Of a stretch of DNA of 64,000 nt, positions 1 to 64,000 are shown piece after piece. A program made the position numbers and the translations under genes. Origin of the DNA: Candidatus Moraniibacteriota bacterium (lineage in GTDB: Bacteria > Patescibacteriota > Minisyncoccia > Moranbacterales > UBA1568). Positions within the stretch are counted from its first letter, which is position 1. Each line of letters starts with the position of its first letter. Below the pieces are notes generated by a model. That model worked only from the letters and a program-made list of their open reading frames with translations. It was not told where the DNA came from and ran no database searches. The stretch is from the NCBI GenBank assembly GCA_016699385.1, contig CP064974.1:806791-870790 (forward strand), given 5' to 3'.

Positions 1-197
1 CATGGATTTCAAGGGGGCAGTATAATGGCATCAACACAAAGCTAGCAAGATTTGCAAAACAACTTCATTATCGGAAGTAGAACTGGTTATCATGCATCCA
101 ATAAAGATTTTCTGTCAAACAAACAGCTTTGAGAGAATACTGAGGAAGAGAGTATTCCCATAAATACACCCATTCACCCCTATCAAAGTTTTATTGA

Positions 198-860
198 TTG
201 AAAGATGCTTCTTCTATGATTATCCATAACAAGCGCGTTATCATTTTTGATTTTGATGGAACACTGGTCGACACGGCAAAAATACTCTTTCGCGTATTTA
301 ACAACCTCGCGAAGCGTTATCAATACCAACCAATTTCCATAGAAGAAACTCTTCGATTAAAAAACAAGGATATTAAAGATCTCATACACTCGCATGCAAA
401 AATCCCTTTTTGGAAACTTTGGGCATTTACACGTCAAGTGAAAAATCAGTATCGTTCCTACGCCGATACAATAGAGCTCTTTCCTGATATAAAGAGTATG
501 ATTCATTCTTTGCAAAAAAGAGGCTACACAATTGGCATTGTTTCTTCCAACGCGACAGATACCATATCGACACTCCTCAAAAAGTTCGACATTTCTGTCG
601 AGTTCATTTCCACTAGCTCTATATTCGGAAAAGCAAAAACACTAAATGCAATATCATCCAAACGACACCTCGATAGAGCAGAAGTGATCTATATCGGGGA
701 CGAGATACGTGACGTAGAAGCCTGTCAAAAGGGCAACATCGATATGCTTGCCGTCACCTGGGGATTCAGCAGCAAGGACGCTCTCCAGAAAACCACCACA
801 CCAACCATTGACCACCCTCTCGAGATTCTCGAAATATTCCAAGGTGTCACCAAAGTGTAA
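198..860 (+). CDS. HAD-superfamily hydrolase (HAD-IA, phosphoglycolate phosphatase-like)
   Basis: 220-aa ORF. N-terminal DxDGT motif (IIFDFDGTLVD), a conserved S/T (GIVSS) and a C-terminal GDEIRD motif typical of HAD-IA. Start is TTG at 198; an alternative ATG lies at 216. Confidence 0.8.
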   Translation: MKDASSMIIHNKRVIIFDFDGTLVDTAKILFRVFNNLAKRYQYQPISIEETLRLKNKDIKDLIHSHAKIPFWKLWAFTRQVKNQYRSYADTIELFPDIKSMIHSLQKRGYTIGIVSSNATDTISTLLKKFDISVEFISTSSIFGKAKTLNAISSKRHLDRAEVIYIGDEIRDVEACQKGNIDMLAVTWGFSSKDALQKTTTPTIDHPLEILEIFQGVTKV

Positions 861-863
861 CCA

Positions 864-2117
864 CTATTCTTTCGAATTCCCTGCCGCGGCGCCTCCGGCG
901 ACGAAGCCGGTGGTCCAGCAGAGTTGGAGGCTATAACCGCCGGAGGGGCGATCGATATTGAGAATATCTCCGACAAGATGAAGATTTGGGTACAGTCGCG
1001 AGCGCATGGTTTTGAAATCCACTTCTTCGAGCGCGACGCCGCCACTTGTCACAACTGCTTTGTCTTCGCCGAGAAGACCATTCGCAATCAGACGAAGGTC
1101 TTTCACGATACGAACCAGAGCAAGTCGAGACACGCGACTCACACTGTGTACCGGCATCTCAGGAGATATCGCGGCAAGTCGCAATATAACTGGAATGAGA
1201 AGTGGTGCCAGAAACCCATCCAAGCTATTCTTCACTTGTTTATTCTTTTGATTCTCAAAAAGATCCTGAATACACCGATCGATTTCGTCGAAATTGCTGT
1301 GCGGGAAAAGATCCATCGAAAGCACCACCTCGCCGCGACGCAAACATTTGCCCACAGTCTGACTTATGTTGAGCGCGAGGGGACCGCTCACGCCGAAATG
1401 CGTAAAAAGAAGCTTTCCCTCTTGCGTCTCGATTTTTTTTCCATTCAAAAAAACGGTCGCCTTTACTCCTTCAAGACTCACTCCCGAAAGCGAGCGAACC
1501 CACGGATCGCCGAGGCGTATCGGAACCAAAGCGGAACAAGGCTCGACAATCGTATGTCCAATCTCGCGCAAAAATCGAAATCCATCGCCAGTCGACCCGG
1601 TCTCCGGATGCGACTTCCCTCCAGTTGCGAGCACATATGACTTCGCACGAAGCATACGACCGCTTCTCAATTGCACACCGGATATTTCCCCTTCGGTTAT
1701 TTCGAAGCCAACCACTTCTGCATCAGACATCACGAAGACACCGCCCGAGCGCATGTAGGAAACTAGCACATCCCACACCGATTGTGCACTATCACTCACT
1801 GGGAAAACGCGATTTTCTGCCTCCATTTTCGTTGGCATGCCGTGAGAATGGAAAAATTCCAGCGTACCCTGCACATCCAATTGCGAGAATGGAGAAAAAA
1901 GAAATTTCGCTGCATCTTTGAATTTCGCAAGAAACACATTCGTATCAAATTCCGCATTGGTCACATTACATCGTCCGCCACCTGTTATGAGAAGTTTCTT
2001 CCCAAGAGAAGTGTTTTTCTCAAGAAGAATAACGCGCGCACCACACTCTGCCGCGCGCCCCGCCGCCATCATCCCCGCAGGTCCTCCGCCAATTACGACA
2101 ACATCGTATGTGTACAT
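864..2117 (-). CDS. NAD(P)/FAD-dependent oxidoreductase, HI0933/BaiN (aminoacetone oxidase) family
   Basis: 417-aa ORF. N-terminal dinucleotide-binding motif VVVIGGGPAGMMAAGRAA. Length and C-terminal conservation match the HI0933-like flavoproteins. Confidence 0.85.
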   Translation of the reverse strand: MYTYDVVVIGGGPAGMMAAGRAAECGARVILLEKNTSLGKKLLITGGGRCNVTNAEFDTNVFLAKFKDAAKFLFSPFSQLDVQGTLEFFHSHGMPTKMEAENRVFPVSDSAQSVWDVLVSYMRSGGVFVMSDAEVVGFEITEGEISGVQLRSGRMLRAKSYVLATGGKSHPETGSTGDGFRFLREIGHTIVEPCSALVPIRLGDPWVRSLSGVSLEGVKATVFLNGKKIETQEGKLLFTHFGVSGPLALNISQTVGKCLRRGEVVLSMDLFPHSNFDEIDRCIQDLFENQKNKQVKNSLDGFLAPLLIPVILRLAAISPEMPVHSVSRVSRLALVRIVKDLRLIANGLLGEDKAVVTSGGVALEEVDFKTMRSRLYPNLHLVGDILNIDRPSGGYSLQLCWTTGFVAGGAAAGNSKE

Positions 2118-2317
2118 TTCAAGTCCTTCAGCATATTAGTGTATCATAATACCGTAAAAAAGAGTAAAAGTCAATAAAGAAACTTGTGGATTCTCGTGAA
2201 TACGAGATATCTACCAAATTAGAGCTCCCCATTTTTTCCAAAAAAAGAATTCCCTATTCCTTGCCAATAAGCAATCCCTCCCGTATACTCCCAACGAAAT
2301 TTCACTCTTCCTTTTCT

Positions 2318-3429
2318 ATGAACGATGATATATTTCTCCACTGCCTCGGAAAAATCCCCGGAGTCGGCGCCGAAAAACTCCGCAAGATAGCCATCGCTTT
2401 CGACACATTTGAAACAGCATGGCATGCGCCACTCGAAGAATTTCTCAGTGCCGGAATTCCACACAAACTCGCAGAAACAATTGCAAAAGAGCGAAAGCAT
2501 CTTTCCCCAGAGAAAGAATCCGAGATACTCGAAAAACACTCTATCCGTCTCATCTCCAGAGAAAGCGATGATTATCCGACACTTCTCGCAGAAATCCCAA
2601 ACCCGCCACAACTTCTCTATCTTCGAGGGAATGCACTTCTCAATAGGCACCCGTTTCTCACCGTCGTTGGCACAAGGAAACCGACCGAATACGGAGCGGG
2701 CATTGCCAGAGAATTTGCGAGCGAACTTGCGAGAAGCGGCATAACCGTTGTCTCCGGCATGGCACTCGGCATCGACAAGGCAGCACATCAAGGCGCACTC
2801 GAAGGTAATGGCGAAACCATCGCCGTACTCGGCAACGGACTCGATGACGCTTCAATTGCGCCGCGGACCCACCTCGATTTGGCACACACCATCAGTCTTC
2901 ATGGCGCACTTCTCTCGGACTATCCACCAGGAACCAGCGCCTCCGAAGGAACCTTCCCCGCAAGGAATCGTATCATGGCCGGCATGTCCCTTGGCACAGT
3001 GGTTATTGAAGCATCGGAAAAAGTGGCACGCTGATTACTGCCAATCTTGCACTCGATTTCAATCGAGAAGTTTTTGCAGTGCCAGGTTCAATCTACTCCG
3101 AAAATTCCCGCGGTCCCCACGCGCTCATCAAAAAGGGCGCCATCCTCACCGCAAGTCTTGCTGACATTCTCGATGCGCTCCCCCTCTCGCGCGAACACGA
3201 AGAACACGGAACACTCTTTGAAACAACCTCTCTCCCGCAACCAAATCTTTCCGTCGACGAAGAACGCCTTCTCAAAATCTTAGGAAGTGATACCATGCAC
3301 ATTGACGCTATCGTAAAACACTCTACACTGGAGACATCGAATGCACTTTCTGCGCTCGCCTTTCTCGAAATGAAAGGTTTAGTAAAAAATATCGGCAACA
3401 TGCATTATATAAGAACGTATCGAGTATAA
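2318..3429 (+). pseudogene. dprA: DNA-processing protein DprA/Smf, interrupted by a -1 frameshift in an A5 run (3018-3022); pseudogene or sequencing error
   Basis: ORF 2186..3034 encodes the DprA Rossmann core (VVGTRKPTEYG...VVSGMALGIDKAAHQGAL) and stops at TGA 3032-3034. Reading from 3022 in the -1 frame continues without a stop as SGTLITANLALDFNREVFAVPGSIYSENSRG...LIKKGA (ORF 3079..3429), which is the canonical DprA continuation. An A6 rather than A5 run would restore a single ~370-aa protein. Start set at MNDDIFLHCLGKIPGVG (2318); the upstream in-frame ATG at 2186 is possible. Confidence 0.7.
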
Positions 3430-3463
3430 GTTCGGGATTTACCCTTTGAGATTCTTCGTTTCT

Positions 3464-5638
3464 ATGAAACTTGTCATTGTTGAGTCGCCATCGAAGGCAA
3501 AAACTATTCAGAAGTATCTCGGGAAGGAATACAAGGTCGTCGCCTCCGTGGGACATATTCGCGATTTGCCAAAGAGCAACAAGAAAGCGATTGATATCAA
3601 AGAAGGATTTACACCTCACTACGAGGTGACGCCCGGAAAAGAAAATATCGTTTCAACCCTCACTCGCCTCACCAAGAAAGCGAGTGAGATTTACCTTGCA
3701 ACTGACCCCGACCGCGAAGGCGAAGCAATCGCCTGGCATATCGCCGAAGCATGCGGACTCAAGCGCCCGAAGCGTGTCGCCTTCCATGAAATCACACGAA
3801 ATGCCGTCACCGAGGGAATACAGCACCCGCGACTCATTGACCAAAATCTTCGTCGCGCCCAAGAAGCACGACGCGTCCTCGACCGCCTCGTCGGCTATGA
3901 TCTCTCAGGACTCATCTGGAAGAAACTCCGCTACGGACTCTCTGCCGGGCGAGTCCAATCACCCGCGCTTCGCATATTGGTCGAGAAGGAGCGAGAAATC
4001 GCCGCCTTTATCCCCGAAGATTTCTGGGTTATTACTGCGCATGCCGATTGCCCGGACAAGACACCAATTACACTCACCTGTTCCAAAGAACCGCGCGAAG
4101 AACAAGAAGTCGAAGACATCCTCAAAAAAGCGCGTGCCGGATCATGGTCTATTCTCGACGTCAAAGAATCCGAAGTGTCCCGTGCGCCATCCCCGCCCTT
4201 TACCACCTCGACGCTCCAGCAATCAGCAAGCTCCCGCCTCAGCTTCTCCCCCGCCAACACCATGCGCATCGCACAGAAACTCTACGAAGCGGGGCTCATC
4301 ACCTACATGCGCACCGATAGCTTCAATATGAGTGAAGAAGCAAGAAACGCGGCGACCACCTACATCATCAAAAAATTCGGCGAGAAATTTTCTGCACCGC
4401 ACATATACACTACTAAGAGCAAAAACGCCCAAGAGGCGCATGAGGCCATCCGCCCCACTGATCCGTCGCGCGAAAAAGCCGGCGCAAGCCCTGACCAGCA
4501 GAAACTCTACACACTCATATTCCGGCGAACAATTGCATCACAAATGGCAAACGCTCGCATGCTCCGCACCAAAATTGTTGCGAACATTGCCGACCGCTCC
4601 ATCCCTGATTTCACAGCCAATGGCTCACGGCTCCTTTTCCCAGGTTGGCTCGAGGTCGACCCCTTTGCAAAGCAAGACGACATGAATGTCCCAAAGCTCT
4701 CCCCCGGAAGTGCTCTTATTCTCAATAGCGTTGATTCCGAAAAGAAACAAACCGAGCCACCGCGCCGCTATTCCGAAGCCGGACTCGTCAAAGAACTCGA
4801 GAAGCGCGGTATCGGGAGACCGAGCACCTATGCTTCTATTATCAAAACGCTCCTCGACCGAAATTACGCCACCAAAGACGGTCGCGCGCTCCATGCCACC
4901 GAGACAGGCGAAGCGGTCAGCGCTTTCCTCGAAAAACATTTTGCCGAAATTGTGAGCGATACTTTCACAGCCGATATGGAACAAAAACTCGACGACATCT
5001 CAAACGGCGAGCGCGACTATGAGAAAACACTCAAGAATTTCTATACGCCCTTTTCCAAAGAAGTAAAATCGAAAGACAAAGTGGATAAAATTACCAATCT
5101 CGGCGACGCACCCAAAGACCTCCTCTGCCCCGAATGCAAAAGTGCCATGGTTTTGAAGCTCGGAAAAAACGGGACTTTCTACAGTTGTGCGCGCTTCCCA
5201 GATTGCAAAGGTGCTCGCATGAAAGATGGGTCACTCATCCCAGAAGACAAAGAGGTTGGCGAGCCCTGCCCCGAATGTGGCAATGCACTCGTCGAAAAAA
5301 TGGGGAAATTCGGTCCCTTTGTTGCCTGTAGTACCTATCCGAAATGCAAATTCATCAAAGGTTCCTCTGCACAAACAACCAGTATTGCCTGTCCCATTTG
5401 TAAAAAAGGCGAAATGGTCGAGAAGCGCGGACGCTTCGGCACATTCTATAGTTGCTCCAACTACCCCGATTGCAAACACGCTATCAAGGCGCGACCGACC
5501 GGCAAACATTGTTCATTCATCCGCGATGGCAAACCCTGCGGCGCCCTCATGATGGAAGGAACCAAAACCATCCCCGAACGCTGCTCCGACCGCACCTGCC
5601 CCAATCACAATCCACACCTTCTCGAAAAGAAAAAATAG
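3464..5638 (+). CDS. topA: DNA topoisomerase I (type IA) with C-terminal zinc-ribbon repeats
   Basis: N-terminus MKLVIVESPSKAKTIQKYLG...VGHIRDLP (TOPRIM). Catalytic-Tyr region TYMRTDS. Four C-terminal C4 zinc ribbons (CPECKS...C..C). The ORF opens at 3446 (MRFFVSMKLV), but the conserved start is ATG 3464. Confidence 0.95.
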   Translation: MKLVIVESPSKAKTIQKYLGKEYKVVASVGHIRDLPKSNKKAIDIKEGFTPHYEVTPGKENIVSTLTRLTKKASEIYLATDPDREGEAIAWHIAEACGLKRPKRVAFHEITRNAVTEGIQHPRLIDQNLRRAQEARRVLDRLVGYDLSGLIWKKLRYGLSAGRVQSPALRILVEKEREIAAFIPEDFWVITAHADCPDKTPITLTCSKEPREEQEVEDILKKARAGSWSILDVKESEVSRAPSPPFTTSTLQQSASSRLSFSPANTMRIAQKLYEAGLITYMRTDSFNMSEEARNAATTYIIKKFGEKFSAPHIYTTKSKNAQEAHEAIRPTDPSREKAGASPDQQKLYTLIFRRTIASQMANARMLRTKIVANIADRSIPDFTANGSRLLFPGWLEVDPFAKQDDMNVPKLSPGSALILNSVDSEKKQTEPPRRYSEAGLVKELEKRGIGRPSTYASIIKTLLDRNYATKDGRALHATETGEAVSAFLEKHFAEIVSDTFTADMEQKLDDISNGERDYEKTLKNFYTPFSKEVKSKDKVDKITNLGDAPKDLLCPECKSAMVLKLGKNGTFYSCARFPDCKGARMKDGSLIPEDKEVGEPCPECGNALVEKMGKFGPFVACSTYPKCKFIKGSSAQTTSIACPICKKGEMVEKRGRFGTFYSCSNYPDCKHAIKARPTGKHCSFIRDGKPCGALMMEGTKTIPERCSDRTCPNHNPHLLEKKK

Positions 5639-5642
5639 CATT

Positions 5643-6665
5643 CTATTGCGCAATACTCGTCTTTCCATCTAAAGAGAGCTTGAGCGGAATTTCTTGAAAC
5701 GAAATCGTATTGTCCGGAGCAATCAAAGCCTCAACCATAAGACCATGAGTCGTCTCTGAACTGAAATACTGGTCGAAAACAAAGTTGCCAAGAGAATAAT
5801 ATATCGCCTTTCCACGATAGAGTTCGTGTTCCTGAACAACATGTGGGTGCGAACCAATCACCGCATCGACACCGCGATCGATAAAGAGATGAGCAAGGCG
5901 CTTCTCCTCAGATGTTGCCGGCGCATATTCAACTCCCCAATGCGTGTAAACAAAAAGCACATCAACACTCGAGCGAAGACGCTCAATATCAGTGAGAGCA
6001 CGATGCTCAGCATCAGAGGAAAATTGATTGTAATTCACGAAACCCACTTTCTTTCCCCTAATATCGGCAACGTAGGTGCGGAGTGTTTCATCAAGCGGAT
6101 CGCCAAAGAATTTCACACCAGCATCTCGGAGAAACCGCCGCGTCTCGACAAGTCCCGATTCGCCAAAATTGAGGATATGATTATTTCCGATATTCACGAT
6201 ACGAATATTTGCATCAAAAAGTGTCTTTGCCCACAGGGGATCAAAGGTAAAGATATAGTTCCTTGATTCACCCAGAGCCGACCCGACACTCTTGGATGCA
6301 TTCAATGTAATCGGACCCTCAAGATTTGCCACTACTCCATCTCCCGCCAAAAGCTTTGAGCGAACACCTGCAAAAATAGACTCTTTGCCAAATTTTTCTG
6401 ACTGCGTCCGAATATATCGGTCAAACATGATATCGCCCGCAAAAAGAATTGTGGGTGGAGATTGAGCTGTTCCATCTGTATCCCTCTTCGTCTCAGTTTC
6501 CGCAGCTAGAGGCAAAGGGGGCGTTTTCTCGACAAGCTGCTGCGCCGGCGACATTCTTGACCAAAAAAATCCGAGCAGTCCAGCAAAAACAAATATCACA
6601 ACAATACCATTCACAAAAAGAATCCGCTTTCTCATAGAGAGTTCTCCCAAATAAAGCCATCTCAT
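5643..6665 (-). CDS. CapA/PGA_cap family membrane-anchored metallophosphoesterase (poly-gamma-glutamate capsule biosynthesis-like)
   Basis: 340-aa ORF with an N-terminal TM helix. Metallophosphatase motifs (ILFAGDIMFDR; GNNH; VYTHWGVEY; GSHPHVVQ) are characteristic of CapA. Confidence 0.75.
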   Translation of the reverse strand: MRWLYLGELSMRKRILFVNGIVVIFVFAGLLGFFWSRMSPAQQLVEKTPPLPLAAETETKRDTDGTAQSPPTILFAGDIMFDRYIRTQSEKFGKESIFAGVRSKLLAGDGVVANLEGPITLNASKSVGSALGESRNYIFTFDPLWAKTLFDANIRIVNIGNNHILNFGESGLVETRRFLRDAGVKFFGDPLDETLRTYVADIRGKKVGFVNYNQFSSDAEHRALTDIERLRSSVDVLFVYTHWGVEYAPATSEEKRLAHLFIDRGVDAVIGSHPHVVQEHELYRGKAIYYSLGNFVFDQYFSSETTHGLMVEALIAPDNTISFQEIPLKLSLDGKTSIAQ

Positions 6666-6892
6666 TAATCTATCATTCCCTCGACATGAGTCAATGCCGC
6701 ACTAGAGCCTATCTTAAAAAGAGCTTTCGACGTTTTTTAGGAAATTTTGAATGATTTCCCGTCAAAATTTACAAAAAGTAAGGCAAAGACTATTTTTGAG
6801 ATAGACTCTAATCACCGTCTCCAGATATACACCCTGCACATTTTCGTGTTTATAGTCTATACTAAAAGTATACGTATGTTCTCAAAGAACCT

Positions 6893-7345
6893 ATGAAGTT
6901 TGTTCATCTATCAGCTTACTGCCAGAATTGCGGAGAGAATATCTCTACTGAAATTGCGTTTTGCCGAAGTTGTGGCACCGCCCTCTCTGAAAGCCAAGTG
7001 AAAGCAAATATTGAACACTCTCGTACAAGTCAGAAATCCTCAGACATCCACACAAGAAGTATTCCTATAGCACGAAAAATTGCTGGCACCGTTATCATCG
7101 GTCTTCTAGAAGTACTCCTCGTCATGATGATATTCATAGCTTCACTTATCATAAGTATGAATTTCTTTCCAGACATGACAAATGGACAAACAGGGAGAAT
7201 ATCGACATATCTCATTGTCATGGCAACCACATTTGCCGCCGGACTCACAATAGGACTATATATCTCAAAAAAATTCCACGAAAAATACCCAAACGGTATA
7301 CACATCCTCAATCCAACAATCAATATTCAGAAAAAGATATCCTGA
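6893..7345 (+). CDS. hypothetical zinc-ribbon membrane protein
   Basis: 150 aa. N-terminal CxxC-x16-CxxC (CQNCGENISTEIAFCRSCG) followed by two hydrophobic helices. Followed by a hairpin terminator. Confidence 0.5.
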   Translation: MKFVHLSAYCQNCGENISTEIAFCRSCGTALSESQVKANIEHSRTSQKSSDIHTRSIPIARKIAGTVIIGLLEVLLVMMIFIASLIISMNFFPDMTNGQTGRISTYLIVMATTFAAGLTIGLYISKKFHEKYPNGIHILNPTINIQKKIS

Positions 7346-7399
7346 CACATCTGAGAAATCACAGGTATCTATAGCAACAGAGAAAGCTCCTCCCATAGA

Positions 7400-7428
7400 A
7401 CACCCGCCGTCCTAAAAGCGGGTGTTTT
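7400..7428 (+). terminator. rho-independent terminator (8-bp GC-rich stem ACACCCGC/GCGGGTGT followed by TTTT)
   Basis: Perfect 8-bp stem with a 10-nt loop and a T-run, 55 nt after the stop of 6893..7345. Confidence 0.5.
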
Positions 7429-7489
7429 AATATTGAATGAGGATGCGCCCCCATAAAATAATCCACTTCCGTCGCCAGAGGATGGTATT

Positions 7490-9016
7490 TTGTCACAAGT
7501 GGGCTATACTGGAAGAGAATACACACCTATGTCACTCGTACTCGAAGATATCTTCAAAGCCTGTAAATTTCCCCCCTCAAGCGAGGGACGTCGGTTCATA
7601 ACGTCCGCATTTGCCCTCGCAGACGAAGCGCATCGCGGACAAAAGCGAAAGTCCGGAGAAAACTATATCGAGCATTCGCTTGCTGTCGGAAAAATTCTCG
7701 CAGAGATTGGCATGGAATCCCGAACCATCGCCGCCGGACTCTTGCACGATGTTCCCGAAGACACCACCGTTTCGCTCGAAACCATACGCACCCAGTTTGG
7801 AAATGAAGTCGCTATACTCGTTGATGGCGTCACCAAGCTCGGAAAAATTCGCCTCCGCGGATCACGCGAGGAATACTATCTTGAGAACCTCCGAAAAATG
7901 TTCCTCGCCATGGCAGAAGACATCCGCGTCGTCATCGTAAAGCTCGCCGATCGCCTCCACAATATGCGGACACTCGACTATCTCCCTCCCGAAAAGCAAC
8001 TCCGCATTGCACGCGAAACCATGGAAATATACGCCCCCATCGCGAACCGACTCGGCATCGGCGAAGTCAAAGGTGAACTCGAAGATCTTGCTTTCAAATA
8101 CCTTGATCCAGAAGCACACGAGAAAACACTCTCTATCGTCAAGGAATATATGCGTGAAAGCGATTCCTATCTCGATCGATGTGTCACTGGCATTCGCGAA
8201 AGCCTCACCAAAGATGGCGTTCGTATCGTACACATAGAAGGACGATCCAAACGACTCTACCGCCTCTATCAGAAGCTCCGCCGCCACGATATGGATATCA
8301 AACGTGTCTACGATTTAGTCGCAATTCGCATCATCGTTCCCGGCGTTTCCGACTGCTACGAAGCATTTGGTGCCGTCCACAAAAGCTATCGCCCCATGGT
8401 TGGGCGTATCAAAGACTACATCTCCCTCCCAAAGCCAAACAACTACCAATCTCTTCACACAACTGTCTTCGGACCCGAAGGACGTATCATTGAAATCCAA
8501 ATTCGCACACAGAAAATGCACGACGAAGCCGAACTTGGCATCGCCGCCCACTGGGCATACGCCGAGAAAGAACGGAGCACTAGCTGGCGCAAACTCTTCT
8601 TTCGCCGACACGAAACCGCGCCACCCAAAGAGCTCGCATGGGTCAAGCAACTTCAAGAATGGCAAAAAGAAATCGGTCAGGACAACCGAGAATTTCTCGA
8701 GGGTATCAAAATAGACTTTTTCAAAAACCACATCTTCGCTTTCACTCCAAATGGCGATATCATTGAACTTCCCGAAGAAGCGACGCCCGTCGATTTCGCC
8801 TATGCTATACACAGCGAAATCGGCAACAGCATGACCAGTGCCAAAGTCGACGGAAAAATAGCCCCCCTCGATCATCACATCAAAAACGGCGAGGTCGTTG
8901 AAATTATCACCGACAAAGGTCGCAAGAAACCCAATCAAGACTGGCTCCGCTTCGTCAAAACCTCCATCGCCAAAGCCCACATCCAAAAACAACTTCGCAA
9001 AGAAGGCGGGCTCTAG
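7490..9016 (+). CDS. rel: bifunctional (p)ppGpp synthetase/hydrolase, Rel/SpoT homolog (HD + synthetase + TGS, no ACT domain)
   Basis: HD hydrolase motif (HSLAVGKILAEIGMESRTIAAGLLHDVPEDT). Synthetase domain (RSKRLYRLYQKL...DLVAIRIIV...YQSLHTTV). TGS (GDIIELPEEATPVDFAYAIHSEIG). At 508 aa it is shorter than typical 700+ aa Rel proteins. An alternative start is at 7529 (MSLVLEDIF). Confidence 0.9.
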   Translation: MSQVGYTGREYTPMSLVLEDIFKACKFPPSSEGRRFITSAFALADEAHRGQKRKSGENYIEHSLAVGKILAEIGMESRTIAAGLLHDVPEDTTVSLETIRTQFGNEVAILVDGVTKLGKIRLRGSREEYYLENLRKMFLAMAEDIRVVIVKLADRLHNMRTLDYLPPEKQLRIARETMEIYAPIANRLGIGEVKGELEDLAFKYLDPEAHEKTLSIVKEYMRESDSYLDRCVTGIRESLTKDGVRIVHIEGRSKRLYRLYQKLRRHDMDIKRVYDLVAIRIIVPGVSDCYEAFGAVHKSYRPMVGRIKDYISLPKPNNYQSLHTTVFGPEGRIIEIQIRTQKMHDEAELGIAAHWAYAEKERSTSWRKLFFRRHETAPPKELAWVKQLQEWQKEIGQDNREFLEGIKIDFFKNHIFAFTPNGDIIELPEEATPVDFAYAIHSEIGNSMTSAKVDGKIAPLDHHIKNGEVVEIITDKGRKKPNQDWLRFVKTSIAKAHIQKQLRKEGGL

Positions 9017-9173
9017 AGAAATTCCCTATTGGGAATACGAATGACAGAAAATAAGATGAAAAACCCCGCACAAGTGTCACGCTCGTACAAGGGTTTCGAT
9101 TTCGTTCAATTCATCTCTTCCACATTTCTCCCCCTCTCGCCCCATCAAAAAAATCACACTTTCCTCGCAAAAA

Positions 9174-9207
9174 CCGCCTCGATATCTCGAGGCGGTTTTC
9201 TTTTTTC
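9174..9207. terminator. bidirectional rho-independent terminator between convergent rel and groEL
   Basis: 9-bp stem CCGCCTCGA/TCGAGGCGG with a 4-nt loop, flanked by an A-run upstream and a T-run downstream, so it works on both strands. Confidence 0.6.
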
Positions 9208-9245
9208 CAAAGGCTGACAACTGATTGCCAAAAGCCTCATGAGTC

Positions 9246-10928
<1,683 letters not shown>

Positions 10929-10955
10929 TTAGCACTCAAAGTATTCGACTGCTAA
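10929..10955 (-). promoter_or_regulatory. CIRCE element (HrcA operator) in the groEL leader
   Basis: TTAGCACTC-N9-GACTGCTAA matches the CIRCE consensus TTAGCACTC-N9-GAGTGCTAA with one mismatch. It lies immediately downstream of the -10 box. Confidence 0.8.
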
Positions 10956-10959
10956 ATGC

Positions 10960-10988
10960 ATTGTAAGAAAGCATCTCACTCCTGTCAA
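10960..10988 (-). promoter_or_regulatory. sigma70/sigmaA-type promoter of groEL (TTGACA-N17-TACAAT)
   Basis: On the minus strand, TTGACA (10988..10983), a 17-nt spacer, then TACAAT (10965..10960). CIRCE follows at the expected +1 position. Confidence 0.7.
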
Positions 10989-11067
10989 GAAGATTGTTTC
11001 TTCCGATATAAAAGAGCGAGGACATATTTCCTCGCCCAAAGCAAATCACCTCCTTTGCATACACAAC

Positions 11068-11301
11068 TCATTTGTCATATTTCCTCACGTCAACCTGTCC
11101 TGCAGGAGAACGGAGGCGCAAACTAATGAACGCATCCACTAACTCTTCTCGAGTTCTCACCAAACGCGACAAACCAGTCAAGTACGCCACAAGAAATACA
11201 GGAAATACGTACACACCAGCAGCAATGAGTCGGGAAATAACCTCGAGAGAATCCGTTGGTAAATTCAAATTCCGCACATCAGCATTTTTGTTCAAACTCA
11301 T
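11068..11301 (-). CDS. small hypothetical membrane protein
   Basis: 77-aa ORF with one hydrophobic helix (LIAAGVYVFPVFLVAYLTGL). No recognisable family. It sits where groES would normally be expected but is not GroES-like. Confidence 0.3.
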   Translation of the reverse strand: MSLNKNADVRNLNLPTDSLEVISRLIAAGVYVFPVFLVAYLTGLSRLVRTREELVDAFISLRLRSPAGQVDVRKYDK

Positions 11302-11338
11302 GTACCCTCCGACTTTTCCAAAATAACCGAAAAGAACT

Positions 11339-11521
11339 CTACACCCGAAACACCATTACGTCTCCATCTTGGACGATATATTCTTTTCCTTCAAGACGCA
11401 AGGTTTCTGCGTCACGCGCGGCGCTCCAGGATCCGGCAGTAAGGAGCGCCTCCCAATTGATGACTTCGGCGCGAATGAAAAACTCATCTTCGCATCTCAC
11501 GGAATCCTGCTCCCATTTCAA
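11339..11521 (-). pseudogene. orphan 3'-terminal fragment (~50 codons, TGS-domain end) of a ychF copy
   Basis: Encodes ...[46 protein letters not shown], near-identical to the last 48 residues of intact YchF at 12651..13700 ([46 protein letters not shown]). About 85% nucleotide identity. There is no upstream P-loop domain. Confidence 0.7.
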
Positions 11522-11794
11522 CCCTCTCCATCAACCGCCATGCATTCCCATATTTCAAAAGCCCGAGATACGACTGGACGACTTCCTTTTGATTTCCTTT
11601 CGCTTCGATAATCGAAACTATCCGGATTTGACTTCATTGATAGAAAAAGTCATGAAGATGAAGTGAGGATCTAGACAAGTCCCAAATGAAAAACCCCGCA
11701 CCTTACTCAATTACATCGCGGTAGGGTACGGGGTTAAAGAACAAAGGTACAAAGATCAAAAACTCAAAAAGTGCAAATGACCAATGCCCAAGCG

Positions 11795-12418
11795 CTAACT
11801 TGCGGAGAGACCGGCAGGCTCGCCGTCGTCCCAGTCCCTGTCAAGGTTGTACCAACTCACATACGGACGGTCGACATGGCAAGCGAGATACGGGACGACA
11901 CGATTGCCATACTCGTCCAGTACGACCGATTTCCATGCATACACCCAATTCCCCTTCCATTCGAGAGGAATACGATGCTTATTTTTCTCGTAATACTGGA
12001 TATCCGCCAAGCTGATACCGTGATTGATTGGATCATGCCACTGCGCTTGGTACATCTCTTGATCTGGCAACAGAAAAGCAAAAATTTCAGCGCCGGTAAT
12101 AGTCTTCCGTTTTTTCTGTTTCTCGTGCAATCCAAGTCCGGGATTCCTCACCCCACTTGAACTTTTTGCTTCGAGTCCCGGTGTGAGATGCTTCACTACC
12201 CAATCTGGATACGTCGGATAGACCTCCGATGTTTCCAGTGGCGATTCACAGAGATTGGTTACCATTTCCTTGAGATACCGCTCGCCCTCGGAAGTTCCGA
12301 GAACATGCAGCCTCTCCTCGGAGACACCCATCTCTTCCGCTAACCGGACAATTTCAGCAACCATATGCATCACAAGACGCATACCTGAAACCAGCTGTGA
12401 CTTTTTGCTCATTTTCAA
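11795..12418 (-). CDS. hypothetical protein (no recognisable domain), bracketed by ychF and its duplicated 3' fragment
   Basis: 207-aa ORF with reasonable codon usage and no overlap with other genes. Trp/Tyr-rich C-terminal half and no TM segments. Confidence 0.55.
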   Translation of the reverse strand: MKMSKKSQLVSGMRLVMHMVAEIVRLAEEMGVSEERLHVLGTSEGERYLKEMVTNLCESPLETSEVYPTYPDWVVKHLTPGLEAKSSSGVRNPGLGLHEKQKKRKTITGAEIFAFLLPDQEMYQAQWHDPINHGISLADIQYYEKNKHRIPLEWKGNWVYAWKSVVLDEYGNRVVPYLACHVDRPYVSWYNLDRDWDDGEPAGLSAS

Positions 12419-12650
12419 CCCCTCCGAGATACGCTTCTCATGGGGTCATTTCACAACAACCCCATCCCAAACGCATCTCAATCGTGCTTGCCAGTGGACT
12501 TCCTGACGTATTCAGGATTGTCATAGCGCGGAAACACCAAGGTGTCCCCCTCGAACTTAGAAACTCCGCGCTACGATAAACCCTCTCCCGAGTCATTTTT
12601 TCAAAGAACTGACCACGAACAGTACACCATCTCTCATATCTTGTCAAGCC

Positions 12651-13700
12651 TCACACCTTGAAAACCATCACATCGCCGTCTTGGACAATATACTCCTTTC
12701 CCTCGAGACGCAAGGTACCCGCTTCGCGTGCGGCGCTCCAGGATCCGGCAGTGAGGAGTGTCTCCCAGCCAATCACTTCGGCGCGGATAAAACGGTCTTT
12801 GAAATCCGTGTGAATCGCTGCGCCTGCGAGAGGCGCCGTCGAACCCTGAGCAACCGTCCACCCGCGCGTCTCCGTCTCGCCTGTTGTAAAAAATGTCATC
12901 AGTCCGAGAAGCGAATATGTCTCACGGATAAGCTCGCCAATCTTTGACGAAAGCCCGAGCTCTGCCTGTTCGTCCGCACTCATAGAAAAGAGTTCTTCTT
13001 CTATCTTCACGTCAAGTCGCACATGCGGACGCGCCGCAAGCTCCGGCGGAAGCGCTGCTTCCGGATCAGACATGTTATAAACAAAAAGAAACGGTTTCGC
13101 CGTAAGGAGTTGCAATTCGCGAAACACCCGCCTCGAATCTTCACTCTCAGCGACGCCCGCATCACGCGCGAGTTTCCCCGACTGAAGAGCTGCTTCAATC
13201 TGCTCAAGCATCGGCATCTCGGCAAGCGCCTCCTTCTTCCCTGCACGAGCATCTTTCACTGTCTTGAGTTTCCGTTTCTCAATCGTTTCCAAGTCCGCCA
13301 AGATAAGCTCCGTATGAATGATGTCGATATCCTCCAATGGTGCGACGCGATCGTGCACATGAATAATATCGGGGTTTTCAAAAAGCCGAACCACTTCGAT
13401 AATCGCATCCGCTTCGCGAATATTCGCAAGAAATTTATTGCCAAGTCCTTCCCCCTTCGACGCGCCCGCAACGAGCCCTGCAATATCGACAAATTCCACT
13501 ACTGGCGGAATCGTCTTCGCTGACTTCGACAGTGCCGAGAGTTTGCCAAGTCGCGCGTCCGGCACCGGCACAATTCCCACATTGGGCTCGATGGTACAAA
13601 AAGGGTAGTTGTTGATATCGACTGCTTTCCCAGAAAGCGCCTTAAACAACGTAGACTTCCCCACATTTGGCAACCCAACAATACCAGCTTTGAGAGACAT
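12651..13700 (-). CDS. ychF: ribosome-binding ATPase YchF (Obg-family P-loop NTPase with C-terminal TGS domain)
   Basis: MSLKAGIVGLPNVGKSTLFKALS (G1), NYPFCTIEPNVG (G2), DIAGLVAGASKGEGLGN (G3), and the TGS C-terminus. The ORF opens at 13742, but the conserved start is ATG 13700. Confidence 0.95.
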   Translation of the reverse strand: MSLKAGIVGLPNVGKSTLFKALSGKAVDINNYPFCTIEPNVGIVPVPDARLGKLSALSKSAKTIPPVVEFVDIAGLVAGASKGEGLGNKFLANIREADAIIEVVRLFENPDIIHVHDRVAPLEDIDIIHTELILADLETIEKRKLKTVKDARAGKKEALAEMPMLEQIEAALQSGKLARDAGVAESEDSRRVFRELQLLTAKPFLFVYNMSDPEAALPPELAARPHVRLDVKIEEELFSMSADEQAELGLSSKIGELIRETYSLLGLMTFFTTGETETRGWTVAQGSTAPLAGAAIHTDFKDRFIRAEVIGWETLLTAGSWSAAREAGTLRLEGKEYIVQDGDVMVFKV

Positions 13701-13775
13701 AGGCGTAGCGACAAATATCAAACGAAAGAAAAGGGATTCCACTCGCTAAATGCTAGCGGAATCCCAAAAAAATGT

Positions 13776-14243
13776 CTACAAAACTCGCTGAATCTTGATG
13801 CCATATACACCTCCAATGAACTGGGGCGACAGATAACCAAAATCGAGCATCACTTGAATCAGACCGGGAAATATCGGAACCTTTTTTCTTTTACATCGGA
13901 GAAGATTCCCTGGCGTCGCCCATTGGTATTCGCTATGCTCCGCCGGATTCAAGACAACATTCGGCAGAGTCGGCAGAGCAATTTCATAGGAAGCATATTC
14001 CCACAAACCATCAACGCCATAATCAAGGCGATGCGATCCAAGCGGGTGCAATATATTCAAATTCACCACTATACCAGTTTCCTCCCGAAGCTCTCGCCGT
14101 GCTGCTTCCTGGATACTTTCATCTGCGTCTACCTTTCCCCCAGGGAGACCCCAGTATCCACCTGCTACTCTCAAAAGAACAAGGATATCATCTTCATACC
14201 ACACGAACACGCCTACAGCTTTTCTATATACGCCGTCGTGCAT
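13776..14243 (-). CDS. NUDIX hydrolase
   Basis: Nudix box GLPGGKVDADESIQEAARRELREETGI. Confidence 0.85.
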   Translation of the reverse strand: MHDGVYRKAVGVFVWYEDDILVLLRVAGGYWGLPGGKVDADESIQEAARRELREETGIVVNLNILHPLGSHRLDYGVDGLWEYASYEIALPTLPNVVLNPAEHSEYQWATPGNLLRCKRKKVPIFPGLIQVMLDFGYLSPQFIGGVYGIKIQRVL

Positions 14244-14276
14244 TTTCTCTACTCCTCTTACTAAAGAACTGCATTG

Positions 14277-14807
14277 TTATTTCGACACGCGATACAAACA
14301 CCACGCCGAGAGAAATCGACTGTTCTCAATCTCGCCCTTTTTAATCATCGCTTCAATCTCTTCCTCCGTAAACCAAAAACTCTCGATCGCGCCTTCTTCT
14401 TCTGGATCGGGCGGAAGCGAAGCTTCTTCCAATTCTTCACCAAGGAAAACATACATCCGACCCTTCGACTTGCGATGATCATAGTAGTAATCCCCAAGTG
14501 CCGTGAGTCTCTCCGCTCGATATCCAGCCTCTTCCATGAGTTCGCGATTCGCTCCCACATCAACACTTTCATCTGCAAGGAGGAGTCCTCCCGGAAACTG
14601 ATAGAGATGCTCGTTTGCCGGATAAGAATATTCCTTCTGAACAAGGACACTCCCGTCAGGGCGACGACAAATCACCGTTGCGCCATCAACGATATGCTTT
14701 GAGTAAAGATATGTAAGCCGGACGCCGCTTGGGAGTTCGACTTCGTCTTCAATTAATGTCACCCGTGGATGATCGAACACTTCCCGAGATGAGAGTTTTT
14801 TCCACAT
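14277..14807 (-). CDS. NUDIX hydrolase (ADP-ribose pyrophosphatase-like)
   Basis: Nudix box GGLLLADESVDVGANRELMEEAGY. Second of two tandem Nudix genes. Confidence 0.85.
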   Translation of the reverse strand: MWKKLSSREVFDHPRVTLIEDEVELPSGVRLTYLYSKHIVDGATVICRRPDGSVLVQKEYSYPANEHLYQFPGGLLLADESVDVGANRELMEEAGYRAERLTALGDYYYDHRKSKGRMYVFLGEELEEASLPPDPEEEGAIESFWFTEEEIEAMIKKGEIENSRFLSAWCLYRVSK

Positions 14808-14890
14808 ATAGACCTATCTTGACGGCTCTTCCTCAAGCTGTCAATCTTAGAGAAACAGTCAGCTCATTTCTCATTCTTTATTTTCCCCCT

Positions 14891-16228
14891 ATGAATGCAA
14901 GCATCTTCAAAGCCTATGATATACGAGGCGTATACGGAAAAGATTTCGACGAGTCCGACGCCTATGCAATCGGTCGCGCAACCGTCGAAGTACTGAAGTT
15001 CAAAACCATCGCCCTCGGGCGTGATGCGCGAGTATCGAGCCCCGTGCTCTTTGAATCATTTGCAAGAGGTGCGAGAGAGAGTGGCGCAAATGTGATTGAT
15101 CTCGGACTCCTCACAACACCCATGGTGTATTTCGCTTCATGGAAACTCAACGTCGATGCTGCCGTTTCTATCACTGCCTCTCACAATCCACCGGAATACA
15201 ACGGACTGAAAATCGCCCAGAAGAACGCTCTCCCTGTCGGAGAGAAAAGCGGACTTTTCGATATTCGCGACCGCGTGATAGCGGGAACATTTGAAAATCG
15301 TGAAACAACAGGAACACTCTCGACACAAGATATAAAACCTGACTACTACAAACATTTCGCCTCATTTGCAAAACTTGGCGAGAAGAAATTCAAAGTTGTC
15401 ATCGACTGCGCCAACGCGATGGGTGCGCTCGAACTCCCCATTTTCAAAATGTTTCCGAAGAACATCGAGATCGTCACCATGTATGACGACCTCGAGCACC
15501 CCTTCTCAACACACGAAGCCAATCCCCTGAAAACCGAAACACTCAATGAACTCCGCACACGCGTCGTTTCAGAACACGCCGACCTCGGCATCGCCTTCGA
15601 CGGTGATGCCGATCGCGTTGGCTTCGTAGACGAAACAGGTGCCATTATTCCCATGGATCACATGACTGGCATTATTGCGCGAGAAGTGCTCAAGTCTCAT
15701 CCAGGCGCGACGATCCTCTACGACCTCCGCTCCTCGAGAGCTGTGAGAGAGGTGATTGAAGAAGTAGGTGGCATTGCCAAGGAATGCAAAGTCGGGCACG
15801 CCAACATCAAACAGCAGATGCGTGACGACACCGCAGTTTTCGCTGGCGAACTCTCCGGTCACTACTACTTCCTCGAAAACTCCTACGCCGAAGCCGGCTC
15901 ACTCGCAGCCCTCATGATCCTCTCCGTGATGAGTGAAACCGGGCAATCGGCGTCCAATCTCGAACGCGATTTGAAACGCTACTTTCACTCGGGAGAAATA
16001 AACAGCGAGGTCGAGAATAAAGACGAGATAATTAAAAAACTCGAGCAGACCTATTCCGATGGGAAAATCTCGCATCTCGACGGCGTCAAGATAGATTTCC
16101 CTAACTGGTGGCTCAATGTCCGCCCATCCAACACCGAGCCACTCCTGCGCCTCAACCTCGAAGCCGACACGGAAGCACTCATGATTGAGAAACGCGACGA
16201 GGTGCTGGGGATTATACGAAAGAAATAA
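14891..16228 (+). CDS. phosphomannomutase/phosphoglucomutase (alpha-D-phosphohexomutase family)
   Basis: MNASIFKAYDIRG start. Active-site TASHNP motif (SITASHNPPEYNGLK). Metal-binding DGDADR. The ORF opens at 14729 and overlaps the upstream Nudix gene, but the conserved start is ATG 14891. Confidence 0.9.
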   Translation: MNASIFKAYDIRGVYGKDFDESDAYAIGRATVEVLKFKTIALGRDARVSSPVLFESFARGARESGANVIDLGLLTTPMVYFASWKLNVDAAVSITASHNPPEYNGLKIAQKNALPVGEKSGLFDIRDRVIAGTFENRETTGTLSTQDIKPDYYKHFASFAKLGEKKFKVVIDCANAMGALELPIFKMFPKNIEIVTMYDDLEHPFSTHEANPLKTETLNELRTRVVSEHADLGIAFDGDADRVGFVDETGAIIPMDHMTGIIAREVLKSHPGATILYDLRSSRAVREVIEEVGGIAKECKVGHANIKQQMRDDTAVFAGELSGHYYFLENSYAEAGSLAALMILSVMSETGQSASNLERDLKRYFHSGEINSEVENKDEIIKKLEQTYSDGKISHLDGVKIDFPNWWLNVRPSNTEPLLRLNLEADTEALMIEKRDEVLGIIRKK

Positions 16229-16233
16229 TCTTC

Positions 16234-16650
16234 ATGTCTATGACATTTTCCCATCCGGCTATGAATCTACAGAAAAAGAAACCGATTATCTTCACAGCGC
16301 TCTCGAAAAAATACTTCTACATGAGAATGCTGATCGTGAAATATGTTTTGGAGAATGAAAGTGTACCAATCAATCCATTCATGTCATTCGACTACTATCT
16401 TGCAGATACCGTTGAGAGAAACATAATCCGAAACGCCAACAATAATCTCGTAGCACTCGCAGACGAACTCTGGGTATTCGGATCAATAAGTAACGGCGTC
16501 ATGGCAGAAATACGACAAGTTCAGAACATGAAAAAACCCATTCGTTTTTTCACCATAGAAAACGATCAAGATATTACAGAAATTTCAAGAGACAGGCTCG
16601 TTTTCGAAGACGGTATGGAAGCATTTAAAAAAGAGCTGAAGGATCTATGA
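16234..16650 (+). CDS. small Rossmann-like protein, nucleoside 2-deoxyribosyltransferase/DNPH1-like (NDT-like; possibly DUF4406), paralog of 17975..18373
   Basis: 138 aa. Motifs PIIFTALSK...DYYLADTVERN...LVALADELWVFGSISNGVMAEIRQVQNMKKPIRFF resemble NDT-family (YxAGPxF ... aDxvvA ... DsGTxfExG ... KP). Clear paralogy with the minus-strand gene at 17975..18373. Alternative start at 16261. Confidence 0.6.
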   Translation: MSMTFSHPAMNLQKKKPIIFTALSKKYFYMRMLIVKYVLENESVPINPFMSFDYYLADTVERNIIRNANNNLVALADELWVFGSISNGVMAEIRQVQNMKKPIRFFTIENDQDITEISRDRLVFEDGMEAFKKELKDL

Positions 16651-17616
16651 TTCAAAAAGTCCTCCTTGCTTCCCCACGCGGGTTTTGCGCTGGTGTCGCG
16701 CGCGCGGTGAAGACGGTCGAGGATACGCTCGATATTTTCGGGGCACCCGTCTATATCAAGCACGAAATCGTCCACAACAAAACAGTGGTCAAGAATCTCG
16801 AAGATCGCGGTGCAATTACCGTCGATAGCGCCGAATCGATACCAGAACACTCCGTAGTCGTCTTCTCCGCACATGGTTCTCCGCCCGAAGACTACGAAAT
16901 CGCACACGCAAAAAATTGCACCGTGATTGACGCGACATGCCCCCTCGTCAACAAGGTTCATCTCGAAATGCACCGCTTCTTGAAAGATGGTTTCTCTGTC
17001 ATCTATATCGGCCACAAGGGTCACCCCCGAAGGAATCGGTGTCACTGGTGAATCGCTTCACGCGTACCACAAAGTCGTCCCCATTATCGAAAATGTCACC
17101 GACATCAAGTTGCTCAATTTTAGAAAGGACGAAAAAATAGCATACCTCACGCAGACAACACTGAGCGTCACGGAGACGGAAGATATCATTCGCGCACTCA
17201 CAGAAAAATATCCAAACATCACAGCGCCGCCCGGAAAGGATATCTGCTACGCAACCACCAATCGACAATCCGCCGTTCGCGCACTCGCAAAAGTTTCCGA
17301 TATCGTGCTCATCGTCGGCTCGAAAAATTCGTCCAACTCCACCCGCCTCGCTGAAACCGCACGCGCCGAGAATATCCCCGCCTACCTCATAGACAGTGCA
17401 AATGACATTGATTCCACATGGCTCGAAGGTATCGCAACGATTGGCGTAAGCGCCGGCGCGAGCGCTCCTGAATCAAGGGTCCAGGAAATCGCCCGGTATT
17501 TCGAAAATTTCGGTGCAATCACTGAGGAATTTACGACTATACATGAAACTACTCGATTCGCAGAACCGCTAGAACTCACAGCAATCAAGAAAAGGCATCG
17601 TTCCGAAAAATTATGA
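16647..17616 (+). pseudogene. ispH: 4-hydroxy-3-methylbut-2-enyl diphosphate reductase IspH/LytB, interrupted by a +1 frameshift in a C5 run (17044-17048); pseudogene or sequencing error
   Basis: N-terminal ORF 16647..17051 (SPRGFCAGVARAVKTVE...YIGHKGHP) and C-terminal ORF 16987..17616 (EGIGVTGESLHAYHKVV...TTNRQSAV...GSKNSSNS). Conserved IspH reads GHKGHPEGIG, so a C4 rather than C5 run would restore a single ~322-aa protein. Confidence 0.75.
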
Positions 17617-17925
17617 AGGAAACCTGAAAGAAAAAAGTAATAATCCTAAAAATTGGAGGAATACCATCACACAAAAAAACAAAAAATACTCCCTATTCTT
17701 TCGAAGAAATAGGTCAAATTTTGATAGGAATGTCAATATTTACATTGCGCTATTTTTCCTCTACACTGGAATTGGATGGCCTTCAGAACAGAGGTTCGAC
17801 AAATTGAATCCCCCTTGGTTTCCAGGGAAAAAGAGCGATTTTTTTTCCGACAATATCATACTCTGGGATTCAGACGTTCCTCTCGCATTGAGGGCTTTTC
17901 CCTTTCCACAAACAATCTATCAAAA

Positions 17926-17947
17926 ACCGCTCCAAAGCGGTTTTTTC
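17926..17947. terminator. probable bidirectional terminator (AACCGCT/AGCGGTT stem plus T6)
   Basis: Short GC stem flanked by A5 upstream and T6 downstream, between ispH (+) and the NDT-like paralog (-). Confidence 0.45.
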
Positions 17948-17974
17948 TTTCTCAAGATTCATCGAGATAAATCT

Positions 17975-18373
17975 CTATTCCACACCGCTTTCATATTCCA
18001 CTTGTGTCTGAGAAATTTCCACAATGCGATGTGGTTTTTTGATAGCAAAGTAACGAATCGGTTTGCCAAGTGATTCGGCAACACAGATCTCCTTGGCAAC
18101 TCCTTCCGACACCGGACCAAAAATCCACAGCTCATTGGAACGTGCCACAAGCACATTATTCGCCTCGATCATAAATTTCCGGTCTACGGTGTCGAGAAGG
18201 AAATAGTCATAGAGAGTGAAGACGGTGAGTGGTATCCGCTTCGCCTCCAAAATATATCGCGTAATAAACATCCGATAGCAGAACGATCGCTTCGACATTG
18301 CTGCAAATACCACCGGAATATCCGCCCGAAATCGCGGCTTCATGCGCTTCTTTTGTTTTTCCATTACAACCAT
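17975..18373 (-). CDS. small NDT/DNPH1-like Rossmann protein, paralog of 16234..16650
   Basis: 132 aa. VVFAAMSK...LYDYFLLDTVDRK...VLVARSNELWIFGPVSEGVAKEICVAESLGKPIRYF aligns colinearly with 16234..16650. Confidence 0.6.
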   Translation of the reverse strand: MVVMEKQKKRMKPRFRADIPVVFAAMSKRSFCYRMFITRYILEAKRIPLTVFTLYDYFLLDTVDRKFMIEANNVLVARSNELWIFGPVSEGVAKEICVAESLGKPIRYFAIKKPHRIVEISQTQVEYESGVE

Positions 18374-18408
18374 AGTCTTCCTCTCGTATCAGGAAATTCA
18401 GTAGGAAA

Positions 18409-19407
18409 CTACCCCCGCACAAAACCAACTCTTTCTTTCACCTCGAACATTTTCCGACCGGCAACCTCACGTGCCTTCTCGGCGCCATCGCGAAGGATTC
18501 GAAGCGCATCCTCATCGGAAATCGCATGGAGCTTCTCTTGGAAATCCGCAAGAAAAAGAGCAACCACTTCAGCGAGATCTCGCTTGAAATCCGCATAGCC
18601 CTTCCCAACATATCGCGCCACCACCTCTTCGGTCGGGAGATTCCCAAGGAGCGAATAAATATTGATGAGATTTTTGAGCGCGGGCTTCTCCTCAGAATAA
18701 AGAATTTCTGCCCCCGAATCCGTCACTGCTTTCATGATTTTTTTCTTTGCCATGTCCGGTTCGTCATTTAGCGCAATATAATTATATTCCGAACTCGCTG
18801 ACTTCGACATCTTCTTTGCCGGATTGTCGAGTCCCATGATAAGCGCCCCTTCTTTGGAAAGTTTCCCCTGCGGAACGACAAAGGTTTTGCCAAATTGCTT
18901 ATTAAATCGATCCGCGAGATCTCGTGCAAGCTCCACATGCTGCATCTGATCTTTCCCTACTGGCACTGCCACCGTATCGTACAACAAAATATCTGCTGCC
19001 ATGAGAACCGGGTACGTAAAGAGTCCAACGCTCGATCCAGTCGACTCACCTTTTTGTGATTTATCTTTGTACTGCGTCATCCGTTCAAGTTCTCCCATAC
19101 GCGCAATTGTATTGAGAATCCATCCGAGTTCCGAGTGTTCTCGCACATGCGACTGGACAAAAAGCGTTGACTGCTTCGGGTCGATACCGGCAGCAAGATA
19201 AATCTTTGCTATCTCAAGTGTGCGCTTGCGGAGCTCTTTGGGATCCTGTGGCACGGTAATTGCGTGAAGGTCGACAACGCAAAAAATTGCATCATGCGTT
19301 TCTTGCAATTCGATCCACTGCTTGATTGCCCCCAAATAATTCCCAATATGCAAATTCCCCGACGGCTGAATGCCCGAGAAGATTCGTTGTTTGTCCATAA
19401 CTTCCAT
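18409..19407 (-). CDS. trpS: tryptophan--tRNA ligase
   Basis: Class I motifs: HIGN variant (PSGNLHIGNYLG) and KMSKS (KKMSKS). 332 aa. Confidence 0.95.
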   Translation of the reverse strand: MEVMDKQRIFSGIQPSGNLHIGNYLGAIKQWIELQETHDAIFCVVDLHAITVPQDPKELRKRTLEIAKIYLAAGIDPKQSTLFVQSHVREHSELGWILNTIARMGELERMTQYKDKSQKGESTGSSVGLFTYPVLMAADILLYDTVAVPVGKDQMQHVELARDLADRFNKQFGKTFVVPQGKLSKEGALIMGLDNPAKKMSKSASSEYNYIALNDEPDMAKKKIMKAVTDSGAEILYSEEKPALKNLINIYSLLGNLPTEEVVARYVGKGYADFKRDLAEVVALFLADFQEKLHAISDEDALRILRDGAEKAREVAGRKMFEVKERVGFVRG

Positions 19408-19476
19408 ACATTAAAAAGACGCTTTCAGCATACTGTCTCTGCAACAAATGAGCAAATGAGAGCACGTGAATTATTA

Positions 19477-20751
19477 TCACATTCCCCGATAATTCCGTAT
19501 CCATTTCTCAAAGCGAAACCACAGTGTCTCTTTCTCTCGTGGCAAAACAAAAGCCATCTGTGTTGCCTCGCCAGCAGCATTTTGTGAGAGAAAGTTCTGA
19601 GCACTCACAGAAAGCTGGGTCGATTTCCCATCAACAGCCGGTACACGGAGTTCGAAATACCCCTCACTATTCGTCTTCGTCGAAAAGTCCGCGCCCGCCG
19701 AAACACTCGCACCAACAATCGGAGCACCAAGCTCATCTCGGACAACGCCATAGAATACTCGCGGTGCAAAAAATTCAGCAAGTGTCGCAACTGCCGCGCG
19801 CGGAACACCCTTCTCACTCCAGAGCGCCGTCGAACTCCCTGTCTGCGTCCAGTAATTCATACCAAAAACCCGAGGAACACGCGTAAAACGAAGCATCACT
19901 TCCCGAAGCCACGCCGACTGCTCTTCATCCGTCATGTCTCCATTTATATCTGGAATCGGCGCACCAAACTCTCCCAAAAGAAGCTGTCCACCACTTCTCG
20001 AAATAAAGTCTTGCGCATCCGTTGCAAGAACCTCAGGAGTCTTCACATAGTGATCAACCGTCACCATACCGCCAAGTATTGCTGTTGTATCCTTGTCCAT
20101 GACGAGTCGAGCGATATCGCCATTCATGGAAAAAAGATTCGAAGAGATATTTTTTCCGAGCTTTTCAAAACTTGCTTGCGTCGCCGCATATTCATCAACG
20201 AGAAACTTCCGATATCCCTCGATATCACCATTCAATCGCGGGTCACCCGGACCGCCATTCTCACATTCGGGGCATGCAGAAAAAGCATCGCCATCTTGGA
20301 AGAGCTCGGGATGTCGACGAATAAACGCCTGCGTCTTCGAAATATGCTCTGCGCGAGATATTCCTTGGTATCCAAACCAGCCTTCCCATCCCGAGAAATT
20401 CCCACGAAACCACACGCCGAGATGATACTTCCGCGCCGCGAGAACCCATCGTTTGAGGTATGGAACAAATTCCTCATCATAGGGCGTCGCAATCGCTACA
20501 TGCGTCGCGCCAACCTCAGCAATATCGCGCACCTCTCGGTCGATAACCATATCATAGGAACCATCATGAAGCTTCTCTCGCGCCAAATCTCGCGAGTGCT
20601 TCATAGTGTCAACTGACTGAAATGTCCACCATCTTGCCTCCGGCTTTGGATAGATTGTCACCACAGGTTCACTCGACGCAAAGAAAGCGAGTGCGAAAAA
20701 TCCCGCCACAATCAGAAAGAGAAGAAGAAAGAGAAGAAAGAGTCGCTTCAT
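19477..20751 (-). CDS. membrane-anchored/secreted putative glycoside hydrolase (clan GH-A-like TIM barrel) with a C-terminal CarboxypepD_reg-like beta-sandwich
   Basis: N-terminal hydrophobic anchor (LFLLFLLLFLIVAGFFALAFFA). Central region with a GEFG nucleophile-like motif. C-terminal TNSEGYFEL-type fold. Family assignment is tentative. Confidence 0.5.
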   Translation of the reverse strand: MKRLFLLFLLLFLIVAGFFALAFFASSEPVVTIYPKPEARWWTFQSVDTMKHSRDLAREKLHDGSYDMVIDREVRDIAEVGATHVAIATPYDEEFVPYLKRWVLAARKYHLGVWFRGNFSGWEGWFGYQGISRAEHISKTQAFIRRHPELFQDGDAFSACPECENGGPGDPRLNGDIEGYRKFLVDEYAATQASFEKLGKNISSNLFSMNGDIARLVMDKDTTAILGGMVTVDHYVKTPEVLATDAQDFISRSGGQLLLGEFGAPIPDINGDMTDEEQSAWLREVMLRFTRVPRVFGMNYWTQTGSSTALWSEKGVPRAAVATLAEFFAPRVFYGVVRDELGAPIVGASVSAGADFSTKTNSEGYFELRVPAVDGKSTQLSVSAQNFLSQNAAGEATQMAFVLPREKETLWFRFEKWIRNYRGM

Positions 20752-20790
20752 GTACTCACCATACCATGATGCCGGAGAAGAAAGAAAGCG

Positions 20791-22416
20791 CTAACGAGAG
20801 TCTTCGTTCGCAATAACGCCCGAAAGATACTCCGGCTTCAATTCATACACATCGGCAAAAGGATAGTGATCAACCAATCGGTACCCTTCCAAGAATCCAA
20901 CATTATCTTTGAGAAGTCGCCAGGTCGAATCACTGTCTGAATTACTGCGCATCACAATCCACCGTACCCAATTGTCCGGATCTTTGATAGCGCTTTCATA
21001 ATACGGACCCGTACCTTCGTGAATAAATCGCCCCATGGGAAGTCCTGAGGAAAAAATAACCGAGTCATGAGAAGCAGCGGAAATGAGAATATATCCCTTC
21101 TGTGATCCGGCATTATCATGAAGCCAATTCGCCACCTCCGTCACATTTTTCTGACTCGCCCCCGTGCGTCCATCATCAATAGTCACAGCATCTTGACTCG
21201 AGAATTGGAAAAAAAGCACAAAGAGCAATGTCCCAATTAGTACTGGACGGATAACTCCTCCCCGATGCACAAGATATCCCACAAAAATTGCAATCGACGG
21301 CATCATGAGAATGCCATAACGAACATTGAACCAGGTATTCCCGGAGAGCCCCTGAATGAAAAGTACCGAATGTCCCAAATAGAGAGCGAGAATATTAAAG
21401 AGAAGAGGAGCAAAAAGGGCAAGCGAGGCAAATCGAGCACGCGACGATATATGCCGATCAAAGAAAAGCATACCAGCGCCAATCGCACCAAGAAAAAGTA
21501 TGAAGGTATTTGTATTATACGCAAGCGCATAGAAATACATTTTTGCTGAGAGAAACCAATCTCCCTTCGTAAGAAGCACTCCGGCCGCCGCCAAGTCGTC
21601 TTGCTGCGCATGCGCGGAATAGGGACCAAAGGCGAAGTACAGCGGATCACCGAAGATGAGCAAATTCCACAAAAGCCACAAGAAAACCCCGAATCCGGCA
21701 AGTGTCGCAAAGAGCACAAATGTCCCCTCAGCCTTTCGGTACCCGCCAGACTTCCACGCAGAGACAAACAGCATGACAGACACGAAGAAGAAGAGAAACC
21801 ACCCGTCATATCGAATAAGTGTCGAGAGCATGATAAACAGCGCCGAGAGAAGGAGAAATGGAAGCCTGCTCCGCGTATACCACAAGAGGAGAAAATATGA
21901 TGCCGCCATCGTGGTCCCAAGAAGCGCAAGCTCCGTCATAGCTGTCGACTGAAGATAGAGAATATTCAGATTCGTCGCAAAGACAATGACCCCCACATAC
22001 CGCCCCAGGAGCCCAATGCCCATCTCGCGCAAGAAAAGAAAGAGCATCACGCCTATCGCAATATAGGAAATCATCGACCAGATTGCACCAGCAAGTCCCG
22101 AGTGCCACATGAAGTCATCCCAAATCGTGAGCGCCATGAGGAGATGCGTGAGTGGCAACCACACGCTTCCCAACTGGGCAAAGCCTGGACGAAGCCCCTC
22201 CACAACACGACGCCCGATATCAAGATGCGAGCGCGCATCATTGTAGGCAAGTCCCAAACCATTGGAGTAGTAATGCGCAAATGCCCACACCGAAACCGCC
22301 GAGAGAATACTCACCACAAGCGCCGTCCCGTGTCTATCGAAGAACACTCGAAACGATTCCAGTCGTTCCCGAGACAAAGAGAAAAGAAGAAATGTTTTGT
22401 TCAGAAGATATTTCAT
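20791..22416 (-). CDS. GT-C fold glycosyltransferase (family 39 / ArnT-PMT-like), polytopic membrane protein
   Basis: 541 aa, more than 10 predicted TM helices, an N-terminal extracytoplasmic loop with conserved acidic residues (LAYNDARSHLDIGRR), and a large C-terminal soluble domain. Confidence 0.7.
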   Translation of the reverse strand: MKYLLNKTFLLFSLSRERLESFRVFFDRHGTALVVSILSAVSVWAFAHYYSNGLGLAYNDARSHLDIGRRVVEGLRPGFAQLGSVWLPLTHLLMALTIWDDFMWHSGLAGAIWSMISYIAIGVMLFLFLREMGIGLLGRYVGVIVFATNLNILYLQSTAMTELALLGTTMAASYFLLLWYTRSRLPFLLLSALFIMLSTLIRYDGWFLFFFVSVMLFVSAWKSGGYRKAEGTFVLFATLAGFGVFLWLLWNLLIFGDPLYFAFGPYSAHAQQDDLAAAGVLLTKGDWFLSAKMYFYALAYNTNTFILFLGAIGAGMLFFDRHISSRARFASLALFAPLLFNILALYLGHSVLFIQGLSGNTWFNVRYGILMMPSIAIFVGYLVHRGGVIRPVLIGTLLFVLFFQFSSQDAVTIDDGRTGASQKNVTEVANWLHDNAGSQKGYILISAASHDSVIFSSGLPMGRFIHEGTGPYYESAIKDPDNWVRWIVMRSNSDSDSTWRLLKDNVGFLEGYRLVDHYPFADVYELKPEYLSGVIANEDSR

Positions 22417-24134
22417 AAGCGCTTTTTCTCAAGAAGACTCTCTCGCACAATGCCAACAAAGAATATTCCCGCCCCAAAAAGAAGCACCGAAACAATTCCC
22501 CAATAATACTGATCGGCGCTCATATGTCGGTTTGCCCATACCTGATAGACAAATGACTTCGATCCATTCTCATGCAAATAATCCCAATTTCGTTCGGCAG
22601 TATATTTCTCTACCTTTCCCGAAAGCGCTTCAATCGCGAGCACTTCGTGTTGCGGAGGATTAGCGCTCGACGTAATCGCCCCAAGCGCATTCACAGAAAT
22701 TGAATACGCAAGAAACGCAAAGAACAGTCCAAGAAAGAAGAAATTTTTCCGCCACTCCGTGAGCGCAATACCAACACCAATGCCGAGAATCGCATAACTC
22801 GGAATGAGATAACGCGATCCAAATGCCCACCCACCCCACGGATCCCCCCACATCGAATACAGCAAGAGATTCACCGCCACCGTCGCCACAAAAACATTTG
22901 CCACTCCATATTCCCCTTTCTTTCGAGCCAAAGAAACAAGACCAAAAATACCAAAGAGTATAACCGGCGCATAGAATATCACACCGCGGTCGGGACTCAC
23001 CAAATGTGAGGAGAAACCCCGCAAGAGATCGCGCGTTTGGAAAAATCCGACAGCCGACTTTGCCTCACCATCATCCACGCTATCAATCGATATATCCGTC
23101 AAATCCCGAGACATAGCTTGCCCATCAGAAGAGATCGTCGTCACTGCCGGCAATGTACCCGAGAGCTTTGTCGGTCCCCCATTCACCGTCGCGTTGTACC
23201 ACAAGAATCCCGCCATCGGCACAGCGAGCACAAGGAGCGTCGGGATAAGGATCGGCCGGACAACAAAGTTTAGCTTCTCACCAGCAGATACGGACACAAT
23301 ACGAGAAAAAGCAAATATTCCAAGCGGCGCGAGCAGAAAAAAATTCGGATTGTCTACACTCACAGAGAGCGCTATGCAAAACCATATACCCGCAAGCGAC
23401 CACCACCCATTCGACCGAAGAAGCAAGAAAAGCGAAATCAAGAAAAGAAACACGGACACATGATGCTGATAGAGCGTCGTCCCATAAGCAAATGCCGGCG
23501 TCCCAAAGAGGAAAGCAATCGCCCCCAAAGACGCCGCCGAGGGGCGCGCACCCAAGCGAATGGCAATCGAACGCACGAGGAGCGCATTCAATAGAGCGAA
23601 TACCGCAATAACCGAAAACGCGCCCACCTGCGAAGCACCGAGCCACCTCCCTGCAATATACCCAGGGGCCACCAAGAGTGATACTGTCGGCGCAAAGAGC
23701 GAAGCATATCGTCCATCGGACGTGAGTCCCAAGTCCGGCGTCACAAAGCGCGCAACTGGAAGAGAAAAGAAAAACGAATGATCCTCCATAACCGAGTAAA
23801 GCAATGCAAATCGCCCCCGCTCAGGAGAAAGCTCAAGCGGTCCCTCTTGCTTCCACTGATTAGTATTCAAAACATCCGCCGTCGGATTCCCCGGCAGACC
23901 TCGCAAGGAAATTGCGAGTACAAATACAAGAAAGATGCCAAATACCAACACTCCGCCGAAATGACGAGTGAAATAAAATCGGGACACCTTTTCTAACTTC
24001 ACCCGACTAGACCGAGCGAACACGAGAAATTTTTTCTTCATACCATGTTTCCATTTTTTGAGCGACACTCTCCCAAGAATTATCCCGTCCATGCTTTTCG
24101 TTGTATTCTCGTATATTCCGTATCTCATCAGCAT
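22413..24134 (-). CDS. GT-C fold glycosyltransferase (family 39 / ArnT-like), second copy; start uncertain
   Basis: 573 aa, polytopic, with a C-terminal periplasmic domain. The start may be the internal MKKKFLVF (24041). The 5' end overlaps the stop of the GT4 gene. Confidence 0.65.
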   Translation of the reverse strand: MLMRYGIYENTTKSMDGIILGRVSLKKWKHGMKKKFLVFARSSRVKLEKVSRFYFTRHFGGVLVFGIFLVFVLAISLRGLPGNPTADVLNTNQWKQEGPLELSPERGRFALLYSVMEDHSFFFSLPVARFVTPDLGLTSDGRYASLFAPTVSLLVAPGYIAGRWLGASQVGAFSVIAVFALLNALLVRSIAIRLGARPSAASLGAIAFLFGTPAFAYGTTLYQHHVSVFLFLISLFLLLRSNGWWSLAGIWFCIALSVSVDNPNFFLLAPLGIFAFSRIVSVSAGEKLNFVVRPILIPTLLVLAVPMAGFLWYNATVNGGPTKLSGTLPAVTTISSDGQAMSRDLTDISIDSVDDGEAKSAVGFFQTRDLLRGFSSHLVSPDRGVIFYAPVILFGIFGLVSLARKKGEYGVANVFVATVAVNLLLYSMWGDPWGGWAFGSRYLIPSYAILGIGVGIALTEWRKNFFFLGLFFAFLAYSISVNALGAITSSANPPQHEVLAIEALSGKVEKYTAERNWDYLHENGSKSFVYQVWANRHMSADQYYWGIVSVLLFGAGIFFVGIVRESLLEKKRL

Positions 24135-25194
24135 TTTTGTTCTGCAAAACGAAAGTTATCTTCTCCCCCAAGGAGACACTGTCTTTCGTCGGCAAAACAA
24201 ATCCATTAATTCCATTACGAATAAGGAGGGGGAGCGCCGTGTTATCAGCCACAATACACACGAGCCCCTGACTCAGTCCCTCGTGCACCACATTACAGAA
24301 GCTCTCCCAAATCGCCATATGCACCATCATCTCAGCATGTTTTATACAATAATATTTGTCGTATCCTCGTATCACTCCAGCAAAAATGACGCGCCCCGAA
24401 ACACCAAGTTCTGCAGAGAGAGACTCGAGCTTCTTCCGATAGGCAACATCCGCTTCCGGTCCAACAATAACAAACTTCACATCAGAAGGGATGTTTGGCA
24501 ACGCGCGAATAACCGTCTCATAATTCTTAATCCCGTAAACTCGTCCCACCTGGATAATATACCGCCCCCATGACTGAACGGTTTGCTTCATAGTATCGCT
24601 CACCTCCATATCCACATCGCCAAATGCCTCATCCTCAAGACCATTTGAGATAACAGAAATAATCTCACGCCTAATACCACACTTGATCATCTCTTGTCGC
24701 TCCCATTCAGATACCGCGCGAACACCGTCAACAGATCTATTAATAAGCCAAGCACCAATAGTATAGTGATATGTCCGCTTCAAGAGCACTTGCCATCTCG
24801 GGAATACTGACCATTCCGGATTGAACCCTCCATGCGGCGTAAGCAAAAGCGCATATCGCTTTCTTCCTAACAGCTTTCGAATCAACGTGTACAGCATAAT
24901 AAAAAAATGCGGCACAACATTGAAATTATGCAAACAAACTGCATCTGTCTGCGCCCATCTAATACGCGGGAAATATCCTGCAAATGTGAAAGGGTACCGT
25001 TGAATAGTCATCCCGCGATGAATCTCCCGATTAGGCAGAACATGTTTCTCTGTGAGAGTATCATTTGAAGCGTGCATCGTAACACTCCAATCATTCTTTA
25101 CAAAAACACTGTACGTTTCTACCGTATTCACCTCTATTCCAGCAGCAACCGGATAGCAATATTTCTCTACAACATCGACATGTTTCGATCGCAT
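24007..25194 (-). CDS. glycosyltransferase family 4 (GT-B fold)
   Basis: C-terminal Glycos_transf_1 signature (FVIVGPE...VIFAGVI...WESFCNVVHEGLSQGLVCIVAD). Confidence 0.8.
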   Translation of the reverse strand: MRSKHVDVVEKYCYPVAAGIEVNTVETYSVFVKNDWSVTMHASNDTLTEKHVLPNREIHRGMTIQRYPFTFAGYFPRIRWAQTDAVCLHNFNVVPHFFIMLYTLIRKLLGRKRYALLLTPHGGFNPEWSVFPRWQVLLKRTYHYTIGAWLINRSVDGVRAVSEWERQEMIKCGIRREIISVISNGLEDEAFGDVDMEVSDTMKQTVQSWGRYIIQVGRVYGIKNYETVIRALPNIPSDVKFVIVGPEADVAYRKKLESLSAELGVSGRVIFAGVIRGYDKYYCIKHAEMMVHMAIWESFCNVVHEGLSQGLVCIVADNTALPLLIRNGINGFVLPTKDSVSLGEKITFVLQNKNADEIRNIREYNEKHGRDNSWESVAQKMETWYEEKISRVRSV

Positions 25195-25198
25195 AGGA

Positions 25199-25918
25199 TT
25201 ATTTAACAGCTTTTATTCCAACGATAAGCGGAAAAGTCTCGTCCTGTAATGCAAGCTCCTCAGAATTCATATCCTCAGCTGCCATGCCCATCCAGAATGC
25301 CTCAGTAACTATTTTATTTCCAAGAGCAGAAACTTCGATTCTATTTGCATCAAAAAACTTTTCGAAAACATATCGAGCCGACCGTGGCGTAAATCGCCAC
25401 AGATTAATGGCAAGGTTCCACGCAGGACTCACCGTTGGCATTGTTACAAGCAATGTCCCGCCTGGCTTCAAAATCCTGCGACATTCACTTATAGCAGACT
25501 GGTAGTCATCTATGACATTGAAGGTCTGAGTCACAATAAGGCAATCATATTCATTGTCAGCAATATGACCAGAAAGATTCCTAAGATCTCCACAAATATT
25601 TGCCTTTGCCGTTGGAAATATATCAATGACATCGCTTGTGGTTACTCGCGATCCACCAAATCTGACAGTATACGAATTATCTACAACCTCGAGACACTTT
25701 CCATAAATCGCCTGTTTGTTCTTCTCAAGAAACTGTTCTATAAACAGTCGATCAACGGGCTTCCCGCGATCAAATCCGTACCGCGTGCTGATAGGCTTCC
25801 GTGATCGTGCACGCATATACGATGCCCGACTCCTAAATGCCCGCATTATATGAGCTCGAATCACATTCAGCACCTTCATAACACCATCCATCCAATATGG
25901 AAATCTCATGAAACTCAT
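25199..25918 (-). CDS. SAM-dependent methyltransferase-like protein (class I fold, atypical motif I)
   Basis: Motif II/post-II (DCLIVTQTFNVIDD...ILKPGGTLLVTMP) typical of the Methyltransf_11/23 families. Confidence 0.65.
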   Translation of the reverse strand: MSFMRFPYWMDGVMKVLNVIRAHIMRAFRSRASYMRARSRKPISTRYGFDRGKPVDRLFIEQFLEKNKQAIYGKCLEVVDNSYTVRFGGSRVTTSDVIDIFPTAKANICGDLRNLSGHIADNEYDCLIVTQTFNVIDDYQSAISECRRILKPGGTLLVTMPTVSPAWNLAINLWRFTPRSARYVFEKFFDANRIEVSALGNKIVTEAFWMGMAAEDMNSEELALQDETFPLIVGIKAVK

Positions 25919-26682
25919 ATGTTTTGCTTCTTTGATTTAAGAACGACGCTCTCAAAATCTATATCTTCGTATCGGATCATCATACAAACTATTTCAGCAA
26001 CCTGATACGGCGAAAGAAATTGTTTCGAATTCAAGGAGGCAAACGTATTCACTGTTCCCGGCATCAGACACGACACACGAATACCATACGATTTCAACTC
26101 ACGATTCAGCGCAAAGGAGAACCCTTCGAGTGCATACTTCGTCATCGCATACACTGTTTTACTTGGACCAACATTCGTGTTGTGACTTATTTTCGATCCA
26201 ATCGTAATAATAAATCCAGAAGCAGCATTTTTCATAAGAGGTATTACCCCTTTTGAAAAAAGGAATGCTCCGCGTATATTTGTCGCAACCATACGATCAA
26301 AATCTTCAGCAGAAATTTCCTCGAGTGGTTTTTCTACCATGTTTATCCCTGCATTGTTAACAAGCACATCTACTTTCCCAAATTTCTTCCGCGCAGATAG
26401 TACAATCGACCGCACAGTTTGTTCGTCAGAAACATCACCTTCTGCAAAAACAAATCGCTTTGACTCCACATGAGGGAATGCTTCTTCGAGGGAACGCAAT
26501 CGACGTGAAACAGCAACTACACTCCCACCCTCAGCATAAATCATCTCCGCAATCGCCTTACCAATCCCGCGTCCCGCACCCGTCACAATGACAACCTGAT
26601 CGCAAAGATTCCGTCCAGAAGGTATTCTGACCTTTGGGTAGAGAAATTGCCTACTAATAAATTGTTTGAGAAACGTGATCAT
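25915..26682 (-). CDS. SDR family NAD(P)-dependent oxidoreductase
   Basis: TGAGRGIGKAIA cofactor motif, NNAG, and the catalytic YxxxK region (YAMTKYALEGF). Confidence 0.9.
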   Translation of the reverse strand: MITFLKQFISRQFLYPKVRIPSGRNLCDQVVIVTGAGRGIGKAIAEMIYAEGGSVVAVSRRLRSLEEAFPHVESKRFVFAEGDVSDEQTVRSIVLSARKKFGKVDVLVNNAGINMVEKPLEEISAEDFDRMVATNIRGAFLFSKGVIPLMKNAASGFIITIGSKISHNTNVGPSKTVYAMTKYALEGFSFALNRELKSYGIRVSCLMPGTVNTFASLNSKQFLSPYQVAEIVCMMIRYEDIDFESVVLKSKKQNI

Positions 26683-26697
26683 ATGTGCTCTAGAGTC

Positions 26698-27207
26698 TTA
26701 TTCTTTTTTTACACTAACACCGATAACAACCGGGAAAAAAGGGTCAACATACTCAAGCTCTTCCTGCCGAAGCTGCACGGCAGGAAAACCCTCCAGAAGC
26801 ATTCGCCCAGAAAAAACATTCCCAAAACTCGCTATTTGGACATTCGTAGAACCGAAATGTTTCTCAAAAATGTACTGCGCGGAAGCAACTGTAAAGCCCC
26901 AGAGATGTTCTTCTTGATGCAGTTTTGGTGCAATCGACGAAAGCGTACAAAGAAGCATCCCTCCCCGAGTCAAAATACGCTTTGCCTCTTCAAGAAGCTG
27001 CTCATACTCATACACCCGGTTCAACAACATTTCTAGCACAACACAGTCAACAGACGCATCAGTATACGCTTTCATAGTAGAGCGCGCTTCAATACGAAGC
27101 GCCGATTCAGAAAATTCCCCGATATTTTTCTCAAGGAAAATCCTTGAATAATACGAATCTACCGCTTCTTCTTCACCGCGCACGGTTACACTTTGTTTAT
27201 GCTTCAT
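26698..27207 (-). CDS. truncated methyltransferase-like paralog of 25199..25918 (N-terminal portion missing)
   Basis: 169 aa. Colinear with the C-terminal two thirds of the neighbouring MTase (DCVVLEMLL...ILTRGGMLLCTL...PVVIGVSVKK) but lacks the N-terminal region. Confidence 0.5.
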   Translation of the reverse strand: MKHKQSVTVRGEEEAVDSYYSRIFLEKNIGEFSESALRIEARSTMKAYTDASVDCVVLEMLLNRVYEYEQLLEEAKRILTRGGMLLCTLSSIAPKLHQEEHLWGFTVASAQYIFEKHFGSTNVQIASFGNVFSGRMLLEGFPAVQLRQEELEYVDPFFPVVIGVSVKKE

Positions 27208-27223
27208 AATATTTTACGATACG

Positions 27224-28081
27224 TCATAAAAATCTTCCGATAATCTTCTTTGCTATTTTTCTGAAAAGAATTGCCGCATCAGTATGAATCGCAAAAAATT
27301 CGTAGTGCGAATGGGTCCGATCAACGCCAACTCTCGGAACAACAAACGGGTCAGTTTCCGGAGAAAGAAACCCATCATCCATAGAAAGAGCGAGATCATA
27401 TCCTGCCTCACCAATCAATCGACGCGCTACCTTTGTATACCGCCCTCTTGGATAGGCAAAGTACCGAACAGGAAAACCAAATCTCTCCTCAAGAACCCTT
27501 TTTGCCCCAGCCGTTTCCTGCTGTATTTGCGCTTCCGACATTTCCCAGAAATCCCCATGTGTTGCACTATGACAACCAATTTCCCATCCCGACACATAAA
27601 GCTCTTGGATTTCCGAGGTCGAAAGAAACTCCCGACTCGTCCCCAATTCTCCGCCATCAACATGTTCCGCATCAGAAAGCACGAAAAGTGTTGGAGAAAT
27701 ACCCTTCTCAAGAAGGAAGTCTTTCACCTCAAGAATATCCCGGTATCCATCGTCAAACGTGATAACAAATGAAGGCTGTTCAATCGAACGAAGACCTCGC
27801 AAGAACTTCCACGCCTCAGATAATGTTAGTGGACGATATTGTGTAAGAAGAGATTCAATCTGTTTTCGAAACACATCTAAATCAATACTAAATCGCCAGT
27901 TATCGCGTGCGATACTGTGATACGAAAATATAACAACCTTGTGAGCTCGACGAGGAAGAAAAAAATCAACACATCGAAGGCACGCGTATACCAATCGACG
28001 CACGAGACAAAGCACATTATTGATACGAGAGGAAATCATACTATAAGAAATATTATCGGACATTCTTCGAACTCGAAGCAA
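27224..28081 (-). CDS. polysaccharide deacetylase (CE4, NodB homology domain)
   Basis: FVITFDDGYRD motif and His-containing motifs (CHSATHGD). Confidence 0.85.
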   Translation of the reverse strand: MLRVRRMSDNISYSMISSRINNVLCLVRRLVYACLRCVDFFLPRRAHKVVIFSYHSIARDNWRFSIDLDVFRKQIESLLTQYRPLTLSEAWKFLRGLRSIEQPSFVITFDDGYRDILEVKDFLLEKGISPTLFVLSDAEHVDGGELGTSREFLSTSEIQELYVSGWEIGCHSATHGDFWEMSEAQIQQETAGAKRVLEERFGFPVRYFAYPRGRYTKVARRLIGEAGYDLALSMDDGFLSPETDPFVVPRVGVDRTHSHYEFFAIHTDAAILFRKIAKKIIGRFL

Positions 28082-28949
28082 CAGTCCATGTCTGACTCAC
28101 ATCTGATTTCGGCGAAAAAAGCGAAATATACGCCATAATACAGACATACCAAGAAACAGCAAGTGGACGCTTTAGAAAAGACAGCGTGAGATGCTTCGCA
28201 AGGAGCGTCTTTGGATACCGATATTCCGCAAGAACCGCATCAGCGCCGTATTCATCTCGGAACAGACTCTGCGAAGAAAGAAACCGTCGACTCTGATTCT
28301 CATGATCACGCAGTGACTCAGGAACGCGTATAGCAATAGCTGCATCACGAGTCGAGGTATATCGAAATCCAAATTTCTTCACCAAGAGATACGAGTAAGC
28401 ATCTTCCCCGACACTTTCTCGAAAACGAAATTTCTCAAAAAATCTTCGAGAAAACGCGCGAGCGGCTCCATGACATTGGTAAATATTGTTCCCACTGTTC
28501 CATTCGGAGAACATATCGCACTTCAATTTATGTCCAGCCACAATGGCATATCCAAAGGCATTTCTCGGTGGAAGCGCGCGAAGCTCCGGAGAGACAAGAT
28601 CAGCACCCTCTCGAATACAACGAATCATTGTCTCAAATACCGAATCGTCCAAGAGAACAATATCAGCATCGAGCAAGATAACCGCATCCGAATCTTGAGA
28701 CATATTGAACACTTCATTCAAACGCTCCGACTTCCCCTTGCGCTGACCATCATCAAACACACATACTCCAGAGGATTCATATCGCTTGGCAATAACTGCC
28801 GTCTCATCCAAGCTCCCATCAGAAATCACCACAATTTTATCAAGAACGAACGAGTCGCATCGTTGCTTCAAGACATCTTCAAGCAAGAACGCAATATTTG
28901 CTTCTTCGTTATATGCTGCTATCCCAACAGTGACAGAAAATGTCCTCAT
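28053..28949 (-). CDS. glycosyltransferase family 2
   Basis: VGIAAYNEEANI...VISDGSLDET...LDADIV (DxD). The 4-nt start/stop overlap with the downstream giant gene indicates translational coupling. Confidence 0.85.
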   Translation of the reverse strand: MRTFSVTVGIAAYNEEANIAFLLEDVLKQRCDSFVLDKIVVISDGSLDETAVIAKRYESSGVCVFDDGQRKGKSERLNEVFNMSQDSDAVILLDADIVLLDDSVFETMIRCIREGADLVSPELRALPPRNAFGYAIVAGHKLKCDMFSEWNSGNNIYQCHGAARAFSRRFFEKFRFRESVGEDAYSYLLVKKFGFRYTSTRDAAIAIRVPESLRDHENQSRRFLSSQSLFRDEYGADAVLAEYRYPKTLLAKHLTLSFLKRPLAVSWYVCIMAYISLFSPKSDVSQTWTVASSSKNVR

Positions 28950-31900
28950 AGTGGTCGATTTTCATCTCGTACAGAAACCACCTCGAGCAGTTGTGCACTC
29001 GATAGATTCCAGTCAAACCTTTCCGCCCATTCCCTTGCAGAAATATTCATATTCAATCGAAGCTCGCGATCCCGAATAAGCAGTAGTATCTTTTCTGCAA
29101 AGGCATCAGCATCTCCATAGGGAACAAGGAATCCAGAATGAGGGTTTTTCACCGAATCACGCAAACCAGGAACATTGGAAGCGATAACTGGTGTACCACA
29201 GGCATTTGCCTCTATAGCAACAATTCCCCAACCCTCCATCATTGATGGATTTACAAGCATCCATGATTCTTGCAGAAGTTTCTTTTTCTCCTCTTCAGAA
29301 ACACGCCCGAGAAATTCTACATGATCTGTCCCAAGTCGAAGTGTTTCAAATGCCAATCGTTTAAGATTCATTTCATCATCGCCATCCCCGGCAATAATAA
29401 GCTTTGACTCCGGACGCTCAGCAACAACCATCTTGAACGCATGGAGAAGTACACCAACTGATTTATATGCTTTGAGTCGCCCGAGGTAAAGAAGCGTTGG
29501 TCGGTCGGATTTCTGTTCTACTGGAACGAAGTCATCAAGATGCACTCCAGGATGAACAACGCTGATTCCCGCCTTACCAATACCAAGAAGCTCCATCTCA
29601 TGTTGACTCGACTGCGACACAGTGACAAAAGGAGCTTTCGAATATACGAGAGGCATCATCGTCTTCTCTAGAAAGCTCGCGAGAAACGCCAGCGGCTTTG
29701 GAAGGAATTGAAAAAACACTTCCTGATGCACATGATGAAGTAGACACACTACTGGCTCCTTTACATAGAGCGGCGTGAAAAACGGAATGCCGTTTTCACA
29801 ATCGATAATCACATCAAATTTCCCGCGAAACCGCGCAAAATAATAGATAACTGCCCACACATAAACCAGATAGAATCCACCACGTCGCACGATGCGAATA
29901 CCATGTCGCGTCTCATGACGCGATTGATGCCCGTCATTTCCACAAAACATTGTCACTGAATTTCCATCAGCCACCCAACGCTTCGCAATTTCCTCGACAT
30001 AGACCTCGGCACCTCCGCCATAAGCATGCTTTGTATCTCGCCAATTGAAAATAAGGACTCGCTTCCCCTGAAGAGGAGCAGTCTCTTCCGGAAAACGACC
30101 TCGAAATGCATCAAGAAAATCTCGAACGGCTCGTTCAAAAAATCGAAAAGATGGCTCCGCAATATGAAGGGCGCTCAATAAGATCCACCCGCAAAGACTC
30201 GAAAGAAAGACGCTGTCTACAATATGGTCAAGCGATGAATGAAATAGAATAATGCCTATCGCTTCTGCTCCCGACATGAGAAGTGCTGCGAAAACGAAAA
30301 TGTATTGCTTTCGAGCCAAATGGTAGGTGACAATAATCGTTGAAAGCGTAAAGAAGGCAATGGCAATGGTGTACATAGGAAGGAACTGCAAAACCGCAGA
30401 AACTTTCCCACCAAAAAGAAACATCGATAAAGCTCCATCAAAAAACCCAAGCAAAACAACACTTCCAGCAACAACACAAGCAGAAAGTCCGTAGATGATC
30501 CAAAATATATTTTTCGTTCCCTTTCCAAGCCCTCTATTTCTCCCTACAAAAGTCACCATGAACATGTTTGGCATGGTGCCCAGGAAGAAAATTACCTTCC
30601 CAACCAACGAAAGAAGTGCGTACTCCCCAGCACCACGCTCAGACATGAAGTGCTTTGCCAATAGCACATCCACAGTCGTAAACATCGCCGTTGATACCGT
30701 CACAAGAATAGCTGCGGAGAAAAATTCCAATGGAAACGTTCTGGACTGAGGAGCATTCAGAAGAGATTTTCCTGCACCGGGAATAAGAAAAAACGAGGAA
30801 AATGCAGCAAGAATTACACTCACAGGAATCGACAGGTAAACATACTCATGCAAACCAGAAAACACGAAGCCTAGAGCAATAATCAGCTTACTTCCTGCTT
30901 CAACAAGAGAAAGAATTGCCGCCGCCCGAAATCGAAGCGCCCCCTGAAGATATCCGAAATTTCCAAATGCCAGGAGCCCACCAGCCAGAAGTGGCGCAAA
31001 CGAAAACAGAAGAAGAACATCGCCTACATGGAAAAATCGCGACAGTGCCGGGACAGCAAAGAGCCAAAGCGCTGTCACAAAAACAGACGCAATGAGCCCA
31101 ATCCGCATAATAGACGCCCAGAATACAAGCGCTTCCTTCTCACCATTTCTCGCAGAAAGATACGAGACTTCCCGATTGATTGTTGTTGAAAATGGACTAA
31201 TGAAAACAAGGGCGAGATACCAAAGTGTATTCAGAAGTGCAATCATCCCAAGCGTCTCGAACGACAACATTCTTCCCAAAAAGGCATTAAACGCAAAGTT
31301 CAGTACATTGGAAAGAAATGTCGCAATGACGAAAAGTCCTTCCGCAGAAAATGCAAAGTCCAAAATTGGCCGTGTATATTCTCGAGAAGAAAACTTCCGA
31401 AGTAAGGCACCAATAGACCGAGATTGTCCGGAAATCCAAGAAAATGTATTGGAAAAATATCTCAAAACTCCACGAGTACCCCTTTGCAAAGAAGTTGCAA
31501 AAAAATTCTCCGGCGACACCCGTATCGATGGCCCCAATACTTTCTCAACTTTTTTCTCTGAAGCGCCATCAAGAGTTTTCTTTTTTCGCTTCAACAAATG
31601 AAGTCCATGCGTCGTCTTCTCCCAATAGTGCGGTTTCACGAGAAGCTGATATGCCGCCATCACTGCCGCAACTGATACCAGAAGCCAGTAGAATGGAATA
31701 AGAAATACCCATTTCATAAGCTCCCACTTCTCCCGCTTGGCACACCCGATCATGTAGTAGTACATCGCGAGGAAGTTTCCGAAGATAAGCGAAACAACGG
31801 CCATGTAAAAAACCACCGGCGGATAGAGTGCCTCAATAGCTGGACCGACAACCGGACGAAAAGCAAAATACAAAATCGTCTGAAGCCACAAGAGTGGATT

Positions 31901-33763
31901 GATAAGCATGAAAGCAATCTTCCCTCCCACGACAAATTGAAAGAGGAGTGCGTGTATGCCGTTGTCACGGAAGAATTTCCCCGGTTGGCGCATATGGACC
32001 AGATATGTCTGCATATACCCCTTGATCCATCGCGACCGCTGGCGAATCCAATTCCCCACCTTGCTATTTGCTTCTTCGAGCGTCACCGAGTCTATGATGG
32101 CGGTCCGATGTCCGCGCGTAAAAATCCGCGCACCCAAATCGCAATCTTCCGTCACATTGAATGGATCCCACCCCTCGAGCGCGAGAAGATCTTCGCGGCG
32201 GAAGTGATTGCTCGTACCGCCTAGAGGAATAGACGTTGCAACGGATTGTAGTCCTGGGAGCGTCACATCAAACCACAGCGAATATTCCGCCGTGAAGAGC
32301 CGCGTCAAGATATTTTGATTGGCATTGAAATAGTTGAGCTTTGCCTGCAAACACCACACATCACGCGAGAGCGTCTGGAAACCGAGATACGCTTTCTTGA
32401 GTTGGAGCGGATCGGGAATATCCTCTGCATCATAGATCACGACATACTCGCCGCGCGTCATTGAGAGACCGTAATTGCACGCTTTTGGTTTCGTCTTCGG
32501 CTCGGAATGCGGCACCACGACTATGCGAACAAATGAGGGGAGATTCATCTCCGTTGCCGCATCTATAGTTTCCTGGTCGTTTTCCTCGAGAAGGAGGAGC
32601 GCCTCGAGTTTTTCCTTTGGCCAATCAATCTTCCCAATTGCATCGAGAAATCCCGGGAGAATATGCGCCTCCCGATAGAGCGGACACAGTATGGAATACA
32701 AAGGAAGCTGCTCATCACGAAGCGTGGCAAGCTCTTCGTCCGAAAAAGAAACTTCCGGTGGCTTCTTGAGACTGCGCACCACAAAGAAGGCGTTGAAGAG
32801 CACGTCGAGGAAATAGATACTCGTCAGTATCGCCGTCACCGCAATGAGCGTTGATATCGGACGAAGCAATACGCCCACTACAAATGCAAGCGCAATGCTA
32901 ATCACAACTATTTTCTGCCACGATACAAACGTATGGAGTGCGGATGAATGATGCGCGAGCGTCGAGTGCGTGACGAATCGCTTTCGATTGTGAGCAACTC
33001 CCGCTCCGAGCATACCTTGAACCTTCCCAGCACCAACCGTTTCCGGATGAATACGAAGTGGCGCTCTCTCGCGAAAGCGCAATTTTACTGCATTCCATCC
33101 AATTTCGCGGATTGCCTTCCAGAAAACAATTTTCGATTCCCCCGACGTCCGCTCAGCAAAGGCAATGGTCTGTCCGCCGATTTCATAGCCATAGTTCCGC
33201 GCCGTAAGCAGAAATTCCAAGTCGAATGTCCACGGATCGGGAGTAATCTTCACCTCATGGGCAACGCGCGCCCGAAACACCTTCATGCCCGACTGCACAT
33301 CAACATCGAGACCGTGCAAAAATCGAGAGAAAACGAGTGCAAAACCGCGACTCAAAACTCTCCGGAGAAGACTCGTCTCGCGCTCAATTCGATTGGCAAC
33401 GACAATATCAAACCCGTGATGCAACTTTGCGCACATATCCGGCAGCGCCTCAGGAGGATACTGCAAATCAGCATCAATCATGGCAATCGTCTCGAAGTGT
33501 GCATAATCGAATCCTTCAAGTATCGAGTATGCTTTTCCGCGATTGCCTTTTTTGAGATGAAAAAAAACAGGATACGTCTTTGAAAGTTTTTCAACTTCTG
33601 TCCGTGTCCCGTCTGTCGAATGATCATCGATAAAAATCACCTCGTATTCGATATCCGCCGCACGAAAAGATACGTCAACACGGCGGACCAAGTCCGCCAC
33701 ATTGCCCTCCTCGTTCAATGTCGGCACCAAAACCGAGATTCGCTCCCGTAGCATGAACTTCAC
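28946..33763 (-). CDS. 1605-aa multidomain glycan-assembly protein: GT2 (GtrB/DPM1-like) - TM - processive GT2 (QxxRW) - polytopic MOP/Wzx-like membrane domain - GT4
   Basis: aa 1-240: LVPTLNEEGNV...FIDDHSTDGT...IDADLQYPP (polyprenol-phosphate GT2). aa ~350-700: DAED...QRSRWIKGYMQT (synthase-type GT2). aa ~760-1180: more than 12 hydrophobic helices. aa ~1200-1605: GT4 (KRVLIFNW...EGWGIVAIEANACGTPVIAS). A single uninterrupted ORF. Confidence 0.85.
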   Translation of the reverse strand: MKFMLRERISVLVPTLNEEGNVADLVRRVDVSFRAADIEYEVIFIDDHSTDGTRTEVEKLSKTYPVFFHLKKGNRGKAYSILEGFDYAHFETIAMIDADLQYPPEALPDMCAKLHHGFDIVVANRIERETSLLRRVLSRGFALVFSRFLHGLDVDVQSGMKVFRARVAHEVKITPDPWTFDLEFLLTARNYGYEIGGQTIAFAERTSGESKIVFWKAIREIGWNAVKLRFRERAPLRIHPETVGAGKVQGMLGAGVAHNRKRFVTHSTLAHHSSALHTFVSWQKIVVISIALAFVVGVLLRPISTLIAVTAILTSIYFLDVLFNAFFVVRSLKKPPEVSFSDEELATLRDEQLPLYSILCPLYREAHILPGFLDAIGKIDWPKEKLEALLLLEENDQETIDAATEMNLPSFVRIVVVPHSEPKTKPKACNYGLSMTRGEYVVIYDAEDIPDPLQLKKAYLGFQTLSRDVWCLQAKLNYFNANQNILTRLFTAEYSLWFDVTLPGLQSVATSIPLGGTSNHFRREDLLALEGWDPFNVTEDCDLGARIFTRGHRTAIIDSVTLEEANSKVGNWIRQRSRWIKGYMQTYLVHMRQPGKFFRDNGIHALLFQFVVGGKIAFMLINPLLWLQTILYFAFRPVVGPAIEALYPPVVFYMAVVSLIFGNFLAMYYYMIGCAKREKWELMKWVFLIPFYWLLVSVAAVMAAYQLLVKPHYWEKTTHGLHLLKRKKKTLDGASEKKVEKVLGPSIRVSPENFFATSLQRGTRGVLRYFSNTFSWISGQSRSIGALLRKFSSREYTRPILDFAFSAEGLFVIATFLSNVLNFAFNAFLGRMLSFETLGMIALLNTLWYLALVFISPFSTTINREVSYLSARNGEKEALVFWASIMRIGLIASVFVTALWLFAVPALSRFFHVGDVLLLFSFAPLLAGGLLAFGNFGYLQGALRFRAAAILSLVEAGSKLIIALGFVFSGLHEYVYLSIPVSVILAAFSSFFLIPGAGKSLLNAPQSRTFPLEFFSAAILVTVSTAMFTTVDVLLAKHFMSERGAGEYALLSLVGKVIFFLGTMPNMFMVTFVGRNRGLGKGTKNIFWIIYGLSACVVAGSVVLLGFFDGALSMFLFGGKVSAVLQFLPMYTIAIAFFTLSTIIVTYHLARKQYIFVFAALLMSGAEAIGIILFHSSLDHIVDSVFLSSLCGWILLSALHIAEPSFRFFERAVRDFLDAFRGRFPEETAPLQGKRVLIFNWRDTKHAYGGGAEVYVEEIAKRWVADGNSVTMFCGNDGHQSRHETRHGIRIVRRGGFYLVYVWAVIYYFARFRGKFDVIIDCENGIPFFTPLYVKEPVVCLLHHVHQEVFFQFLPKPLAFLASFLEKTMMPLVYSKAPFVTVSQSSQHEMELLGIGKAGISVVHPGVHLDDFVPVEQKSDRPTLLYLGRLKAYKSVGVLLHAFKMVVAERPESKLIIAGDGDDEMNLKRLAFETLRLGTDHVEFLGRVSEEEKKKLLQESWMLVNPSMMEGWGIVAIEANACGTPVIASNVPGLRDSVKNPHSGFLVPYGDADAFAEKILLLIRDRELRLNMNISAREWAERFDWNLSSAQLLEVVSVRDENRPL

Positions 33764-33936
33764 TCGTGGACAACCGTTTCAACAACAAAGAAATTCCCGA
33801 AAGACATCACCATCAGCTTTTGTCTTTTCTGTATTTCCAGATGAAACGCGACGCAGCGTGCCCGAATATATGGATGAAATCTGATGATATACTTTCGGCT
33901 CCACAAGTGTCAATATTGACAAAACAACAAAAAACT

Positions 33937-34590
33937 TCATCTAATCATGCCTGTATCTTCATGCTGCCACTTCCATGCCTCAGGAAAGATACTCTGCGCT
34001 ATACGAAAGATGCTATATGTGATAAAAAATGCCGAGAACACATCGATAGAATAGTGCAAATGTCCCACGAGCACTCCAATCGCAAAGACAATCGACATCG
34101 AGAGAAACACGACGCGCACAAATACGATGTCCCAAAAAAGAAGTGCGATCAGAAAAGGCAACCCCGTATGCCCCGAGAAGAAAAGGTCGTTGCCGGAAAG
34201 AAGTCGAGCAAAAAGCACCCCATCATCGAGCACTACCTTGTCCGGCGACGGACCAAGGTGTGTGAGAACAATAAACATCGACCGAATAAGAATAAACAAC
34301 GCGACGCTTTTCAAAACAAACGGGATGCTCTTTGGCAAAGCAAGACACGTTCCCAAGAGAAATAGCCCCAAGAAAAGCGCACCTACACCAAGAAGACCAT
34401 CGACATCGAGCACGGGAATATTATCGAGGATAATATCCGTCACCGAATTGCTCGCCCAAATATCCGCATACGCGCTCGCGAAATGATTCGCAACAATACT
34501 CGTTGCAAGAAAAAACACCCCCTCGAGGACACTCCTCACAAATGCCGAATTCGTCCACAATTCTCGATGCTTCTGCAAAAAACTTCGCAT
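33937..34590 (-). CDS. PAP2-superfamily membrane phosphatase (lipid/polyprenyl-phosphate phosphatase-like)
   Basis: 217 aa, polytopic. PSGH-type motif (FFSGHTG) and an SR...H...D-type motif (VGHLHYSIDV). Confidence 0.6.
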   Translation of the reverse strand: MRSFLQKHRELWTNSAFVRSVLEGVFFLATSIVANHFASAYADIWASNSVTDIILDNIPVLDVDGLLGVGALFLGLFLLGTCLALPKSIPFVLKSVALFILIRSMFIVLTHLGPSPDKVVLDDGVLFARLLSGNDLFFSGHTGLPFLIALLFWDIVFVRVVFLSMSIVFAIGVLVGHLHYSIDVFSAFFITYSIFRIAQSIFPEAWKWQHEDTGMIR

Positions 34591-34601
34591 AGATAGATAC
34601 T

Positions 34602-36539
34602 TTATCGGATATCGCGGAAACTTTTTGTAAACGGTTTTTTGAAAAAAAGTATCCAGAGATGGTTCGAAACGTAAAGAAAAGCAGCAGAGAAAACGCCCTC
34701 GCGCTTCAGACGGCGACCGGATGTACGCATCGGCAAAGCGAAGGTGAAACGAACGAATCCTTCTTTCTGGATGCGTCGCGCAATGTCCGTATCTTCTCCA
34801 AAGAAAGCAATATCAACATCAAATCCACCGATACTCTCGAGTGCAGACCGCTTCAACACAAAATTTCCCCCTTGAATCATAGCTCCCGAACGAAGCACAT
34901 GTTGATTGAAGAAATGAAAAAGAAAACCGAATAAATAGTAGACCCGAACAAAGAAATTCGTAAATGCCGGAATATCGTAGTAAATATACGGCCCGCTCAA
35001 GGCAACTAAATCATTCCGCCTCGAAAACTCCCGAAAAACTCTGTCGATCCAACCTCTTGGTACAAGGGAATCCGCATCGATATTGGCAATGAGATCGCCA
35101 TGCGAAGCAAGAAATCCTGCCTGACGCGCCCGAGGCAAACCCTTCTGAGGTTCATCCACCACAATGACATGAGGAAATCCGAGCGCAATTTCTCGCGTCC
35201 GATCGGTACTCGCATTATTCACAACAATCACTTCGATATCACGACCACTCTCCTCTATTCTCTTTACAATCGACTGGAGCGTCTTCCCAATAAACTTCTC
35301 TTCATTGTACGCAGGGATGACGACGCTAAGCGCCGGCTTCCCCGCTTCTGAGGGTTCTCCGAGAACTCGTTGGAATATTTTCTCCCACTCACCCACGACG
35401 GCAGACACGGAAAATTCGCGCACAAAACTCATTCCGTTTTCCCCGAGCCGCTTCACCTCTTCCGGATGAGAAAAAAGAAAGAGTATCCTCTCCGCAAGAC
35501 CAGACACATCGCCCGGTGGAACGACGAACCCCGCATTCTTCGGCACATATTCCGGTAGTCCATAGGCATCAGCAGCAATCACTGGTAGCCCCGAAGCAAA
35601 GGCGTGCATCATACTCAAGCACTGCGTCTCTGCCGTGCTCATTACTGCGAAAATATCGGAAGCCCGATAAATCTCAGCGAACTCTTTTTGTTTCAGATAA
35701 CCGAGAAAATGCACATTTTGTTCCAAGTCAAGTTCCCGTGCCACCTGTCGAAGAGATGCTTCAGCACTGCCATGCCCGGTAATCGCAAACGAAATATCCG
35801 GAATGGTTTTCTTTGCAATTGCCATCGCGCGAAGCACAACGTCAATCCCCTTTTCCTGCGCGATTCGCCCGGTATACAGAAGTGTATGCTGAGACAATCC
35901 AAATTTCTTTTTCAGTTGATTTTTTTCTTCAAAAGAAGAGCTTGGGGAAAAATCCGACAATTCAAGAGGATTTGAGAGTACGTGTGACTTCGCATGGAAG
36001 CCAAATGTCTCCATCTCAGAGAGGAGTGCACGAGACGGCGCACTCACAAAAACGCAGTGACGATAATACCAATTCACATATTTAAGGCTTAGCCTTTTCA
36101 CCCACCGAAACGAAAGTGGGCTATATTTCAAAAACTCGGTAATCGGCGTGTGATTGGTGCCAATGAGCGGCTTTTTCAAGAGTTTCGAAACAAAAAGCGC
36201 CTCCAGCCCCGCACCAAAAACATCTTGTGTATATATGATATCCGGATCAAATTCTTTGACAGAACGATAGCTCAAGAGACATGGAAAAACGACGCGACTT
36301 TGTCGTGTTGGTGATTGCGGAAAAGGAAACGAAAACAATCGAACGATTTCAATATTTTTATTGAGTTCCAACTCGTGAAATGGCAATTTCGAAATAGCAA
36401 AATCTCGCCGAGAATACCGTGGCACATAAAAACATACTCGATGTCCCTTCGCTGCCAATCCCTTCGCCAGCGTAATGACGGAATCGGATATTCCGCTCAT
36501 CTCCGGATAGAAGTTATCCAAAAATATCGCTATTTTCAT
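34602..36539 (-). CDS. bifunctional glycosyltransferase: N-terminal GT4 (GT-B) fused to C-terminal GT2 (GT-A)
   Basis: N-terminal MKIAIFLDNFYPEMSGISD...GHGSAEAS...VPPGDVSGL (GT4). C-terminal LSVVIPAYNEEKFI...VVNNASTDRT...IDADSL (GT2). The ORF opens at 36614, but the likely start is MKIAIFL at 36539. Confidence 0.8.
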   Translation of the reverse strand: MKIAIFLDNFYPEMSGISDSVITLAKGLAAKGHRVCFYVPRYSRRDFAISKLPFHELELNKNIEIVRLFSFPFPQSPTRQSRVVFPCLLSYRSVKEFDPDIIYTQDVFGAGLEALFVSKLLKKPLIGTNHTPITEFLKYSPLSFRWVKRLSLKYVNWYYRHCVFVSAPSRALLSEMETFGFHAKSHVLSNPLELSDFSPSSSFEEKNQLKKKFGLSQHTLLYTGRIAQEKGIDVVLRAMAIAKKTIPDISFAITGHGSAEASLRQVARELDLEQNVHFLGYLKQKEFAEIYRASDIFAVMSTAETQCLSMMHAFASGLPVIAADAYGLPEYVPKNAGFVVPPGDVSGLAERILFLFSHPEEVKRLGENGMSFVREFSVSAVVGEWEKIFQRVLGEPSEAGKPALSVVIPAYNEEKFIGKTLQSIVKRIEESGRDIEVIVVNNASTDRTREIALGFPHVIVVDEPQKGLPRARQAGFLASHGDLIANIDADSLVPRGWIDRVFREFSRRNDLVALSGPYIYYDIPAFTNFFVRVYYLFGFLFHFFNQHVLRSGAMIQGGNFVLKRSALESIGGFDVDIAFFGEDTDIARRIQKEGFVRFTFALPMRTSGRRLKREGVFSAAFLYVSNHLWILFFKKPFTKSFRDIR

Positions 36540-36549
36540 AGGAATCGTA

Positions 36550-38904
36550 TCAAGAAGACGTTGCTTGCTCTGCACGAGAAAACCACCGAGCAAGGGCATA
36601 TTGAAGTCCTCCATATGCTACCATAACCAGGAAAAAGCGCACGAAAAGGGGAGGGGATACCGGCGGAATATCTATTTCAAAAAAACGCAAGACAAATGGA
36701 ATTTGGAGCATTACCGGAAGCAGCACGACTTCGAACACGACCAACATTCCAAGATTTCTCACTTCCGAAGACGCGAGTTTCCCTCGAAAGACTCGCGGAA
36801 CAAACAAAAAGAAAATGAATCCGAGAATAAGCGAAGCGAGCACAATCAAAAAATTCGACGGTGCGGATTTTAGCTGGTCACTGCTCATCGCAAAAATAAA
36901 TGCGAGTGCGAGAGTCTGCAGAAACGACGAAGAAACAACAAACGGCAGAATTTTCCGAAGAAAGTTCCCTGCATGTGCCGCAACCGCCTTCCCTGCCGGA
37001 CGAATCGTCCAATAGGAAATGAGAATGCTTGGGAAACCAATGGTGAAATAATTCACCAGCGTCATATTGAGCGGCGTAAGTGGAAAGGCATAGCCCAAGA
37101 CACTCACCCATATAAAGAAGAAAAATCCCGTAAACGAGAAGCTGAAGAAAATGCTCGCAAAAATCTCGGCATTCTTGATAATACTGTCTGCCAATTCTAC
37201 ACCCCCCGGAAGCGCCGTGAAGCTATTGTTCGTCAGCACAATCGAGGCAACCTGCCGCGTCGCGGGCGCCCCTTCAAACATCGCGATACCGAGGTCTGAC
37301 TTCTTGAGTGCGAGCGCATCATTGGCACCGTCCCCCACCATCGCCGTGAACCCATCGGTCTTCAACGCTTCGACGATTTTTTCTTTCTGCTCGGGAAAAA
37401 TCCGCGCAAAAATCGTTGTGCCCTGCACGCGCTCATTAAATTCCTCTTCTGTCCACTGCGCAATATCCGCGCCCGTCACCGCCAGTTCGACATGATCAAC
37501 ACCTGCCGACCGAGCAATCGCGCGCACGGTGTCCACATTGTCGCCCGAGAGTATGCGAATACGAACGCCTCGTTTTTGGAAAAATTCGACAGCATCTCGG
37601 ATACCCGGACGGAGCTCACTCGAAAGCACAAAGACACCGAGCAATGAGAGTTTCGTCTGTGCGATATCTTTCGGAATGTTGTTACCCTTAGCTGTCGCAA
37701 GACAGAGAAGTCGCTTCCCGTCACGTGCCTCGCGCAAGAGCAAATCCTGAAGCCACGACTGTTCCGTGACAGAAAGAAGCTGTGGCATAACCACCTCCGC
37801 CGCACCAACAAGGAGTGTCGTCACCTCTCCCGAAACTTCCTTAAATGAGACCGCGCCAAATCGACGCCACGAAGAAAACGGGAGTGCATCGAGCACTCCT
37901 CCACTATCCCCGTGAGGTGCGATAAACTTCCGTACAGCGAGAGCCGTTTGCGACGTATCATGCGTCCCATCGAGATACACCATCATGTGTTCAAAAACCC
38001 GCGCTTCCGATACGCTCTCCGGCGACAAAAATCGCTCCGTTGTAAGACCGTTCTCACACAGTGTCCCCGTCTTATCCATGCAAAGATTTTTGATTCGTCC
38101 AAGCTTCTCGGTCGCATTCACCTCTTGCAAGAGCACATGTCGCTGAAACAAATGTGCCGCTCCATACGCGAAGAGAAGCGTCATGCCAAATGCGAGTCCC
38201 TGTGCCACGATAACACTCGCAAGCGCACCCACGTGCTTCACAATGCTCACATTCGACTCGTGTGTCAAAACTCCACGCGCCACCGCAAAGAGAACGACGA
38301 CGACGAGCACGTACCCGGAATACCGAATAACCGTACTCACCGATTTCTGAATTGGACTCTCGGCAACTGCGGAACGCTGTATCCCCTCGGTCATGCGCGC
38401 GATACGGCTCTCAGCAAAGACTGTCTCCGCGCGCATCAAACCAGAGCCGGAAGTGATAATACTCCCCGCAAGCACGCGCTCCCCTGCGCCGCGCGGCAAA
38501 GACGCCGACTCGCCCGTAATCAAACCCTCATTCAATTCGAGAGACTCCGATGATACCAGCGTGCCATCGCAGGGCACCTGATCACCTATGCCAAGCTGAA
38601 GCGTGTCTCCTTTGCGAATATCTTCCGTCATCACAGATTCCTCCTGTCCGTCTCGTATGCGCTTCACGTGAGGCGCCGTCAAAAGCTGGAGCTTTTCGAG
38701 CGCGCTCCATGCACGGATATCCTGTGCAAGACCAAGCGCCATATTCACCACCGTCACGAGCCCCAAGAACACTCCTGCCTGCCGATCACCAAAGACAAAA
38801 AGCAACCCTACGACAGTCAAAATGACGCCATTCGTCAGGAGAAACACGTTCCGCGAAACGATATACCACAAATCACGGAGTTTTTTCGCGCGTGGTGACA
38901 CCAT
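36550..38904 (-). CDS. cation-transporting P-type ATPase (E1-E2, P2/P3-like)
   Basis: TGES actuator motif, DKTGTLCENGL phosphorylation site, GDGANDALALKKSDLGIAM hinge, and 8-10 TM helices. Confidence 0.9.
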   Translation of the reverse strand: MVSPRAKKLRDLWYIVSRNVFLLTNGVILTVVGLLFVFGDRQAGVFLGLVTVVNMALGLAQDIRAWSALEKLQLLTAPHVKRIRDGQEESVMTEDIRKGDTLQLGIGDQVPCDGTLVSSESLELNEGLITGESASLPRGAGERVLAGSIITSGSGLMRAETVFAESRIARMTEGIQRSAVAESPIQKSVSTVIRYSGYVLVVVVLFAVARGVLTHESNVSIVKHVGALASVIVAQGLAFGMTLLFAYGAAHLFQRHVLLQEVNATEKLGRIKNLCMDKTGTLCENGLTTERFLSPESVSEARVFEHMMVYLDGTHDTSQTALAVRKFIAPHGDSGGVLDALPFSSWRRFGAVSFKEVSGEVTTLLVGAAEVVMPQLLSVTEQSWLQDLLLREARDGKRLLCLATAKGNNIPKDIAQTKLSLLGVFVLSSELRPGIRDAVEFFQKRGVRIRILSGDNVDTVRAIARSAGVDHVELAVTGADIAQWTEEEFNERVQGTTIFARIFPEQKEKIVEALKTDGFTAMVGDGANDALALKKSDLGIAMFEGAPATRQVASIVLTNNSFTALPGGVELADSIIKNAEIFASIFFSFSFTGFFFFIWVSVLGYAFPLTPLNMTLVNYFTIGFPSILISYWTIRPAGKAVAAHAGNFLRKILPFVVSSSFLQTLALAFIFAMSSDQLKSAPSNFLIVLASLILGFIFFLFVPRVFRGKLASSEVRNLGMLVVFEVVLLPVMLQIPFVLRFFEIDIPPVSPPLFVRFFLVMVAYGGLQYALARWFSRAEQATSS

Positions 38905-38907
38905 AGA

Positions 38908-40098
38908 TTATTTTTTTGGACAGACTGAATTGAAAAGTCGCCGATCTTCCTCAGTGAGCACCGGCTTCTGTTCACCAACAGACGGATACATAATGGATTC
39001 GCTTTCCGTCGCATGTCCGATACCGAGCGCATGTCCCATTTCATGAGCAAGAATAAGCACAAGGTCAGCATGATTATAAAACTGAAATACATCAATACGC
39101 GCTCCGGAAGCGTCCTTTGTATAAAGTCCCGTCGTGAATTCTTCTCGCATACCGTAGACTTGATTGTAACTGTCGACGGTCAGATTGAGCGCACTTGCCA
39201 TACGATTGAGACTCCCCGCAGTCGTATTCACCTGACCGGAGAGTGCATTCAACACGCCGAAGTCTTTCTCAAGCGACGCTTTTTCGTTATTCAAACTATT
39301 TCTCTCCTCTCCAATCATGGACGATTCTTTCTTGAGCGATTTCCGTTCATCCTCAAGCTCGTCATATTCATCGGGAGGTGCACCCCCTTGGGCATTCCAC
39401 TGTGCAACCAATTGCTCATACGACTGAAAACGATCGTTATACTCCGCCACCCGATGTTCGTACTCACGAAGTTCCTGCTCATATCGAGTGACGCGTGTAT
39501 CATATGCCGATTGTTTCCGATCAAACTCTTTCCGACTCGACTCATAGTCAGCGCGCAACGCTTCATAGGCGGACTTCTGACTTTCAATATCCGATGATGC
39601 TTCTTTTAAAGAATCCGTCTGTGCCTGACGATCATCAAAAACAAGGTTAAACGGAATCGCATCCGCATCAGCACGCTCCACAAAAAGGTCACGATCAAGC
39701 CCCGTTTCCCACAACGCCTCCGCTTCATGAATCGCCGACAAAAGCTCCGTCTCCGAGAAATGAAAACTCGGATCAAGAGTACCGGCGCGATAGGATAGAG
39801 GAAATCGACACGAATCATCCAGTGCCGGAATGACACGTGACAATACTGCACGCGAAGAAGACACTGTCGGCATCTTCCCCGTTTTCATCGCAAAGACAAT
39901 TGCAAACGAAGACGTCAAAACTACCACCGAAAGAAGTACTGCCCGAATCGCACGAAGAAAAAAAGTCATACAAAACAATAATATGTTGTCCTGTCTGGTA
40001 GAAATTCCTAGAAAAGTATCAAAGAGACATGCTTCTCGTACTGTTTTTCGGAAGGAATTATTTTTTTGCGACTTTCGAAAATGAGCGCGAAAAGACAA
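38908..40098 (-). CDS. membrane-anchored matrixin-like zinc metalloprotease (metzincin) with a central coiled coil
   Basis: C-terminal HEMGHALGIGH...SIMYP (HExxHxxGxxH plus Met-turn). N-terminal TM helix. Heptad-rich region (AYEALRADYESSRKEFDRKQSAYDTRVTRYEQELREYEH). The start may be 39969. Confidence 0.7.
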   Translation of the reverse strand: MSFRAHFRKSQKNNSFRKTVREACLFDTFLGISTRQDNILLFCMTFFLRAIRAVLLSVVVLTSSFAIVFAMKTGKMPTVSSSRAVLSRVIPALDDSCRFPLSYRAGTLDPSFHFSETELLSAIHEAEALWETGLDRDLFVERADADAIPFNLVFDDRQAQTDSLKEASSDIESQKSAYEALRADYESSRKEFDRKQSAYDTRVTRYEQELREYEHRVAEYNDRFQSYEQLVAQWNAQGGAPPDEYDELEDERKSLKKESSMIGEERNSLNNEKASLEKDFGVLNALSGQVNTTAGSLNRMASALNLTVDSYNQVYGMREEFTTGLYTKDASGARIDVFQFYNHADLVLILAHEMGHALGIGHATESESIMYPSVGEQKPVLTEEDRRLFNSVCPKK

Positions 40099-40123
40099 GA
40101 AAAAAATAATTCCTTCCGAAAAA
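40044..40123. repeat. perfect 24-bp inverted repeat (TTTTTCGGAAGGAATTATTTTTTT ... AAAAAAATAATTCCTTCCGAAAAA) with a 32-nt spacer
   Basis: Arms 40044..40067 and 40100..40123 are exact reverse complements. The repeat sits in the divergent region between the metalloprotease (-) and the hydrogenase small subunit (+). Confidence 0.9.
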
Positions 40124-40170
40124 CAAACTTTCTTAACAGGCTATTAGATTCATGCTACCATACTGGTACT

Positions 40171-40689
40171 ATGAATCAAACATCCAAAAAACTCCGCATC
40201 GGCTGGTTCACATTCACCTGTTGCGAGGACAGCACCGTGATTTTTACCGAGCTCATGAACGACCATTTTGAAGTATGGCGGAAAGTGCTCGATATTCGTC
40301 ACGCACGCGTCCTCCAAACCAAAAATGTGCTCGACGAACTCGACGTCGCCTTCATCGAAGGATCAATCAATTCCGAAGAGCAAGAAGAAAAACTCAAAGA
40401 GATTCGCGCCAAATCTACAAAACTCGTCGCGATTGGCGCCTGCGCCTGTACGGGCATGCCAAGCGCTCAGCGCAATGCCTTCCCACCCGAACTCAAAGAC
40501 AAAATTAAATTTCTCCTCGACCGATTCAACCAAGGTGAAAAAGTCAAAAAGCTTGACGAAGTCGTCACGGTCGACGAACGAGTCCAAGGATGCCCTATGA
40601 TCGAAGCCTCCTTCCTCGCCGTCGTCAACAAAATGCTCGTCGAATTCGGAATTATTCCAGCAGAAGCAGAAGCAAAAAATCCCGAATAA
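40171..40689 (+). CDS. [NiFe]-hydrogenase small subunit, reduced form (proximal Fe-S cluster only)
   Basis: KLRIGWFTFTCCEDS...DVAFIEGSINSEEQEEKLKEIRAKSTKLVAIGACACTG...GCPM. Colinear with the group-3b HydD N-terminal half, but with tandem Cys (CC) instead of CxxC, and it ends shortly after GCP (172 aa). The ORF opens at 40066. Confidence 0.75.
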   Translation: MNQTSKKLRIGWFTFTCCEDSTVIFTELMNDHFEVWRKVLDIRHARVLQTKNVLDELDVAFIEGSINSEEQEEKLKEIRAKSTKLVAIGACACTGMPSAQRNAFPPELKDKIKFLLDRFNQGEKVKKLDEVVTVDERVQGCPMIEASFLAVVNKMLVEFGIIPAEAEAKNPE

Positions 40690-40759
40690 GACCGCGCGCG
40701 CATCCAGTAAACTTCCTCCAAATTCTTCTTCGTTCCCCATCTCCTATCCTCTCCATCCT

Positions 40760-42136
40760 ATGCATCAAATATCCGAACTCAGTCAATTCAGCATCGAAGA
40801 GCTCACCAAAGTCGAAGGTGCGGCTGGCATGAACGTGTTTATCGAAAACGGCACGGTCAAAAAAGTGGAATTCGCCATCAAGGAATTCAAGCGTTTCTAT
40901 ACGCACGCCATGGAAGGAAAGCCTATTGCTGCGATTCCTCAGCTCCTCGCGCGTATCTGTGGCACATGTTCCAATGCGCATTTGGTCGCAAGTATCGAGG
41001 CTGTCGAGAAAACTCTCGGCATCGTGCCGAGCGAGCAAACCATGCTCCTGCGCACCCTCACCTATCACGGACTCATCATCCGCGATCACGCACTCCACCT
41101 CTACCTCTTCTGTCTCCCTGATTTCTTTGGCAAAGATTCTCTCCTCGGCTTTGACGATGACGATCCCATTCAACACCAACTCCTCCACGATGCCTTTGCG
41201 GTCAAAGCGGCCGGCAATCATCTCGCAATTGCTGTCGCTGGTCGAAGTGTCCATGCGCCACTCCCTATGCCAGGTGGCTTCGGAAAAATTCCGGATACAA
41301 AAGCGCTCACCGAAGTCATCATAGAACTCGAGAATATCCGTCCAGCAGTACTTCGTCTCATCAAGGTCTTTACCGATGACCCCTCATCACTCATAAGAAA
41401 AAGCAATTACGCCGCACTCAGAAATAGCAAATTTTCTTATCTCGAAGGCGACCTCTGGGATATGAAAGGCTTCGTTGTTGATGAAGCAGGCTACCGTGAT
41501 CATCTCGAACACGTCGTCCTCCCCTATTCCCAAGCCTCAGCCTATACCTTCGATGGTGAAACCTATCGTGTTGGCGCGATTGCCCGACTCAATATCAATA
41601 GCTCCGGTCTCCACCCGCGCACCAAACACGATGCAGCGGAAGCGCTCGCTCTTTTCCCGTCCGACAATATCTTCCACAACAATCTCGCCCAAGCAATCGA
41701 AATCCTCCACTCCGTCGACGAGTCAATAGACTTTTTGAAACAAAAGACTTTCGTTTCCGAGCCGGCACAGAAAATCATTCCAAAGGCCGGCATCGGTGTC
41801 GGATTGGTCGAGGCGCCACGTGGCGCGCTCTATCACAAACTCGAAGTAAACGACAAAGGCATCGTTGAGCGTGGCGAAGTCGTCGTTCCGACGGGTCAGA
41901 ATCAAATCGCGATCGAGCTCGACCTTATCCAGTTCATCAATGAGCACATGGACATGGAAGAAGCGCAGATGAAGCTCGAATGCGAAAAAATCATCCGCGC
42001 TTATGATCCCTGCATGAGCTGCGGCGCCCACTTCCTCGAACTCAAAGTAAGTAAAAATGGCAAACCGCTGAAGAAAATTCTTTCAAAACCCATAAAGAAA
42101 ACTTCAGCAAAAAAGCACAGCCATCATCACGAGTGA
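40760..42136 (+). CDS. [NiFe]-hydrogenase large subunit (group 3-like) with a C-terminal extension
   Basis: L1 motif RICGTCSNAH near the N-terminus. L2 motif DPCMSCGAH followed by a ~32-aa tail (FLELKVSKNG...HSHHHE) of the kind removed by the maturation endopeptidase. Confidence 0.9.
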   Translation: MHQISELSQFSIEELTKVEGAAGMNVFIENGTVKKVEFAIKEFKRFYTHAMEGKPIAAIPQLLARICGTCSNAHLVASIEAVEKTLGIVPSEQTMLLRTLTYHGLIIRDHALHLYLFCLPDFFGKDSLLGFDDDDPIQHQLLHDAFAVKAAGNHLAIAVAGRSVHAPLPMPGGFGKIPDTKALTEVIIELENIRPAVLRLIKVFTDDPSSLIRKSNYAALRNSKFSYLEGDLWDMKGFVVDEAGYRDHLEHVVLPYSQASAYTFDGETYRVGAIARLNINSSGLHPRTKHDAAEALALFPSDNIFHNNLAQAIEILHSVDESIDFLKQKTFVSEPAQKIIPKAGIGVGLVEAPRGALYHKLEVNDKGIVERGEVVVPTGQNQIAIELDLIQFINEHMDMEEAQMKLECEKIIRAYDPCMSCGAHFLELKVSKNGKPLKKILSKPIKKTSAKKHSHHHE

Positions 42137-42187
42137 TATAGAAAATTCGTCCAAGAAAACCTTACTGGAGCTCATCTCAAAAATAAA

Positions 42188-42229
42188 ATACTCTCCACAT
42201 ATGCCACAACATATGAGAGAGTACTTTTT
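42188..42229 (+). terminator. rho-independent terminator after the hydrogenase large subunit
   Basis: ~15-bp imperfect stem (ATACTCTCCACATATG/CATATGAGAGAGTACT) followed by TTTTT. Confidence 0.55.
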
Positions 42230-42266
42230 GTAAGCTCAGAAACTATTCGCCTGAAGCCACCACATT

Positions 42267-42710
42267 TCATCCCTCAGATATTGCAATCACGCGCTTTCCC
42301 GAAAGAAAGGCAATCACACAAATCATAGGGGAAAACACCACCAAGGAAGCTATGAATTTAGATTCATCAGCAGGTTCAGCAAAAAAATAAAGCGCTGTCA
42401 AAATTTCGAAAATCACGAACGATAAGAGAGCTTCTCGAACGACTATCCCAGAGAAAAATAGAAATGAATCATTCCGAAGCCAATGCTTCTTCCCCTTCCG
42501 ACTGACAGTAAGGTGAAAAGAACTAAGAGTCGAAGAGGAGAGGATGCTGAAAATAAGCCAGTCGAAACGAGCATACTTCGTATGATCTCCAGGAAAGATA
42601 GAAAACACAAAAATCCCAGAGATGACTACTGTCAAAAAAGCAGCTACAAAGAAAACCCGACTGGAAAAAATACTCCCAGACATATCGACATTAATCATAA
42701 CAGCCTCCAA
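42267..42710 (-). CDS. hypothetical membrane protein
   Basis: 147 aa with 3-4 hydrophobic helices. Last gene of the minus-strand operon that also contains the hydrogenase protease. Confidence 0.45.
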   Translation of the reverse strand: MEAVMINVDMSGSIFSSRVFFVAAFLTVVISGIFVFSIFPGDHTKYARFDWLIFSILSSSTLSSFHLTVSRKGKKHWLRNDSFLFFSGIVVREALLSFVIFEILTALYFFAEPADESKFIASLVVFSPMICVIAFLSGKRVIAISEG

Positions 42711-42716
42711 TTTTTG

Positions 42717-43136
42717 CTAACAAAGAACTTCCGAAAGCTCCCGAGACACAGCAGTGAGAGCAACACTTTCGGCAATCCCTTCCGGCACGCCGAGAATTTG
42801 CGGTTCAAAGGACGGGTCGAGCTTCTTGGCGAGAAGCAAGAGTGTCGAGAGATCGTAGTCATGCGCCGTCATGCCGGCATTGCGGGATCGGGCGATGTCA
42901 TCAATCGAAAGCCACGCTACTTCGTCGAGTCCTCGAACCGTATCGAGAATAGCCCATTTTCCCCGCTTCGGCAAGTCTATTTCATTGGGGTCTTCGATTA
43001 CAAAGTGCGCATGTGGAAATCGATCCCGCAATTGTGGCACGAGAATTACCGGAAGGTTATCCAAGAGTAAATCCGGATTGCCAAACACCGATACGGAAAA
43101 CGCCGCTCTATTTTTTTCGCTCATAGGCATTGGCAA
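42717..43136 (-). CDS. hydrogenase maturation endopeptidase (HycI/HybD family, peptidase A31)
   Basis: 139 aa. VFGNPDLLLDN...DTVRGLDEVAWLSIDD...HDYDLSTLLLLAK...ILGVPEG is colinear with HybD/HycI (GxGN, D, H motifs). Confidence 0.75.
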   Translation of the reverse strand: MPMPMSEKNRAAFSVSVFGNPDLLLDNLPVILVPQLRDRFPHAHFVIEDPNEIDLPKRGKWAILDTVRGLDEVAWLSIDDIARSRNAGMTAHDYDLSTLLLLAKKLDPSFEPQILGVPEGIAESVALTAVSRELSEVLC

Positions 43137-43851
43137 AGGCGATACTTTTCTGTGTATACGCGCGAAGTCGCGTCACTGTTTGTTCCGAAAGCGTCTCACA
43201 TGGCACACCCCAATGAATGGATATCCATGCGCCGGGCGCAAGAAGATCGATATCGATATCGGCAGAGAGATCTCGCACAAGCCGACGAGAAACCGGCAAA
43301 CCGAGTGAGAAAACGCCATGATCATCTCGGCTAAGTGGCTCAATAAGCACATCGATAAACGGTCCCGAAACAGTGAGCACTTTCCCCCAACTCACGATAC
43401 ACTCGGCAACCGCTGTCCAATCATCATCGTGAAGCAACTCATGTTGCGTCTCGCGCCACACATTGAGCACATGAAATGAATGGTGCGGGAAGCCGCCTCG
43501 AACCACCTTCTGCCCGATAGTATCAAAACGCTCCCGCCCCGTTTTCTTCTTCACATCGAGCGCATCAAGAAGCCCCAGATACTTCTTTGGCGAAAACGTA
43601 TCAAGCAAACGATTCCCAATCCAGTATGCCTCAACAACTCCATCATCAAACGGGTCTCGAATACCATTCCCTTCCGCAATGTGCAAGAGGTACGGATAGA
43701 GATTTTGGAATCGCTCAAGGATAGCCGAAAGCCGTGGATCACTCTCACCCGCATCCAGATATTCTTTCATTGTCTTATTTGCATCGGGTCCGCAGTAATG
43801 CAACCGATTCGGCCCAAACGCATACCGACTACATCGAAACACTCCATCCAT
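43108..43851 (-). CDS. conserved hypothetical protein (overlaps and is co-oriented with the hydrogenase protease gene)
   Basis: 247-aa ORF. Its stop overlaps the protease start by 29 nt. No family recognised. Confidence 0.5.
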   Translation of the reverse strand: MDGVFRCSRYAFGPNRLHYCGPDANKTMKEYLDAGESDPRLSAILERFQNLYPYLLHIAEGNGIRDPFDDGVVEAYWIGNRLLDTFSPKKYLGLLDALDVKKKTGRERFDTIGQKVVRGGFPHHSFHVLNVWRETQHELLHDDDWTAVAECIVSWGKVLTVSGPFIDVLIEPLSRDDHGVFSLGLPVSRRLVRDLSADIDIDLLAPGAWISIHWGVPCETLSEQTVTRLRAYTQKSIAFANAYERKK

Positions 43852-43945
43852 ATCCTCCTACTCTACACGAACCAAAAAAAAGCGCAAAAAAAACACCTAG
43901 CCGATAACCGATTAGGTGCTTCACTCAAAGAGAATGAATGAAATT

Positions 43946-44311
43946 TCAAGACGATGCCACCGCTCTCGTTATAAGAATATGAACATCCTTGCCACACTGA
44001 TTTATCCTCTCCAAAACAGCCTCCTTGCCTATAAAGTAACTAGCAAATATTTCCCGCTCACACTGTATCACAAGCTCGTTAGCCTGCCCCTCCAATAAAA
44101 CGAGTTCTCTTCGTGTAAGCCGCGTGTCACAGCCAACGCATCCATAGTGATCACTGTTATCAAAAACATCCCCAAGAGAACTCAGCAATTGATCCGTGAG
44201 CCGACGCAATTTCCCAAGCGCCGCTAATGTTGCCACAGCAGGATCCTTATCGAAATTCGACACAACTGGAACCTGACCAAGAGGAAAAATTTGACTAGAA
44301 GCTGAATGCAT
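43946..44311 (-). CDS. hypothetical protein with a CxxC motif
   Basis: 121 aa. HYGCVGCD plus two further Cys residues. No family recognised. Confidence 0.4.
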   Translation of the reverse strand: MHSASSQIFPLGQVPVVSNFDKDPAVATLAALGKLRRLTDQLLSSLGDVFDNSDHYGCVGCDTRLTRRELVLLEGQANELVIQCEREIFASYFIGKEAVLERINQCGKDVHILITRAVASS

Positions 44312-44397
44312 GACATTCTCCTTTTTCTTTGGTTGATTTTAAGAAACAACGAATTTCTGCAAAGTTTAACACAAAAAATAGTTCATGTCAATATTAT

Positions 44398-44721
44398 TTA
44401 GGCACTTCTATGAATATCATTGTCTTTCTCCCCATCAAGGCGGCGAATCAAATCACGCATGGTCCAAATACCAGCAAGGAGGAGCATAGCAAAGAGAGTC
44501 TTCAAGAGAGAAGCGACGGTCACGAAGAACATCGTTTCCGAGAAGAATTTTCCGAGAGATTCCGAGAGAAGAAGCACAACGAGCGCTCCCAAGAAAAGCT
44601 TATACGACACATCCAATTCTTTCTCTACTCTCCAGACAATACCCGCCGTAAAAACAAGTGCAACGAAAAGAAACAATAGTGTTGCCATGTCAGCAACAAG
44701 CGTAGTAAGCGACAGAGTCAT
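44398..44721 (-). CDS. small hypothetical membrane protein
   Basis: 107 aa with 3 hydrophobic helices. Its start overlaps the stop of the upstream gene by 4 nt. Confidence 0.4.
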   Translation of the reverse strand: MTLSLTTLVADMATLLFLFVALVFTAGIVWRVEKELDVSYKLFLGALVVLLLSESLGKFFSETMFFVTVASLLKTLFAMLLLAGIWTMRDLIRRLDGEKDNDIHRSA

Positions 44722-46244
44722 AGTCGATTCACCTCCTTTCCTCTTCGCGCACCAAAGAAACCTCGTTCAAGAAGCGCCTCTTCACTAACAAAGCGCGATG
44801 CGTGAGCATACAGCCAATACTCCCGCACGAAGAGAAGGAGAAGGAGCAAAAGAAGAAGAATTGACCAGAGCGATGCCCAACCAAAAAATCGCACAGCATC
44901 ATTCCATGTGACGACTATTCCCCCGCCCATATCAAAGAGCGGGAGTTCAACCACTCGAAACGGAGCCTCTGCTTCAACATCGACAGTGCCAACATGAAGT
45001 CGCGCCGAAACACGATAGTCCCCCGACATCCACTCACGCGGAATCGCAATCGCCTCACGATAGTCTCCTCCCCGATGCACCACTGTCGAATGCGAACTTT
45101 CAAAGACTCCTTCGTCGAGAGCATTGCGCACAACATACGAAACTTCGCCGACACTCCCTTCGAGCGACGGGTCCAATTGATTTATAGTCAATACGGTTTC
45201 GAGTGTGCGCCACTGAAATACCCAGCCACCCGTATTTGCTACCGCAAGAGAGATTGATACAGGCATTCCCGGCATTGTCCCCTGCAATCGCTCCGGCAAA
45301 GTTCTCTCGGAACTTGACATGGGAGGCGCATGATATGTCGGAAGAGATACCAAAGCAACGGCCGGTTTTTTCTTCTTCTTTTTGTCATGATCATCGTCAC
45401 CATCCGAACTCGAAGAAGAAGTAATAGTGAGTGTCAATGTATCACTTGCCGTCTGAAGCGAGTACAGGGGATGTGTCACAGTCACCGTCAACACATAGCT
45501 TCCAGACGGAAGCGATGAGGTAGGCGTCCACTCCCAATATCCATTGGAATTGGTTAAAAAGGTAGCATACACTGATGATTTCCCGACAAGTGAAACCGAG
45601 ATACTTGCATTTGGCATATTGCTTGTCCCCGTAAGCGTCGGTGTTCTATCAGAAACAGAGACACTCGAACGAAGAGACACATCCGTGCCGGCAACCGTCA
45701 CAATAGTAAGTGTTGGAGTAAGAGAAGCGATGCAATCCGAAGGTGTCGAAACCACAACCGGGTCAGACGAAGCAACGCCAGCTCCCATCGGGCCATAGGC
45801 AACGACGACATAGGAATAATCTACAGCAGCACTCACATTCGTGTCAGCATATTCCGAATCAGTGAGTCCTGATACAAGAAGCGCGCTGTCACGGTACACA
45901 TCAAACGACGTTGCGCCACTATCGTCCGCCCAATCAAGACTCACAGAAAGCGTCCCTAATGGACATGCTGTATCAGCAGTCACCACCGGCACAATAGGTG
46001 GCGCTGGCACAGTCGCTGAAACCGTCACATCATCCGCAAAAGCGCTCCACGTTGCACGAAAGTCAGCAAAAGAAAACGTCGGCCCCCAGAGAAACCCCAG
46101 AAATGCATAGACAAAAAGGATGCCCGTGGTTGCCCATGCATGTATTCGAATCATCAATCGTATTCGCCGCGAGCGAACCGTGCATTGCCTGAGAGAGCTC
46201 ATGAAATACATTATACCATTTCTCCCAACGCTCCTTCGAAACAA
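44718..46244 (-). CDS. cell-surface protein with FN3/Ig-like domains, a lysine run and a C-terminal membrane anchor
   Basis: N-terminal signal/anchor. SFDVYRDS...YSYVVVAYG (FN3-like). Ser/Thr-rich beta-rich region. DDDHDKKKKKKP linker. C-terminal WSILLLLLLLLLF helix. Confidence 0.55.
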   Translation of the reverse strand: MFRRSVGRNGIMYFMSSLRQCTVRSRRIRLMIRIHAWATTGILFVYAFLGFLWGPTFSFADFRATWSAFADDVTVSATVPAPPIVPVVTADTACPLGTLSVSLDWADDSGATSFDVYRDSALLVSGLTDSEYADTNVSAAVDYSYVVVAYGPMGAGVASSDPVVVSTPSDCIASLTPTLTIVTVAGTDVSLRSSVSVSDRTPTLTGTSNMPNASISVSLVGKSSVYATFLTNSNGYWEWTPTSSLPSGSYVLTVTVTHPLYSLQTASDTLTLTITSSSSSDGDDDHDKKKKKKPAVALVSLPTYHAPPMSSSERTLPERLQGTMPGMPVSISLAVANTGGWVFQWRTLETVLTINQLDPSLEGSVGEVSYVVRNALDEGVFESSHSTVVHRGGDYREAIAIPREWMSGDYRVSARLHVGTVDVEAEAPFRVVELPLFDMGGGIVVTWNDAVRFFGWASLWSILLLLLLLLLFVREYWLYAHASRFVSEEALLERGFFGARRGKEVNRL

Positions 46245-46250
46245 CTCTGC

Positions 46251-48161
46251 CTATTCTCCAAGGAGACTCTTGAGAAGCGTATTCAGCCGCAGAGAAGCTA
46301 CACCTACCACACGATCAGCCCCACCATAATAGATAAACACTCTTCCATTTTGGAGTGTTGCTCCGCATGGGAAGACCACATTTGGCACAATGCCGATTTT
46401 TTCATACTCCATTTCCGGCTCAAAGAGTGGCGTATCACTCCGCGCGAGTACACGCTCCGGATGATCGATATCCAGAAGCGCCGCACCCAAACGATAGACA
46501 GATCCCTCACTTGAGACACCGTGATACAGGAGAAGCCATCCGCTATCCGTCCGAATAGGCACTGTGTTCAATCCGATTTTTTGGTCATCCCACATGCCCT
46601 GCCGAGGAAGAATAAACGGGCTCTGTGACAGCATCGCTCCATCTGAAAATTCCAAATCATCAAAAAAATTGATATCTATCGACGGCTGTATCCGATGAAG
46701 CACTACATATTTCCCATGAATCTTTTCCGGAAAAACACAAGCATCCTTATCATCGATGCCTGGCGGAGATATGAGTTTTGGCAGCGACCAACAACTCCAC
46801 TGCCGTGCAAGGAAGTCCTTTCGCACGATGGAAGTCAGTGCGACACGAGGAGCATTCACCCCATCTACCGCCGTATAGAGCATATATATTGTGTCATCGA
46901 TGCGAGTGAGTCGAGGATCTTCACATCCGGAATACCCGCCACCAGCACGCATTTCAAACGACTCTCGAGGCACATACGCCGGCTCCAAACTCCGTTCATC
47001 AATCGTCATGCCATCACGACTCGATGCATATCCCAAAACCGACGCGTCCCCATTCGAAAGCGCGCGATACAAAATATGTGTCTTCCCACCATCGCGAATC
47101 GCTCCCGGATTGAATACTCCTTTCGCTTCCCAGGCATGTTCCGGAATCGGCAAAAGAACAGGGTTTTTGGGCACACGCTCAAAAGAAACTTTCTTGTCTG
47201 GATAGGTAAGCGCTCGAAGTAATTTCTTCACATCACACGTCGCCACGCAACACGTCGAGTCTGCCGCACCGTAGTAAAGAAACAGCTTCCCTCGCCGGAT
47301 GAGTGCACCAGACGGAAACACAATGTTTGGAACCTTCCCATACAGTTCATATTCTTCCTCAGGAACAAGAAGTGGTGCCGTTGTTCGTGCAAGAATTTTC
47401 CGAGGATCATCCCGGTCAAGAAGCACTGCCTCAACACCAAAAATTTTCCGTTCAGTAAAATAATTCCGTATATGTGAATACACTAAGAGCCAGCCATCCG
47501 ACGTCAAGACGGGTGACGCTCCGATTTCAACATGATCAGTATCCCCTCTCTGGAGACGAATCTCATGTGTCTGAAGGCTTGAATACCATGCATTCCAATG
47601 CGCTTCCGACCACATATCTTCCACGCGATCAAACAGGGCGAGTCCGATAGTTGATGGCGGTCGATCGGTATTCGCCGTCAATATCGCTGCAAATTTCCCT
47701 TTCACCTTCTCCGGAAACAGCGTCATCGCCTTCGCATTAAAAGGCGTCACAAGATGTTTCTCATCTATTCTTCGCAAATTCTTCGAAAGCGCAACAGCCA
47801 CCTTGATGCCCTCTGCCGAGAAAGGATAAGTCGACAGCGCCGTGTAGAAAATAAAGTATGTCCCGTCTATTTCCGTGACGCGCGGATCCTCACAACCAAA
47901 TCGCTCCCACGATTCCTCAGGAACGATAAGCCGTCGGTGCTTTTCGAAATGAATTCCATCAGCACTCGTCGCATGCCCAATTGAAGACACTTCGTATGTT
48001 TCGCCCTCATGCAACACGCGTGACGATTGTGCTCGATACACCAGATCCGTCCATTTCTCTCTTCGCACCGGACAGCCGTTAAATGCCGCGGATCGTTCCC
48101 AGAAATTTTCACTTTCCCCTACCAAAATCGGATTCTCATTTGATCGTTCCACTCGAATCAT
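46251..48161 (-). CDS. glycoside hydrolase family 130 protein with two tandem GH130 domains (beta-mannoside phosphorylase-like)
   Basis: Both halves carry GH130 hallmarks (GCEDPRVTEIDGTYFIFYTA / GCEDPRLTRIDDTIYMLYTA; NIVFPSG / NVVFPCG; YYGAAD / YYGGAD). Confidence 0.8.
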   Translation of the reverse strand: MIRVERSNENPILVGESENFWERSAAFNGCPVRREKWTDLVYRAQSSRVLHEGETYEVSSIGHATSADGIHFEKHRRLIVPEESWERFGCEDPRVTEIDGTYFIFYTALSTYPFSAEGIKVAVALSKNLRRIDEKHLVTPFNAKAMTLFPEKVKGKFAAILTANTDRPPSTIGLALFDRVEDMWSEAHWNAWYSSLQTHEIRLQRGDTDHVEIGASPVLTSDGWLLVYSHIRNYFTERKIFGVEAVLLDRDDPRKILARTTAPLLVPEEEYELYGKVPNIVFPSGALIRRGKLFLYYGAADSTCCVATCDVKKLLRALTYPDKKVSFERVPKNPVLLPIPEHAWEAKGVFNPGAIRDGGKTHILYRALSNGDASVLGYASSRDGMTIDERSLEPAYVPRESFEMRAGGGYSGCEDPRLTRIDDTIYMLYTAVDGVNAPRVALTSIVRKDFLARQWSCWSLPKLISPPGIDDKDACVFPEKIHGKYVVLHRIQPSIDINFFDDLEFSDGAMLSQSPFILPRQGMWDDQKIGLNTVPIRTDSGWLLLYHGVSSEGSVYRLGAALLDIDHPERVLARSDTPLFEPEMEYEKIGIVPNVVFPCGATLQNGRVFIYYGGADRVVGVASLRLNTLLKSLLGE

Positions 48162-48382
48162 ATCGTTTCAGTTATGAAAACAATTCCACAAAAACAATCT
48201 CCACATTGAACACAGACAAAGAAATATTTGAGGAGGCTATCACGGTTATGAAAACCTAAAAATGAAAGTTTCTTTCGCTTCTTTTTGCTGTTCGAAACAG
48301 AGAAACTTACCTGCCAAGCCCCGCAACTCTTTCTTCAGCGCGCCAAATATGGAAATATTCGAAAAAACTACCAATCCTCATT

Positions 48383-50242
48383 CTATTCATCTCCTAACTT
48401 CACATACCTTGTTGGTACCACCTTGTTGGCATGGAGGAGCGATTCGAGCAGGCGAGCAATAGGCACCGTCGCCACGCACGTCACCGTATCTGCGCTTCCA
48501 TAGTATACAAAAAGTGTCTCATCCTTCACAACTGCACCGCAGCTATAGACTATCTGCGGTTTCGAGCCCTCGTTCTCATACCAAACCTTCGGCTCGAGAA
48601 TGGGCGCTTTTGATCGAGCAATCACTTTGGTTGGATCTTTCTTGTCAAGAATCATTGCCCCAAGCTTGTACCCGCAATCCCGTGTCGTCGCATGATAGAG
48701 CACAAGCCAACCCGCTTTCGTTTTTAGAGGAGATGGCCCAACACCCCGAACCAACAGTTCCCAGCGTCCCTTGAGTGGCACTTTTACATGATCACTTCGA
48801 ATAAACGTATTCCCGTCAAAATCAAGATTGTCAAAATAATCGACGCGTACCTCGGGACTAATACTATGAAGAATAGCAAATTTCCCATGAATCTTCTCAG
48901 GGAAAATCGTCCAGTTCTTGTGTATCTCACCGGGTGGCGAAATCATCACCGGTCGCGACCAGTTCCACTTCCGCGAGAGAAAGTCGTCAACCGAAATTTT
49001 TGTAAGCGCCACGCGCGGAAAATTATATCCATCAAATGCCGTGTACGTCATGTAGAGCATATCATCAACACGTGTCACTTTCGGATCTTCACTTCCACCC
49101 CACCCACCGCCAGAAGTATATGGGGTCGAGCACTGTTCCTGAATCCTTGTCACGCGCACGTCATCGAGCGTAGGTGAAGAAATATAAATAGGAACATCAA
49201 GCCGTTCATGCACCGAGAACCCGTCTCGACTGTTGGCATACCCAACCGTCGACAAACCATTCGTGCCAATAGCGCGATAAAGAATATGCACCATGCCATC
49301 ATCGGAAAGAAATGCCGCCGGATTGAAGACTTCTCCTGACTCCCAGTTATGTTCCTTTCGAGAGGTAAGAATAGGATTCCCTGGATAGCGTTCGAGTTTT
49401 ACGCCATCCGGAATCACCGAAACCGTAGCATTTCGAGAAACTTTCCAAAATTGTGCAATTTCTTCAACAAAAAGTTTCCCATCAACGCTCCAATACAACA
49501 ATACCTTCTTCGCACGCGGGACAGCGCCGATAAATCGAATGTCTTTGCTCTGCCATGAGTCCGGAGACTCCCACATTGCCTCCTCTGATCGCCAAAGTAC
49601 CGTCTGTGGATTGCTCTTCTCTACCAATGCCGAACCGATAACCCATCGACCATCTCTATTTTCCGAGGCATACATGATAAGAATTCCCTTCCCAGCAGAG
49701 ATTACAGCAACGACATTCATCGGACCTTCATCGAAATATCCCTCCCGCGGTTTGAGAAGTGTCGTCCGTTTGACATTCCAATGTTTCAAGTCGGTCGAGA
49801 GCGCCAATTTGATACTGCGCTCACCAAAAAAAAGCCCGTAATGAGCTTCACTCCCTTCTTGTAAAGCAACAGCAATTCCTGTTTCGCGAAAACCATCCTT
49901 CACAGAAAGACTATCCCATTCGACACCGTCACGGGATGTGCCGGACAATATCTGAACACCTCCGCTGCGCGCTCTTTTCTTGTATGAAATAAAAAATGAA
50001 TCGCCAGAAGCATTTAGTGATGAAATGCGAAAAACATCCGAGATATCCGGATGCAAGCGAAGACTCCCTAAAAGTTTTGTAAAAACAAGCTCCTTTCGCG
50101 TCGAGTCGAAAGAAACGCCATTCGAACTACTCAAAACAAAAATAGGACGATTTGCCTTCCCTTCTACATCACGCACGTAGAGATACACTGTTTGTCCAAC
50201 CGACGAAACCCCAAGAACCAAACGGTCCAAAGAACGTTCCAT
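48383..50242 (-). CDS. GH130 family protein (C-terminal GH130 domain plus N-terminal beta-propeller-like domain)
   Basis: C-terminal half GSEDPKVTRVDDMLYMTYTA...IVYSCGAV...YYGSAD is paralogous to 46251..48161. Confidence 0.8.
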   Translation of the reverse strand: MERSLDRLVLGVSSVGQTVYLYVRDVEGKANRPIFVLSSSNGVSFDSTRKELVFTKLLGSLRLHPDISDVFRISSLNASGDSFFISYKKRARSGGVQILSGTSRDGVEWDSLSVKDGFRETGIAVALQEGSEAHYGLFFGERSIKLALSTDLKHWNVKRTTLLKPREGYFDEGPMNVVAVISAGKGILIMYASENRDGRWVIGSALVEKSNPQTVLWRSEEAMWESPDSWQSKDIRFIGAVPRAKKVLLYWSVDGKLFVEEIAQFWKVSRNATVSVIPDGVKLERYPGNPILTSRKEHNWESGEVFNPAAFLSDDGMVHILYRAIGTNGLSTVGYANSRDGFSVHERLDVPIYISSPTLDDVRVTRIQEQCSTPYTSGGGWGGSEDPKVTRVDDMLYMTYTAFDGYNFPRVALTKISVDDFLSRKWNWSRPVMISPPGEIHKNWTIFPEKIHGKFAILHSISPEVRVDYFDNLDFDGNTFIRSDHVKVPLKGRWELLVRGVGPSPLKTKAGWLVLYHATTRDCGYKLGAMILDKKDPTKVIARSKAPILEPKVWYENEGSKPQIVYSCGAVVKDETLFVYYGSADTVTCVATVPIARLLESLLHANKVVPTRYVKLGDE

Positions 50243-50327
50243 AGTGATTCGATAGATATATTTTTTTTATTATAGCACCAAACCAAAAAATACTTTTTTC
50301 CGGGCTGTCAAGAGAACACGCAATGTA

Positions 50328-51542
50328 CTATTCGTATCGCAATGCCTCAATCGGACTCAGGCGAGCGGCACGCTCCGCCGGGTAGTATCCAAAGACAATA
50401 CCAACTCCCGCGGAAACACCGAATGCCAGGAGAATTGCCGACAGAGAGATAGTCGTCGAAAGCCCCGCAAAGTGCGAAATGAGCAAAGAAGCCGCCCAAC
50501 CAAGAATAATACCGATGATTCCCCCAAAGAGAGTAAGTACAATTGATTCCACGAGAAATTGCAGCCGTATGGAGCGCCGCCGTATACCAACTGCCTTGCG
50601 CAACCCGATTTCGCGCGTCCGCTCTGTCACAGTTGTAAGCATCATATTCATGATACCGATACCACCAACCAAAAGCGAAATACCCGCAATCGAGGAAAGT
50701 AAAATCGTAAATGTTCCCGTAATAGAAGAGGCGGTTGCGATAATATCGTTTTGATTCACCAAACTAAAATCCGCCTGTGCCGGATCGCTAATTGCGTGTC
50801 GAGAGAGAAGAAGGTCAGAGATGGATTGTTGCACCGCTACCATGCTCTCCTGGTCTTCCGCGGCAATGCTAATAGTGTTCACATATGCATCCCCCGAGAG
50901 AAAGTGCTGAGCACTCGTAATCGGGACGTACACAAAATCATCGGGATTGTTGAAACCAGAGCCACCCTTCAATGTGGTACTGCCAATCACTTCGAAATCA
51001 ACATTTTTGATACGAACAAACTGACCAATCGGATCCGCGCCCACACCAAAGAGGTCTTCTAGCGCTGTCGGTCCCAAAACAGCAACCTTTGCAGAACTCT
51101 TTTCTTCCTGATCAATAAAGAATCGCCCTTGATCAACAGCGACATTGCGCGCCACAAGATAGTCCGCAGTCGTACCAACAACTTCAGTATTTGTATTGTT
51201 TCCTTTTGCCGTAAGCTGGTAACGCCGAGACACATCCGGCGCAACCGCACGCACACCGTCCACACCACTCTTGATAGCTATCGCATCATCCAATGTCAGT
51301 GTCTGCGCACTCCCACGACCGCCACTCGCAAATCCCGTGCGTTGTGCGCCTGGCATAACGATGATGAGATTCGATCCAATTGATTCGATACTTGATGCGA
51401 TTGATGCCTGAGCGCCCTGCCCAATCGACACCATAGTAATAACCGAAGCAATACCGATAACAATACCTAAAATAGTGAGCCCCGATCTCACTTTGTTGGT
51501 CGACAATGACCAAAATGCTTCAGAAAAAATATCGCGCATCAT
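50328..51542 (-). CDS. ABC transporter permease (MacB/FtsX family)
   Basis: N-terminal TM, a large periplasmic MacB_PCD-like domain, and a C-terminal FtsX 3-TM bundle. Confidence 0.9.
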   Translation of the reverse strand: MMRDIFSEAFWSLSTNKVRSGLTILGIVIGIASVITMVSIGQGAQASIASSIESIGSNLIIVMPGAQRTGFASGGRGSAQTLTLDDAIAIKSGVDGVRAVAPDVSRRYQLTAKGNNTNTEVVGTTADYLVARNVAVDQGRFFIDQEEKSSAKVAVLGPTALEDLFGVGADPIGQFVRIKNVDFEVIGSTTLKGGSGFNNPDDFVYVPITSAQHFLSGDAYVNTISIAAEDQESMVAVQQSISDLLLSRHAISDPAQADFSLVNQNDIIATASSITGTFTILLSSIAGISLLVGGIGIMNMMLTTVTERTREIGLRKAVGIRRRSIRLQFLVESIVLTLFGGIIGIILGWAASLLISHFAGLSTTISLSAILLAFGVSAGVGIVFGYYPAERAARLSPIEALRYE

Positions 51543-52219
51543 ATTCGTGTGTCTGATTCAATGCGTCCGTCTCGAACAGAAAGAATACGACTTGCAAAAT
51601 TTGCTACTTCCATTTCATGTGTAATAAGCACGATAGTATGCCCCTCTCGATGCAATCGCTGGAATGCCTCCATGACAATATGTCCCGTTTTCGTATCGAG
51701 ATTTCCTGTTGGCTCATCCGCAAAAATAATCGACGGGCGATTAATAAGCGCCCGAGCAATAGCAACACGCTGCATCTGTCCACCAGAGAGCTGATTGGAA
51801 AGATTGAGAAACTTTCCTTCTTCCATACCAGCGACAAACAGTGCTTCACGCGCACGTTGTGTGCGTTCTTCGAGCGTTGTATCCGTGTAGAGAAGCGGAA
51901 GCATAACGTTTCGCAATACGGTCGTGCGAGGAAGGAGATTGAACGATTGAAAGACAAATCCAATCTTCTCTTTACGCAATTCCGAGAGAGCATCGTCACC
52001 CAATTTCGAAACATCCCGCCCATCAAAGAAGTACGTGCCCGATGTTGGTACATCGAGTGCGCCAAGAATGTGCATCAGGGTGGACTTTCCTGACCCCGAA
52101 GGTCCGATAATCGAGACAAAATCCCCGCGTTCTATCCCAAAAGAGACATTATCAAGCGCCACGGTATCCAAATCACCGCTTCGATACACTTTCCTCAAAT
52201 TTCGACATTCAATCATCAT
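51539..52219 (-). CDS. ABC transporter ATP-binding protein (MacB/LolD-like)
   Basis: Walker A GPSGSGKST, signature LSGGQMQRVAIARAL, Walker B IIFADEPT. Confidence 0.95.
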   Translation of the reverse strand: MMIECRNLRKVYRSGDLDTVALDNVSFGIERGDFVSIIGPSGSGKSTLMHILGALDVPTSGTYFFDGRDVSKLGDDALSELRKEKIGFVFQSFNLLPRTTVLRNVMLPLLYTDTTLEERTQRAREALFVAGMEEGKFLNLSNQLSGGQMQRVAIARALINRPSIIFADEPTGNLDTKTGHIVMEAFQRLHREGHTIVLITHEMEVANFASRILSVRDGRIESDTRI

Positions 52220-52251
52220 ATCGTTTCGTATCCAAAAACGCAGTCCTTCAT

Positions 52252-53424
52252 CTATCGACCACCCAATCCAGGAATTCTCACACCACTACTACCGCTAGAT
52301 GTATTCGTCGTTGTTGCATTGGCATTAGTCGTCTTCGTCACAACCCTCTCCCCCACATCGAGTCCCTTCAAAATTTCTGTGCTCGTACTATTTGACAAGC
52401 CAACCTCAACCGCCTTTCTCTCTGGAACATTGTCAGACAAAATCTGGACATATGTTCCAGAAGCATCCGTCTTCACGGCGCTATTTGGCACCACAGATGT
52501 ATCTGACTTCACATCGTAGATAATCGAAGCAGACACACTCATGCCAGGCTTCACTCGTTCATCTGACGCATCAAACCCGAGAGTCACCGTATACGTGACA
52601 ATGCCAGAGGCAATCGTGCCAAGCGAATCCATCTTCTCAACCGTACCCGAAAGCGCCAATCCATCAAGTGCACTAAATGTCATCATCGCTTTCTGTCCGA
52701 GAGCGACTTTTGAAATATCAACTTCATTCACACTTATCGATGCCTTCACAGTCGAAAGATCACCCACAATGATTGGCGTCACCTTGGACGAACTCGATGA
52801 ATTACTTCCGAGATCATCGCCATTTTTAATATTGATTTCGTTCACCGTTCCGTCTATCGGAGACACAACACGTCGCTTCGATGCATCATCGCGCGTCTTC
52901 TGATAACTCAATTTTGCCGCAACAAGATTTTGTTCAGCAATAACTATACCCGCTCTCGCCGATTCAATTTTTTGTGTCAAGATATTTTTGTTGAGAGCTG
53001 TACCCGTTCTTGTCTTGTAGGCATCGCGTGCCTGATCTTTGGAAATATTCGCGGCAAAGACGGCATTTTCTGCTTGTTTCAACGAAGCTGACGCATTAGC
53101 AAGACTCACATCAAGCTGATCATTCTCAATCGAAAAGAGAACTTGCCCCTTCTTGACCGCGTCACCAACACTCACCGAAAGACCCGTCACCGTTCCGGAG
53201 ATTGTTGGATCAATAGTTGCCTGCTGATCGACCGTCACATTGCCGCTCCCGGAAACCGATGCAGAAATCGTTCCTTTCTCAACCGCCGCCGTAGTATATT
53301 GTGTCGCCCCCGCACTATTTGATGAACTATTCTTGTTCCACCAAAAGTATCCGCCGCCAATGACAACTATTGCACCGATGATAACTCCCTTTTTCATTCG
53401 ACTCATACAACGTAAGAATATCAA
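52252..53424 (-). CDS. efflux periplasmic adaptor subunit (HlyD/MacA-type membrane fusion protein)
   Basis: N-terminal anchor, lipoyl-like segments flanking a long coiled coil, and a beta-barrel C-terminus. Confidence 0.8.
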   Translation of the reverse strand: MIFLRCMSRMKKGVIIGAIVVIGGGYFWWNKNSSSNSAGATQYTTAAVEKGTISASVSGSGNVTVDQQATIDPTISGTVTGLSVSVGDAVKKGQVLFSIENDQLDVSLANASASLKQAENAVFAANISKDQARDAYKTRTGTALNKNILTQKIESARAGIVIAEQNLVAAKLSYQKTRDDASKRRVVSPIDGTVNEINIKNGDDLGSNSSSSSKVTPIIVGDLSTVKASISVNEVDISKVALGQKAMMTFSALDGLALSGTVEKMDSLGTIASGIVTYTVTLGFDASDERVKPGMSVSASIIYDVKSDTSVVPNSAVKTDASGTYVQILSDNVPERKAVEVGLSNSTSTEILKGLDVGERVVTKTTNANATTTNTSSGSSGVRIPGLGGR

Positions 53425-53948
53425 TTAGTAGCGGGACGATCTGGAGCAGCGCCTTGAGGAAGGATGTCGATATTTTCCGCGGCAACCGTTCCATCAGGAC
53501 TACTCTTCCCATTCACGCGGACACGCTCCCCGACTGAGAGGTCGGTCGATGCCGTTGGAGCTGATTTCGAAATTAAAGTAGTGTCTGAAAAATATACAAT
53601 CCTCGATCCACCATCGGGAGTTCGTATGGTAATACTTTTATCATCATGGGAAAGGATTTCTCCGGTCGCAAAGTCGCCTCCTGGAGCACCCACACCGCGC
53701 GTGCCACCTGTCCGCGCGCCCGTACCGCCAAATCCAGATACCCGATCACCAGCGCCATTACGCATTGAAGTGCTCTGCCCCGATAAAGATGCCGCAACCG
53801 ATTGTTTCTCATACGCCACCCCACCAAAAAACCCCGCGCCAAGAGCGATTACTGCAGCAACCCCAAGAAGAATAGGTTTCTTTTCCATAAAAAATAAATT
53901 TAATGCTGGCAAATACAACAAAGCCTCCATACCCAATACAATACGCAT
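53421..53948 (-). CDS. secreted Gly-rich hypothetical protein
   Basis: Signal/anchor (MEKKPILLGVAAVIALGAGFF), a Gly-rich segment and a beta-rich C-terminus. Operonic with the efflux genes. Confidence 0.45.
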   Translation of the reverse strand: MRIVLGMEALLYLPALNLFFMEKKPILLGVAAVIALGAGFFGGVAYEKQSVAASLSGQSTSMRNGAGDRVSGFGGTGARTGGTRGVGAPGGDFATGEILSHDDKSITIRTPDGGSRIVYFSDTTLISKSAPTASTDLSVGERVRVNGKSSPDGTVAAENIDILPQGAAPDRPATN

Positions 53949-54102
53949 CGTGTCAAAAAAGTTTGCAACACCAGAACGAGAGAGGTGTAGAACATTCTTT
54001 TATTTAAAAAACAACAAAAAGGGATAGCCCACTCAAAAAGGAGCTATCCCGGAAATACTCACGCCCTATTTTGTCGAGAATATTCCAAAAAAAATAAGAG
54101 AA

Positions 54103-55554
54103 TCACAGTGATTCCAAATCAATCATTTCATCGATACGAATCTGTGCAACGAAATTGTAGTCGTGACTCACAAGAATCATCGCGCCAGCGTATCGATCGA
54201 GCGCTTCCGCAATAACTGGCAAATGACGGAAGTTTATGTGATTGGTCGGCTCGTCAAGGATAAGAAGATCAGGCTCTTCGAGGAAAAGTTTTGCGAACAT
54301 AAGAAGTCCCTTCTGCCCCTCGGAGAGACTCTCGATTTTGTTCTGAATGAGAGCTGCCGGCACGAGAAACTTCGTCGCTGTCCGATAAACATCCTCCATG
54401 CCACCACCCTTCATAGACGCGCGGAGCGATTCTGCAACCGTCTGACCGAAATCAAGCGTCGAAAAATCCTGCCGATAATAGCCGACTTTCGCGCTAGGCG
54501 TAATCATTGCAATACGCTCATCACCAGAGGCAAGCGCTTCGAGAAACGTGCTCTTGCCGATACCATTGGGACCCGAGACGAGAAGGTGCGTCTTGCGCTT
54601 GAGTGTCACATTAACCGGGCGAAGTGTCGACTCGCCATCGCGGACAACCGACGCTGATTTGATTTCAACAATCGGACCGGTCATATCCGAAGATGGAATA
54701 TCAAATGTCGGAAGCGTTTTATCTTCGCGACGAATATCGGCTTTATTTTCTTCCAAATCATCGGCAAGTGTCCGCATACGCTTCGCAACACTGCGAAGCT
54801 TCCCACCTTTGTGTGCGAATACATTCGCCTGCGCGCGCTTTTCACTAATTGTATGTTCGCGACGCGCGTTTTCGCGCTCAGCTTTCTCGATGCGACGAGC
54901 AATCTCTTCAACCACATCGTAGTAGTCGCCCGCATATTGCTCTACTTTTTGCGTAAAGATATCGAGGTAGAGCACGCCATTCGTAAACGCATTCAAGAAG
55001 TCTGCATCATGCGAGATGACAAGGCAGGTCTTCTGATACTCGACGAGAAATTTTGTGAGATGCTCGATACCGGAAGGATCAAGATTGTTGGTCGGTTCAT
55101 CGAGCAGGAGAATATCGGGATTCTGAATAAGCGCCGACGCAAGCAAAAGCCGAGCCTGTTGCCCACCGGAAAATTCCCGGATCTTCTTGGTAAGCGGTGG
55201 GGTCGAGAGATGCACCACCTCGAGCACCTTCTGAACCAAAGCTGGCAGATTCCATTTCTTTTCACTGAAACACTTCGCGAAAAATTCCTCTACGGTAAGC
55301 TCGAGCTCCTCACGCGACACCACCTGCCGCGCAATTGCCACACTCGCTCCAGGTTCAATCGAAATCCGCCCGCCAGTCGGCACGAGTTCACCCATAATAA
55401 GTTTGAAGAGCGAGCTTTTCCCAGCGCCGTTTTGCCCCATGAGCGCTGCTTTGAATCCCGCTCGCACCGAAAAGCTCACCTCATCAAGTACGGGCTTCTT
55501 GTGACTATACTCAAATGAAACACTCTCAAACCGAAGAACAATATTGTCCGCCAT
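54103..55554 (-). CDS. ABC-F family ATPase (two nucleotide-binding domains, no TMD)
   Basis: Two Walker A motifs (GQNGAGKSS; GPNGIGKST), two LSGG signatures and an inter-domain linker. Confidence 0.85.
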   Translation of the reverse strand: MADNIVLRFESVSFEYSHKKPVLDEVSFSVRAGFKAALMGQNGAGKSSLFKLIMGELVPTGGRISIEPGASVAIARQVVSREELELTVEEFFAKCFSEKKWNLPALVQKVLEVVHLSTPPLTKKIREFSGGQQARLLLASALIQNPDILLLDEPTNNLDPSGIEHLTKFLVEYQKTCLVISHDADFLNAFTNGVLYLDIFTQKVEQYAGDYYDVVEEIARRIEKAERENARREHTISEKRAQANVFAHKGGKLRSVAKRMRTLADDLEENKADIRREDKTLPTFDIPSSDMTGPIVEIKSASVVRDGESTLRPVNVTLKRKTHLLVSGPNGIGKSTFLEALASGDERIAMITPSAKVGYYRQDFSTLDFGQTVAESLRASMKGGGMEDVYRTATKFLVPAALIQNKIESLSEGQKGLLMFAKLFLEEPDLLILDEPTNHINFRHLPVIAEALDRYAGAMILVSHDYNFVAQIRIDEMIDLESL

Positions 55555-55629
55555 ACGAAAAAAGTTGAACGAAAGAAAAACGCTCGAGAGCGTTCTTCAG
55601 GATGACAGAAAAAGAGAAAAAAGGCAACT

Positions 55630-57600
55630 CTACTTCTCTCCCCCAACCCGCACCAACTCTCCAACCAATCGGCGTTCTTCTGCTGTGTCTCCCCGTTCGT
55701 GCGCGGCGCGCATGGCGCGTTCGAGAGATTCCATTTCTTCCTTGCGGAGCGTTTCAATGAGGTGTTTCCAGGTGGTATCAAAGAACACGCGCGCTTTTTC
55801 GATATCTGCTTCCTCAGCCTGTTCGGGGAGTCGGAGCATTTTCTCACCAAGGAAAGCGAGTTCCGCCGCTTCTTTTTTGAATTCTTCGGGAATCTTCGCA
55901 AATGAAAACTCCCCCGCCGTTTCGCCAGCGAGAAACGCGAGAAGCGGCATCTTCGCAACAAACGAAAATACCCGTTCCGCCACCCCTTCGAGCGGGAGCG
56001 GTAGGAGTTTCGGACATGCCAAGAGAAGCGCTGCAATATCTCGCCCCAACCTTTCCGAATGTGTTTCAAAAGAAGCGCTTGCCACAGAAGATTCGGGATT
56101 TCCAGCGTCTCGCGAAACCAAAGGTGCAACAGAAGGCTTCAGCGTCTTGAGAAATGCAAGGAGCGTTTTCTCGGCGACACCGATTCGATTGGCAAGTATA
56201 TGCACCCAGTGCATCTCTTCTATACGCTGCGGAATAAGCTGGACAAGTGCGAGGAAATCTTCAGCAATACGCCGCTTCCCCTCCGCGGATTTCACATCAT
56301 GAGTCGAGAGGAGTGTCTCGAGAAAATATTCCGGCGCCGGCTTCGGTTTCGACACCGCCTCAAGCAAAGCATCAACATTCTCCTTTGCCATTTCCGCCGC
56401 ATCCTTCCCTGAAGAAATCGAAACAATCGCGACCGAGAACCCCAGCGCAAGCGCCATCTCAGCACTCTTCCGTGCCGCCTTCTGCCCTGCCGAGTCCATA
56501 TCAAAGAAGAGTCGAAGTGTATCAGTGTAGCGCTTGATTATCCGGAGTTGCTCTTCTGTAAGCGCTGTCCCAGATACCGCCATGGTATTGGTACACCCTG
56601 CCTGATGCATCGCGATCACATCCATATTCCCCTCCACAAGAAGTGCGGAGTTTTTTTCTCGAAGAGACTGCTTCGCCTGAAATATTCCGTAGAGCGCTCG
56701 CGATTTGTGATACACCATCGTCTCTGGCGTATTGATATACTTCGCTTGTGATTCATCTCCACCAGGCGCGACCCGTGCTGAGAATCCAACGACACGACCA
56801 AGTGTGTCGAGAATCGGAAACGTAATCCGATCACGAAACCGATCATAGTACCCTCTTTCCGTCATTCCCGCAGAAGTGGGAATCCGGTCACCAGCAAACT
56901 CCAAAACATCGTCACTGCGAACAAAATCCGTAGAAACTCCCTGCGCACCTAAAGACTCCTGATTTTTATTTTCAACGTGTGATTGCTTCCGAATAACCAT
57001 TCCCGCTGCTTCCATTTCGGAAGCCGAATAGCCTTTGCTTATGAGGAAATCTGACAGCGTCCGCCATCCGGGAAGGGCAAATCCCAACCGAAATGCTCGT
57101 ATGGATTCATCAGACAGTCCTCGATCGCGCAGGTATGGAAGCGCCGCCTTTTTCCCTGCGCCATCCCACAATTGCTTTTCAAAAAACTTCGATGAAAGAT
57201 CGAGTATCTTCAATATGGCTTCCTTGGCGACACCCTCATTATGTCTCTCATCACTTGCCCCCATCTCCCCATGAGAGACTCTCTTATCCGATTGTTGATA
57301 ATCAAATCTTCTCCCACGCCGTTCCAAAACAACGCCTGCTCGCTCTGCAAGAAGCGAGAGCGCCTCGGGAAACGACAGCCCATCCATTTCCATGACGAAA
57401 GAGAAGATATCGCCACCCTTGCTGCATCCAAAGCAATGCCAACTCGCCCGCTCCTCGTTCACCACGAAGGAAGGACTTTTCTCATTGTGGAAAGGACAAA
57501 GCCCCTTCCAGCTCACGCCGGCTTTCGTGAGCGGCACATACCCCCCGATTACCTCCCGCACAGAGAGCCTCGCTTTAATATCTTCGACTTCGGTATTCAT
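55630..57600 (-). CDS. dnaG: DNA primase
   Basis: CHC2 zinc finger (CPFHNEKSPSFVV...WHCFGC), the RNA polymerase core, and TOPRIM (EGNMDVIAMHQAG). Confidence 0.95.
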   Translation of the reverse strand: MNTEVEDIKARLSVREVIGGYVPLTKAGVSWKGLCPFHNEKSPSFVVNEERASWHCFGCSKGGDIFSFVMEMDGLSFPEALSLLAERAGVVLERRGRRFDYQQSDKRVSHGEMGASDERHNEGVAKEAILKILDLSSKFFEKQLWDGAGKKAALPYLRDRGLSDESIRAFRLGFALPGWRTLSDFLISKGYSASEMEAAGMVIRKQSHVENKNQESLGAQGVSTDFVRSDDVLEFAGDRIPTSAGMTERGYYDRFRDRITFPILDTLGRVVGFSARVAPGGDESQAKYINTPETMVYHKSRALYGIFQAKQSLREKNSALLVEGNMDVIAMHQAGCTNTMAVSGTALTEEQLRIIKRYTDTLRLFFDMDSAGQKAARKSAEMALALGFSVAIVSISSGKDAAEMAKENVDALLEAVSKPKPAPEYFLETLLSTHDVKSAEGKRRIAEDFLALVQLIPQRIEEMHWVHILANRIGVAEKTLLAFLKTLKPSVAPLVSRDAGNPESSVASASFETHSERLGRDIAALLLACPKLLPLPLEGVAERVFSFVAKMPLLAFLAGETAGEFSFAKIPEEFKKEAAELAFLGEKMLRLPEQAEEADIEKARVFFDTTWKHLIETLRKEEMESLERAMRAAHERGDTAEERRLVGELVRVGGEK

Positions 57601-57731
57601 ATACTTCCAGCCTATCGCCTTTCATACCAACAAAGCAAGTGCGCCCAAGAAACCAAAAAAATTCCGGCACAAACCGGAACTCCATCACCAGCAGAATCTT
57701 CTCCGAACATTTGGAACTACACTCAACCACA

Positions 57732-58259
57732 CTACGCCCCCAACACTACCACGATCGGCGCTGTTTTTGCTTCGGGAATTTTTGCGTCTTCGACAGGTTT
57801 CGAGACAACGCCTTTGTATTCTTTGAGAAGAAGTAGCTGAAGCGCTTTTGATTCATCCTCCATTTCGGAAGAATAATAAATAACGATGCCAATATTCGAT
57901 CCATTTGCATTTCCCGCCTCCGCCTTCGTGTACCCATTTGCTTTGAGATACGTCGTCATCTTGCCCGCACTCCCGCCCGCCGCACCTCCATTGAGCACCT
58001 TCATTGTAATACTCTCTGGCGCATCCGGTCTTGCAAGTGTCACGTCCTCACTTGTCACATCACTAGGCGATGCACTACCAAGCGCATCACTCGAAGCCAT
58101 TGCATCAGTCTCTCCTCCTGGAATATTTACTGATGAAAAATCAGCAATCGACGGGCGTGTATCCGCCGCTTCATTCACTTGTTCGCGATATCGAACCCCG
58201 AAAGCGACACCGCCTCCGACAACCGCAAACACCAACAATGCCATGAAAATTTCCTTCAT
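57732..58259 (-). CDS. membrane-anchored LytR_C-domain protein
   Basis: N-terminal TM. C-terminal VLNGGAAGGSAGKMTTYLKANGY...IVIYYS resembles the LytR C-terminal domain. Confidence 0.5.
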   Translation of the reverse strand: MKEIFMALLVFAVVGGGVAFGVRYREQVNEAADTRPSIADFSSVNIPGGETDAMASSDALGSASPSDVTSEDVTLARPDAPESITMKVLNGGAAGGSAGKMTTYLKANGYTKAEAGNANGSNIGIVIYYSSEMEDESKALQLLLLKEYKGVVSKPVEDAKIPEAKTAPIVVVLGA

Positions 58260-58475
58260 GCTGTCATTGTATCACACTTTCATGAGCGAGTGACGGGAAT
58301 CGGACCCGTGCCCCAACCTTGGGAAGGTTATGTACTGCCACTATACTACACTCGCTTCTTTCTCATGGTCACTCCCAACACTGTATCATCACTTATCAGC
58401 CCTTTCAAGAGGAATGGGTTTTCCTCCACACTCTCTTCATGATAATATGCAGAGGCATCACCCTAAAAAATTCCT

Positions 58476-59930
58476 ATGAATCTTTCTTCAATTCCCCTGC
58501 CCTCGTGGCTTAACAAAAAGCGAATTATTGGAATACTCGTCGCAATCGCGCTCCTCGGAGGGGGATTTTTTGTTTTCCTCTACAGCTCGTCACACAAAAC
58601 TGAAATCGCACTCCATACTCTCGATGTCTTTGAAAAAGTATCCAAGCTCCTTCCGCTCGAAGCCGACACAAAAAAGGAAGTGTCTGTCGCTAACCAGCTG
58701 GTCCAAACCCTCACCGCGCACGACAACCAGACGCGCAGCTTCTTCATACTCCTCCAAAATAACTTTGAGCTTCGCCCTGGCGGCGGATTCCTCGGACAAT
58801 ATGCCATTGTCAAAATTAAAAACGGCGAACTCGTCTCTACCTTTGTCGAAGACGCCAACCTCCTCGATCAGCGCATAAAAAATGCCGGCATCGCCGTGAC
58901 GCCCCCTTGGCCGCTCACGCGTTATATGCAGATTCGCAAGTGGATGCTTCGCGATTCGAACTTTTCCCCAGACTTCCCTACCAACGCACAGAAGGCAGAA
59001 TACTTCTACCGTCTGGGTGGCGGTCGAGAAAAGTTTGATGCCGTTATCGCCGTCGATGCTGTCGTCTTTGATCATGTTCTGAACTTGACCGGACCCATAT
59101 CGATTCCCGGCTATCCCGGAACCTATTCGTCAAATGGTGGCGCGCTTCAGCTCGAAGAAGCCGTTGAGAAAAATTATCTCGGCGACAATGTCTCCGCAAC
59201 CGCCAAAGAAGGCCGCAAAACTATCATGAAGAAAATCGCCACAGAAATCATGAGTCGCCTCGCTACCGTCGATAATATTCCCAAAATCGCGACACTCGCC
59301 CAAGAAGAACTTCGCAATAAAGACATCATGATTTTCTTCCACGACACGACACTTCAATCACTTGTCGAGAGCGTCCACTGGGATGGATCCGTCACTAAAG
59401 ACTGGGGCAGTGATTCACTCATGGTGGTCGATGCCAATATGGGCGCTCTCAAGAGCGATGCCTACATGAAACGATCCCTCGAATACTCCGTTGACTTCAC
59501 TGTGGGTGAACGTCCCAAAGCAACCCTCCTCTACACCTACACACACACGGCAACACACGGCGACTGGCGCACCAGCGACTACCACACCTATACGCGTGTC
59601 TATGCTCCACTCGGCTCGACCTATATCGAAAACAGCCGACAGAAAACCGGTGGCGTCGGCGCCCAAGACGATACAACATTCAAAAAAACCGTCTTCGGAT
59701 ACAAAGTAGACGCGCTCATCGGGCAAACACTCCCCACTGGCATCTCCTACGAACTCCCCGCAACCATACAAGAAGATAACTACCGCCTCCTCATCCAGAA
59801 ACAGTCAGGTATCGGTACCATCCCCGTCACCGTCAATCTCAAAACATCCAAAGGCGAATTCGTCGCTCACTACGACCTCAAGAAAGATCTCGTTCTCGAA
59901 ATACAAGAAATCGAGGAAAAGAAACAATAA
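58476..59930 (+). CDS. DUF4012 domain-containing membrane-anchored protein
   Basis: N-terminal TM. Motif FELRPGGGFLGQYAIV is characteristic of DUF4012. Confidence 0.7.
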   Translation: MNLSSIPLPSWLNKKRIIGILVAIALLGGGFFVFLYSSSHKTEIALHTLDVFEKVSKLLPLEADTKKEVSVANQLVQTLTAHDNQTRSFFILLQNNFELRPGGGFLGQYAIVKIKNGELVSTFVEDANLLDQRIKNAGIAVTPPWPLTRYMQIRKWMLRDSNFSPDFPTNAQKAEYFYRLGGGREKFDAVIAVDAVVFDHVLNLTGPISIPGYPGTYSSNGGALQLEEAVEKNYLGDNVSATAKEGRKTIMKKIATEIMSRLATVDNIPKIATLAQEELRNKDIMIFFHDTTLQSLVESVHWDGSVTKDWGSDSLMVVDANMGALKSDAYMKRSLEYSVDFTVGERPKATLLYTYTHTATHGDWRTSDYHTYTRVYAPLGSTYIENSRQKTGGVGAQDDTTFKKTVFGYKVDALIGQTLPTGISYELPATIQEDNYRLLIQKQSGIGTIPVTVNLKTSKGEFVAHYDLKKDLVLEIQEIEEKKQ

Positions 59931-59972
59931 TACCATTGGAAATACATTCTACCTAAAAATACAAGCAAAAAA

Positions 59973-60000
59973 GCACCTGAAAAATTCAGGGCTTTTTTTT
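59973..60000 (+). terminator. rho-independent terminator (CCTGAA/TTCAGG stem plus T8)
   Basis: Hairpin followed by GCTTTTTTTT, 43 nt after the DUF4012 stop. Confidence 0.6.
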
Positions 60001-60052
60001 CACTCAAATATATGCGAGAATGAAGGGTATAACCCCGCATTGACAGATATTT

Positions 60053-61792
60053 ATGAATATACCACCACTCGAAACTATCCGCCACTCGCTCGCCCATCTC
60101 CTTGCAATGGGTATCCTTGAGCTCGACACAGAGGCAAAGCTTGGAACCGGTCCCGCAACTGAGACCGGCTTCTTCTATGATTTTGAGTTCTCCGAAGGGA
60201 AAATATTTTCCGAAAACGACTTCAAATCACTCGAGAAAGTCATGCGAAAGCTTATCAACAAAAAACTCGATTTCGCCCGCGAAGAAATTTCCACCGAAAA
60301 AGCACGACAACTTTTCAAAGGCCAGTCGTACAAACTCGAACTTATCGAAGAAATAGCACAAAGGGGTGAAATTATTTCCGTGTACAAGACAGCCGACTTT
60401 ACCGATCTCTGCGAAGGTCCGCACGTCACAAACACCGGTGAAATAAAAGCCGATGCCTTCAAACTCATACGCATTGCCGGCGCCTATTGGAAAAGCGACG
60501 AGTCGCGCCCGCAACTCACACGCATCACCGGCATTGCCTTCGAAAACAAAGAAGCGCTCGAAAAATACGAATGGCAACAAGAAGAAGCCAAGAAACGCGA
60601 CCATCGCAAGCTTGGCAAAGAACTCAAACTCTTCACTCTCTCCGACCAAGTTGGACCAGGTCTCCCGCTCCTTCAGCCAAATGGCATGGTAATACGCCAA
60701 GAAATCGAAAATTACCTCTGGAATCTTCACAAAACCAAAGGCTATTCTCGCGTATGGACACCGCACATTGCCAAAGAAACCCTCTACAAAACATCCGGGC
60801 ACGCAGAAAAATTTGGCGATGATCTTTTCCGTGTTCAAGGAAAAGAAGAAAAATTCTTCCTCAAGCCAATGAACTGCCCCCATCACATGCAGATTTTTGC
60901 GGACAATGACTGGAGCTATCGCGACATGCCCGTTCGCTATTTCGAACCAGCCACCGTCTATCGTGACGAGAAATCCGGTCAACTTGCCGGACTCACCCGT
61001 GTTCGATCCATCACACAAGATGACGGACACCTCTTTTGTCGAACTTCACAAATAGGCGAAGAAGTTTCCGTCATCGTTTCCGTCATCAAGAAATTCTACA
61101 CGACCTTCAACATGATAGATGGCTACTGGGTACGACTCTCCGTCCGAGGAATCGATGGAAAATACCTCGGCTCCGATGAGGTTTGGACTGCCGCCGAAAG
61201 CGCGCTCGAAACATCTGCCAAAGAAAATGACCTTCCCTACGTACGCGTCGAGGGAGAGGCAGCATTCTACGGACCCAAGCTCGATTTCATGTTCAAAGAT
61301 GCGCTCGACCGCGAATGGCAACTCGCCACCATCCAGTGCGACTTCAATCTCCCTGAGCGATTTGACCTCGCATTTATAAATGAAAAAGGTGAAAAGGAAC
61401 GTCCTGTCGTTATCCACCGTGCAATTTCTGGATCACTCGAACGTTTCATGGGCATCATGATCGAACACTATTCCGGTGCCTTCCCACTCTGGATCGCTCC
61501 GGTACAAGTTGCCATACTCCCTATCGGAGAGGCACACGAAGCGTATGCGAGAGAGCTCGCCAATACACTGCTCCATGAAGATTTCCGCGTCGAGATACTT
61601 TCCAATGAAAGCCTTGGCAAGCGCATCCGAGAAACCAAAGTCAAAAAGACGCCCTATGTACTCGTCGTCGGCGACCAGGAAGTCGAAACCAAAACTGCCA
61701 CTATCGAATCCCGCGACACTGGCAAACTCGGTGCGCTTCCGATGAAGGAAATTCTCAACCGTCTCACAGCGGAACGAGAGCAGATGAAATAG
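60053..61792 (+). CDS. thrS: threonine--tRNA ligase (lacks the N-terminal TGS/N1 domain)
   Basis: Editing-domain zinc site HSLAHLLA. Class II motifs (FRVQGKEEKFFLKPMNCPHH; motif 3 region). C-terminal anticodon-binding domain. At 579 aa it is shorter than ~640-aa canonical ThrS. Confidence 0.95.
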   Translation: MNIPPLETIRHSLAHLLAMGILELDTEAKLGTGPATETGFFYDFEFSEGKIFSENDFKSLEKVMRKLINKKLDFAREEISTEKARQLFKGQSYKLELIEEIAQRGEIISVYKTADFTDLCEGPHVTNTGEIKADAFKLIRIAGAYWKSDESRPQLTRITGIAFENKEALEKYEWQQEEAKKRDHRKLGKELKLFTLSDQVGPGLPLLQPNGMVIRQEIENYLWNLHKTKGYSRVWTPHIAKETLYKTSGHAEKFGDDLFRVQGKEEKFFLKPMNCPHHMQIFADNDWSYRDMPVRYFEPATVYRDEKSGQLAGLTRVRSITQDDGHLFCRTSQIGEEVSVIVSVIKKFYTTFNMIDGYWVRLSVRGIDGKYLGSDEVWTAAESALETSAKENDLPYVRVEGEAAFYGPKLDFMFKDALDREWQLATIQCDFNLPERFDLAFINEKGEKERPVVIHRAISGSLERFMGIMIEHYSGAFPLWIAPVQVAILPIGEAHEAYARELANTLLHEDFRVEILSNESLGKRIRETKVKKTPYVLVVGDQEVETKTATIESRDTGKLGALPMKEILNRLTAEREQMK

Positions 61793-61856
61793 AAACACTC
61801 CGATGAAAATGCTACTGACAAACAAGAACAATGTTGTACAATAAAAAACACAAGGA

Positions 61857-62132
61857 ATGGTCGACCTTGTAAAAGAAATAAACCGGCTACAAAATAATAA
61901 TTCTATGGGATACGAGAAATACGAATCATCAGTCCTGCAAAGAGGGGACGATGGGACAACTCCTGAAGTAGAAAATTTAAGAAGACAGGAGCAAAAAAAA
62001 CAAATTGAAGAACTAAAAAAACGCCTTGCAGAAATAAGAGGCTCCGCATCAGATGCTGATGACACCGATGAAATAGCAAGAATCCTTGAAGAAGAAGCCC
62101 GAAATTTGCGAGAAAAAGCGAAAGAAGCATAG
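61857..62132 (+). CDS. small coiled-coil hypothetical protein
   Basis: 91 aa, charged and heptad-rich. Followed by a hairpin terminator. Confidence 0.35.
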   Translation: MVDLVKEINRLQNNNSMGYEKYESSVLQRGDDGTTPEVENLRRQEQKKQIEELKKRLAEIRGSASDADDTDEIARILEEEARNLREKAKEA

Positions 62133-62154
62133 TGTCATTCAAAAGATTCTATAC

Positions 62155-62187
62155 GAAAAAACACCAGTAAACTTGGTGTTTTTTTGT
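62155..62187. terminator. bidirectional rho-independent terminator (ACACCAG/CTTGGTGT stem plus T7)
   Basis: A-run upstream and T-run downstream, between the small ORF (+) and the membrane protein (-). Confidence 0.5.
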
Positions 62188-62205
62188 TTCAGAAATATCC
62201 CCGTT

Positions 62206-63132
62206 CTACACTTTCACTGGCACCATTTCTCGTCTCGATTTCAAGAAAAAATAGCTAACAACAACAAAGGTGATAACCGGCGCAACATAGGGTGGTACAT
62301 GCGCGCCAAAGGCTTCGAGGAGCATAATCGTGCCAAGTGAGAGCACGGAATACATCGCACCATTCTTGAGATAGGCGTAGCGTTTGATGCGTTCTATATT
62401 GCCCATTGTAAACTGTCGGACAGCCAGCGCGCCCAAGCTATTCCCAATGAGAATGAGTGGAACAGAAAAAGTAAAAGCAAAAGCTCCCAAGACGCCGTCG
62501 ATCGAGAATGTCATATCGATTGCCTCGAGATAGAGGAGCTTGCTAATGTCCGAGAGTCCTCCCTTTGAGCTCAACATCCGTTGTTCGCTTTGCTCCGCCT
62601 GTTGCTTAAATCCATGCGTAATAAAGAATACGGTTGAACCAACGACAGCACCGAAAGCAACGATCGGATCTTGCCGAAGTGCAAACCACACAATAGTCGC
62701 GAGCAGTATCGATACGGTTGCATAGAACCACACTCCCTGCGAATAGAAAAATTTCTCTCCAATAAGCCCAAACTGTTTCTCCTCCATAAAGAGCCAATGG
62801 AAGAAAAGGAAGACCAAGAAAACACCGCCACCCATGAGGAGTATCGGTGCCGCAGACTCGATAGCTGTCTGAACAACTTCATCACCGGAGAATGTTGAAA
62901 GAAAAGCGTCTACCGGTCCAAGCCCTGGTGCAGCTGCCCAAATAATCGCCCAAGGCAAAAGCCCGCGAACAACAAACACGGCAAAAAACAATCCCCATGT
63001 CAAAAACCAGCGCTTCGACTTCTCTCCCATCGTTCCCAAAACCTGGGCATTGATAATGGCATTGTCGATACTCGACACCACCTCAAACAAAAAGAGTCCG
63101 AGTACAATGAGAATAAGTGAGGTAATATCCAT
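62206..63132 (-). CDS. TerC/DUF475-like integral membrane protein
   Basis: 308 aa, 7-9 TM helices, conserved SIDNAI motif near the N-terminus. Confidence 0.5.
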   Translation of the reverse strand: MDITSLILIVLGLFLFEVVSSIDNAIINAQVLGTMGEKSKRWFLTWGLFFAVFVVRGLLPWAIIWAAAPGLGPVDAFLSTFSGDEVVQTAIESAAPILLMGGGVFLVFLFFHWLFMEEKQFGLIGEKFFYSQGVWFYATVSILLATIVWFALRQDPIVAFGAVVGSTVFFITHGFKQQAEQSEQRMLSSKGGLSDISKLLYLEAIDMTFSIDGVLGAFAFTFSVPLILIGNSLGALAVRQFTMGNIERIKRYAYLKNGAMYSVLSLGTIMLLEAFGAHVPPYVAPVITFVVVSYFFLKSRREMVPVKV

Positions 63133-63259
63133 ACGCGCAGTATATCAGAATCAAATGAAAAGCTCTAAAAGCCTACTAAGAAAGTCTGTTTTTCTGAAAA
63201 ACAGTGCGAGAAGTACGCCTTTTTGGTACATTTTTAACAGGCTCTAAGAAAAACTCGTC

Positions 63260-64000
63260 TTACTTTTTCTTTTTCTTTGTCGTCTTTTTTGTGTCATGTT
63301 TTTTTGCGTCAACACCCTGATCGTTTGCGAGACTCTTTCCAAAACGCCCAGCAAGCGCATGAATATCCGTCGGAACGGAATCATACGATGCAAATGACGC
63401 TTTCGGGAAGCGATCAATCACTCTATCGAGGAAATCCCGCCAAAGTGGTGCCGCAGCAAAAACACCATCAGCGCCATATCGCAGGGGTGTATTGTCATTA
63501 TTCCCTGCCCACACAGCAACCGAGAGCGAGGGCGTATAGCCAACGGTCCAGGCATCGTGAAAATCCTGTGTCGTCCCCGTCTTCGCTGCAACCATACCCT
63601 TTGGGAAAGCAAGGGGGCTGTGCGAGCCAAAAATAGGCGCGCGAAGCGTATTATCAGAGAGAATCGTGTTGATGCGCCTGGCGATCTCCGGATTCAAAGC
63701 GCGTGACTCTTTCACTGGAAATTCATCATGAATTGATCCGTCCAGACTGTCTACAGAAAGTATGAGCCGATATTCACGATGCATTCCCTCCGAAGCAAAC
63801 GTTGCGAATGCACTCGCCATATCTATGGGCAATACTTCTGCTCCACCCAAAACCAATGCCAATCCATATGGACGTCCATCGTCAAGTGTTGAGATACCCA
63901 GCCGTCGAGCGAGTCCAATCACATCCGAGACCCCAGCAACGGCGAGCGTCTGAACAGCTGGAATATTGAGCGACTGCGGAAGCGATTCTTTCATTGGTAG
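63260..64000 (-). CDS. class A penicillin-binding protein (transpeptidase C-terminal part; 5' end lies beyond the window edge)
   Basis: KTGTT motif (AAKTGTTQDFHDAW), the transpeptidase fold, and a Lys-rich C-terminal tail. The ORF is open to the window boundary. Confidence 0.85.
   Translation of the reverse strand, partial: LPMKESLPQSLNIPAVQTLAVAGVSDVIGLARRLGISTLDDGRPYGLALVLGGAEVLPIDMASAFATFASEGMHREYRLILSVDSLDGSIHDEFPVKESRALNPEIARRINTILSDNTLRAPIFGSHSPLAFPKGMVAAKTGTTQDFHDAWTVGYTPSLSVAVWAGNNDNTPLRYGADGVFAAAPLWRDFLDRVIDRFPKASFASYDSVPTDIHALAGRFGKSLANDQGVDAKKHDTKKTTKKKKK

Follow-up and report, generated by a model that had tools for sequence, protein, structure and literature searches.

A probable diversity-generating retroelement remnant at the ychF 3′ end of a Moraniibacteriota bacterium

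In a Moraniibacteriota (CPR) bacterium, two copies of the ychF 3′ end are separated by DNA that is very probably what remains of a diversity-generating retroelement (DGR) of the CPR type, inserted at the end of ychF. We analyzed a stretch of 64,000 nt (the window) and compared it with loci of other assemblies, which are given L-numbers here; for the window itself, the putative assignment to a DGR rests on orthology with these relatives. In its complete form, as found in relatives, the cassette begins with a replacement ychF 3′ end, which is followed in order by a structured leader, a target gene with a C-terminal variable repeat (VR), a template repeat (TR), an inverted Avd gene, and a reverse transcriptase (RT) gene. 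Entry of this cassette at codon 303 would leave ychF ending in the cassette-borne copy, with the native last 47 codons stranded past the RT stop. In the window, a deletion has removed the TR, Avd, and RT residues 1 to 291. The features that remain are listed in Table 1.

TABLE 1 Features at and around the ychF site (positions are those of the window)
Feature	Position	Strand	Remark
groEL	9246..10904	-	Ancestral downstream neighbor of ychF
77-aa ORF	11068..11301	-	Between the ychF fragment and the groEL promoter
Repeat copy B, displaced ychF 3′ fragment (47 codons and stop)	11339..11482	-	Within ORF 11339..11521
RT stub, last 46 codons and stop	11484..11624	-	Found by tblastn with the L001 RT
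59 nt without match in relatives	11625..11683	-	At the deletion of TR, Avd, and RT codons 1-291
GC-rich hairpin followed by U-run	11685..11735	-	Downstream of the target; conserved in L001, L009, and L092
Putative DGR variable-protein (target) gene, ORF207	11795..12412	-	205 aa from the conserved MSKKS start
Putative VR, template gone	11800..11925	-	85% aligned identity to the L001 TR (4458-4583)
Cassette leader	12419..12650	-	Conserved TTGACA just past the ychF stop, then structured 5′ leader of the target gene
Leader RNA motif core	12484..12588	-	Two-part long hairpin and second hairpin
Intact ychF (349 aa)	12651..13700	-	P-loop GTPase and YchF C-terminal domain
Repeat copy A, 3′ end now attached to ychF	12653..12792	-	Direct repeat D1

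The product of the intact ychF matched the Pfam models MMR_HSR1 (6e-20) and YchF-GTPase_C (6e-32). Its homologues place the start at 13700 (MSLKAG), the start at 13742 in the list of open reading frames (ORFs) being overextended, and it shares 80 to 94% identity with YchF of the five closest Moraniibacteriota genomes (L011 to L015) and 60 to 72% with other matches. The ten large ORFs within ∼10 kb on either side of the site are housekeeping genes. No tRNA or known RNA gene that might have served for integration was found near the ychF site. The DNA between the ychF copies, which the first-pass annotation had called foreign-looking, has a GC content of 0.44 to 0.51, the same as the neighborhood, with no anomaly in GC or skew, and we do not retain that description.

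The two ychF ends form a direct repeat of 140 nt, whose copies (11341-11480 and 12653-12792) lie 1,312 nt apart; it is the sole long repeat of its kind within the 64 kb. The copies are 79% identical (29 mismatches over 138 nt), lower than the ∼85% given earlier; 23 of the 29 mismatches fall at third codon positions, and 23 are transitions. The downstream copy had been read as a duplicate of the ychF 3′ end with no P-loop part upstream, and this was borne out: it consists of the last 47 codons plus the stop, corresponds to positions 37 to 83 of the 84 in the Pfam YchF-GTPase_C profile (E = 1.7e-14), and lies in an ORF (11339..11521) from which both the P-loop GTPase domain and the coiled-coil insert of YchF/OLA1 proteins are absent. 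An assembly error, which had been raised as an objection to this layout, is contradicted by an independent assembly from another sample (ERZ27239171; L093) that is 99.67% identical over window positions 14190 to 11431. Because this match extends from ychF through the target ORF and the RT stub into the first 50 nt of the ychF fragment, the junctions within it are not assembly artefacts.

Comparison with related genomes, which the first-pass annotation had proposed, revealed which of the two ends was native in the relatives. In many Moraniibacteriota genomes ychF is followed by groEL across a gap of 70 to 700 nt, and in L011 to L015 the two genes follow each other directly, with both the insert and the fragment absent (an empty site). 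In relatives that carry the cassette, the fragment and the DNA downstream of it are colinear with the intact ychF end and downstream DNA of cassette-free genomes; for example, the L001 fragment and its flank match the L011 ychF end and flank over 728 nt. The DNA past the fragment varies by lineage, each version matching a cassette-free genome. Relative to L011, the L001 fragment displays 15 differences in 138 nt, compared to 34 in 138 for the L001 attached end (Fisher P = 0.004). The fragment in the relatives is thus the displaced native ychF end, and the proposal that something had inserted into the 3′ end of ychF with a replacement end, displacing the native one, is upheld by the flank colinearity and the empty sites. 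In the window, the native and the imported copy cannot be told apart by their identity, the fragment differing from L012 at 20 positions and the attached end at 17; there, we infer from the flanks and from the junctions shared with relatives that the fragment is the native copy. We also asked whether the 140-nt fragment is itself a mosaic, resembling a donor in its 5′ part and the host in its 3′ part; the trend by thirds in L001 (85, 89, and 93%) was too weak to indicate one. The 77-aa ORF further downstream had no family match and no homologue in any fetched locus, and it probably lies outside the cassette.

The attached end, in turn, appears to have come with the cassette. The cassette sequence directly 3′ of it is shared and conserved among five lineages, and the attached ends have 91% identity between L001 and L009, compared to 84% for the 5′ parts of the gene. 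These observations bear on another possible origin, in which the ychF 3′ region underwent a local tandem duplication and subsequent decay, and ORF207 came in by a separate acquisition. Two copies in direct orientation 1.3 kb apart are what such an event would leave; however, the differences between the copies are mostly synonymous and the fragment keeps its full frame, native ychF downstream DNA follows the fragment while cassette DNA follows the attached copy, and between L001 and L009 the attached ends have diverged less than the host parts of the gene. The flank comparison in particular contradicts the decayed duplication that had been offered as an alternative, and we regard this origin as very improbable.

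The identity of the inserted DNA became apparent from relatives in which it is complete. In L001 the order is ychF, target with VR, TR, Avd (on the opposite strand), RT, and ychF fragment, with no spare DNA between the ychF stop and the RT stop. Complete cassettes in relatives measure ∼2.75 kb and lie within ychF at codon 303. The TR/VR pair spans 126 nt, and in L001 all 19 of its mismatches fall on TR adenines. The Avd proteins match Pfam bAvd (4.6e-11) and NCBIfam DivGenRetAVD (7e-17, below the curated cut-off of that model). Both L001 and L105 have a complete RT along with Avd, and the complete RT matches RVT_1 (5e-21) and contains LGNLTSQ and YADD motifs; an [I/L]GxxxSQ motif is a mark of DGR RTs. 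In the intact state, the RT miscopies adenines of the TR RNA, and the resulting cDNA overwrites the VR and thereby diversifies a binding domain.

With a DGR RT beside the repeat in relatives, and with a length of 140 nt and an identity of ∼80% that fall within the TR/VR range, the two ychF ends could themselves be taken for a TR/VR pair, that is, for a ychF gene undergoing diversification. We tried this assignment and rejected it. Adenine occurs at only 10 of the 29 mismatches in the fragment and at 6 of 29 in the attached end, and the third-position mismatches preserve the protein. Moreover, the true TR/VR pair of the cassette, with its adenine-only mismatches, lies elsewhere, and it is extremely improbable that ychF is diversified.

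CPR DGRs have been described as mostly of architecture B, subtype B3 accounting for 90% of them (Wu et al. 2018, PMC5758913), and a CPR-restricted DGR clade 2 has been reported (Roux et al. 2021, PMC8144416). We liken the cassette to CPR-type DGRs by its order of target, TR, inverted avd, and RT, and not by placement in B3 or clade 2. The relatives also share with such elements an RVT_1 RT bearing LGNLTSQ, an Avd, TR/VR mismatches restricted to adenines, a small target with its VR at the C terminus, an identical and GC-rich 3′ stretch that resembles an IMH, and, past the VR, a hairpin. By orthology, the window retains the target, VR, hairpin, and RT tail. In contrast to those DGRs, the cassette has its site within a housekeeping gene, in whose 3′ end it lies and of which a duplicated end brackets it, and its target family, which has no Pfam or NCBIfam model, is preceded by a conserved structured leader.

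What the window has lost can be read against L001. Colinearity between the two ends at L001 position 4206 and resumes at 5852, and L001 4207-5851 is absent from the window. The RT stub corresponds to L001 RT residues 292 to 337 (72% identity, tblastn E = 1e-17). No other RT or Avd match and no TR-like copy was found in the 64 kb, and the RT catalytic domain is absent from the window; without TR, Avd, and that domain, the window copy cannot itself carry out diversification. The loss of TR, Avd, and RT would have left the VR frozen and the target kept as an ordinary gene. It is possible, alternatively, that a second DGR outside the visible 64 kb acts on the window VR in trans.

The same arrangement was found in at least five lineages, and L001, L009, the window, L107, and L092 form a series from complete cassette to stub, in which the decay states of L009, L092, and L107 are independent. 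Cassette presence can differ between genomes with nearly the same backbone, since that of L092 (decayed cassette) is 95 to 99% identical to that of L012 (cassette-free). A layout present in at least five lineages marks an established cassette family at this site, not a private event of one genome.

The ORF between the ychF ends (11795..12418, minus strand; 207 aa, with a likely ATG start at 12412) had been described as a domain-less orphan. Searches with sequence profiles against Pfam, NCBIfam, and PDB indeed gave no match, but the gene is not an orphan: its product is 61 to 75% identical to the targets of complete cassettes, making it a putative DGR variable-protein gene. Nor did it match anything in INPHARED phages, PLSDB plasmids, or IMG/VR, and we rejected a phage or plasmid origin for it. 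IMG/VR contigs do contain relatives of the RT (at most 61% identity) in an identical Avd/RT layout, but these contigs lack ychF and the target family. Across lineages the VR displays a dN/dS of 1.4 to 2.0 at a dS of 0.11 to 0.13, compared to a dN/dS of 0.2 to 0.3 for the target gene outside the VR. Within the species, the VR of L093, from the second sample, differs from that of the window by one nucleotide at a third codon position, and the called L093 product is 100% identical to ORF207.

The target protein consists of a 60-aa helical N-terminal module, common to a second target family with a different variable domain, followed by a domain of ∼145 aa. This variable-protein domain family comprises 298 clusters, none of them annotated. 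An AlphaFold model of the full-length protein was too poor to use (pLDDT 54); a model of the domain alone was good, and Foldseek returned no match for it. A second profile search for a deeper target alignment yielded few new proteins, its candidate list being saturated by long multidomain proteins. The target probably carries a small C-type-lectin-like binding domain. Unlike the C-type-lectin-fold proteins Mtd of Bordetella phage and TvpA of Treponema, to which it shows no sequence similarity (scores lay below usual significance), its domain is smaller and is preceded by the N-terminal module.

Between ychF and the target, the leader is 89 to 92% identical to those of L001, L009, and L105, compared to ∼80% for the flanking coding DNA. 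Its predicted fold has a minimum free energy of −86.5 kcal/mol (z = −4.67). In the core, 7 of 25 pairs display compensatory changes, and 94.9% of the cells pair, compared to 33 to 45% when the partners are slid. The covariance model built from this core (R1) scores 99.6 bits at 12484..12588, a value that is high by construction, the window being one of the seven sequences from which the model was built. Searching 1.2 Mb of related loci with the model returned only the instances already known, and no Rfam model was matched in the window at the gathering threshold, nor in 11300..12700 at E ≤ 1. Downstream of the target, the GC-rich hairpin has an 11-bp stem (AACCCCGUACC/GGUGCGGGGUU) followed by UUUUUCAUUU, and it may be a terminator or a DGR inverted repeat.

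The stranded ychF fragment begins one base past the RT stop, in a reading frame that differs from that of the RT, and the junction GAGATGAG TTT/TTCATYCGCGC is identical in the window, L001, L009, and L105. We considered whether the fragment is kept for a function, be it as a YchF C-terminal (TGS-like) peptide, an RT extension, a DNA or RNA signal, or a homology arm. The window, L001, L009, and L105 all preserve its reading frame, the dN/dS of fragments between lineages is ∼0.10, its position relative to the RT stop recurs in every lineage, and in L009 a gene caller predicted it as a 53-aa YchF_C protein. Low dN/dS would be expected under selection; we explain it without selection, by a probable separate capture of each fragment from a working gene, given the resemblance of each fragment to a different host-type ychF end. 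Against a function, the frame is not continuous with that of the RT, the only in-frame starts are TTG and GTG with no spaced ribosome-binding site, and in four of the five fragments, residues that are invariant or almost invariant in YchF have been replaced (G26E, W10G, F45S, and R23S with E24R). The G26E change is that of the window, at a position where all 83 distinct intact YchF C termini have Gly, and the L092 fragment lacks its first ∼60 nt. Retention for function is thus quite improbable, and the fragment most plausibly has none.

The displaced native end could also have been left by a classical integrative element with its own integrase and an attP resembling the ychF end, of which only the DGR and the att repeats survive. 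The first-pass annotation had pointed in this direction by proposing a remnant whose integrase was lost. Much of the layout recalls the islands and prophages found in gene 3′ ends (tRNA, tmRNA, or protein-coding), which likewise leave an intact gene, an insert, and a displaced direct copy of the 3′ end, along with sporadic presence and empty sites. Here too, the insert is flanked by direct repeats, has the same junctions in at least four lineages, and occurs sporadically among close relatives; phages and islands, moreover, often carry DGRs (PMC5758913). Unlike those elements, this cassette has no integrase or excisionase in any copy, is only ∼2.75 kb long, and contains a DGR only. We found no integrase in the cassettes of L001, L009, L105, or the window, nor any integrase or other recombinase within ∼10 kb on either side in the window, and the absence extends to the intact, evidently active cassette of L001. 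The cassette in the window is a remnant now, as had been suggested, but even complete cassettes carry no integrase, and the loss of one is not supported. A second cargo at the same gene end (an MNT/HEPN pair in L035) is associated with a duplication of another length, ∼60 to 70 nt, so that there is no single att core, and the target has no relatives in the phage, plasmid, and IMG/VR collections. Descent from such an element is therefore unlikely.

Homology-facilitated illegitimate recombination, and the exchange of islands by homologous recombination in flanking core genes, are described for naturally transformable bacteria; dprA is present in the window. An anchor in ychF combined with one illegitimate joint would give a partial duplication such as the one observed, and we suppose that a single recombination event, either illegitimate or homologous on one side, founded the cassette. 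Later movement or replacement among lineages would have proceeded without integrase by homologous recombination, via ychF and the fragment or via groEL, and such exchange would explain how identical junctions coexist with lineage-specific native flanks. Among the loci compared we saw no donor, intermediate, or microhomology for this route; spread through flanking homology is nonetheless the probable one. We more tentatively propose that the cassette might be a self-contained, integrase-free mobile module that includes a previously undescribed structured leader RNA controlling the variable-protein gene, a reading that we consider possible but doubtful. Such a module would carry a copy of the ychF 3′ end and strand the host's own end behind it, and the two ychF arms, together with ychF and groEL, would provide portable homology for entry, exit, and swapping among Moraniibacteriota.

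The element is of a known kind and in ordinary decay, and its insertion scar is unusually legible. Knowledge of how DGRs work is unchanged by it. What had looked like a gene-end duplicate beside a hypothetical protein is now explained as a decayed DGR with a retained target gene, and the site offers a rare base-level view of how a chromosomal CPR DGR reached its location. The variable-protein domain family and the structured leader RNA provide a concrete lead for annotation. Finally, the series from L001 through L009, the window, and L107 to L092 shows that the mutagenic machinery was lost repeatedly while the target was kept, which bears on how long diversification serves the host.

The 3' end of ychF is duplicated in the window. 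The copy joined to the intact gene (the attached end, 12653-12792) and the displaced copy (11341-11480, within a fragment spanning 11339..11482) form an ungapped direct repeat, 79% identical at a spacing of 1312 nt, which is the sole long repeat of its kind in the 64 kb. The fragment covers positions 37-83 of the 84 in Pfam YchF-GTPase_C (E=1.7e-14), and over window 14190..11431 a second, independently assembled sequence from a different sample agrees at 99.67% identity. Repeat, Pfam match and independent assembly all agree that the duplicate reported in the first-pass annotation is real, although the nucleotide identity of ~85% given there was too high, as the copies differ at 29 of 138 nt.

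Features of the ychF-groEL locus and other window positions discussed in the text
Feature	Position	Strand	Remark
ychF	12651..13700	-	first in minus-strand order
Spacer between ychF and ORF207 (leader)	12419..12650	-	232 nt
Leader core	12484..12588	-	two hairpins
ORF207 (target)	11795..12412/12418	-	205/207 aa
Spacer between ORF207 and 60-codon ORF		-	~270 nt
RT residues 292-337	11624..11484		tblastn match
60-codon ORF	11339..11521	-	last 47 codons repeat the YchF end
77-aa ORF		-	between fragment and groEL in minus-strand order
groEL upstream elements	10931..10988		promoter-like and CIRCE-like
groEL	9246..10904	-	last in minus-strand order
dprA	2186..3034		DNA-processing protein A
LytB/IspH-matching ORF	16987..17616		partial profile match

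ORF207 has no match in Pfam or NCBIfam. We therefore read its context from the contigs of 17 homologues in public data. The relative L001 (like L003, L004, L091 and L104) carries, in order, two Nudix genes, ychF, an ORF207 orthologue of 205 aa, a short "ORF," an inverted accessory variability determinant (Avd), a reverse transcriptase (RT) of 337 aa, a ychF 3' fragment, and an unrelated 142-aa ORF. The short "ORF" is the template repeat (TR) of a diversity-generating retroelement (DGR): L001 4458-4583 repeats the final 126 nt of the target gene (3971-4096, the variable repeat [VR]), every one of the 19 differences between them lies at an adenine of this downstream copy, and its translation is Asn-rich (NENGN...NCNGD...NWYNLDNYWNDN). 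The Avd matches Pfam bAvd (4.6e-11) and NCBIfam DivGenRetAVD (7e-17), and the RT matches RVT_1 (5e-21) and contains the motifs LGNLTSQ and YADD. By these signatures the cassette is a canonical DGR of target, TR, inverted Avd, and RT. In the scheme of Wu et al. 2018 (PMC5758913) this layout is architecture B, the B3 subtype of which made up 90% of the CPR DGRs surveyed there, and a CPR-restricted DGR clade has been described by Roux et al. 2021 (PMC8144416); our host, a Candidatus Moraniibacteriota bacterium, belongs to the CPR/Patescibacteria. A second target family (L105:257-2966 and L106) resembles the first in its initial ~60 residues, its leader, its RT (85% identical), and the two ychF junctions, and differs in its C-terminal variable domain, TR, and Avd (only 37% identical), which indicates modular exchange within the cassette. 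In a more distant genome, a different DGR lies directly after ychF in the opposite orientation (L090:8058-10895); its RT, 50% identical, is split over two ORFs, and the end of the element falls inside the region of the ychF stop.

Window and L001 run colinear over two stretches: one from the Nudix genes to a point 105 nt beyond the stop of the target (L001 4206 = window 11684), the other from L001 5852 (= window 11624) through the whole fragment. The part of L001 between them (4207-5851), with the TR, Avd, and RT residues 1-291, has no counterpart in the window, where 59 unmatched bases stand instead. RT residues 292-337 are still recognizable (72% identity, E=1e-17), and tblastn and a repeat search found no further RT, Avd, or TR-like sequence anywhere in the 64-kb window. 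Given what is gone and what is kept, the window element is a DGR in a decayed state, a remnant composed of leader, target with a template-less VR, downstream hairpin, and RT stub. The target itself is an intact gene, with a dN/dS of 0.2-0.3 against L001 and L009 over the part outside the VR; within the VR, dS is just 0.11-0.13 and dN/dS is 1.4-2.0, the pattern expected from a conserved template repeatedly overwriting the region with adenine-directed changes. The VR of L093, a same-species contig from another sample (ERZ27239171), shows a single difference from that of the window, in the third position of a codon, and the product called on this contig matches ORF207 at 100% identity. Comparable deletions arose independently elsewhere: L009 (6007-7611) has lost the TR, Avd, and RT residues 1-86, leaving residues 87-337; RT residues 277-327 are all that remains of the RT in L107 (372-1192); and in L092 (6001-6776) the target is truncated, with a few bases of the RT and 82 nt of the fragment left. 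Lineages have thus repeatedly lost the mutagenic machinery (TR, Avd, and the 5' part of the RT) while keeping the target gene.

Which ychF end is native can be approached through relatives. YchF identity is 80-94% in the five closest genomes and 60-72% in the remaining matches, and in those genomes groEL usually follows ychF by 70-700 nt. The five closest (L011-L015) contain neither cassette nor fragment. Past the attached ychF stop, the window, L001, L009, L092, and L105 all continue into the same cassette sequence (GGCTTGACAAAATATGAGAG...). What comes after the fragment is lineage specific, each version matching the DNA that follows intact ychF in some cassette-free genome: that of L001 agrees with L011 (728 colinear nt that take in the 142-aa ORF), that of L009 matches L014 (groEL promoter and CIRCE element), and that of L092 matches L013. 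The L001 fragment differs from the L011 ychF end at 15 of 138 positions, in line with the rest of the gene (89%), compared to 34 of 138 for the L001 attached end (Fisher p=0.004). Similarly, the L009 fragment is 88-90% identical to the L012 ychF end and the L009 attached end 80%, while the attached ends of L001 and L009 are 91% identical to each other versus 84% for the 5' parts (p=0.007). Flanks and identities together show that in the relatives it is the fragment that represents the native end, now displaced, and that the attached end belongs to the cassette. In the window, identity is nondiscriminating (20 differences from L012 for the fragment, 17 for the attached end), and the affinity of ychF switches near position 900 from L011-like to L012-like; the same assignment here rests on the shared junctions and flanks.

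The insertion scar proposed in the first-pass annotation largely holds, although it missed that the insert was a DGR and assumed an integrase, which is absent from every version. The right junction (RT stop, one base, TTT|TTCATYCGCGC) is identical across four lineages, and its identity despite the divergence of one of them, L105/L106, points to a single founding joint. Cassette-bearing L092 and cassette-free L012 have backbones 95-99% identical and differ over the whole stretch from ychF codon ~303 to the groEL promoter, as would result from replacement by homologous recombination in the flanking genes. The ychF-groEL spacer is a general hotspot with diverse cargo. In L035 (8045-8784), a nucleotidyltransferase/HEPN (MNT/HepT-like) pair, identified by reading sequences, directly follows ychF, and a 19-23-codon ychF 3'-end duplicate begins 3 nt past the HEPN stop; this is the same scar with different cargo and a different duplicate length. 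An island on the 5' side of ychF in L013 carries two duplicates of the first 17-28 ychF codons (2133-2183 and 3976-4059), so cargo on that side leaves gene-end duplicates too. JAB-like and ThiF/E1-like genes occur in the island upstream of ychF (L013; L009:546-4547). The most economical account would have two steps: a founding event by one-sided homologous plus illegitimate recombination, and later exchange via ychF and the fragment or groEL. No recombinase lies within the complete cassette (ychF stop to RT stop), and in the window none lies within ~10 kb on either side. That an integrase acted in trans, or has been lost, seems unlikely to us. The window dprA would fit a route of cassette exchange by DNA uptake and recombination; dprA also adjoins a distant target homologue in L103.

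Could the fragment itself be functional? Between lineages its dN/dS is ~0.10 at dS ~1, normally a sign of constraint, but separate capture of each fragment from a working ychF would give such a value just as readily, and the lineage-specific affinities favor capture. The fragment starts one base past the RT stop in a different frame, it has no properly spaced ribosome-binding site, and the L092 copy is truncated. Judged against 83 distinct intact YchF C-termini, four of five fragments are substituted at invariant or near-invariant positions (window, G26E; L105, W10G; L092, F45S; L009, R23S and E24R), whereas private residues of intact YchF proteins fall at variable positions. We read the fragment as a young relic, for which a functional role is very improbable.

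Upstream of groEL are a promoter-like TTGACA-17-TACAAT and a CIRCE-like inverted repeat, TTAGCACTC-N9-GACTGCTAA; no groES-sized ORF precedes the window groEL, the sole ORF there being the unrelated 77-aa one. Elsewhere in the window is an ORF whose LytB/IspH match is confined to the C-terminal half of the profile (positions 117-265 of 267); a truncation, a frameshift, or a mis-set start may explain this. The title "uncultured Bdellovibrionales bacterium" is given to many of the closest MAGs, whose ychF-groEL loci nonetheless fall among Candidatus Moraniibacteriota records; the titles are probably mislabelled taxonomy.

Target residues ~60-205 belong to a family of 298 clusters (E<=1e-3; 1.84 billion representatives searched), with a Pfam domain in 0 of 68 sampled members, and nothing in the PDB matches by sequence. 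The first 60 residues of the target make up a helical module of their own, which also occurs in the second target family with its different variable domain. The leader is 89-92% identical between lineages versus ~80% in flanking coding DNA, and its transcribed strand is much more stably folded than shuffled controls (-86.5 kcal/mol, z=-4.67). Its core recurs upstream of distant target homologues not adjacent to ychF (L103, L107, and L010). Among seven sequences, four of them close relatives, 7 of 25 core pairs have compensatory changes and 94.9% of cells pair, versus 33-45% with partners slid. The leader has no match in Rfam, and 1.2 Mb of related loci held no further copies of the core. These features are suggestive only, and make the leader a candidate new cis-regulatory RNA. 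The interest of the element lies in its mode of insertion, in the recurrent loss of the diversifying machinery with the target kept, and in this leader RNA.

What the first reader, a model, noticed from the sequence alone, without database searches (positions are those of the whole stretch)
16234..18373. Inverted pair of paralogous small NDT/DNPH1-like Rossmann proteins flanking ispH
The 138-aa (+) and 132-aa (-) proteins are colinear paralogs (IFTALSK/VVFAAMSK; DYYLADTVERN/DYFLLDTVDRK; ELWVFGSISNGVMAEI/ELWIFGPVSEGVAKEI; KPIRFF/KPIRYF). They carry the motif pattern of nucleoside 2-deoxyribosyltransferase/DNPH1-type N-glycosidases (conserved Glu after a G-x-G/S-x-G turn). They are arranged head-out around ispH (the DMAPP/IPP-forming enzyme) with a 360-nt ORF-free spacer. 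The function is unknown. One candidate is nucleotide or nucleoside N-glycosidase activity, possibly acting on modified (for example isoprenylated) nucleotides, but this is speculative.
Basis: partly seen in the sequence, partly recalled or inferred. Interest (0 to 1): 0.55.

Follow-up and report, generated by a model that had tools for sequence, protein, structure and literature searches.

The report
Two NDT-fold nucleotide-glycosidase-like paralogs (DUF7768)
Two small paralogous genes on either side of ispH in a Candidatus Moraniibacteriota genome belong to the uncharacterised family DUF7768, which has the fold and key glutamate of nucleoside deoxyribosyltransferase/DNPH1 enzymes and most likely cleaves or swaps bases on nucleotides for salvage; the position next to ispH looks incidental.

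Summary
ORF A (16234-16650, +, 138 aa) and ORF B (17975-18373, -, 132 aa) are colinear paralogs (44% identity, E 1e-38) flanking ispH. Both pass the Pfam threshold for PF24963 (DUF7768), a family with no literature in the searched library.

Elsewhere, DUF7768 domains are fused to NUDIX, MazG, phosphoribosyltransferase and HAD domains, or sit beside Ham1, HIT and NUDIX genes. The family occurs mainly in host-dependent lineages (Patescibacteria, DPANN, Chlamydiae, Babeliales) and in phages. My best reading is an N-glycosidase or transferase acting on nucleoside 5'-monophosphates in salvage or pool sanitation. This is inferred, not shown.

The ispH link is not supported: ispH lies nearby in only 3 of 80 species-level loci, all close relatives. 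No other locus has two copies. A follows PGM/PMM and B follows trpS, so they belong to two convergent units.

The "empty" spacer holds a conserved candidate small RNA. The ispH frameshift is a one-base homopolymer difference from a near-identical contig.

This is a new member of a known kind and of moderate interest.

The parts
16234..16650 (+). Paralog A, 138-aa DUF7768 protein (NDT-superfamily fold). Candidate active-site residues are F20, N69/N70, S86 and E92. It starts 5 nt after the PGM/PMM stop, and its stop overlaps the ispH start (ATGA).
17975..18373 (-). Paralog B, 132-aa DUF7768 protein, 44% identical to A. It keeps F, N-N, S-E-G-V-x-x-E. It lies 35 nt downstream of trpS on the minus strand.
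   Evidence: ORF. BLASTP E 1e-38. PF24963 42.4 bits. It has its own ortholog group, P0117-P0128, at 75-93% identity. The B-type ortholog lies directly after trpS in L013-L015.
16647..17616 (+). ispH (LytB), read here as two overlapping ORFs because of one extra C in the C-run at 17024-17028. Probably a sequencing or assembly error, or a strain-level pseudogene.
   Evidence: The LYTB profile is split 1-117 / 117-265. ispH is intact at 317-327 aa in relatives and at 322 aa in the 99.96%-identical L097, which differs by a single-base gap.
17739..17945 (+). Candidate small RNA gene inside the 'spacer'. It comprises a promoter-like TTTACA-17-TACACT (17739-17767), a conserved ~130-nt rod-like hairpin core (about 17774-17906) and terminator hairpins (17880-17894; 17922-17945 plus a T-run).
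   Evidence: blastn 81-87% identity to L009/L017, L013 and L021, with tblastx hits in all frames. Four more metagenome copies. Alignments. RNAalifold gives 42 pairs, 2 of them with compensatory changes. MFE -45.4 kcal/mol, z -3.2. Promoter and terminator scan. No Rfam, tRNA or tmRNA match.
14891..16228 (+). PGM/PMM-family phosphohexomutase or phosphopentomutase-like gene (445 aa from the Met conserved in relatives). It is the upstream partner of A in the same transcription direction.
   Evidence: Pfam PGM_PMM I-IV. PGM-A adjacency is conserved in L009, L011, L017, L018, L021 and L097.
13776..14807 (-). Two tandem NUDIX hydrolase genes (13776-14243 and 14277-14807), divergent from PGM/PMM.
   Evidence: Pfam NUDIX E 1e-20 and 2e-19. 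The same genes occur in relatives.
18409..19407 (-). trpS (tryptophanyl-tRNA synthetase), the upstream partner of B on the minus strand.
   Evidence: Pfam tRNA-synt_1b E 1e-79. trpS-B adjacency in L013-L015 and L097.

Best explanation
A and B are two diverged copies of a small stand-alone enzyme of the nucleoside 2'-deoxyribosyltransferase (NDT) superfamily. They belong to a Patescibacteria/DPANN-type branch of Pfam DUF7768.

Proposed mechanism, by analogy with DNPH1, MilB and DmtZ (inferred):
- Glu92, at the start of the helix after the fourth strand, attacks C1' of a nucleoside 5'-monophosphate.
- It is positioned by the beta1 aromatic residue (Phe20, which is Tyr in about 40% of the family) and by the invariant Asn69/Asn70 pair.
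- The base is released and a covalent (deoxy)ribosyl-5-phosphate-enzyme intermediate forms.
- That intermediate is resolved by water (N-glycosidase) or by another base (transferase).

Physiological role (inferred): salvage or sanitation of scavenged nucleotides in organisms that depend on a host for nucleotides. The enzyme would act downstream of NTP pyrophosphatases such as NUDIX, MazG and Ham1.

Genomic arrangement: the two genes belong to two convergent transcription units, PGM/PMM-A-ispH and trpS-B. Lying on either side of ispH is a feature of local synteny, not of function.

Shown here: paralogy, family membership, fold, residue conservation, domain fusions and taxonomic distribution. Inferred: catalysis, the phosphate-bearing substrate, hydrolase versus transferase, and the physiological role.
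For: - Family: both proteins pass the PF24963 threshold. A phage-type DUF7768 protein (142.6 bits) aligns to A at E 1e-12, putting its beta1 Tyr on F20.
- Sequence links: PHROG 355 NDT at E 3e-5 and 6e-5. The DUF7768 domain of P0252 cross-hits PF05014 over positions 6-102/117 at E 1.5e-3. hhalign against a PF05014 protein gives 46 columns at E 1.6e-3.
- Active site: E92 is present in 129/135 domains, G88 in 131, N69 in 128 and N70 in 111. Position 20 is only F or Y. Position 86 is only S or A and never Asp.
- S86-x-G88-V-x-x-E92 matches DNPH1 S98-L-G-V-G-Y-E104. S98 (MilB S97) binds the 5'-phosphate (PMC10603095). Nucleoside-specific NDTs have Asp at this position (CtNDT D82, PMC10913048).
- Asn in place of the triad Asp is catalytically competent: CtNDT D62N keeps ~50% efficiency (PMC10913048), and DmtZ uses a Tyr-Asn-Glu triad (PMC12884076).
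- Fusions: NUDIX+DUF7768, DUF7768+MazG, PRTase+DUF7768, HAD+DUF7768 and tandem DUF7768.
- Neighbours: PRTase, HIT, NUDIX, Ham1 and PF05014 genes. Two NUDIX genes lie next to the A operon in this window.
- Precedent: the phage NDT-like DmtZ is fused or adjacent to a Dut-like dNTPase, and the pair converts dATP to adenine (PMC12884076).
- Distribution: 312 species genomes, labelled mostly Saccharibacteria and other Patescibacteria, plus DPANN archaea, Chlamydiae and Babeliales.
Against: - No biochemical data exist for any DUF7768 member (no paper mentions it).
- Profile-profile similarity to DNPH1 is not significant (hhalign probability below 1%, E 0.07). A and B do not hit PF05014 themselves. 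No PDB relative is found by sequence.
- Residue equivalences rest on short motif alignments and secondary-structure order. I could not superpose coordinates.
- The Asp-equivalent is ambiguous between N69 and N70.
- A conserved D/N at position 87 next to S86 could instead mimic the 5'-OH-binding Asp of nucleoside-specific NDTs.
- The canonical beta1-alpha1 loop is deleted in this subfamily.
- Gene contexts are highly variable, so guilt by association is weak.
- A large branch of the family is fused to an FAD oxidoreductase in a defence-island context. The domain may therefore serve other roles.
Confidence: 0.5

Rival explanations
1. A and B are classical nucleoside 2'-deoxyribosyltransferases. 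They would exchange bases between free deoxynucleosides, not nucleotides, to balance the deoxynucleoside supply.
Against: With the G88 anchor, the position equivalent to the 5'-OH-binding Asp is S or A in all 135 domains, as in the nucleotide-specific DNPH1, MilB and DmtZ (PMC10603095, PMC12884076). NUDIX and MazG fusions yield monophosphates, not nucleosides. Conserved basic residues K25 and R31 at the beta1-alpha1 junction suit a phosphate.
Confidence: 0.15
2. The pair works with ispH, for example as LOG-like or DNPH1-like N-glycosidases acting on isoprenylated (N6-isopentenyl) nucleotides made from DMAPP.
For: A's stop overlaps the ispH start, and this overlap is kept in close relatives. 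DNPH1 binds N6-isopentenyl-AMP as an inhibitor (PDB 4kxm appears among the Foldseek hits). B has a sub-threshold SLOG cluster4 hit (E 0.06).
Against: ispH is within 5 kb in only 3 of 80 species-level loci, all close relatives with the same PGM-A-ispH synteny. In L009 other genes separate A from ispH. In L013 the slot is filled by Bro-N and Ham1 genes with no A. No isopentenyltransferase appeared among recurrent neighbours. The fusions are to NUDIX, MazG, PRTase and HAD, none to isoprenoid enzymes.
Confidence: 0.04
3. A and B are non-catalytic or signalling or conflict proteins. They could be nucleotide-binding sensor or regulatory subunits, or TIR/SLOG-like NAD(P)/nucleotide-cleaving effectors of a defence or toxin system.
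Against: A and B give no PADLOC hit. They sit among housekeeping genes in a reduced genome. NDT-family hits outrank TIR. The near-invariance of E92, G88, N69 and W80 in stand-alone proteins argues for a conserved catalytic site. The fusion partners of the CPR-type proteins are metabolic nucleotide enzymes.
Confidence: 0.12

Closest known systems
DNPH1 (Rcl) / MilB / BcmB: NDT-superfamily nucleoside 5'-monophosphate N-glycosidases
   Same: Small (~130-160 aa) alpha/beta fold. Glu nucleophile in an S-x-G-V-x-x-E motif. Uncharged Ser at the 5'-phosphate position. Aromatic residue on beta1 (Phe in MilB, Tyr in DNPH1). Proposed role in nucleotide-pool sanitation downstream of an NTP pyrophosphatase (PMC10603095).
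   Different: No significant sequence similarity (hhalign probability below 1%). Asn-Asn replaces the triad Asp. The Gly-rich beta1-alpha1 loop (GSIRGGR) is absent. The dimer and the second-subunit phosphate contacts were not tested. The substrate is unknown.
DmtZ of Z-genome phages (NDT-like dAMP hydrolase / deoxyribose-5-phosphate transferase)
   Same: Aromatic-Asn-Glu triad variant. No Asp or Asn at the 5' position. Occurs fused or adjacent to a dNTP pyrophosphatase, paralleling the NUDIX/MazG-DUF7768 fusions. A protein of Gordonia phage Ghobes, the phage in which DmtZ was characterised, is among the BFVD structural hits; it is annotated there as deoxyuridine triphosphatase (PMC12884076).
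   Different: A different sequence family. DmtZ serves phage DNA modification. Here the genes are chromosomal in a symbiont-type bacterium.
Nucleoside 2'-deoxyribosyltransferases (LlNDT, CtNDT, PDT; Pfam PF05014)
   Different: A and B do not reach PF05014. The 5'-OH-binding Asp is replaced by Ser/Ala. The triad Asp is replaced by Asn. The C-terminal Tyr and second-subunit elements are not evident.
Phage-type DUF7768 (the core of Pfam PF24963) and DUF4406
   Same: Same Pfam family. Shared (E/D)-(L/V)-W-V-F-G-x-I-S-(N/D)-G-x-x-A-E-I motif.
   Different: Phage-type proteins score ~140 bits and keep an NDT-like 'Y-I-C-S-P-F-S-G' beta1 loop. A and B score ~40 bits, lack 12 residues of that loop and instead have (F/Y)-T-A-x-S-K.
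LOG / SLOG and TIR domains
   Different: No PGGxGTxxE motif. The SLOG hit is sub-threshold. There are no PADLOC hits.

Membership tests
Pfam PF24963 (DUF7768) | Whole-protein HMM score at or above the curated gathering cut-off (26 bits) | tested here: met
   A 38.5 bits and B 42.4 bits. All 116 + 40 database homologs carry PF24963.
NDT superfamily (NDT / PDT / DNPH1 / MilB / DmtZ) | NDT-type alpha/beta fold (parallel sheet flanked by helices) as the best structural match | tested here: met
NDT superfamily (NDT / PDT / DNPH1 / MilB / DmtZ) | Catalytic Glu nucleophile early in the helix that follows strand beta4 | tested here: met
   E92 is present in 129/135 domains and lies in helix 87-98 after strand 78-82. 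It aligns to DNPH1 E104 and to the PF05014 Glu. Caveat: this rests on motif alignments, not on superposition.
NDT superfamily (NDT / PDT / DNPH1 / MilB / DmtZ) | Triad Asp (LlNDT D72, DNPH1 D80, CtNDT D62) | tested here: not met
   The equivalent position is Asn (N70, N69). Asn occurs naturally in DmtZ and TbPDT, and CtNDT D62N stays active (PMC12884076, PMC10913048). The strict feature therefore fails, while a known variant is matched.
NDT superfamily (NDT / PDT / DNPH1 / MilB / DmtZ) | Triad Tyr on strand beta1 that positions the Glu | tested here: inconclusive
   Position 20 is F in 76 and Y in 53 domains of the family, and F in both A and B. It aligns to the Tyr of phage-type DUF7768. MilB has Phe here and prefers ribonucleotides (PMC10603095).
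NDT superfamily (NDT / PDT / DNPH1 / MilB / DmtZ) | Significant sequence-profile match to PF05014 | tested here: not met
   A and B give no PF05014 hit. Only sub-threshold links exist: P0252 at 19.1 bits against a cut-off of 28.8, hhalign E 1.6e-3 at probability 16%, and PHROG 355 at E ~5e-5.
NDT superfamily (NDT / PDT / DNPH1 / MilB / DmtZ) | Dimer (or hexamer) with active sites completed by the neighbouring subunit | not testable with these tools
   Natural tandem DUF7768 fusions, some with a Glu-less N-terminal half, hint at dimers. The single-sequence AF2 run of tandem P0154 failed (pLDDT 32.6).
DNPH1/MilB-type nucleotide N-glycosidases | Uncharged Ser (not Asp) six residues before the Glu, contacting the 5'-phosphate | tested here: met
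   Position 86 is S in 93 and A in 36 of 135 domains and is never Asp. It aligns to DNPH1 S98. The role of S98/S97 is taken from PMC10603095.
DNPH1/MilB-type nucleotide N-glycosidases | Hydrolysis of the N-glycosidic bond of (d)NMPs | not testable with these tools
   This needs an enzyme assay. Only indirect support is available, from the NUDIX, MazG, PRTase and HAD fusions.
LOG / SLOG | PGGxGTxxE motif and a family HMM match | tested here: not met
   B alone gives a sub-threshold LDcluster4 hit (13.3 bits against a cut-off of 26.3). The motif is absent from both sequences.
Known anti-phage defence proteins (PADLOC, TIR/ThsB) | Match to a defence-system model, or a defence-island context | tested here: not met
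   A and B give no PADLOC hit. Their neighbours are housekeeping genes. The FAD-fused branch of the family does sit in a defence island.

The most novel reading that the evidence does not exclude
The CPR/DPANN-type DUF7768 proteins could be a symbiont-specific functional counterpart of DNPH1. They would be nucleotide-pool sanitising N-glycosidases (or phosphoribosyl base-exchange enzymes) that let host-dependent microbes with no de novo nucleotide synthesis strip modified or unwanted bases from scavenged NMPs and dNMPs and recycle the sugar phosphate. In this genome, A and B would form a heterodimer or cover two different base specificities.
Probability: 0.25. Interest if true: 0.6.

Novelty: new member of a known kind. 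Interest (0 to 1): 0.4.

Why it matters
Patescibacteria, DPANN archaea, Chlamydiae and Babeliales must live on scavenged nucleotides. How they sort, interconvert and clean that supply is poorly known. A widespread, uncharacterised NDT-superfamily enzyme repeatedly fused to NUDIX, MazG, PRTase and HAD domains is a concrete, testable candidate for that step. NDT-family enzymes are also useful biocatalysts for making nucleoside and nucleotide analogues.

For this window specifically, the result removes a tempting but unsupported link to isoprenoid metabolism. It also shows that the 'pair' is two independent transcription units.

Tried and rejected
- Sequence searches of A, B and the family profile against PDB chains found nothing relevant.
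- NCBIfam gave no hit and PADLOC gave no hit.
- hhalign of the family profile against LlNDT gave only a spurious 9-column hit. Against DNPH1 it gave only 19-25 columns around the Glu motif, which is not significant.
- The DNPH1 homolog search returned only vertebrate sequences. The DNPH1 profile was therefore shallow.
- The afdb50 fold library was unavailable.
- Single-sequence AF2 of the natural tandem fusion P0154, run to look at domain packing, failed with pLDDT 32.6.
- Rfam (three searches) and ARAGORN found no known RNA family in the spacer.
- A weak tblastn hit of A at 38740-38859 lies inside a 784-aa membrane-protein ORF and is spurious.
- The paper PMC3585086, on engineering NDT to accept phosphorylated substrates, is not held.
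- I considered and rejected the idea that the inverted arrangement is a designed module: no other two-copy locus exists.
- I considered and rejected the idea that the ispH frameshift is programmed: it is a single C in a homopolymer that is absent from a 99.96%-identical contig.
Full report
OBSERVATION

BLASTP of A against B gives 44% identity over 113 ungapped residues, E 1e-38. A six-frame HMM scan and tblastn find no third copy in the window.

The genes are convergent around ispH. A starts 5 nt after the stop of a PGM/PMM-family gene, and its TGA overlaps the ispH ATG. B starts 35 nt after the trpS stop on the other strand. The organism is a Candidatus Moraniibacteriota bacterium (Patescibacteria), judging by the names on near-identical proteins and loci.

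FAMILY AND FOLD

- Both proteins pass the curated threshold of Pfam PF24963, DUF7768 (38.5 and 42.4 bits against a cut-off of 26).
- They have no NCBIfam, PADLOC or PDB-sequence match. No paper in the searched library mentions DUF7768.
- They hit PHROG 355, 'nucleoside 2-deoxyribosyltransferase', at E 3e-5 to 6e-5.
- An AlphaFold2 model of A built on 62 homologs is confident (pLDDT 94.6, pTM 0.87).
- Foldseek gives MilB, NDTs, DNPH1 and BcmB. In BFVD it gives phage NDTs and phage 'DUF7768 domain-containing' proteins.
- A phage-type DUF7768 protein from an IMG/VR contig scores 142.6 bits over the full Pfam profile and aligns to A at E 1e-12. A and B are therefore divergent members of a family whose Pfam core is phage-like.
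- One family member's DUF7768 domain cross-hits PF05014 end to end at a sub-threshold score.

ACTIVE SITE

In 135 non-redundant family domains:
- The nearly invariant residues are P45 (134/135), W80 (134), G88 (131), E92 (129), N69 (128), G83 (126), S24 (124) and E78 (123).
- Position 20 is only Phe (76) or Tyr (53).
- Position 86 is only Ser (93) or Ala (36).

I recalled the DNPH1 and LlNDT sequences from memory and verified them against the PDB. Profile comparisons with them are not statistically significant. Every local alignment, however, places S86-x-G88-V-x-x-E92 on DNPH1 S98-L-G-V-G-Y-E104. The comparison with a PF05014 protein (46 columns, E 1.6e-3) additionally places N70 on that protein's Asp.

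From the literature:
- The NDT-superfamily triad is Tyr/Asp/Glu (DNPH1 Y24/D80/E104), and DNPH1 S98 / MilB S97 bind the 5'-phosphate (PMC10603095).
- MilB has Phe instead of Tyr and prefers ribonucleotides (PMC10603095).
- DmtZ uses Tyr/Asn/Glu, lacks Asp or Asn at the 5' position, and is a dAMP hydrolase / deoxyribose-5-phosphate transferase (PMC12884076).
- CtNDT D62N keeps about half its efficiency, and CtNDT D82, six residues before E88, contacts the 5'-OH (PMC10913048).

DUF7768 therefore shows an aromatic/Asn/Glu variant of the triad, with a nucleotide-type (uncharged) residue at the 5' position.

Caveats:
- I could not superpose coordinates.
- The Asn equivalence is ambiguous by one residue.
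- D/N87 is conserved next to S86.
- The canonical beta1-alpha1 loop is 12 residues shorter in this subfamily.

CONTEXT AND DISTRIBUTION

An exhaustive profile search of 1.84 billion representative proteins finds 1164 hits at E below 1e-3. Of the top 150, 60 are 190 aa or longer. Their architectures are:
- tandem DUF7768, in some of which the N-terminal half has lost the Glu;
- NUDIX+DUF7768;
- DUF7768+MazG;
- phosphoribosyltransferase+DUF7768;
- HAD+DUF7768;
- DUF7768 plus a PF05014-like domain;
- a large group of roughly 570-aa FAD-oxidoreductase+DUF7768 proteins.

Stand-alone homologs sit in variable contexts. These repeatedly include PRTase, HIT, NUDIX and Ham1 genes and, in oral-type Saccharibacteria, a PF05014 gene two genes away, with ligA upstream.

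A pattern scan of one genome per species finds 312 genomes. Those listed are mostly Saccharibacteria and other Patescibacteria, plus DPANN archaea, Chlamydiae/Parachlamydiales and Babeliales. Some records are labelled 'Gammaproteobacteria' or 'Bdellovibrionales' but have CPR-like contexts and small contigs, so I treat those labels with caution.

The fusions to enzymes that make or use nucleoside monophosphates, together with the DmtZ/Dut-like precedent (PMC12884076), are the main basis for proposing a (d)NMP N-glycosidase or transferase in salvage or sanitation. This step is inference.

THE ispH LINK AND THE 'PAIR'

- In close relatives, A-type orthologs keep the order NUDIX-NUDIX / PGM-A-ispH (L011, L012, L017, L018, L021, L097). 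In L009 two extra genes separate A from ispH.
- B-type orthologs (P0117, 93% identical) sit directly after trpS in L013-L015. There the PGM-to-ispH slot holds Bro-N and Ham1 genes and no A.
- Among 80 species-level loci, only three have ispH within 5 kb. None has a second DUF7768 copy within 5 kb.

The arrangement in this window is thus two convergent units that happen to meet at ispH. It is found again only in the near-identical L097. I found nothing to support isoprenylated-nucleotide chemistry.

SIDE FINDINGS

1. ispH frameshift. The split is caused by one extra C at 17024-17028 relative to L097. L097 is 99.96% identical over 8.4 kb and encodes an intact 322-aa ispH. The only other differences are two synonymous changes in B.

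2. Candidate small RNA in the spacer.
- It has a promoter-like site at 17739-17767.
- The ~130-nt core is conserved at 81-87% DNA identity in four related genome loci and in four metagenome contigs, with hits in all reading frames.
- It folds into a long rod-like hairpin: 42 pairs, two with compensatory changes; MFE -45.4 kcal/mol, z -3.2.
- It is followed by terminator hairpins whose distal stem differs in sequence between loci but stays palindromic.
- No Rfam family, tRNA or tmRNA matches.
- Supporting calls: 81-90.

3. FAD-DUF7768 fusion. P0423 lies in an overlapping four-gene operon, after a Septu-like PDC-M62A/B pair and before a PNP-domain effector-like protein. An MmeI-type restriction-modification gene and a Lamassu LmuB fragment are adjacent. 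The domain has therefore also been recruited to apparent defence islands.

VERDICT

The NDT-superfamily interpretation is supported at the level of fold and catalytic Glu. The precise family is DUF7768, and the ispH-based functional idea is not supported. The most likely function is an N-glycosidase or transferase acting on nucleoside monophosphates for nucleotide salvage or sanitation (confidence about 0.5). It is a new, uncharacterised member of a known enzyme kind and of moderate interest.

Noticed in passing
window 17739-17945 (+): Candidate clade-specific small RNA gene in the 'ORF-free' spacer. It has a promoter-like site, a ~130-nt rod-like hairpin core conserved at 81-87% DNA identity in eight related loci (two compensatory pairs, z -3.2) and terminator hairpins. 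It has no Rfam, tRNA or tmRNA match. It stays downstream of ispH in relatives.
   Followed up: partly
window 17024-17028: ispH is frameshifted by one extra C in a C5 run. A 99.96%-identical Logan contig (L097) has C4 and an intact 322-aa ispH. This is most likely a homopolymer sequencing or assembly error, or a strain-level pseudogene.
   Followed up: yes
L098 1922-8415 and L099 (same layout): A 570-aa FAD-oxidoreductase::DUF7768 fusion sits in an overlapping four-gene operon. Upstream is a Septu-like PDC-M62A/B pair (PADLOC E 1e-53 and 1e-40). Downstream is a 569-aa PNP_UDP_1 'PN-superfamily effector'-like protein. An MmeI-type restriction-modification gene and LmuB_C flank the operon. This may be an uncharacterised extended defence system.
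   Followed up: partly
P0154-P0159 (proteins): These are natural tandem DUF7768-DUF7768 proteins. In P0158 and P0159 the N-terminal half has lost the conserved Glu. That suggests an obligate dimer with one degenerate site, and raises the possibility that A and B heterodimerise.
   Followed up: partly
L009 6445-7197; L013 9044-10553 (slot between PGM/PMM and ispH): The slot between PGM/PMM and ispH is variable in this clade. It holds A alone, A plus Bro-N and a small ORF, or Bro-N plus a Ham1-type ITPase with no A. The spot appears tolerant of small gene insertions.
   Followed up: no
L033-L096 (Saccharibacteria loci): In 31 Saccharibacteria loci the DUF7768 gene lies directly downstream of NAD-dependent DNA ligase (ligA). 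In 13 near-identical oral-type loci a PF05014 NDT-like gene lies two genes downstream. In about 15 loci a DUF1653-containing protein follows.
   Followed up: partly
L019, L020, L022 and other records: Several MAG records carrying close homologs are titled 'uncultured Gammaproteobacteria' or 'Bdellovibrionales'. They nevertheless share 66-79% identical A orthologs, and L018 also shares CPR synteny. The deposited taxonomic labels look unreliable.
   Followed up: no

Follow-up and report, generated by a model that had tools for sequence, protein, structure and literature searches.

Do the glycan-related genes that lie along 17 kb of this Candidatus Moraniibacteriota genome form one pathway, and what might that pathway assemble? 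The window (the whole 64,000-nucleotide stretch analysed) contains 12 substantial genes between positions 19477 and 36614, all on the minus strand (Table 1). An earlier note had counted thirteen; its coordinates and strand hold, the count does not, and a 53-aa ORF (33779-33940) for which a near-identical contig has a gene call may be the thirteenth. Its labels for the GT4, methyltransferase, SDR, CE4, GT2, giant GT, PAP2 and GT4-GT2 genes agree with Pfam and NCBIfam. The locus is a real gene cluster for sugar-polymer assembly, composed of parts of known kinds in an undescribed arrangement. Because 37 of the 52 long ORFs in the window lie on the minus strand, co-directionality alone is weak evidence, and it is cross-genome synteny that shows the array not to be due to chance.

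Table 1. Features of the glycan locus and its surroundings (window positions)
Feature	Coordinates	Strand	Basis or remark
Co-directional glycan locus	19477-36614	-	ORF calls
g1, signal-anchored extracytoplasmic protein	19477..20751	-	one N-terminal TM segment
g2, predicted GT-C-fold membrane glycosyltransferase with small C-terminal extracytoplasmic alpha/beta domain	20791..22416	-	
g3, second predicted GT-C-fold membrane glycosyltransferase	22413..24041	-	start at M32
g4, cytoplasmic GT4 (GT-B) glycosyltransferase	24007..25194	-	Pfam Glycos_transf_1, Glyco_transf_4
g5, class I methyltransferase-like	25199..25918	-	Methyltransf_11, E 3.4e-9
g6, classical short-chain dehydrogenase/reductase	25915..26682	-	adh_short, E 2.9e-50
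g7, short g5 paralog	26698..27207	-	C-terminal part of Methyltransf_11
g8, CE4 polysaccharide/oligosaccharide de-N-acetylase	27224..28081	-	Polysacc_deac_1, E 3e-20
g9, soluble GT2 (GT-A) glycosyltransferase	28053..28949	-	Glycos_transf_2, E 1.7e-18
g10, giant multi-GT protein	28946-33763	-	Pfam/NCBIfam
g10 module a (residues 1-240), polyprenyl-phosphate sugar synthase-like GT2 (DPMS/ArnC/GtrB class)	33044..33763	-	PDB sequence matches
g10 module b (280-745), membrane-embedded GT2	31529..32926	-	Pfam Glyco_tranf_2_3, Glyco_trans_2_3
g10 module c (796-1230), MOP/Wzx-like flippase domain, ~12 TM	30074..31378	-	hhalign
g10 module d (1236-1605), PimA-like GT4 (GT-B)	28949..30058	-	Glycos_transf_1, E 9.6e-42
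g11, PAP2_C membrane protein	33937..34590	-	PF14360, E 3.6e-8
g12, soluble GT4+GT2 fusion	34602..36614	-	Pfam
Candidate sigma-70-like promoter, TTGACA-18-TATCAT	33884..33913	-	11/12 matches to consensus, consensus match only
Strong symmetric hairpin AAAAACCGC...GCGGTTTTT	17922..17945	.	3' of DUF7768 gene

Gene order and fusions across genomes

The synteny comparison that the earlier note had proposed recovers the core order in 44 of 51 species-representative loci: the giant gene is followed, on one strand, by a gap of 1.2-7.6 kb that holds a variable cassette and then by g3 and g2, with g1 next in 35 of the 44. In seven of the 51, g3 and g2 do not both lie within 10 kb of the giant gene. The order persists down to 42-45% giant-protein identity, and four annotated loci keep it with differing cassettes (Rml genes; APH and PIG-L; CE4 and GT2s; epimerase and aminotransferase). 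This fixed core with a swappable middle is common to hundreds of ultra-small bacteria of the 'candidate phyla radiation', and because of that recurrence the cluster is probably the main cell-surface glycan pathway of these Patescibacteria. The single linked locus drawn by the earlier note is borne out across genomes for 19477-33763, which is the evolutionarily conserved unit, and not for the genes upstream of g10, where none of 46 loci has PAP2 and two have the GT4-GT2 fusion; g11 and g12 are lineage-specific neighbours outside the conserved module. From g10 to g1 the intergenic distances are -35 to +39 nt, with 4-nt overlaps at g10/g9 and g3/g2. Only the cassette stands apart in the suggested comparison of GC with the flanks (GC3 of 0.36-0.44), the frame being like the flanks (0.46-0.56).

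Fusions are likewise directly observed. A g3-g2 gene fusion was found, and Chloroflexota carry a b-type GT2 fused to a g2-like GT-C, with or without GH113, as well as a g2-like GT-C fused to GH5; the GT2-GT-C proteins share 49% identity with module b across 418 aa of their GT2 domain. In these proteins (e.g. Thermosporothrix hazakensis WP_111321778.1, annotated merely as a glycosyltransferase) the b-like GT2 precedes the g2-family GT-C, and a GH domain can occupy the place of the window's g1; unlike in g10, the DPMS-like, flippase and GT4 modules are not in the same protein. Module b identity correlates with that of g2 (rho 0.65) and g1 (rho 0.56), correlations that phylogeny yields too.

Domain composition of the encoded proteins

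The giant protein (1605 aa) consists of four modules, a to d. The GtrB-like domain recognized by the earlier note is its N-terminal module a, which is nearest to DPMS (5mlz, E 1.7e-21), ArnC (3e-18) and GtrB (5ekp, 6e-14) and falls below the NCBIfam cut-offs for ArnC, PgfS and AglJ. DPMS, ArnC and GtrB are enzymes that produce polyprenyl-phosphate sugars. Of 79 loci, 61 have module a joined to the remainder of the giant protein. Module b is the most highly conserved part of the locus (median 66% identity between species) and carries the synthase motifs DAED (445), TED (538) and QRSRW (575) with TM helices on both flanks; processivity is not obligatory in GT2 enzymes of the QxxRW type. Its best solved relative, archaeal PcManGT, is matched with an E of only 6.6e-6, and against CelA and PgaC the module scores far below the cut-offs. 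Module c is the least conserved part (median identity 33%), and its assignment, like those of g2 and g3, comes from structure prediction and profile comparison. The window's own module c gives zero Pfam matches; hhalign aligns it with a PF01943 protein over 384 columns (probability 99.7%, E 2e-25), and its 38 aligned members, which include this stand-alone PF01943 protein, match PF01943 in 13 cases (that protein among them), MatE in six and Polysacc_synt_3 in three. Among solved structures, module d comes nearest to PimA (E 1e-20) and PimB'. The Wzx-like flippase and the synthase-type GT2 had been missed by the earlier note.

The two GT-C transferases named by the earlier note were not reassigned by domain searches, and both g2 and g3 are predicted to adopt the GT-C fold, although in the window both miss every Pfam threshold. 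They belong to separate sequence families. g2, strongly conserved within Patescibacteria (median identity 57%), groups with the PMT_2/ArnT-like enzymes as a distant branch, and divergent members of its family match PMT_2. The first external loop, the expected site of catalysis, is of low confidence in the g2 model (pLDDT <50 at residues 55-105). g3 is more variable than g2 and probably starts at M32 (22413-24041), the ORF itself reaching 24134. The WWDYG motif is absent from both sequences. As for g1, described earlier as a putative secreted glycosidase, the protein is signal-anchored and ends in a CarboxypepD_reg beta-sandwich (PF13620, residues 335-399), but no significant GH match sustains the glycosidase label. 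Its conserved N-terminal domain (~300 aa) has no significant family match, and hhalign comparisons with DUF4015, GH113 and GH5 proteins gave no significant result; the invariant residues lie within GEFG, DHY, YW and ECEN motifs, 29 members give weak matches to Glyco_hydro_cc (3/29) and GH10 (1/29), and the domain is possibly clan GH-A-like.

The cassette of the window comprises a GT2, a CE4, two methyltransferase paralogs, an SDR and a GT4. This type was seen in 12 loci, distant ones included, with g5, g7, g8 and g4 together in all 12 and g6 in four of them. The genes for the methyl and deacetyl decoration that had been proposed are present, yet they belong to this swappable cassette, outside the fixed machinery. 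The supposedly truncated methyltransferase g7 is indeed shorter, being without ~65 N-terminal residues of g5 (29% identity by BLASTP, E 6e-27); it is not a decaying fragment, because it is kept with g5 in distant genomes. g8, with weak matches to PgaB, HfsH and NodB, likely starts at 28039 and is probably cytoplasmic, since it has no clear signal peptide; no hydrophobic segment was detected in it.

A proposed pathway and its nearest precedents

We favour, with a probability of about 0.55, a multicomponent pathway that makes a cell-surface glycopolymer partly outside the cytoplasm, with a fixed frame and a cassette that sets the fine structure. Module a would put a sugar onto polyprenyl monophosphate at the cytoplasmic face, and the lipid-linked glycan would be extended and modified by module d and the enzymes of the cassette (here g9, g4, g8, g5/g7 and g6), flipped across the membrane by the Wzx-like module and moved by g3 to an acceptor outside. 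In parallel, module b may produce an invariant backbone or acceptor with g2 and secreted g1. The lipid carrier, the step order, the GT-C roles, the sugars and the acceptor (wall polymer, protein or lipid) are what we infer in this scheme, and its division into two sub-modules is suggested by the fusions in another phylum and the phylogeny-prone identity correlations. The earlier description of the pathway as self-contained is not borne out for the acceptor, the nucleotide-sugar supply and the lipid-carrier supply. A priming phosphoglycosyltransferase is absent from the locus, and no WbaP/WecA-type primer was found among the genes of 17975-40098.

Among known systems, Lactococcus Wps/Streptococcus Gac comes closest. 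Wps, the side-chain (PSP) pathway of the rhamnose-rich wall polysaccharide of Lactococcus lactis, acts on C55-P with WpsA/B, WpsC-F, the Wzx-family WpsG and the GT-C enzymes WpsI and WpsJ (PMC9574508). Shared with it are GtrB-type GT2 priming on polyprenyl monophosphate, strain-variable cytoplasmic GTs that lengthen the unit, export by a Wzx-family flippase, two extracytoplasmic GT-C enzymes and a conserved frame around a variable region (PMC9574508). Unlike in Wps, the host is a Patescibacterium, the primer GT2, flippase, GT4 and synthase-type GT2 form one 1605-aa polypeptide, and the GT-C proteins come from unclassified sequence families; a GacJ/WpsB-type activator and a Wzz-like WpsH were not identified here, and there are no rhamnan genes or ABC transporter, so that any backbone would come from the synthase-type GT2. 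The use of a polyprenyl-phosphate sugar synthase, a flippase and a GT-C to modify an external glycan is also found in Gtr, whose three-component logic is a precedent (PMC11127046), in Arn, in CsbB-YfhO and in Streptococcus pyogenes Gac (GacI/J, GT-C GacL and the Wzx-family GacK, which is able to act as a flippase; PMC9574508). Those systems add single sugars through separate genes, mostly with a small GtrA-type flippase, whereas the present locus has two GT-C proteins, additional cytoplasmic GTs and fused components. Module b shares its D, DxD-like, TED and QxxRW motifs and flanking TM helices with BcsA/BcsZ, PgaC/PgaB and hyaluronan/chitin synthases, and like synthase-dependent exopolysaccharide systems the locus has a CE4 deacetylase and a nearby secreted partner, possibly hydrolase-like; it has no PilZ or c-di-GMP module, and those systems are not coupled to GT-C enzymes and a flippase as here.

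Alternative readings

General protein glycosylation, in which a flipped polyprenyl-monophosphate glycan is passed by the GT-C enzymes to surface proteins (S-layer, pilus subunits) as in Haloferax Agl, streptococcal Pgf or actinobacterial Ppm1/Pmt O-mannosylation, is possible but unlikely. The PMT_2 matches of divergent g2-family members point towards it, as do the full-length match of g4 to Agl16 (147 bits) and the matches of module a to AglJ and PgfS, all below cut-offs. The parts list of Haloferax volcanii Agl N-glycosylation (AglJ/G/I/E, AglD, AglR, AglB, AglS) also fits: a DolP-primed glycan begun by a DPMS-like GT2, Wzx-like flippases (AglR/Agl15), two GT-C enzymes (AglB, AglS), and methyltransferase and sugar-modifying genes in the cluster (PMC3892788). 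In contrast to Agl, the host is bacterial, the AglB/STT3 signature WWDYG is missing from g2 and g3, and a protein target is not established; the reading also leaves unexplained the synthase-type GT2, which is best conserved and in Chloroflexota is fused to a g2-like GT-C and GH. A lipomannan-like, membrane-anchored lipoglycan, for which cytoplasmic GT4s would glycosylate a lipid that is flipped and extended outside by GT-C enzymes with the module a donor (the mycobacterial PimA/PimB, PimE/Mpt, Ppm1 logic), seems doubtful. PimA and PimB' as best solved relatives of module d, the resemblance of the GT4 part of g12 to glycolipid synthases and the PMM/PGM-like mutase nearby are consistent with it. 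However, similarity to PimA is generic among GT4 enzymes, conservation of the frame does not extend to g12, the locus is without genes for inositol or lipid-anchor chemistry, and the variable cassette and synthase module suit a wall polymer at least equally.

A third reading, in which the locus holds no one pathway and unrelated glycosylation genes have become adjacent solely through genome compactness and strand bias, is very improbable. The strand bias of the window (71%), the continuation of the minus-strand run into TrpRS, P-type ATPase and peptidase genes and the lineage specificity of PAP2 and g12 would agree with it, but the retained order giant gene-g3-g2-g1, the fusions that join b with g2 and g3 with g2, and the 4-nt overlaps argue against it. 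For 19477-33763 it is largely refuted by synteny and fusions; for 33937-36614 it is possible.

Neighbouring genes and transcription signals

The SGHT and HYSIDV motifs of g11 resemble those of sphingomyelin-synthase-type transferases. For g12, the nearest match of its GT4 part is to monoglucosyl-diacylglycerol synthase (NF049988, a sub-cut-off 116 bits), with LTA-anchor glycolipid synthases also close. The phosphomannomutase of the earlier note, 3 kb away, is PMM/PGM-like, with an archaeal-GlmM-like identity as the alternative and scores under both curated cut-offs. The candidate promoter is the top match of the region and sits just upstream of g10 in the sole sizeable intergenic gap (173 nt), and the hairpin at the other side of the locus is a candidate end of the minus-strand transcript.

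Organization of the minus-strand run

An ORF survey of the window places 16 ORFs in an unbroken minus-strand run between 17975 and 40098, in agreement with the co-directional arrangement described in the earlier note, while the thirteen genes counted there for 19477-36614 come down to 12 substantial ones (g1-g12). An extra 53-aa ORF within this interval is accepted by a gene caller in a near-identical contig. Between the giant gene (g10) and g1 the intergenic gaps measure -35 to +39 nt; g10/g9 and g3/g2 each overlap by 4 nt. The sole sizeable gap (173 nt, upstream of the giant gene) holds the region's best sigma-70-like consensus match, and the minus-strand DUF7768 gene is followed by a strong hairpin, also detected by consensus match. 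The promoter and terminator totals are not above those of shuffled controls, and it is just the position of the best site that is noteworthy.

Most gene labels assigned previously are borne out by Pfam and NCBIfam, namely GT4 (g4), Methyltransf_11 (g5), classical SDR (g6), CE4 (g8), GT2 (g9), PAP2_C (g11) and the GT4+GT2 fusion (g12); g7, read as a truncated methyltransferase paralog, is indeed shorter than g5 and 29% identical to it (E 6e-27). The nearby mutase, labelled phosphomannomutase before, resembles either PMM/PGM (428 bits) or archaeal GlmM (355 bits), with both scores under their cut-offs.

Coordinates of features in the window, with the cross-species median of identity to the window sequence
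Feature	Position (strand) or residues	Description	Median identity
DUF7768 paralog	16234-16650 (+)	small protein	
ispH (LytB)	16648-17616 (+)	two frames, ORFs 16647-17051 and 16987-17616	
Hairpin	17922-17945		
DUF7768 paralog	17975-18373 (-)	small protein	
g1	19477-20751 (-)	signal-anchored protein	49%
g2	20791-22416 (-)	GT-C membrane protein (predicted fold)	57%
g3	22413-24041 (-)	GT-C membrane protein (predicted fold)	43%
g4-g9	24007-28949 (-)	cassette	
g10	28946-33763 (-)	giant protein, 1605 aa	
g10 module a	residues 1-240	DPMS-like	44%
g10 module b	residues ~280-745	synthase-type GT2 (putative)	66%
g10 module c	residues ~796-1230	flippase (putative)	33%
g10 module d	residues 1236-1605	PimA-like GT4	52%
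53-aa ORF	33779-33940		
g11	33937-34590 (-)	PAP2_C	
g12	34602-36614 (-)	GT4+GT2 fusion	
P-type ATPase	36550-38904 (-)		
Metallopeptidase-motif protein	38908-40098 (-)		
NiFe hydrogenase large subunit	40760-42136 (+)		

A conserved frame around an exchangeable cassette

Synteny in related genomes supports a smaller unit than the one first proposed. On four annotated contigs from divergent Patescibacteria the giant gene is followed by differing sugar-modifying genes, then by g3-like, g2-like and usually g1-like genes. A scan of species-representative genomes recovered at least 579 with the giant gene and, among the matches listed, those with informative names all belong to CPR lineages. In 44 of the 51 loci whose sequence extends 10 kb past the giant gene, g3 and g2 follow in that order on the same strand, with g1 next in 35 of these 44. 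Between the giant gene and g3 lie 1.2-7.6 kb, with a median of 4.2 kb. The PAP2 gene lies upstream in 0/46 loci and g12 in 2/46, which rules out both as frame members and identifies them as lineage-specific neighbours. The conserved unit spans 19477-33763, without g11 and g12.

Base composition, which the earlier note had suggested comparing with the flanks, divides the locus along similar lines: GC3 is 0.36-0.44 in the cassette (g4-g9) and 0.46-0.56 in the frame and flanks alike. Of the cassette genes in the window, the two methyltransferases, the CE4 and the GT4 turn up together in 12 loci, distant ones included, and Rml genes are present in some cassettes only (e.g. locus L001). The pattern is one of a conserved frame, comprising the giant gene, g3, g2 and g1, and an exchangeable specificity cassette.

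Many locus-bearing MAGs (within loci L009-L087) have records titled ‘uncultured Gammaproteobacteria’, ‘Bdellovibrionales’ or ‘Pseudomonadales’, and two bear the names Bathyarchaeia (L034) and Verrucomicrobiia (L072); such non-CPR titles are probably placeholder or mis-binned labels. Two further cluster-bearing loci, L064 and L075, are labelled Saccharibacteria. Locus L007 has a stand-alone Wzx-type (PF01943) gene at 18906-20204 and a sortase at 18246-18683, a few kb downstream of the frame, and its g2 and g1-like genes are separated by one for a PKD/PA14 surface protein of 1207 aa.

The giant protein combines four modules

The giant protein is made up of four modules. Module a matches DPMS (1.7e-21), ArnC (3e-18) and GtrB (6e-14) in the PDB, consistent with the GtrB-like domain recognized earlier; as all NCBIfam equivalogs fall under their cut-offs, it is assigned at class level, and not as an ortholog, to the enzymes that attach sugar to polyprenyl phosphate. 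In 18 of 79 loci (L056, L057, L059, L060, L064, L066, L070, L075 and others) module a was not found fused N-terminally; for roughly a dozen of these, the giant-protein match begins near residue 220-270. A weak module-a-like match occurs elsewhere in a few loci (L052, L007, L080). Module b is a membrane GT2 with matches to PF13641 and PF13632, the motifs DAED at 445, TED at 538 and QRSRW at 575, and flanking TM segments at 285-323 and 603-704. It has the motif set (D, DxD, (T)ED, Q(Q/R)xRW) and the flanking TM segments of processive family-2 synthases (BcsA/PgaC/HAS), and bears the signature of synthase-type enzymes, with scores against the CelA, PgaC and XrtG-associated GT models far under the cut-offs.

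Module c, which is absent from the earlier note, has ∼12 TM segments, and its copy in the window has no Pfam match at E<=10. Alignment by hhalign with a Patescibacterial PF01943 (Wzx-type) protein gave 99.7% probability (E 2e-25, 384 columns), and among 38 aligned members, which include this same stand-alone protein, 13 match PF01943 (E<=0.01), six MatE and three Polysacc_synt_3. These profile matches argue convincingly for homology to MOP/Wzx flippases, the window copy itself lying under the curated threshold, and module c is accordingly described here as a putative MOP/Wzx-like flippase module. Orexin receptors, the sole PDB matches of the module c profile, were rejected as TM-composition artefacts. 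Module d is a PimA-like GT4.

Two GT-C families outside Pfam

Searches with g2 and g3 of the window gave no Pfam match even at E<=10, no PDB match by sequence or by profile, and a single weak sub-threshold NCBIfam match, to g3, so that structure prediction was needed. Alignments were built from 1971 (g2) and 1342 (g3) homologues at E<=1e-3, the named ones all being Patescibacteria. In the predicted structures (g2: pLDDT 75.7, pTM 0.73; g3: pLDDT 88.9, pTM 0.90) both proteins are polytopic membrane modules with a GT-C fold, and g3 gave values of 20.5, 19.9 and 16.0 for ALG12, ArnT and AftB, respectively. In the first extracytoplasmic loop after TM1, the family alignments reveal acidic residues that are invariant (D60 and E73 in g2, E86 in g3) or conserved at >=90% (D66 in g2, E70 in g3), and which are putatively catalytic.

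Two GT39/ArnT-like transferases of the GT-C class had been proposed here. Neither g2 nor g3 of the window reaches the gathering score of PF13231 or PF02366 (PMT_2, GT39/GT83), whereas the divergent g2-family members P0250, P0255, P0329 and P0345 score 27-31 bits against PF13231, barely above its cut-off of 26.1. The g2 protein is therefore a remote PMT_2 relative and not a scored member, and g3 has no comparable link. A recent paralogous origin of g2 and g3 was dropped, as their profile comparison gave 6% probability. Taken together, the predicted GT-C fold, the invariant acids and the lack of mutual profile similarity indicate that the GT-C designation is right at fold level, with g2 and g3 constituting two separate sequence families that have no Pfam model. 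The WWDYG motif, which marks the C-terminal domain of the STT3/AglB/PglB oligosaccharyltransferases, was not found in either protein.

Fusion proteins and the assignment of g1

The g2 profile, used in a full HMM search, retrieved 2585 clusters at 50% identity, among which are fusions of a b-type GT2 with a g2-like GT-C, that pair extended C-terminally by GH113, and a g2-like GT-C with GH5. These are from Chloroflexota, Thermosporothrix hazakensis among them, and over 418 residues their GT2 domain shares 49% identity with module b. A single protein from Patescibacteria joins g3 to g2. The fusions link module b with g2, and g3 with g2. As the Chloroflexota relatives include a named species, the GT2 and GT-C pairing is open to experiment.

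The Chloroflexota fusions also put a hydrolase at the position of g1; a glycosidase or hydrolase function for g1 itself, proposed earlier, is unproven, given that a PDB profile search reached its CarboxypepD_reg part alone and that hhalign against a neighbouring DUF4015 protein and the GH113- and GH5-bearing fusions was not significant. The N-terminal domain of g1 has no match in Pfam or PDB. Among 29 g1 homologues, three match PF11790 (best E 0.0038) and one GH10, and the invariant residues within the GEFG, DHY and YW motifs are no more than suggestive of a GH-A hydrolase.

Comparison with known systems and a proposed pathway

A Wzx/Wzy-dependent pathway was rejected, as Pfam and NCBIfam detect no priming phosphoglycosyltransferase (WbaP/WecA; Bac_transf or MraY-like), Wzy or Wzz in any gene of 17975-40098. 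That the locus lacks a phosphoglycosyltransferase suggests use of a monophosphate carrier. In the three-component Gtr system, the GtrB-like polyprenyl-phosphate glycosyltransferase corresponds at class level to module a, and the GT-C is encoded with the other parts, much as g3 and g2 accompany the giant gene here; the small GtrA-family flippase has no counterpart in 17975-40098, where the Wzx-like module c takes its place. Wps and Gac both extend the Gtr logic (PMC11127046), with WpsG and GacK as their Wzx-family flippases (PMC9574508), and their combination of such a flippase with a GT-C and a GtrB-type primer is present here in all three parts. In the lactococcal wall polysaccharide system, WpsA/B, WpsC-F, WpsG, WpsI and WpsJ build and attach variable side chains (PMC9574508), and the parts list here (primer GT2, variable GTs, Wzx-type flippase and two GT-C) fits it as well as the simpler GacI/J/K/L (PMC9574508). 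The rhamnan genes (RmlABCD, rhamnosyltransferases and ABC exporter) and the GacJ/WpsB activator are missing from the window locus, and thus it would work like a Wps/Gac system but is not a member.

On the basis of this fit, we propose that a glycan is built on polyprenyl phosphate by the primer GT2 together with the variable cytoplasmic GTs and modifying enzymes, that module c would flip it across the membrane, and that a GT-C, probably the more variable g3, would transfer it outside. The donor for g2 and g3 would be polyprenyl-phosphate-linked, on the outside of the membrane, and module b, g2 and g1, as a conserved trio, may make or process an invariant backbone or acceptor. Fold similarity is silent on the acceptor, so that protein glycosylation of the Haloferax Agl type and a lipomannan-like lipoglycan stand as alternatives.

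Patescibacteria, which live attached to other cells, form a sizeable part of bacterial diversity, but next to nothing is known of the chemistry of their surfaces. We give a probability of roughly one in four to the reading in which the frame makes their principal envelope glycopolymer, a stand-in for teichoic acids or LPS, and the cassette supplies serotype-like diversity governing host attachment and phage susceptibility. A bolder variant of this reading would have g2 act as a non-STT3 transferase of monophosphate-linked glycans to proteins, a type of enzyme inferred in Haloferax but never identified (PMC3892788). The locus offers a concrete, testable and phylum-wide genetic handle on a surface glycan of Patescibacteria, with frame genes that could be used as markers and knock-out targets and a variable cassette that predicts serotype-like diversity. 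The components are all of familiar kinds, and there is precedent for the logic. In the Patescibacteria/CPR literature searched, whose coverage was incomplete, we found no description of the locus, which is absence of evidence only; the four-module fusion of lipid-sugar synthase, synthase-type GT2, flippase and GT4 in one chain, both of the unclassified GT-C families, the pairing of a synthase-type GT2 with a GT-C and the CPR-wide frame-plus-cassette organization appear undescribed there.

Neighbouring genes

The ispH gene is divided between two frames in the window and is flanked by the two DUF7768 paralogs in opposite orientations. A Logan contig that is 99.986% identical over 21.6 kb (2 mismatches and one gap) has an intact ispH of 322 aa; the single gap is presumably the ispH indel, and the split may reflect a mistake in assembly or a genuine frameshift. 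The PAP2_C protein, absent at the 46 related loci examined, contains SGHT and HYSIDV motifs, which we take to resemble the D3/D4 motifs of sphingomyelin-synthase-type phospho-headgroup transferases and not those of a simple phosphatase. Two genes, likewise on the minus strand, lie just upstream of the locus: that of the metallopeptidase-motif protein, which combines a coiled coil with an M10 (matrixin-like) motif at its C-terminus, and that of the P-type ATPase, whose ORF overlaps with its end the longest g12 ORF by 65 nt; a P-type ATPase is likewise found near the cluster at L001. The NiFe hydrogenase large subunit, encoded here in a small CPR genome, is closest to sulfhydrogenase ShyA/HydA (group 3b-like) alpha subunits.

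Follow-up and report, generated by a model that had tools for sequence, protein, structure and literature searches.

What does a perfect inverted repeat do between two divergent genes of a bacterium of Candidatus Moraniibacteriota, a CPR lineage: does it control the hydrogenase gene at its side, or is it repeat DNA that happens to lie there?

The repeat and its genomic setting

A repeat search of the window (the whole stretch of DNA analysed, 64 kb) identified two arms that are complementary at 26/26 positions (40042-40067 and 40100-40125), lie 32 nt apart and span 84 bp overall. They sit in the 201-bp spacer between an M10 peptidase gene and a NiFe-hydrogenase small-subunit gene, which diverge:

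38908..39969, minus strand: M10 (matrixin-type) metallopeptidase, 353 aa, with an N-terminal hydrophobic segment
40042..40067, plus strand: left arm, TGTTTTTCGGAAGGAATTATTTTTTT
40068..40099, plus strand: spacer or loop of 32 nt, GCGACTTTCGAAAATGAGCGCGAAAAGACAAG
40100..40125, plus strand: right arm, the exact reverse complement of the left arm
40153..40161, plus strand: extended -10-like box, TGCTACCAT, 9 nt upstream of the hydrogenase ATG; a putative promoter element
40171..40689, plus strand: NiFe-hydrogenase small subunit (Oxidored_q6)
40760..42136, after the small subunit: NiFe-hydrogenase large subunit

The sequence-only reading of this DNA had reported a perfect repeat of 24 bp with a 32-nt spacer, which is real but understated, each arm being two bases longer. 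It had also suggested that the spacer overlaps the start of a minus-strand ORF at 40098; the true peptidase start, 73 nt short of the repeat, is the ATG at 39969, as called on a Logan contig and matched by orthologues of 352-354 aa, and the repeat is therefore entirely intergenic. In-frame hydrogenase starts further upstream (40066 and 40087) were rejected because every orthologue starts at the MNQ/MNK position.

The inverted repeat is real and statistically exceptional. Among inverted repeats of 16 nt or longer within 300 nt, it is the only perfect one in the 64-kb window, the next best being 76-88% complementary. The arm 26-mer occurs at only two sites in the window, the arms themselves, even when 3 mismatches are allowed, and 0/100 dinucleotide shuffles contained two arm matches. 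The strong hairpin anticipated on both strands was borne out by folding predictions, which gave -37.4 kcal/mol (z -6.3) for RNA of the plus strand and -36.7 kcal/mol (z -5.9) for RNA of the minus strand; a DNA hairpin is predicted at -26.9 kcal/mol (z -6.2). Searches of Rfam 15 around both this repeat and the related copy described below (gathering thresholds and E <= 10) returned nothing at any family's gathering threshold. The sub-threshold matches, eukaryotic microRNA-precursor hairpins among them, reached at most 36 bits against microRNA-family thresholds of at least 83, and are regarded as spurious.

Several familiar identities were considered and set aside. For an intrinsic terminator, no terminator-like site was found in 39800-40300, the stem is A+T-rich, the loop is 32 nt long and the flanking genes diverge. 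For an attC-like site, the arms are perfect, with neither extrahelical bases nor R'/R'' boxes, and no integrase lies nearby. A small ORF of 26 codons from an ATG at 40029 (MLLVLFFGRNYFFATFENEREKTRKK) was taken as chance, since the related copy has no start codon at that place.

On the hydrogenase side, ATGCTACCATA is invariant in seven lineages (the window, L003, L007/L008, L051, L052, L053-L055 and L049/L050), and wherever a contig covers the site the -10-like box beside this ATG is kept, except in the CP064994 lineage. A -35-like TTAACA lies at 40133-40138, 17 nt from the -10-like box. The implied hydrogenase 5' UTR is near zero, which would place the repeat at about -43 to -126. On the peptidase side, a -10-like hexamer, TATTAT, can be read in the sequence 8 nt upstream of the ATG.

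Orthologous spacers and related elements

The repeat is missing from 7/7 of the orthologous loci recovered, whether as peptidase-hydrogenase or as hydrogenase-upstream spacers. Four of these loci have spacers of 71-114 bp (L003, 114; L007/L008, 71; L051, 94; L052, 105) and L053-L055 one of 183 bp; L004-L006 have 226-228 bp upstream of the hydrogenase gene and no peptidase gene, and in L049/L050 the 43 bp upstream of the hydrogenase gene are covered. The L051 spacer contains the right flank and the outer right arm (CGAGAAACAG...) but no left arm; the right arm's outer 8 nt (40118-40125, GAAAAACA) recur there as GAGAAACA. The L003 spacer shows weak similarity to the left flank. In L053-L055 the same spacer holds a different long inverted repeat, with 29-nt arms that are 90% complementary and a 67-nt spacer. 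It begins 10 nt from the peptidase ATG and must therefore be transcribed or carry the promoter. The peptidase-hydrogenase spacer is thus occupied by different palindromes in different Moraniibacteriota lineages.

Judged by these comparisons, the repeat at 40042 is not a conserved regulatory site for the hydrogenase. At the orthologous hydrogenase promoters only the -10-like ATGCTACCATA next to the ATG is retained, and the proposal of a binding site for a dimeric regulator of the hydrogenase finds no support in any orthologous spacer recovered. A hairpin or attenuator acting on the hydrogenase is also unlikely, because the repeat lies upstream of the inferred promoter; a hairpin role would be possible only if the peptidase had a long 5' UTR.

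Sequence related to the repeat was found about 23 kb away, upstream of a DUF475 gene (copy B; the repeat at 40042 and its flanks are referred to as copy A). The features that define the shared unit are:

39998..40006, plus strand: possible decayed target-site duplicate, TAGAAATTC, suggested by comparison with copy B and by the ...AAA(A/T)TCATGC junctions of relatives
40009..40041, plus strand: left flank, TAGAAAAGTATCAAAGAGACATGCTTCTCGTAC, homologous to the left part of copy B (nhmmer E 1e-10)
40126..40149, plus strand: right flank, which includes the -35-like TTAACA and shares homology with copy B (right part) and the L051 spacer
40144..40151, plus strand: possible decayed target-site duplicate, TTAGATTC, putative partner of 39998-40006
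63169..63240, minus strand: copy B, a 72-bp unit
63162..63168 and 63241..63247, minus strand: TTAGAGC direct repeats flanking copy B, an exact 7-bp duplication

At 63163-63236 on the minus strand the flanks reappear together with the outermost 8 nt of both arms, at about 80% identity (60/75 aligned positions, with the inner 68 bp removed). The local alignment of copies A and B scores 79, against 15.7 +/- 2.4 for shuffles, and the two halves of the match have nhmmer E-values of 1e-10 and 1e-6. Of the left arm, copy B shares the outer 8 nt (40042-40049); the inner 18 nt belong to the repeat at 40042 only. Where copy A has its 26-bp arms and spacer, copy B has only a 9-bp stem (CTGTTTTTC A GAAAAACAG, 63186-63204). 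The perfect 26-nt inverted repeat is central, not terminal, within the shared unit. Neither the rest of the window nor the related loci contain a significant match to the 32-nt spacer. The ends of the unit show weak inverted similarity (AGCCTGTTAA/TTAGTAGGCT, 8/10 in copy B; TTAACAGGCT in copy A), and CTTCTCGYACTGTTTTTC, GAAAAACARACTTTCTTA and TGTTTTTCCAGAAAAATTG are conserved across the family.

Copy B is a 79-bp insertion relative to L056, L057 and L058 and is absent from all three; the empty site in relatives, L056 included, contains one TTAGAGC. In L056 the gene adjoining copy B is 94% identical at the DNA level, with 77% identity at 4-fold sites. No exact direct repeat flanks the 84-bp repeat itself (TAC versus AAC); the imperfect pair TAGAAATTC/TTAGATTC would bound a 137-bp unit, 40007-40143. 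Because the right flank and the outer 8 nt of the right arm are present in L051, part of the element may be ancestral local sequence, of which copy B could be a copy.

A further relative of the repeat occurs upstream of thrS in L058, L059 and L061, with 26-nt arms that are 96% complementary and an 84-nt spacer. It lies within a stretch of about 192 bp that the window lacks at its own thrS locus, and in L058 it can be read between a -10-like box and the ATG of thrS. The L058 and window arms are identical at 21/27 positions in register, a score that just one other 27-mer attains over about 380,000 positions of window and related loci, and the L058 flank GAAAAACAGACCTTTTAG resembles the right flank of copies A and B. 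The arm similarity falls largely in runs of T and A, which counts against the match. The L058 arm contains a small palindrome of its own (TTTTTCCAGAAAAA); an imperfect palindrome within the unit is found in the L058 arm and in copy B, and not in the window arm (TTTTTCGGAAGGAA). Window and L058 arms differ by mirrored changes at 6 positions; since such mirroring is found between any two palindromes, it was given no weight as separate proof of selection. The instances upstream of the hydrogenase, DUF475 and thrS genes all point to the downstream start codon. An IS3-type reading, with TG...CA ends and a 3-bp duplication, was rejected, the flanking triplets matching at just 2/3 positions in each of the three elements.

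Exact searches with arm 20-mers found no second inverted-repeat copy in 185,579 GTDB species genomes, JGI metagenomes or IMG/VR. They gave 22 matches in GTDB, 18 in the JGI metagenomes and 0 in IMG/VR, the source genome not being among the hits; these were single arms in unrelated taxa with no inverted partner, and are therefore attributed to chance. Scans of IMG/VR with the flanks conserved between copies A and B likewise gave chance matches alone. Run on the window plus about 125 kb from related loci, blastn-short and nhmmer recovered copy B and the L058 element and nothing further, and a profile of the five known units found no additional unit in about 190 kb of window and related loci. The search for further copies thus yielded two related loci in 64 kb, the repeat at 40042 and copy B. 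Among about 50 window ORFs, a Pfam search detected no transposase, RAYT, Y1 transposase or integrase, and the window likewise yielded no parent IS whose ends match.

Origin of the repeat

In our judgement the repeat is probably a young, lineage-specific insertion of a palindromic repeat element of MITE, REPIN or Correia-like type, with any regulatory effect incidental. This reading is favoured by the presence or absence of the elements among relatives (the repeat at 40042 missing from the seven orthologous loci, copy B from three relatives and the L058 element from the window), together with the 7-bp repeat around copy B and the L058 homologue. The 84-bp repeat would be the central stem-loop of a small non-coding element that was inserted or remodelled between the divergent genes and presumably mobilised in trans, its enzyme being encoded outside the window. 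Each lineage has undergone about 13% neutral change since the window and its nearest relative diverged, and at that rate the probability that all 52 nt escaped change is about 0.001; the perfect arms would therefore be either young or kept identical, the latter through a constraint of copying or pairing. The central 68 bp may have been gained by the long-arm form at 40042 or lost from the short-stem form of copy B. The element would have no dedicated role in hydrogenase control and side effects at most: it abuts the hydrogenase -35 region, and it would form a strong hairpin if the peptidase mRNA started beyond the repeat. Several observations count against a mobile element: there are two loci in 64 kb and no enzyme family found in the window; the direct repeats around copy A are imperfect or lacking; part of the element may be ancestral, given the L051 spacer; the arm match to L058 falls largely in T and A runs; and the homology between copies A and B surrounds the palindrome rather than ending it, which is atypical for a classical MITE.

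An artefact of assembly or sequencing, for instance a fold-back chimera, is highly improbable. Chimeric reads can yield perfect palindromes, and the window and the Logan contig may share reads; however, the Logan assembly of run SRR11674038 is identical over 221 bp spanning the repeat, and this exact agreement of two assemblies makes an assembler artefact unlikely. In addition, the repeat lies mid-contig with syntenic, intact genes on either side, a unique 32-nt spacer between the arms is not the usual fold-back signature, and an independently assembled related species (several ENA samples) has the homologous repeat with 26-nt arms. A palindrome that arose de novo, with no mobility, has somewhat more to commend it, although we still regard it as unlikely. 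A short hairpin (CTGTTTTTC..GAAAAACAG) of the kind seen in copy B, one half of which L051 also has, would here have been lengthened to 26 bp by template switching or inverted duplication, with copy B a one-off templated copy. The right flank and outer right arm in L051, where the left arm is missing, the weak similarity of L003 to the left flank, and perfect arms that fit a single very recent event are all consistent with local growth, as are the absence of a transposase from the window and of the inner arms from every collection searched. The 16-20% divergence between copies A and B is also compatible with copying after the L056 split. Such growth sits poorly, however, with a relative's repeat that has arms of equal length, 21/27 identical in register, at another locus, with the exact 7-bp duplication around copy B, as expected after transposition, and with the unrelated long inverted repeat in the L053-L055 spacer, which suggests invasion.

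Two other explanations give the repeat a function. It might act at the RNA level if the peptidase mRNA started to its right, for example from a candidate weak minus-strand promoter (TTGATT-16-TAGCAT) that overlaps the conserved box. The 5'-UTR hairpin would then attenuate or stabilise the mRNA or be a target of RNase III, a use acquired after the insertion; we consider this rather improbable. The minus-strand hairpin is predicted to be strong, the L053-L055 and L058 repeats lie close to the peptidase ATG and between the thrS -10-like box and ATG, respectively, and transcribed Correia elements are RNase III substrates (PMC2649163). The candidate promoter scores 8/12, however, below the threshold of the promoter scan, whereas the TATTAT hexamer near the peptidase ATG would set the start downstream of the repeat, and a hairpin that relatives have not kept cannot be a required part of peptidase control. 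Very unlikely, and largely refuted, is a locus-specific DNA site, through which a regulator (dimeric or looping) or a cruciform driven by supercoiling would control the hydrogenase or the peptidase. Its position upstream of the inferred hydrogenase start and at about -71 to -154 from the peptidase start would suit such a site. Under the twin-domain model, negative supercoiling accumulates between divergent genes and would be expected here, where the predicted DNA hairpin could form; a 32-nt loop, however, disfavours cruciform extrusion. Moreover, the site is absent from all orthologous spacers whereas the core promoter box is invariant, and 26-bp arms with centres 58 bp apart are unlike known operator geometry. 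The outer arms and flanks recur upstream of DUF475 and a homologue lies upstream of thrS, arguing against a link to the hydrogenase. The three options first offered for the repeat are, taken together, partly supported: a miniature mobile or recombination site is the one now favoured, although two related loci in 64 kb and no further copy in the public collections fall short of the many genome-wide copies that the sequence-only reading associated with a MITE.

Likeness to known palindromic elements

The Correia elements (CREE) of Neisseria are small non-coding elements of about 70-157 bp with 26-bp inverted repeats, which exist as long and short (internally deleted) variants and are present or absent between close strains (PMC2649163). 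They often lie 5' of genes, their ends can supply promoter hexamers, and if transcribed they form hairpins that are RNase III substrates (PMC2649163). The element described here resembles them in its 26-nt arms, its 84-bp repeat within a unit of roughly 137 bp, its short variant (copy B) and its place immediately upstream of promoters, with TTAACA at the right end 17 nt from the -10-like box. It differs in having no sequence relationship to CREE, in belonging to a different phylum, and in that neither an IHF site nor RNase III processing is known for it; CREE occur in tens to hundreds of copies with a TA duplication, compared with two loci in 64 kb and a 7-bp duplication at copy B.

REPINs consist of two inverted units of about 26 nt around a less conserved spacer, are predicted to form hairpins and are extragenic (PMC3116915). 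Two inverted units and a spacer predicted to form a hairpin were found in both the window and L058. As in REPINs, the arms vary between family members by mirrored changes, and copy B, the short form, may be a decayed singlet remnant; the small palindrome in each L058 arm (TTTTTCCAGAAAAA), lost from the window arm (GGAAGGAA), recalls REP units. REPINs, however, occur in tens to hundreds of copies along with a RAYT gene, whereas here the copy number looks low and no RAYT was seen in the window, and they are not known to make target duplications, of which copy B has one. Classical MITEs derived from DDE-type IS are likewise short and non-coding, with inverted repeats, target-site duplication (as at copy B) and insertion polymorphism, which we found among the related genomes. 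Their inverted repeats are terminal, whereas here copies A and B share sequence outside the palindrome; the 84-bp repeat also lacks a flanking duplication, and no parent IS sharing its ends came to light in the window.

The kind of element is thus ordinary, while the family appears undescribed; a literature search for miniature inverted-repeat transposable elements in the candidate phyla radiation returned an unrelated match alone. A bolder reading, which we hold to be rather improbable, is of an undescribed hairpin family of CPR/Patescibacteria that prefers the upstream promoter edge of leaderless genes, its members being mobile regulatory modules of Correia-like or REPIN-like type with co-evolving arms and an unknown enzyme. 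On the favoured reading of a palindromic repeat-element insertion, the locus is a caution: in a reduced CPR genome, a perfect palindrome that catches the eye next to metabolic genes can be selfish or neutral repeat DNA; being such DNA and not a hydrogenase switch, the repeat does not merit annotation as an operator. Patescibacteria have hardly any documented palindromic repeat elements of small size. Should the family turn out to be multi-copy, even genomes of roughly 1 Mb would sustain such elements, which would then provide strain-level markers and a natural experiment on promoter-proximal insertions.

A perfect inverted repeat between the peptidase and hydrogenase genes

The inverted repeat between the peptidase and hydrogenase genes (the 40042 repeat, or copy A) had been described from sequence alone as a perfect 24-bp repeat with a 32-nt spacer, a description that holds and can be slightly extended, to 26-nt arms that are 100% complementary. 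In a scan for arms of at least 16 nt lying within 300 nt of each other it was the sole perfect inverted repeat in the window, the remaining ones being 76-88% complementary. Furthermore, the 26-mer arm has only two sites in the 64-kb window at up to three mismatches, and two matches were not reached in any of 100 dinucleotide shuffles. As had been proposed, a long hairpin is predicted for either RNA strand (-37.4 and -36.7 kcal/mol, z about -6), and likewise for DNA (-26.9 kcal/mol, z -6.2). It is highly improbable that the repeat is an artefact, since the Logan assembly of SRA run SRR11674038 agrees in its genes and matches base for base over the 221-bp spacer region; its contig stops ~100 bp past the small-subunit gene.

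Features of the peptidase-hydrogenase region (window coordinates)
39969, minus strand: ATG of the M10 (matrixin-type) metallopeptidase gene; 353 aa, hydrophobic N-terminus
39970-40170: peptidase-hydrogenase spacer, 201 bp
40007-40143: putative 137-bp A unit, the repeat with its flanks
40029-40109: 26-codon ORF (MLLVLFFGRNYFFATFENEREKTRKK) that begins in the left flank, spans the left arm and spacer and ends early in the right arm
40042-40067 and 40100-40125: arms of the 40042 repeat, with a 32-nt spacer
40760-42136, plus strand: NiFe hydrogenase large subunit (NiFeSe_Hases), after the small subunit (Oxidored_q6)
43108-43851: DUF6390 gene, downstream of the hydrogenase genes and kept in relatives

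The closest homologues of the hydrogenase small subunit come from Candidatus Moraniibacteriota genomes of the CPR/Patescibacteria lineage. Only the small- and large-subunit genes adjoin each other, with no other hydrogenase subunit or maturation gene beside them in the window. The suggestion that the repeat's spacer overlaps the start of a long minus-strand ORF at 40098 is not borne out: this ORF, which reaches a TTG there, is ruled out as the peptidase gene by the 353-aa call in the Logan contig and by orthologues of 352-354 aa, and because the peptidase starts at 39969 the repeat is wholly intergenic. The 26-codon ORF is probably due to chance, the related copy B (below) having no start codon at the equivalent place.

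Directly 5' of the hydrogenase ATG, a box (ATGCTACCATA) that is invariant in seven lineages (the window and six relatives) can be read as an extended -10 (TGcTACCAT), 9 nt before the ATG, and a promoter scan paired it with TTAACA at 40133-40138. The DUF475 gene (63132) has the same arrangement in clearer form (TGATATACT, 6 nt, ATG), and relatives have TGATATAAT, 6-7 nt and ATG. Because these boxes sit so near the start codons, we infer very short or absent leaders for both genes, and on this reading the repeat would span about -43 to -126 relative to the hydrogenase start and so precede the promoter. Extended -10-like boxes of the form TGnTAnnnT stand 6-9 nt 5' of start codons at 40153-40173 and 63130-63147 and upstream of DUF475 in two related contigs (L057 and L058), and no Shine-Dalgarno motif was found at these start codons; the pattern suggests that mRNAs of this Moraniibacteriota lineage are leaderless or nearly so.

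Elsewhere in the window, DprA is split over two ORFs 44 nt apart (2186-3034 and 3079-3429), one with the DNA_processg_A domain and the downstream one with the DprA winged-helix domain, which may be a frameshift or a genuine split. A LytB/IspH-like ORF (16987-17616), which aligns to just positions 117-265 of the 267-position profile and whose start is overlapped by an ORF on the other strand (16566-17045), may represent a truncated or frameshifted gene. All 2-kb bins from 1 to 64000 have a negative GC skew (-0.08 to -0.24) and the minus strand carries most genes, placing the whole window on one replichore.

Orthologous spacers in related lineages

Neither the 40042 repeat nor anything alignable to its arms or spacer was found in the orthologous regions of seven other lineages, whose small subunits share 81-91% protein identity.

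Peptidase-hydrogenase spacers in related contigs
L003 (CP064989): 114 bp
L007/L008: 71 bp
L051: 94 bp
L052: 105 bp
L053-L055: 183 bp
L049/L050: 43 bp upstream of the hydrogenase gene covered
L004-L006 (CP064994 lineage): peptidase gene absent upstream of the hydrogenase genes

The L053-L055 spacer holds an unrelated REPIN-like inverted repeat (1328-1452; 29-nt arms, CGTCATCCCCGCGAAGGCGGGGAACCAGA, 90% complementary, 67-nt spacer) that begins 10 nt from the peptidase ATG and bears a G+C-rich palindrome, CCCCGCGAAGGCGGGG, in each arm. The upstream region of L004/L006 also folds into long imperfect hairpins, and the spacer is therefore repeatedly occupied by different palindromes. The A unit may in part be an old resident of this locus, because its right flank and outer right arm are recognisable in the L051 spacer (CGAGAAACAGACCTTCTCGTTAACAGACC...). 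In the CP064994 lineage, two opposite-strand ORFs of 274 aa and 263-298 aa, neither with a Pfam match, lie between the small- and large-subunit genes (L004 4837-6586; L005 3079-4827; L006 1322-3070).

Related elements upstream of DUF475 and thrS

A sensitive search with the repeat and its flanks matched 63164-63213 on the minus strand (copy B, CTGTTAAAAATGTACCAAAAAGGCGTACTTCTCGCAC-TGTTTTTC-A-GAAAAACA-GACTTTCTTAGTAGGCTT). Both flanks and the outer 8 nt of each arm are common to the two copies, the single A corresponding to 68 bp in the hydrogenase copy (the inner 18 nt of each arm and the 32-nt spacer). With these 68 bp removed, 60 of 75 aligned positions are identical (about 80%); the local alignment scores 79 (shuffles, 15.7 +/- 2.4), and in a search of the window with a two-sequence profile no other locus appeared. 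Copy B, which carries a 9-bp-stem hairpin (CTGTTTTTC A GAAAAACAG), sits between a penicillin-binding-protein gene and DUF475, just upstream of the DUF475 -35 region. This intergenic spacer is 127 bp in the window and 47-53 bp in L056, L057 and L058 (98, 96 and 93% protein identity in DUF475). Because TTAGAGC, present only once in L056, stands on either side of the extra 79 bp as an exact direct repeat of 7 bp (63162-63168 and 63241-63247), the region bears the signature of an insertion with target-site duplication.

At four-fold degenerate sites of DUF475 the window and L056 are 77% identical, about 13% change per lineage, and the probability of 52 arm nucleotides staying unchanged since that split under neutrality is about 0.001. 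The flanks common to A and B are 16-20% diverged, which means that the perfect arms either formed long after the surrounding element or are held identical by re-copying or pairing selection.

Alignment of 53.4-64 kb of the window with the syntenic L058 contig revealed a ~192-bp stretch upstream of thrS that is missing from the window. Within this stretch the related species has an inverted repeat, the L058 element (8186-8395; also in L059 and L061), with 26-nt arms, 96% complementary, and an 84-nt spacer that is G+C-rich with its own hairpin. In register, 21 of 27 positions of its arm, TGTTTTTCCAGAAAAATTGTTTTTTTG, agree with the window arm, TGTTTTTCGGAAGGAATTATTTTTTTG, a score equalled by one unrelated 27-mer among ~380,000 positions of the window and related loci, and its flank on the gene side, GAAAAACAGACCTTTTAG, is similar to the A/B right flank GAAAAACARACTTTCTTA. 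The six arm differences occur on both arms, with pairing kept in each element; this would indicate arm co-evolution only if the elements are truly homologous, and is no proof by itself, since mirrored differences arise between any two palindromes. The shared flank orients all three elements toward the next gene's start codon, 29-55 nt off. Read toward thrS, the L058 element follows a TATAAT box and precedes the thrS start codon. Because the hexamer CTCATA (on the coding strand of thrS, TATGAG) stands on both sides of the insertion and includes the thrS ATG, the element may have parted thrS, leaderless until then, from its promoter.

Scanned as exact 20-mers, the arm gave 22 matches in 185,579 GTDB species genomes, 18 in JGI metagenome contigs and none in IMG/VR, all single arms in unrelated taxa with no inverted partner and thus chance matches. 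The search for further copies that had been proposed thus yielded no second inverted repeat in these collections, from which the source genome is absent, since the scans did not retrieve the window's own locus. IMG/VR scans with the A/B-conserved flanks returned chance matches only, Rfam gave nothing above threshold, and among the ~50 window ORFs there was no match to a transposase, RAYT or integrase family.

Nature of the element

We consider it rather more probable than its converse that the 40042 repeat forms the stem-loop at the centre of a small palindromic repeat element, which would be non-coding, lineage-specific and of recent formation or renewal, and would work like miniature mobile elements of other bacteria. 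A miniature mobile site was among the options of the sequence-only reading, and is favoured by the copy B insertion with its TTAGAGC duplication, the L058 homologue and the absence from relatives. The regulatory interpretations offered beside it are not supported: a site for a dimeric regulator of the hydrogenase loses its footing because the repeat is not conserved in related genomes, a point on which that reading had let the matter turn, and a dedicated DNA regulatory site or cruciform is improbable. A palindrome grown de novo from a short ancestral hairpin is unlikely, if conceivable. It is quite unlikely that the repeat has been co-opted as a hairpin within a long 5' UTR of the peptidase mRNA, a role that would be compatible with a palindromic repeat element.

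Correia elements of Neisseria have 26-bp inverted repeats, exist in long and internally deleted forms, show strain-specific insertions 5' of genes, supply promoters from their ends, and fold into hairpins sensitive to RNase III (PMC2649163); REPINs consist of two inverted REP units and a spacer that form a hairpin, singlets being decayed remnants (PMC3116915). We do not claim membership in either family because the 40042 element is seen at low copy number with no mobilising gene seen in the window, its 84-bp repeat lacks a flanking duplication of its own, and it has no sequence relationship to them. The palindromic repeat element is ordinary in kind, and its family appears to be undescribed.
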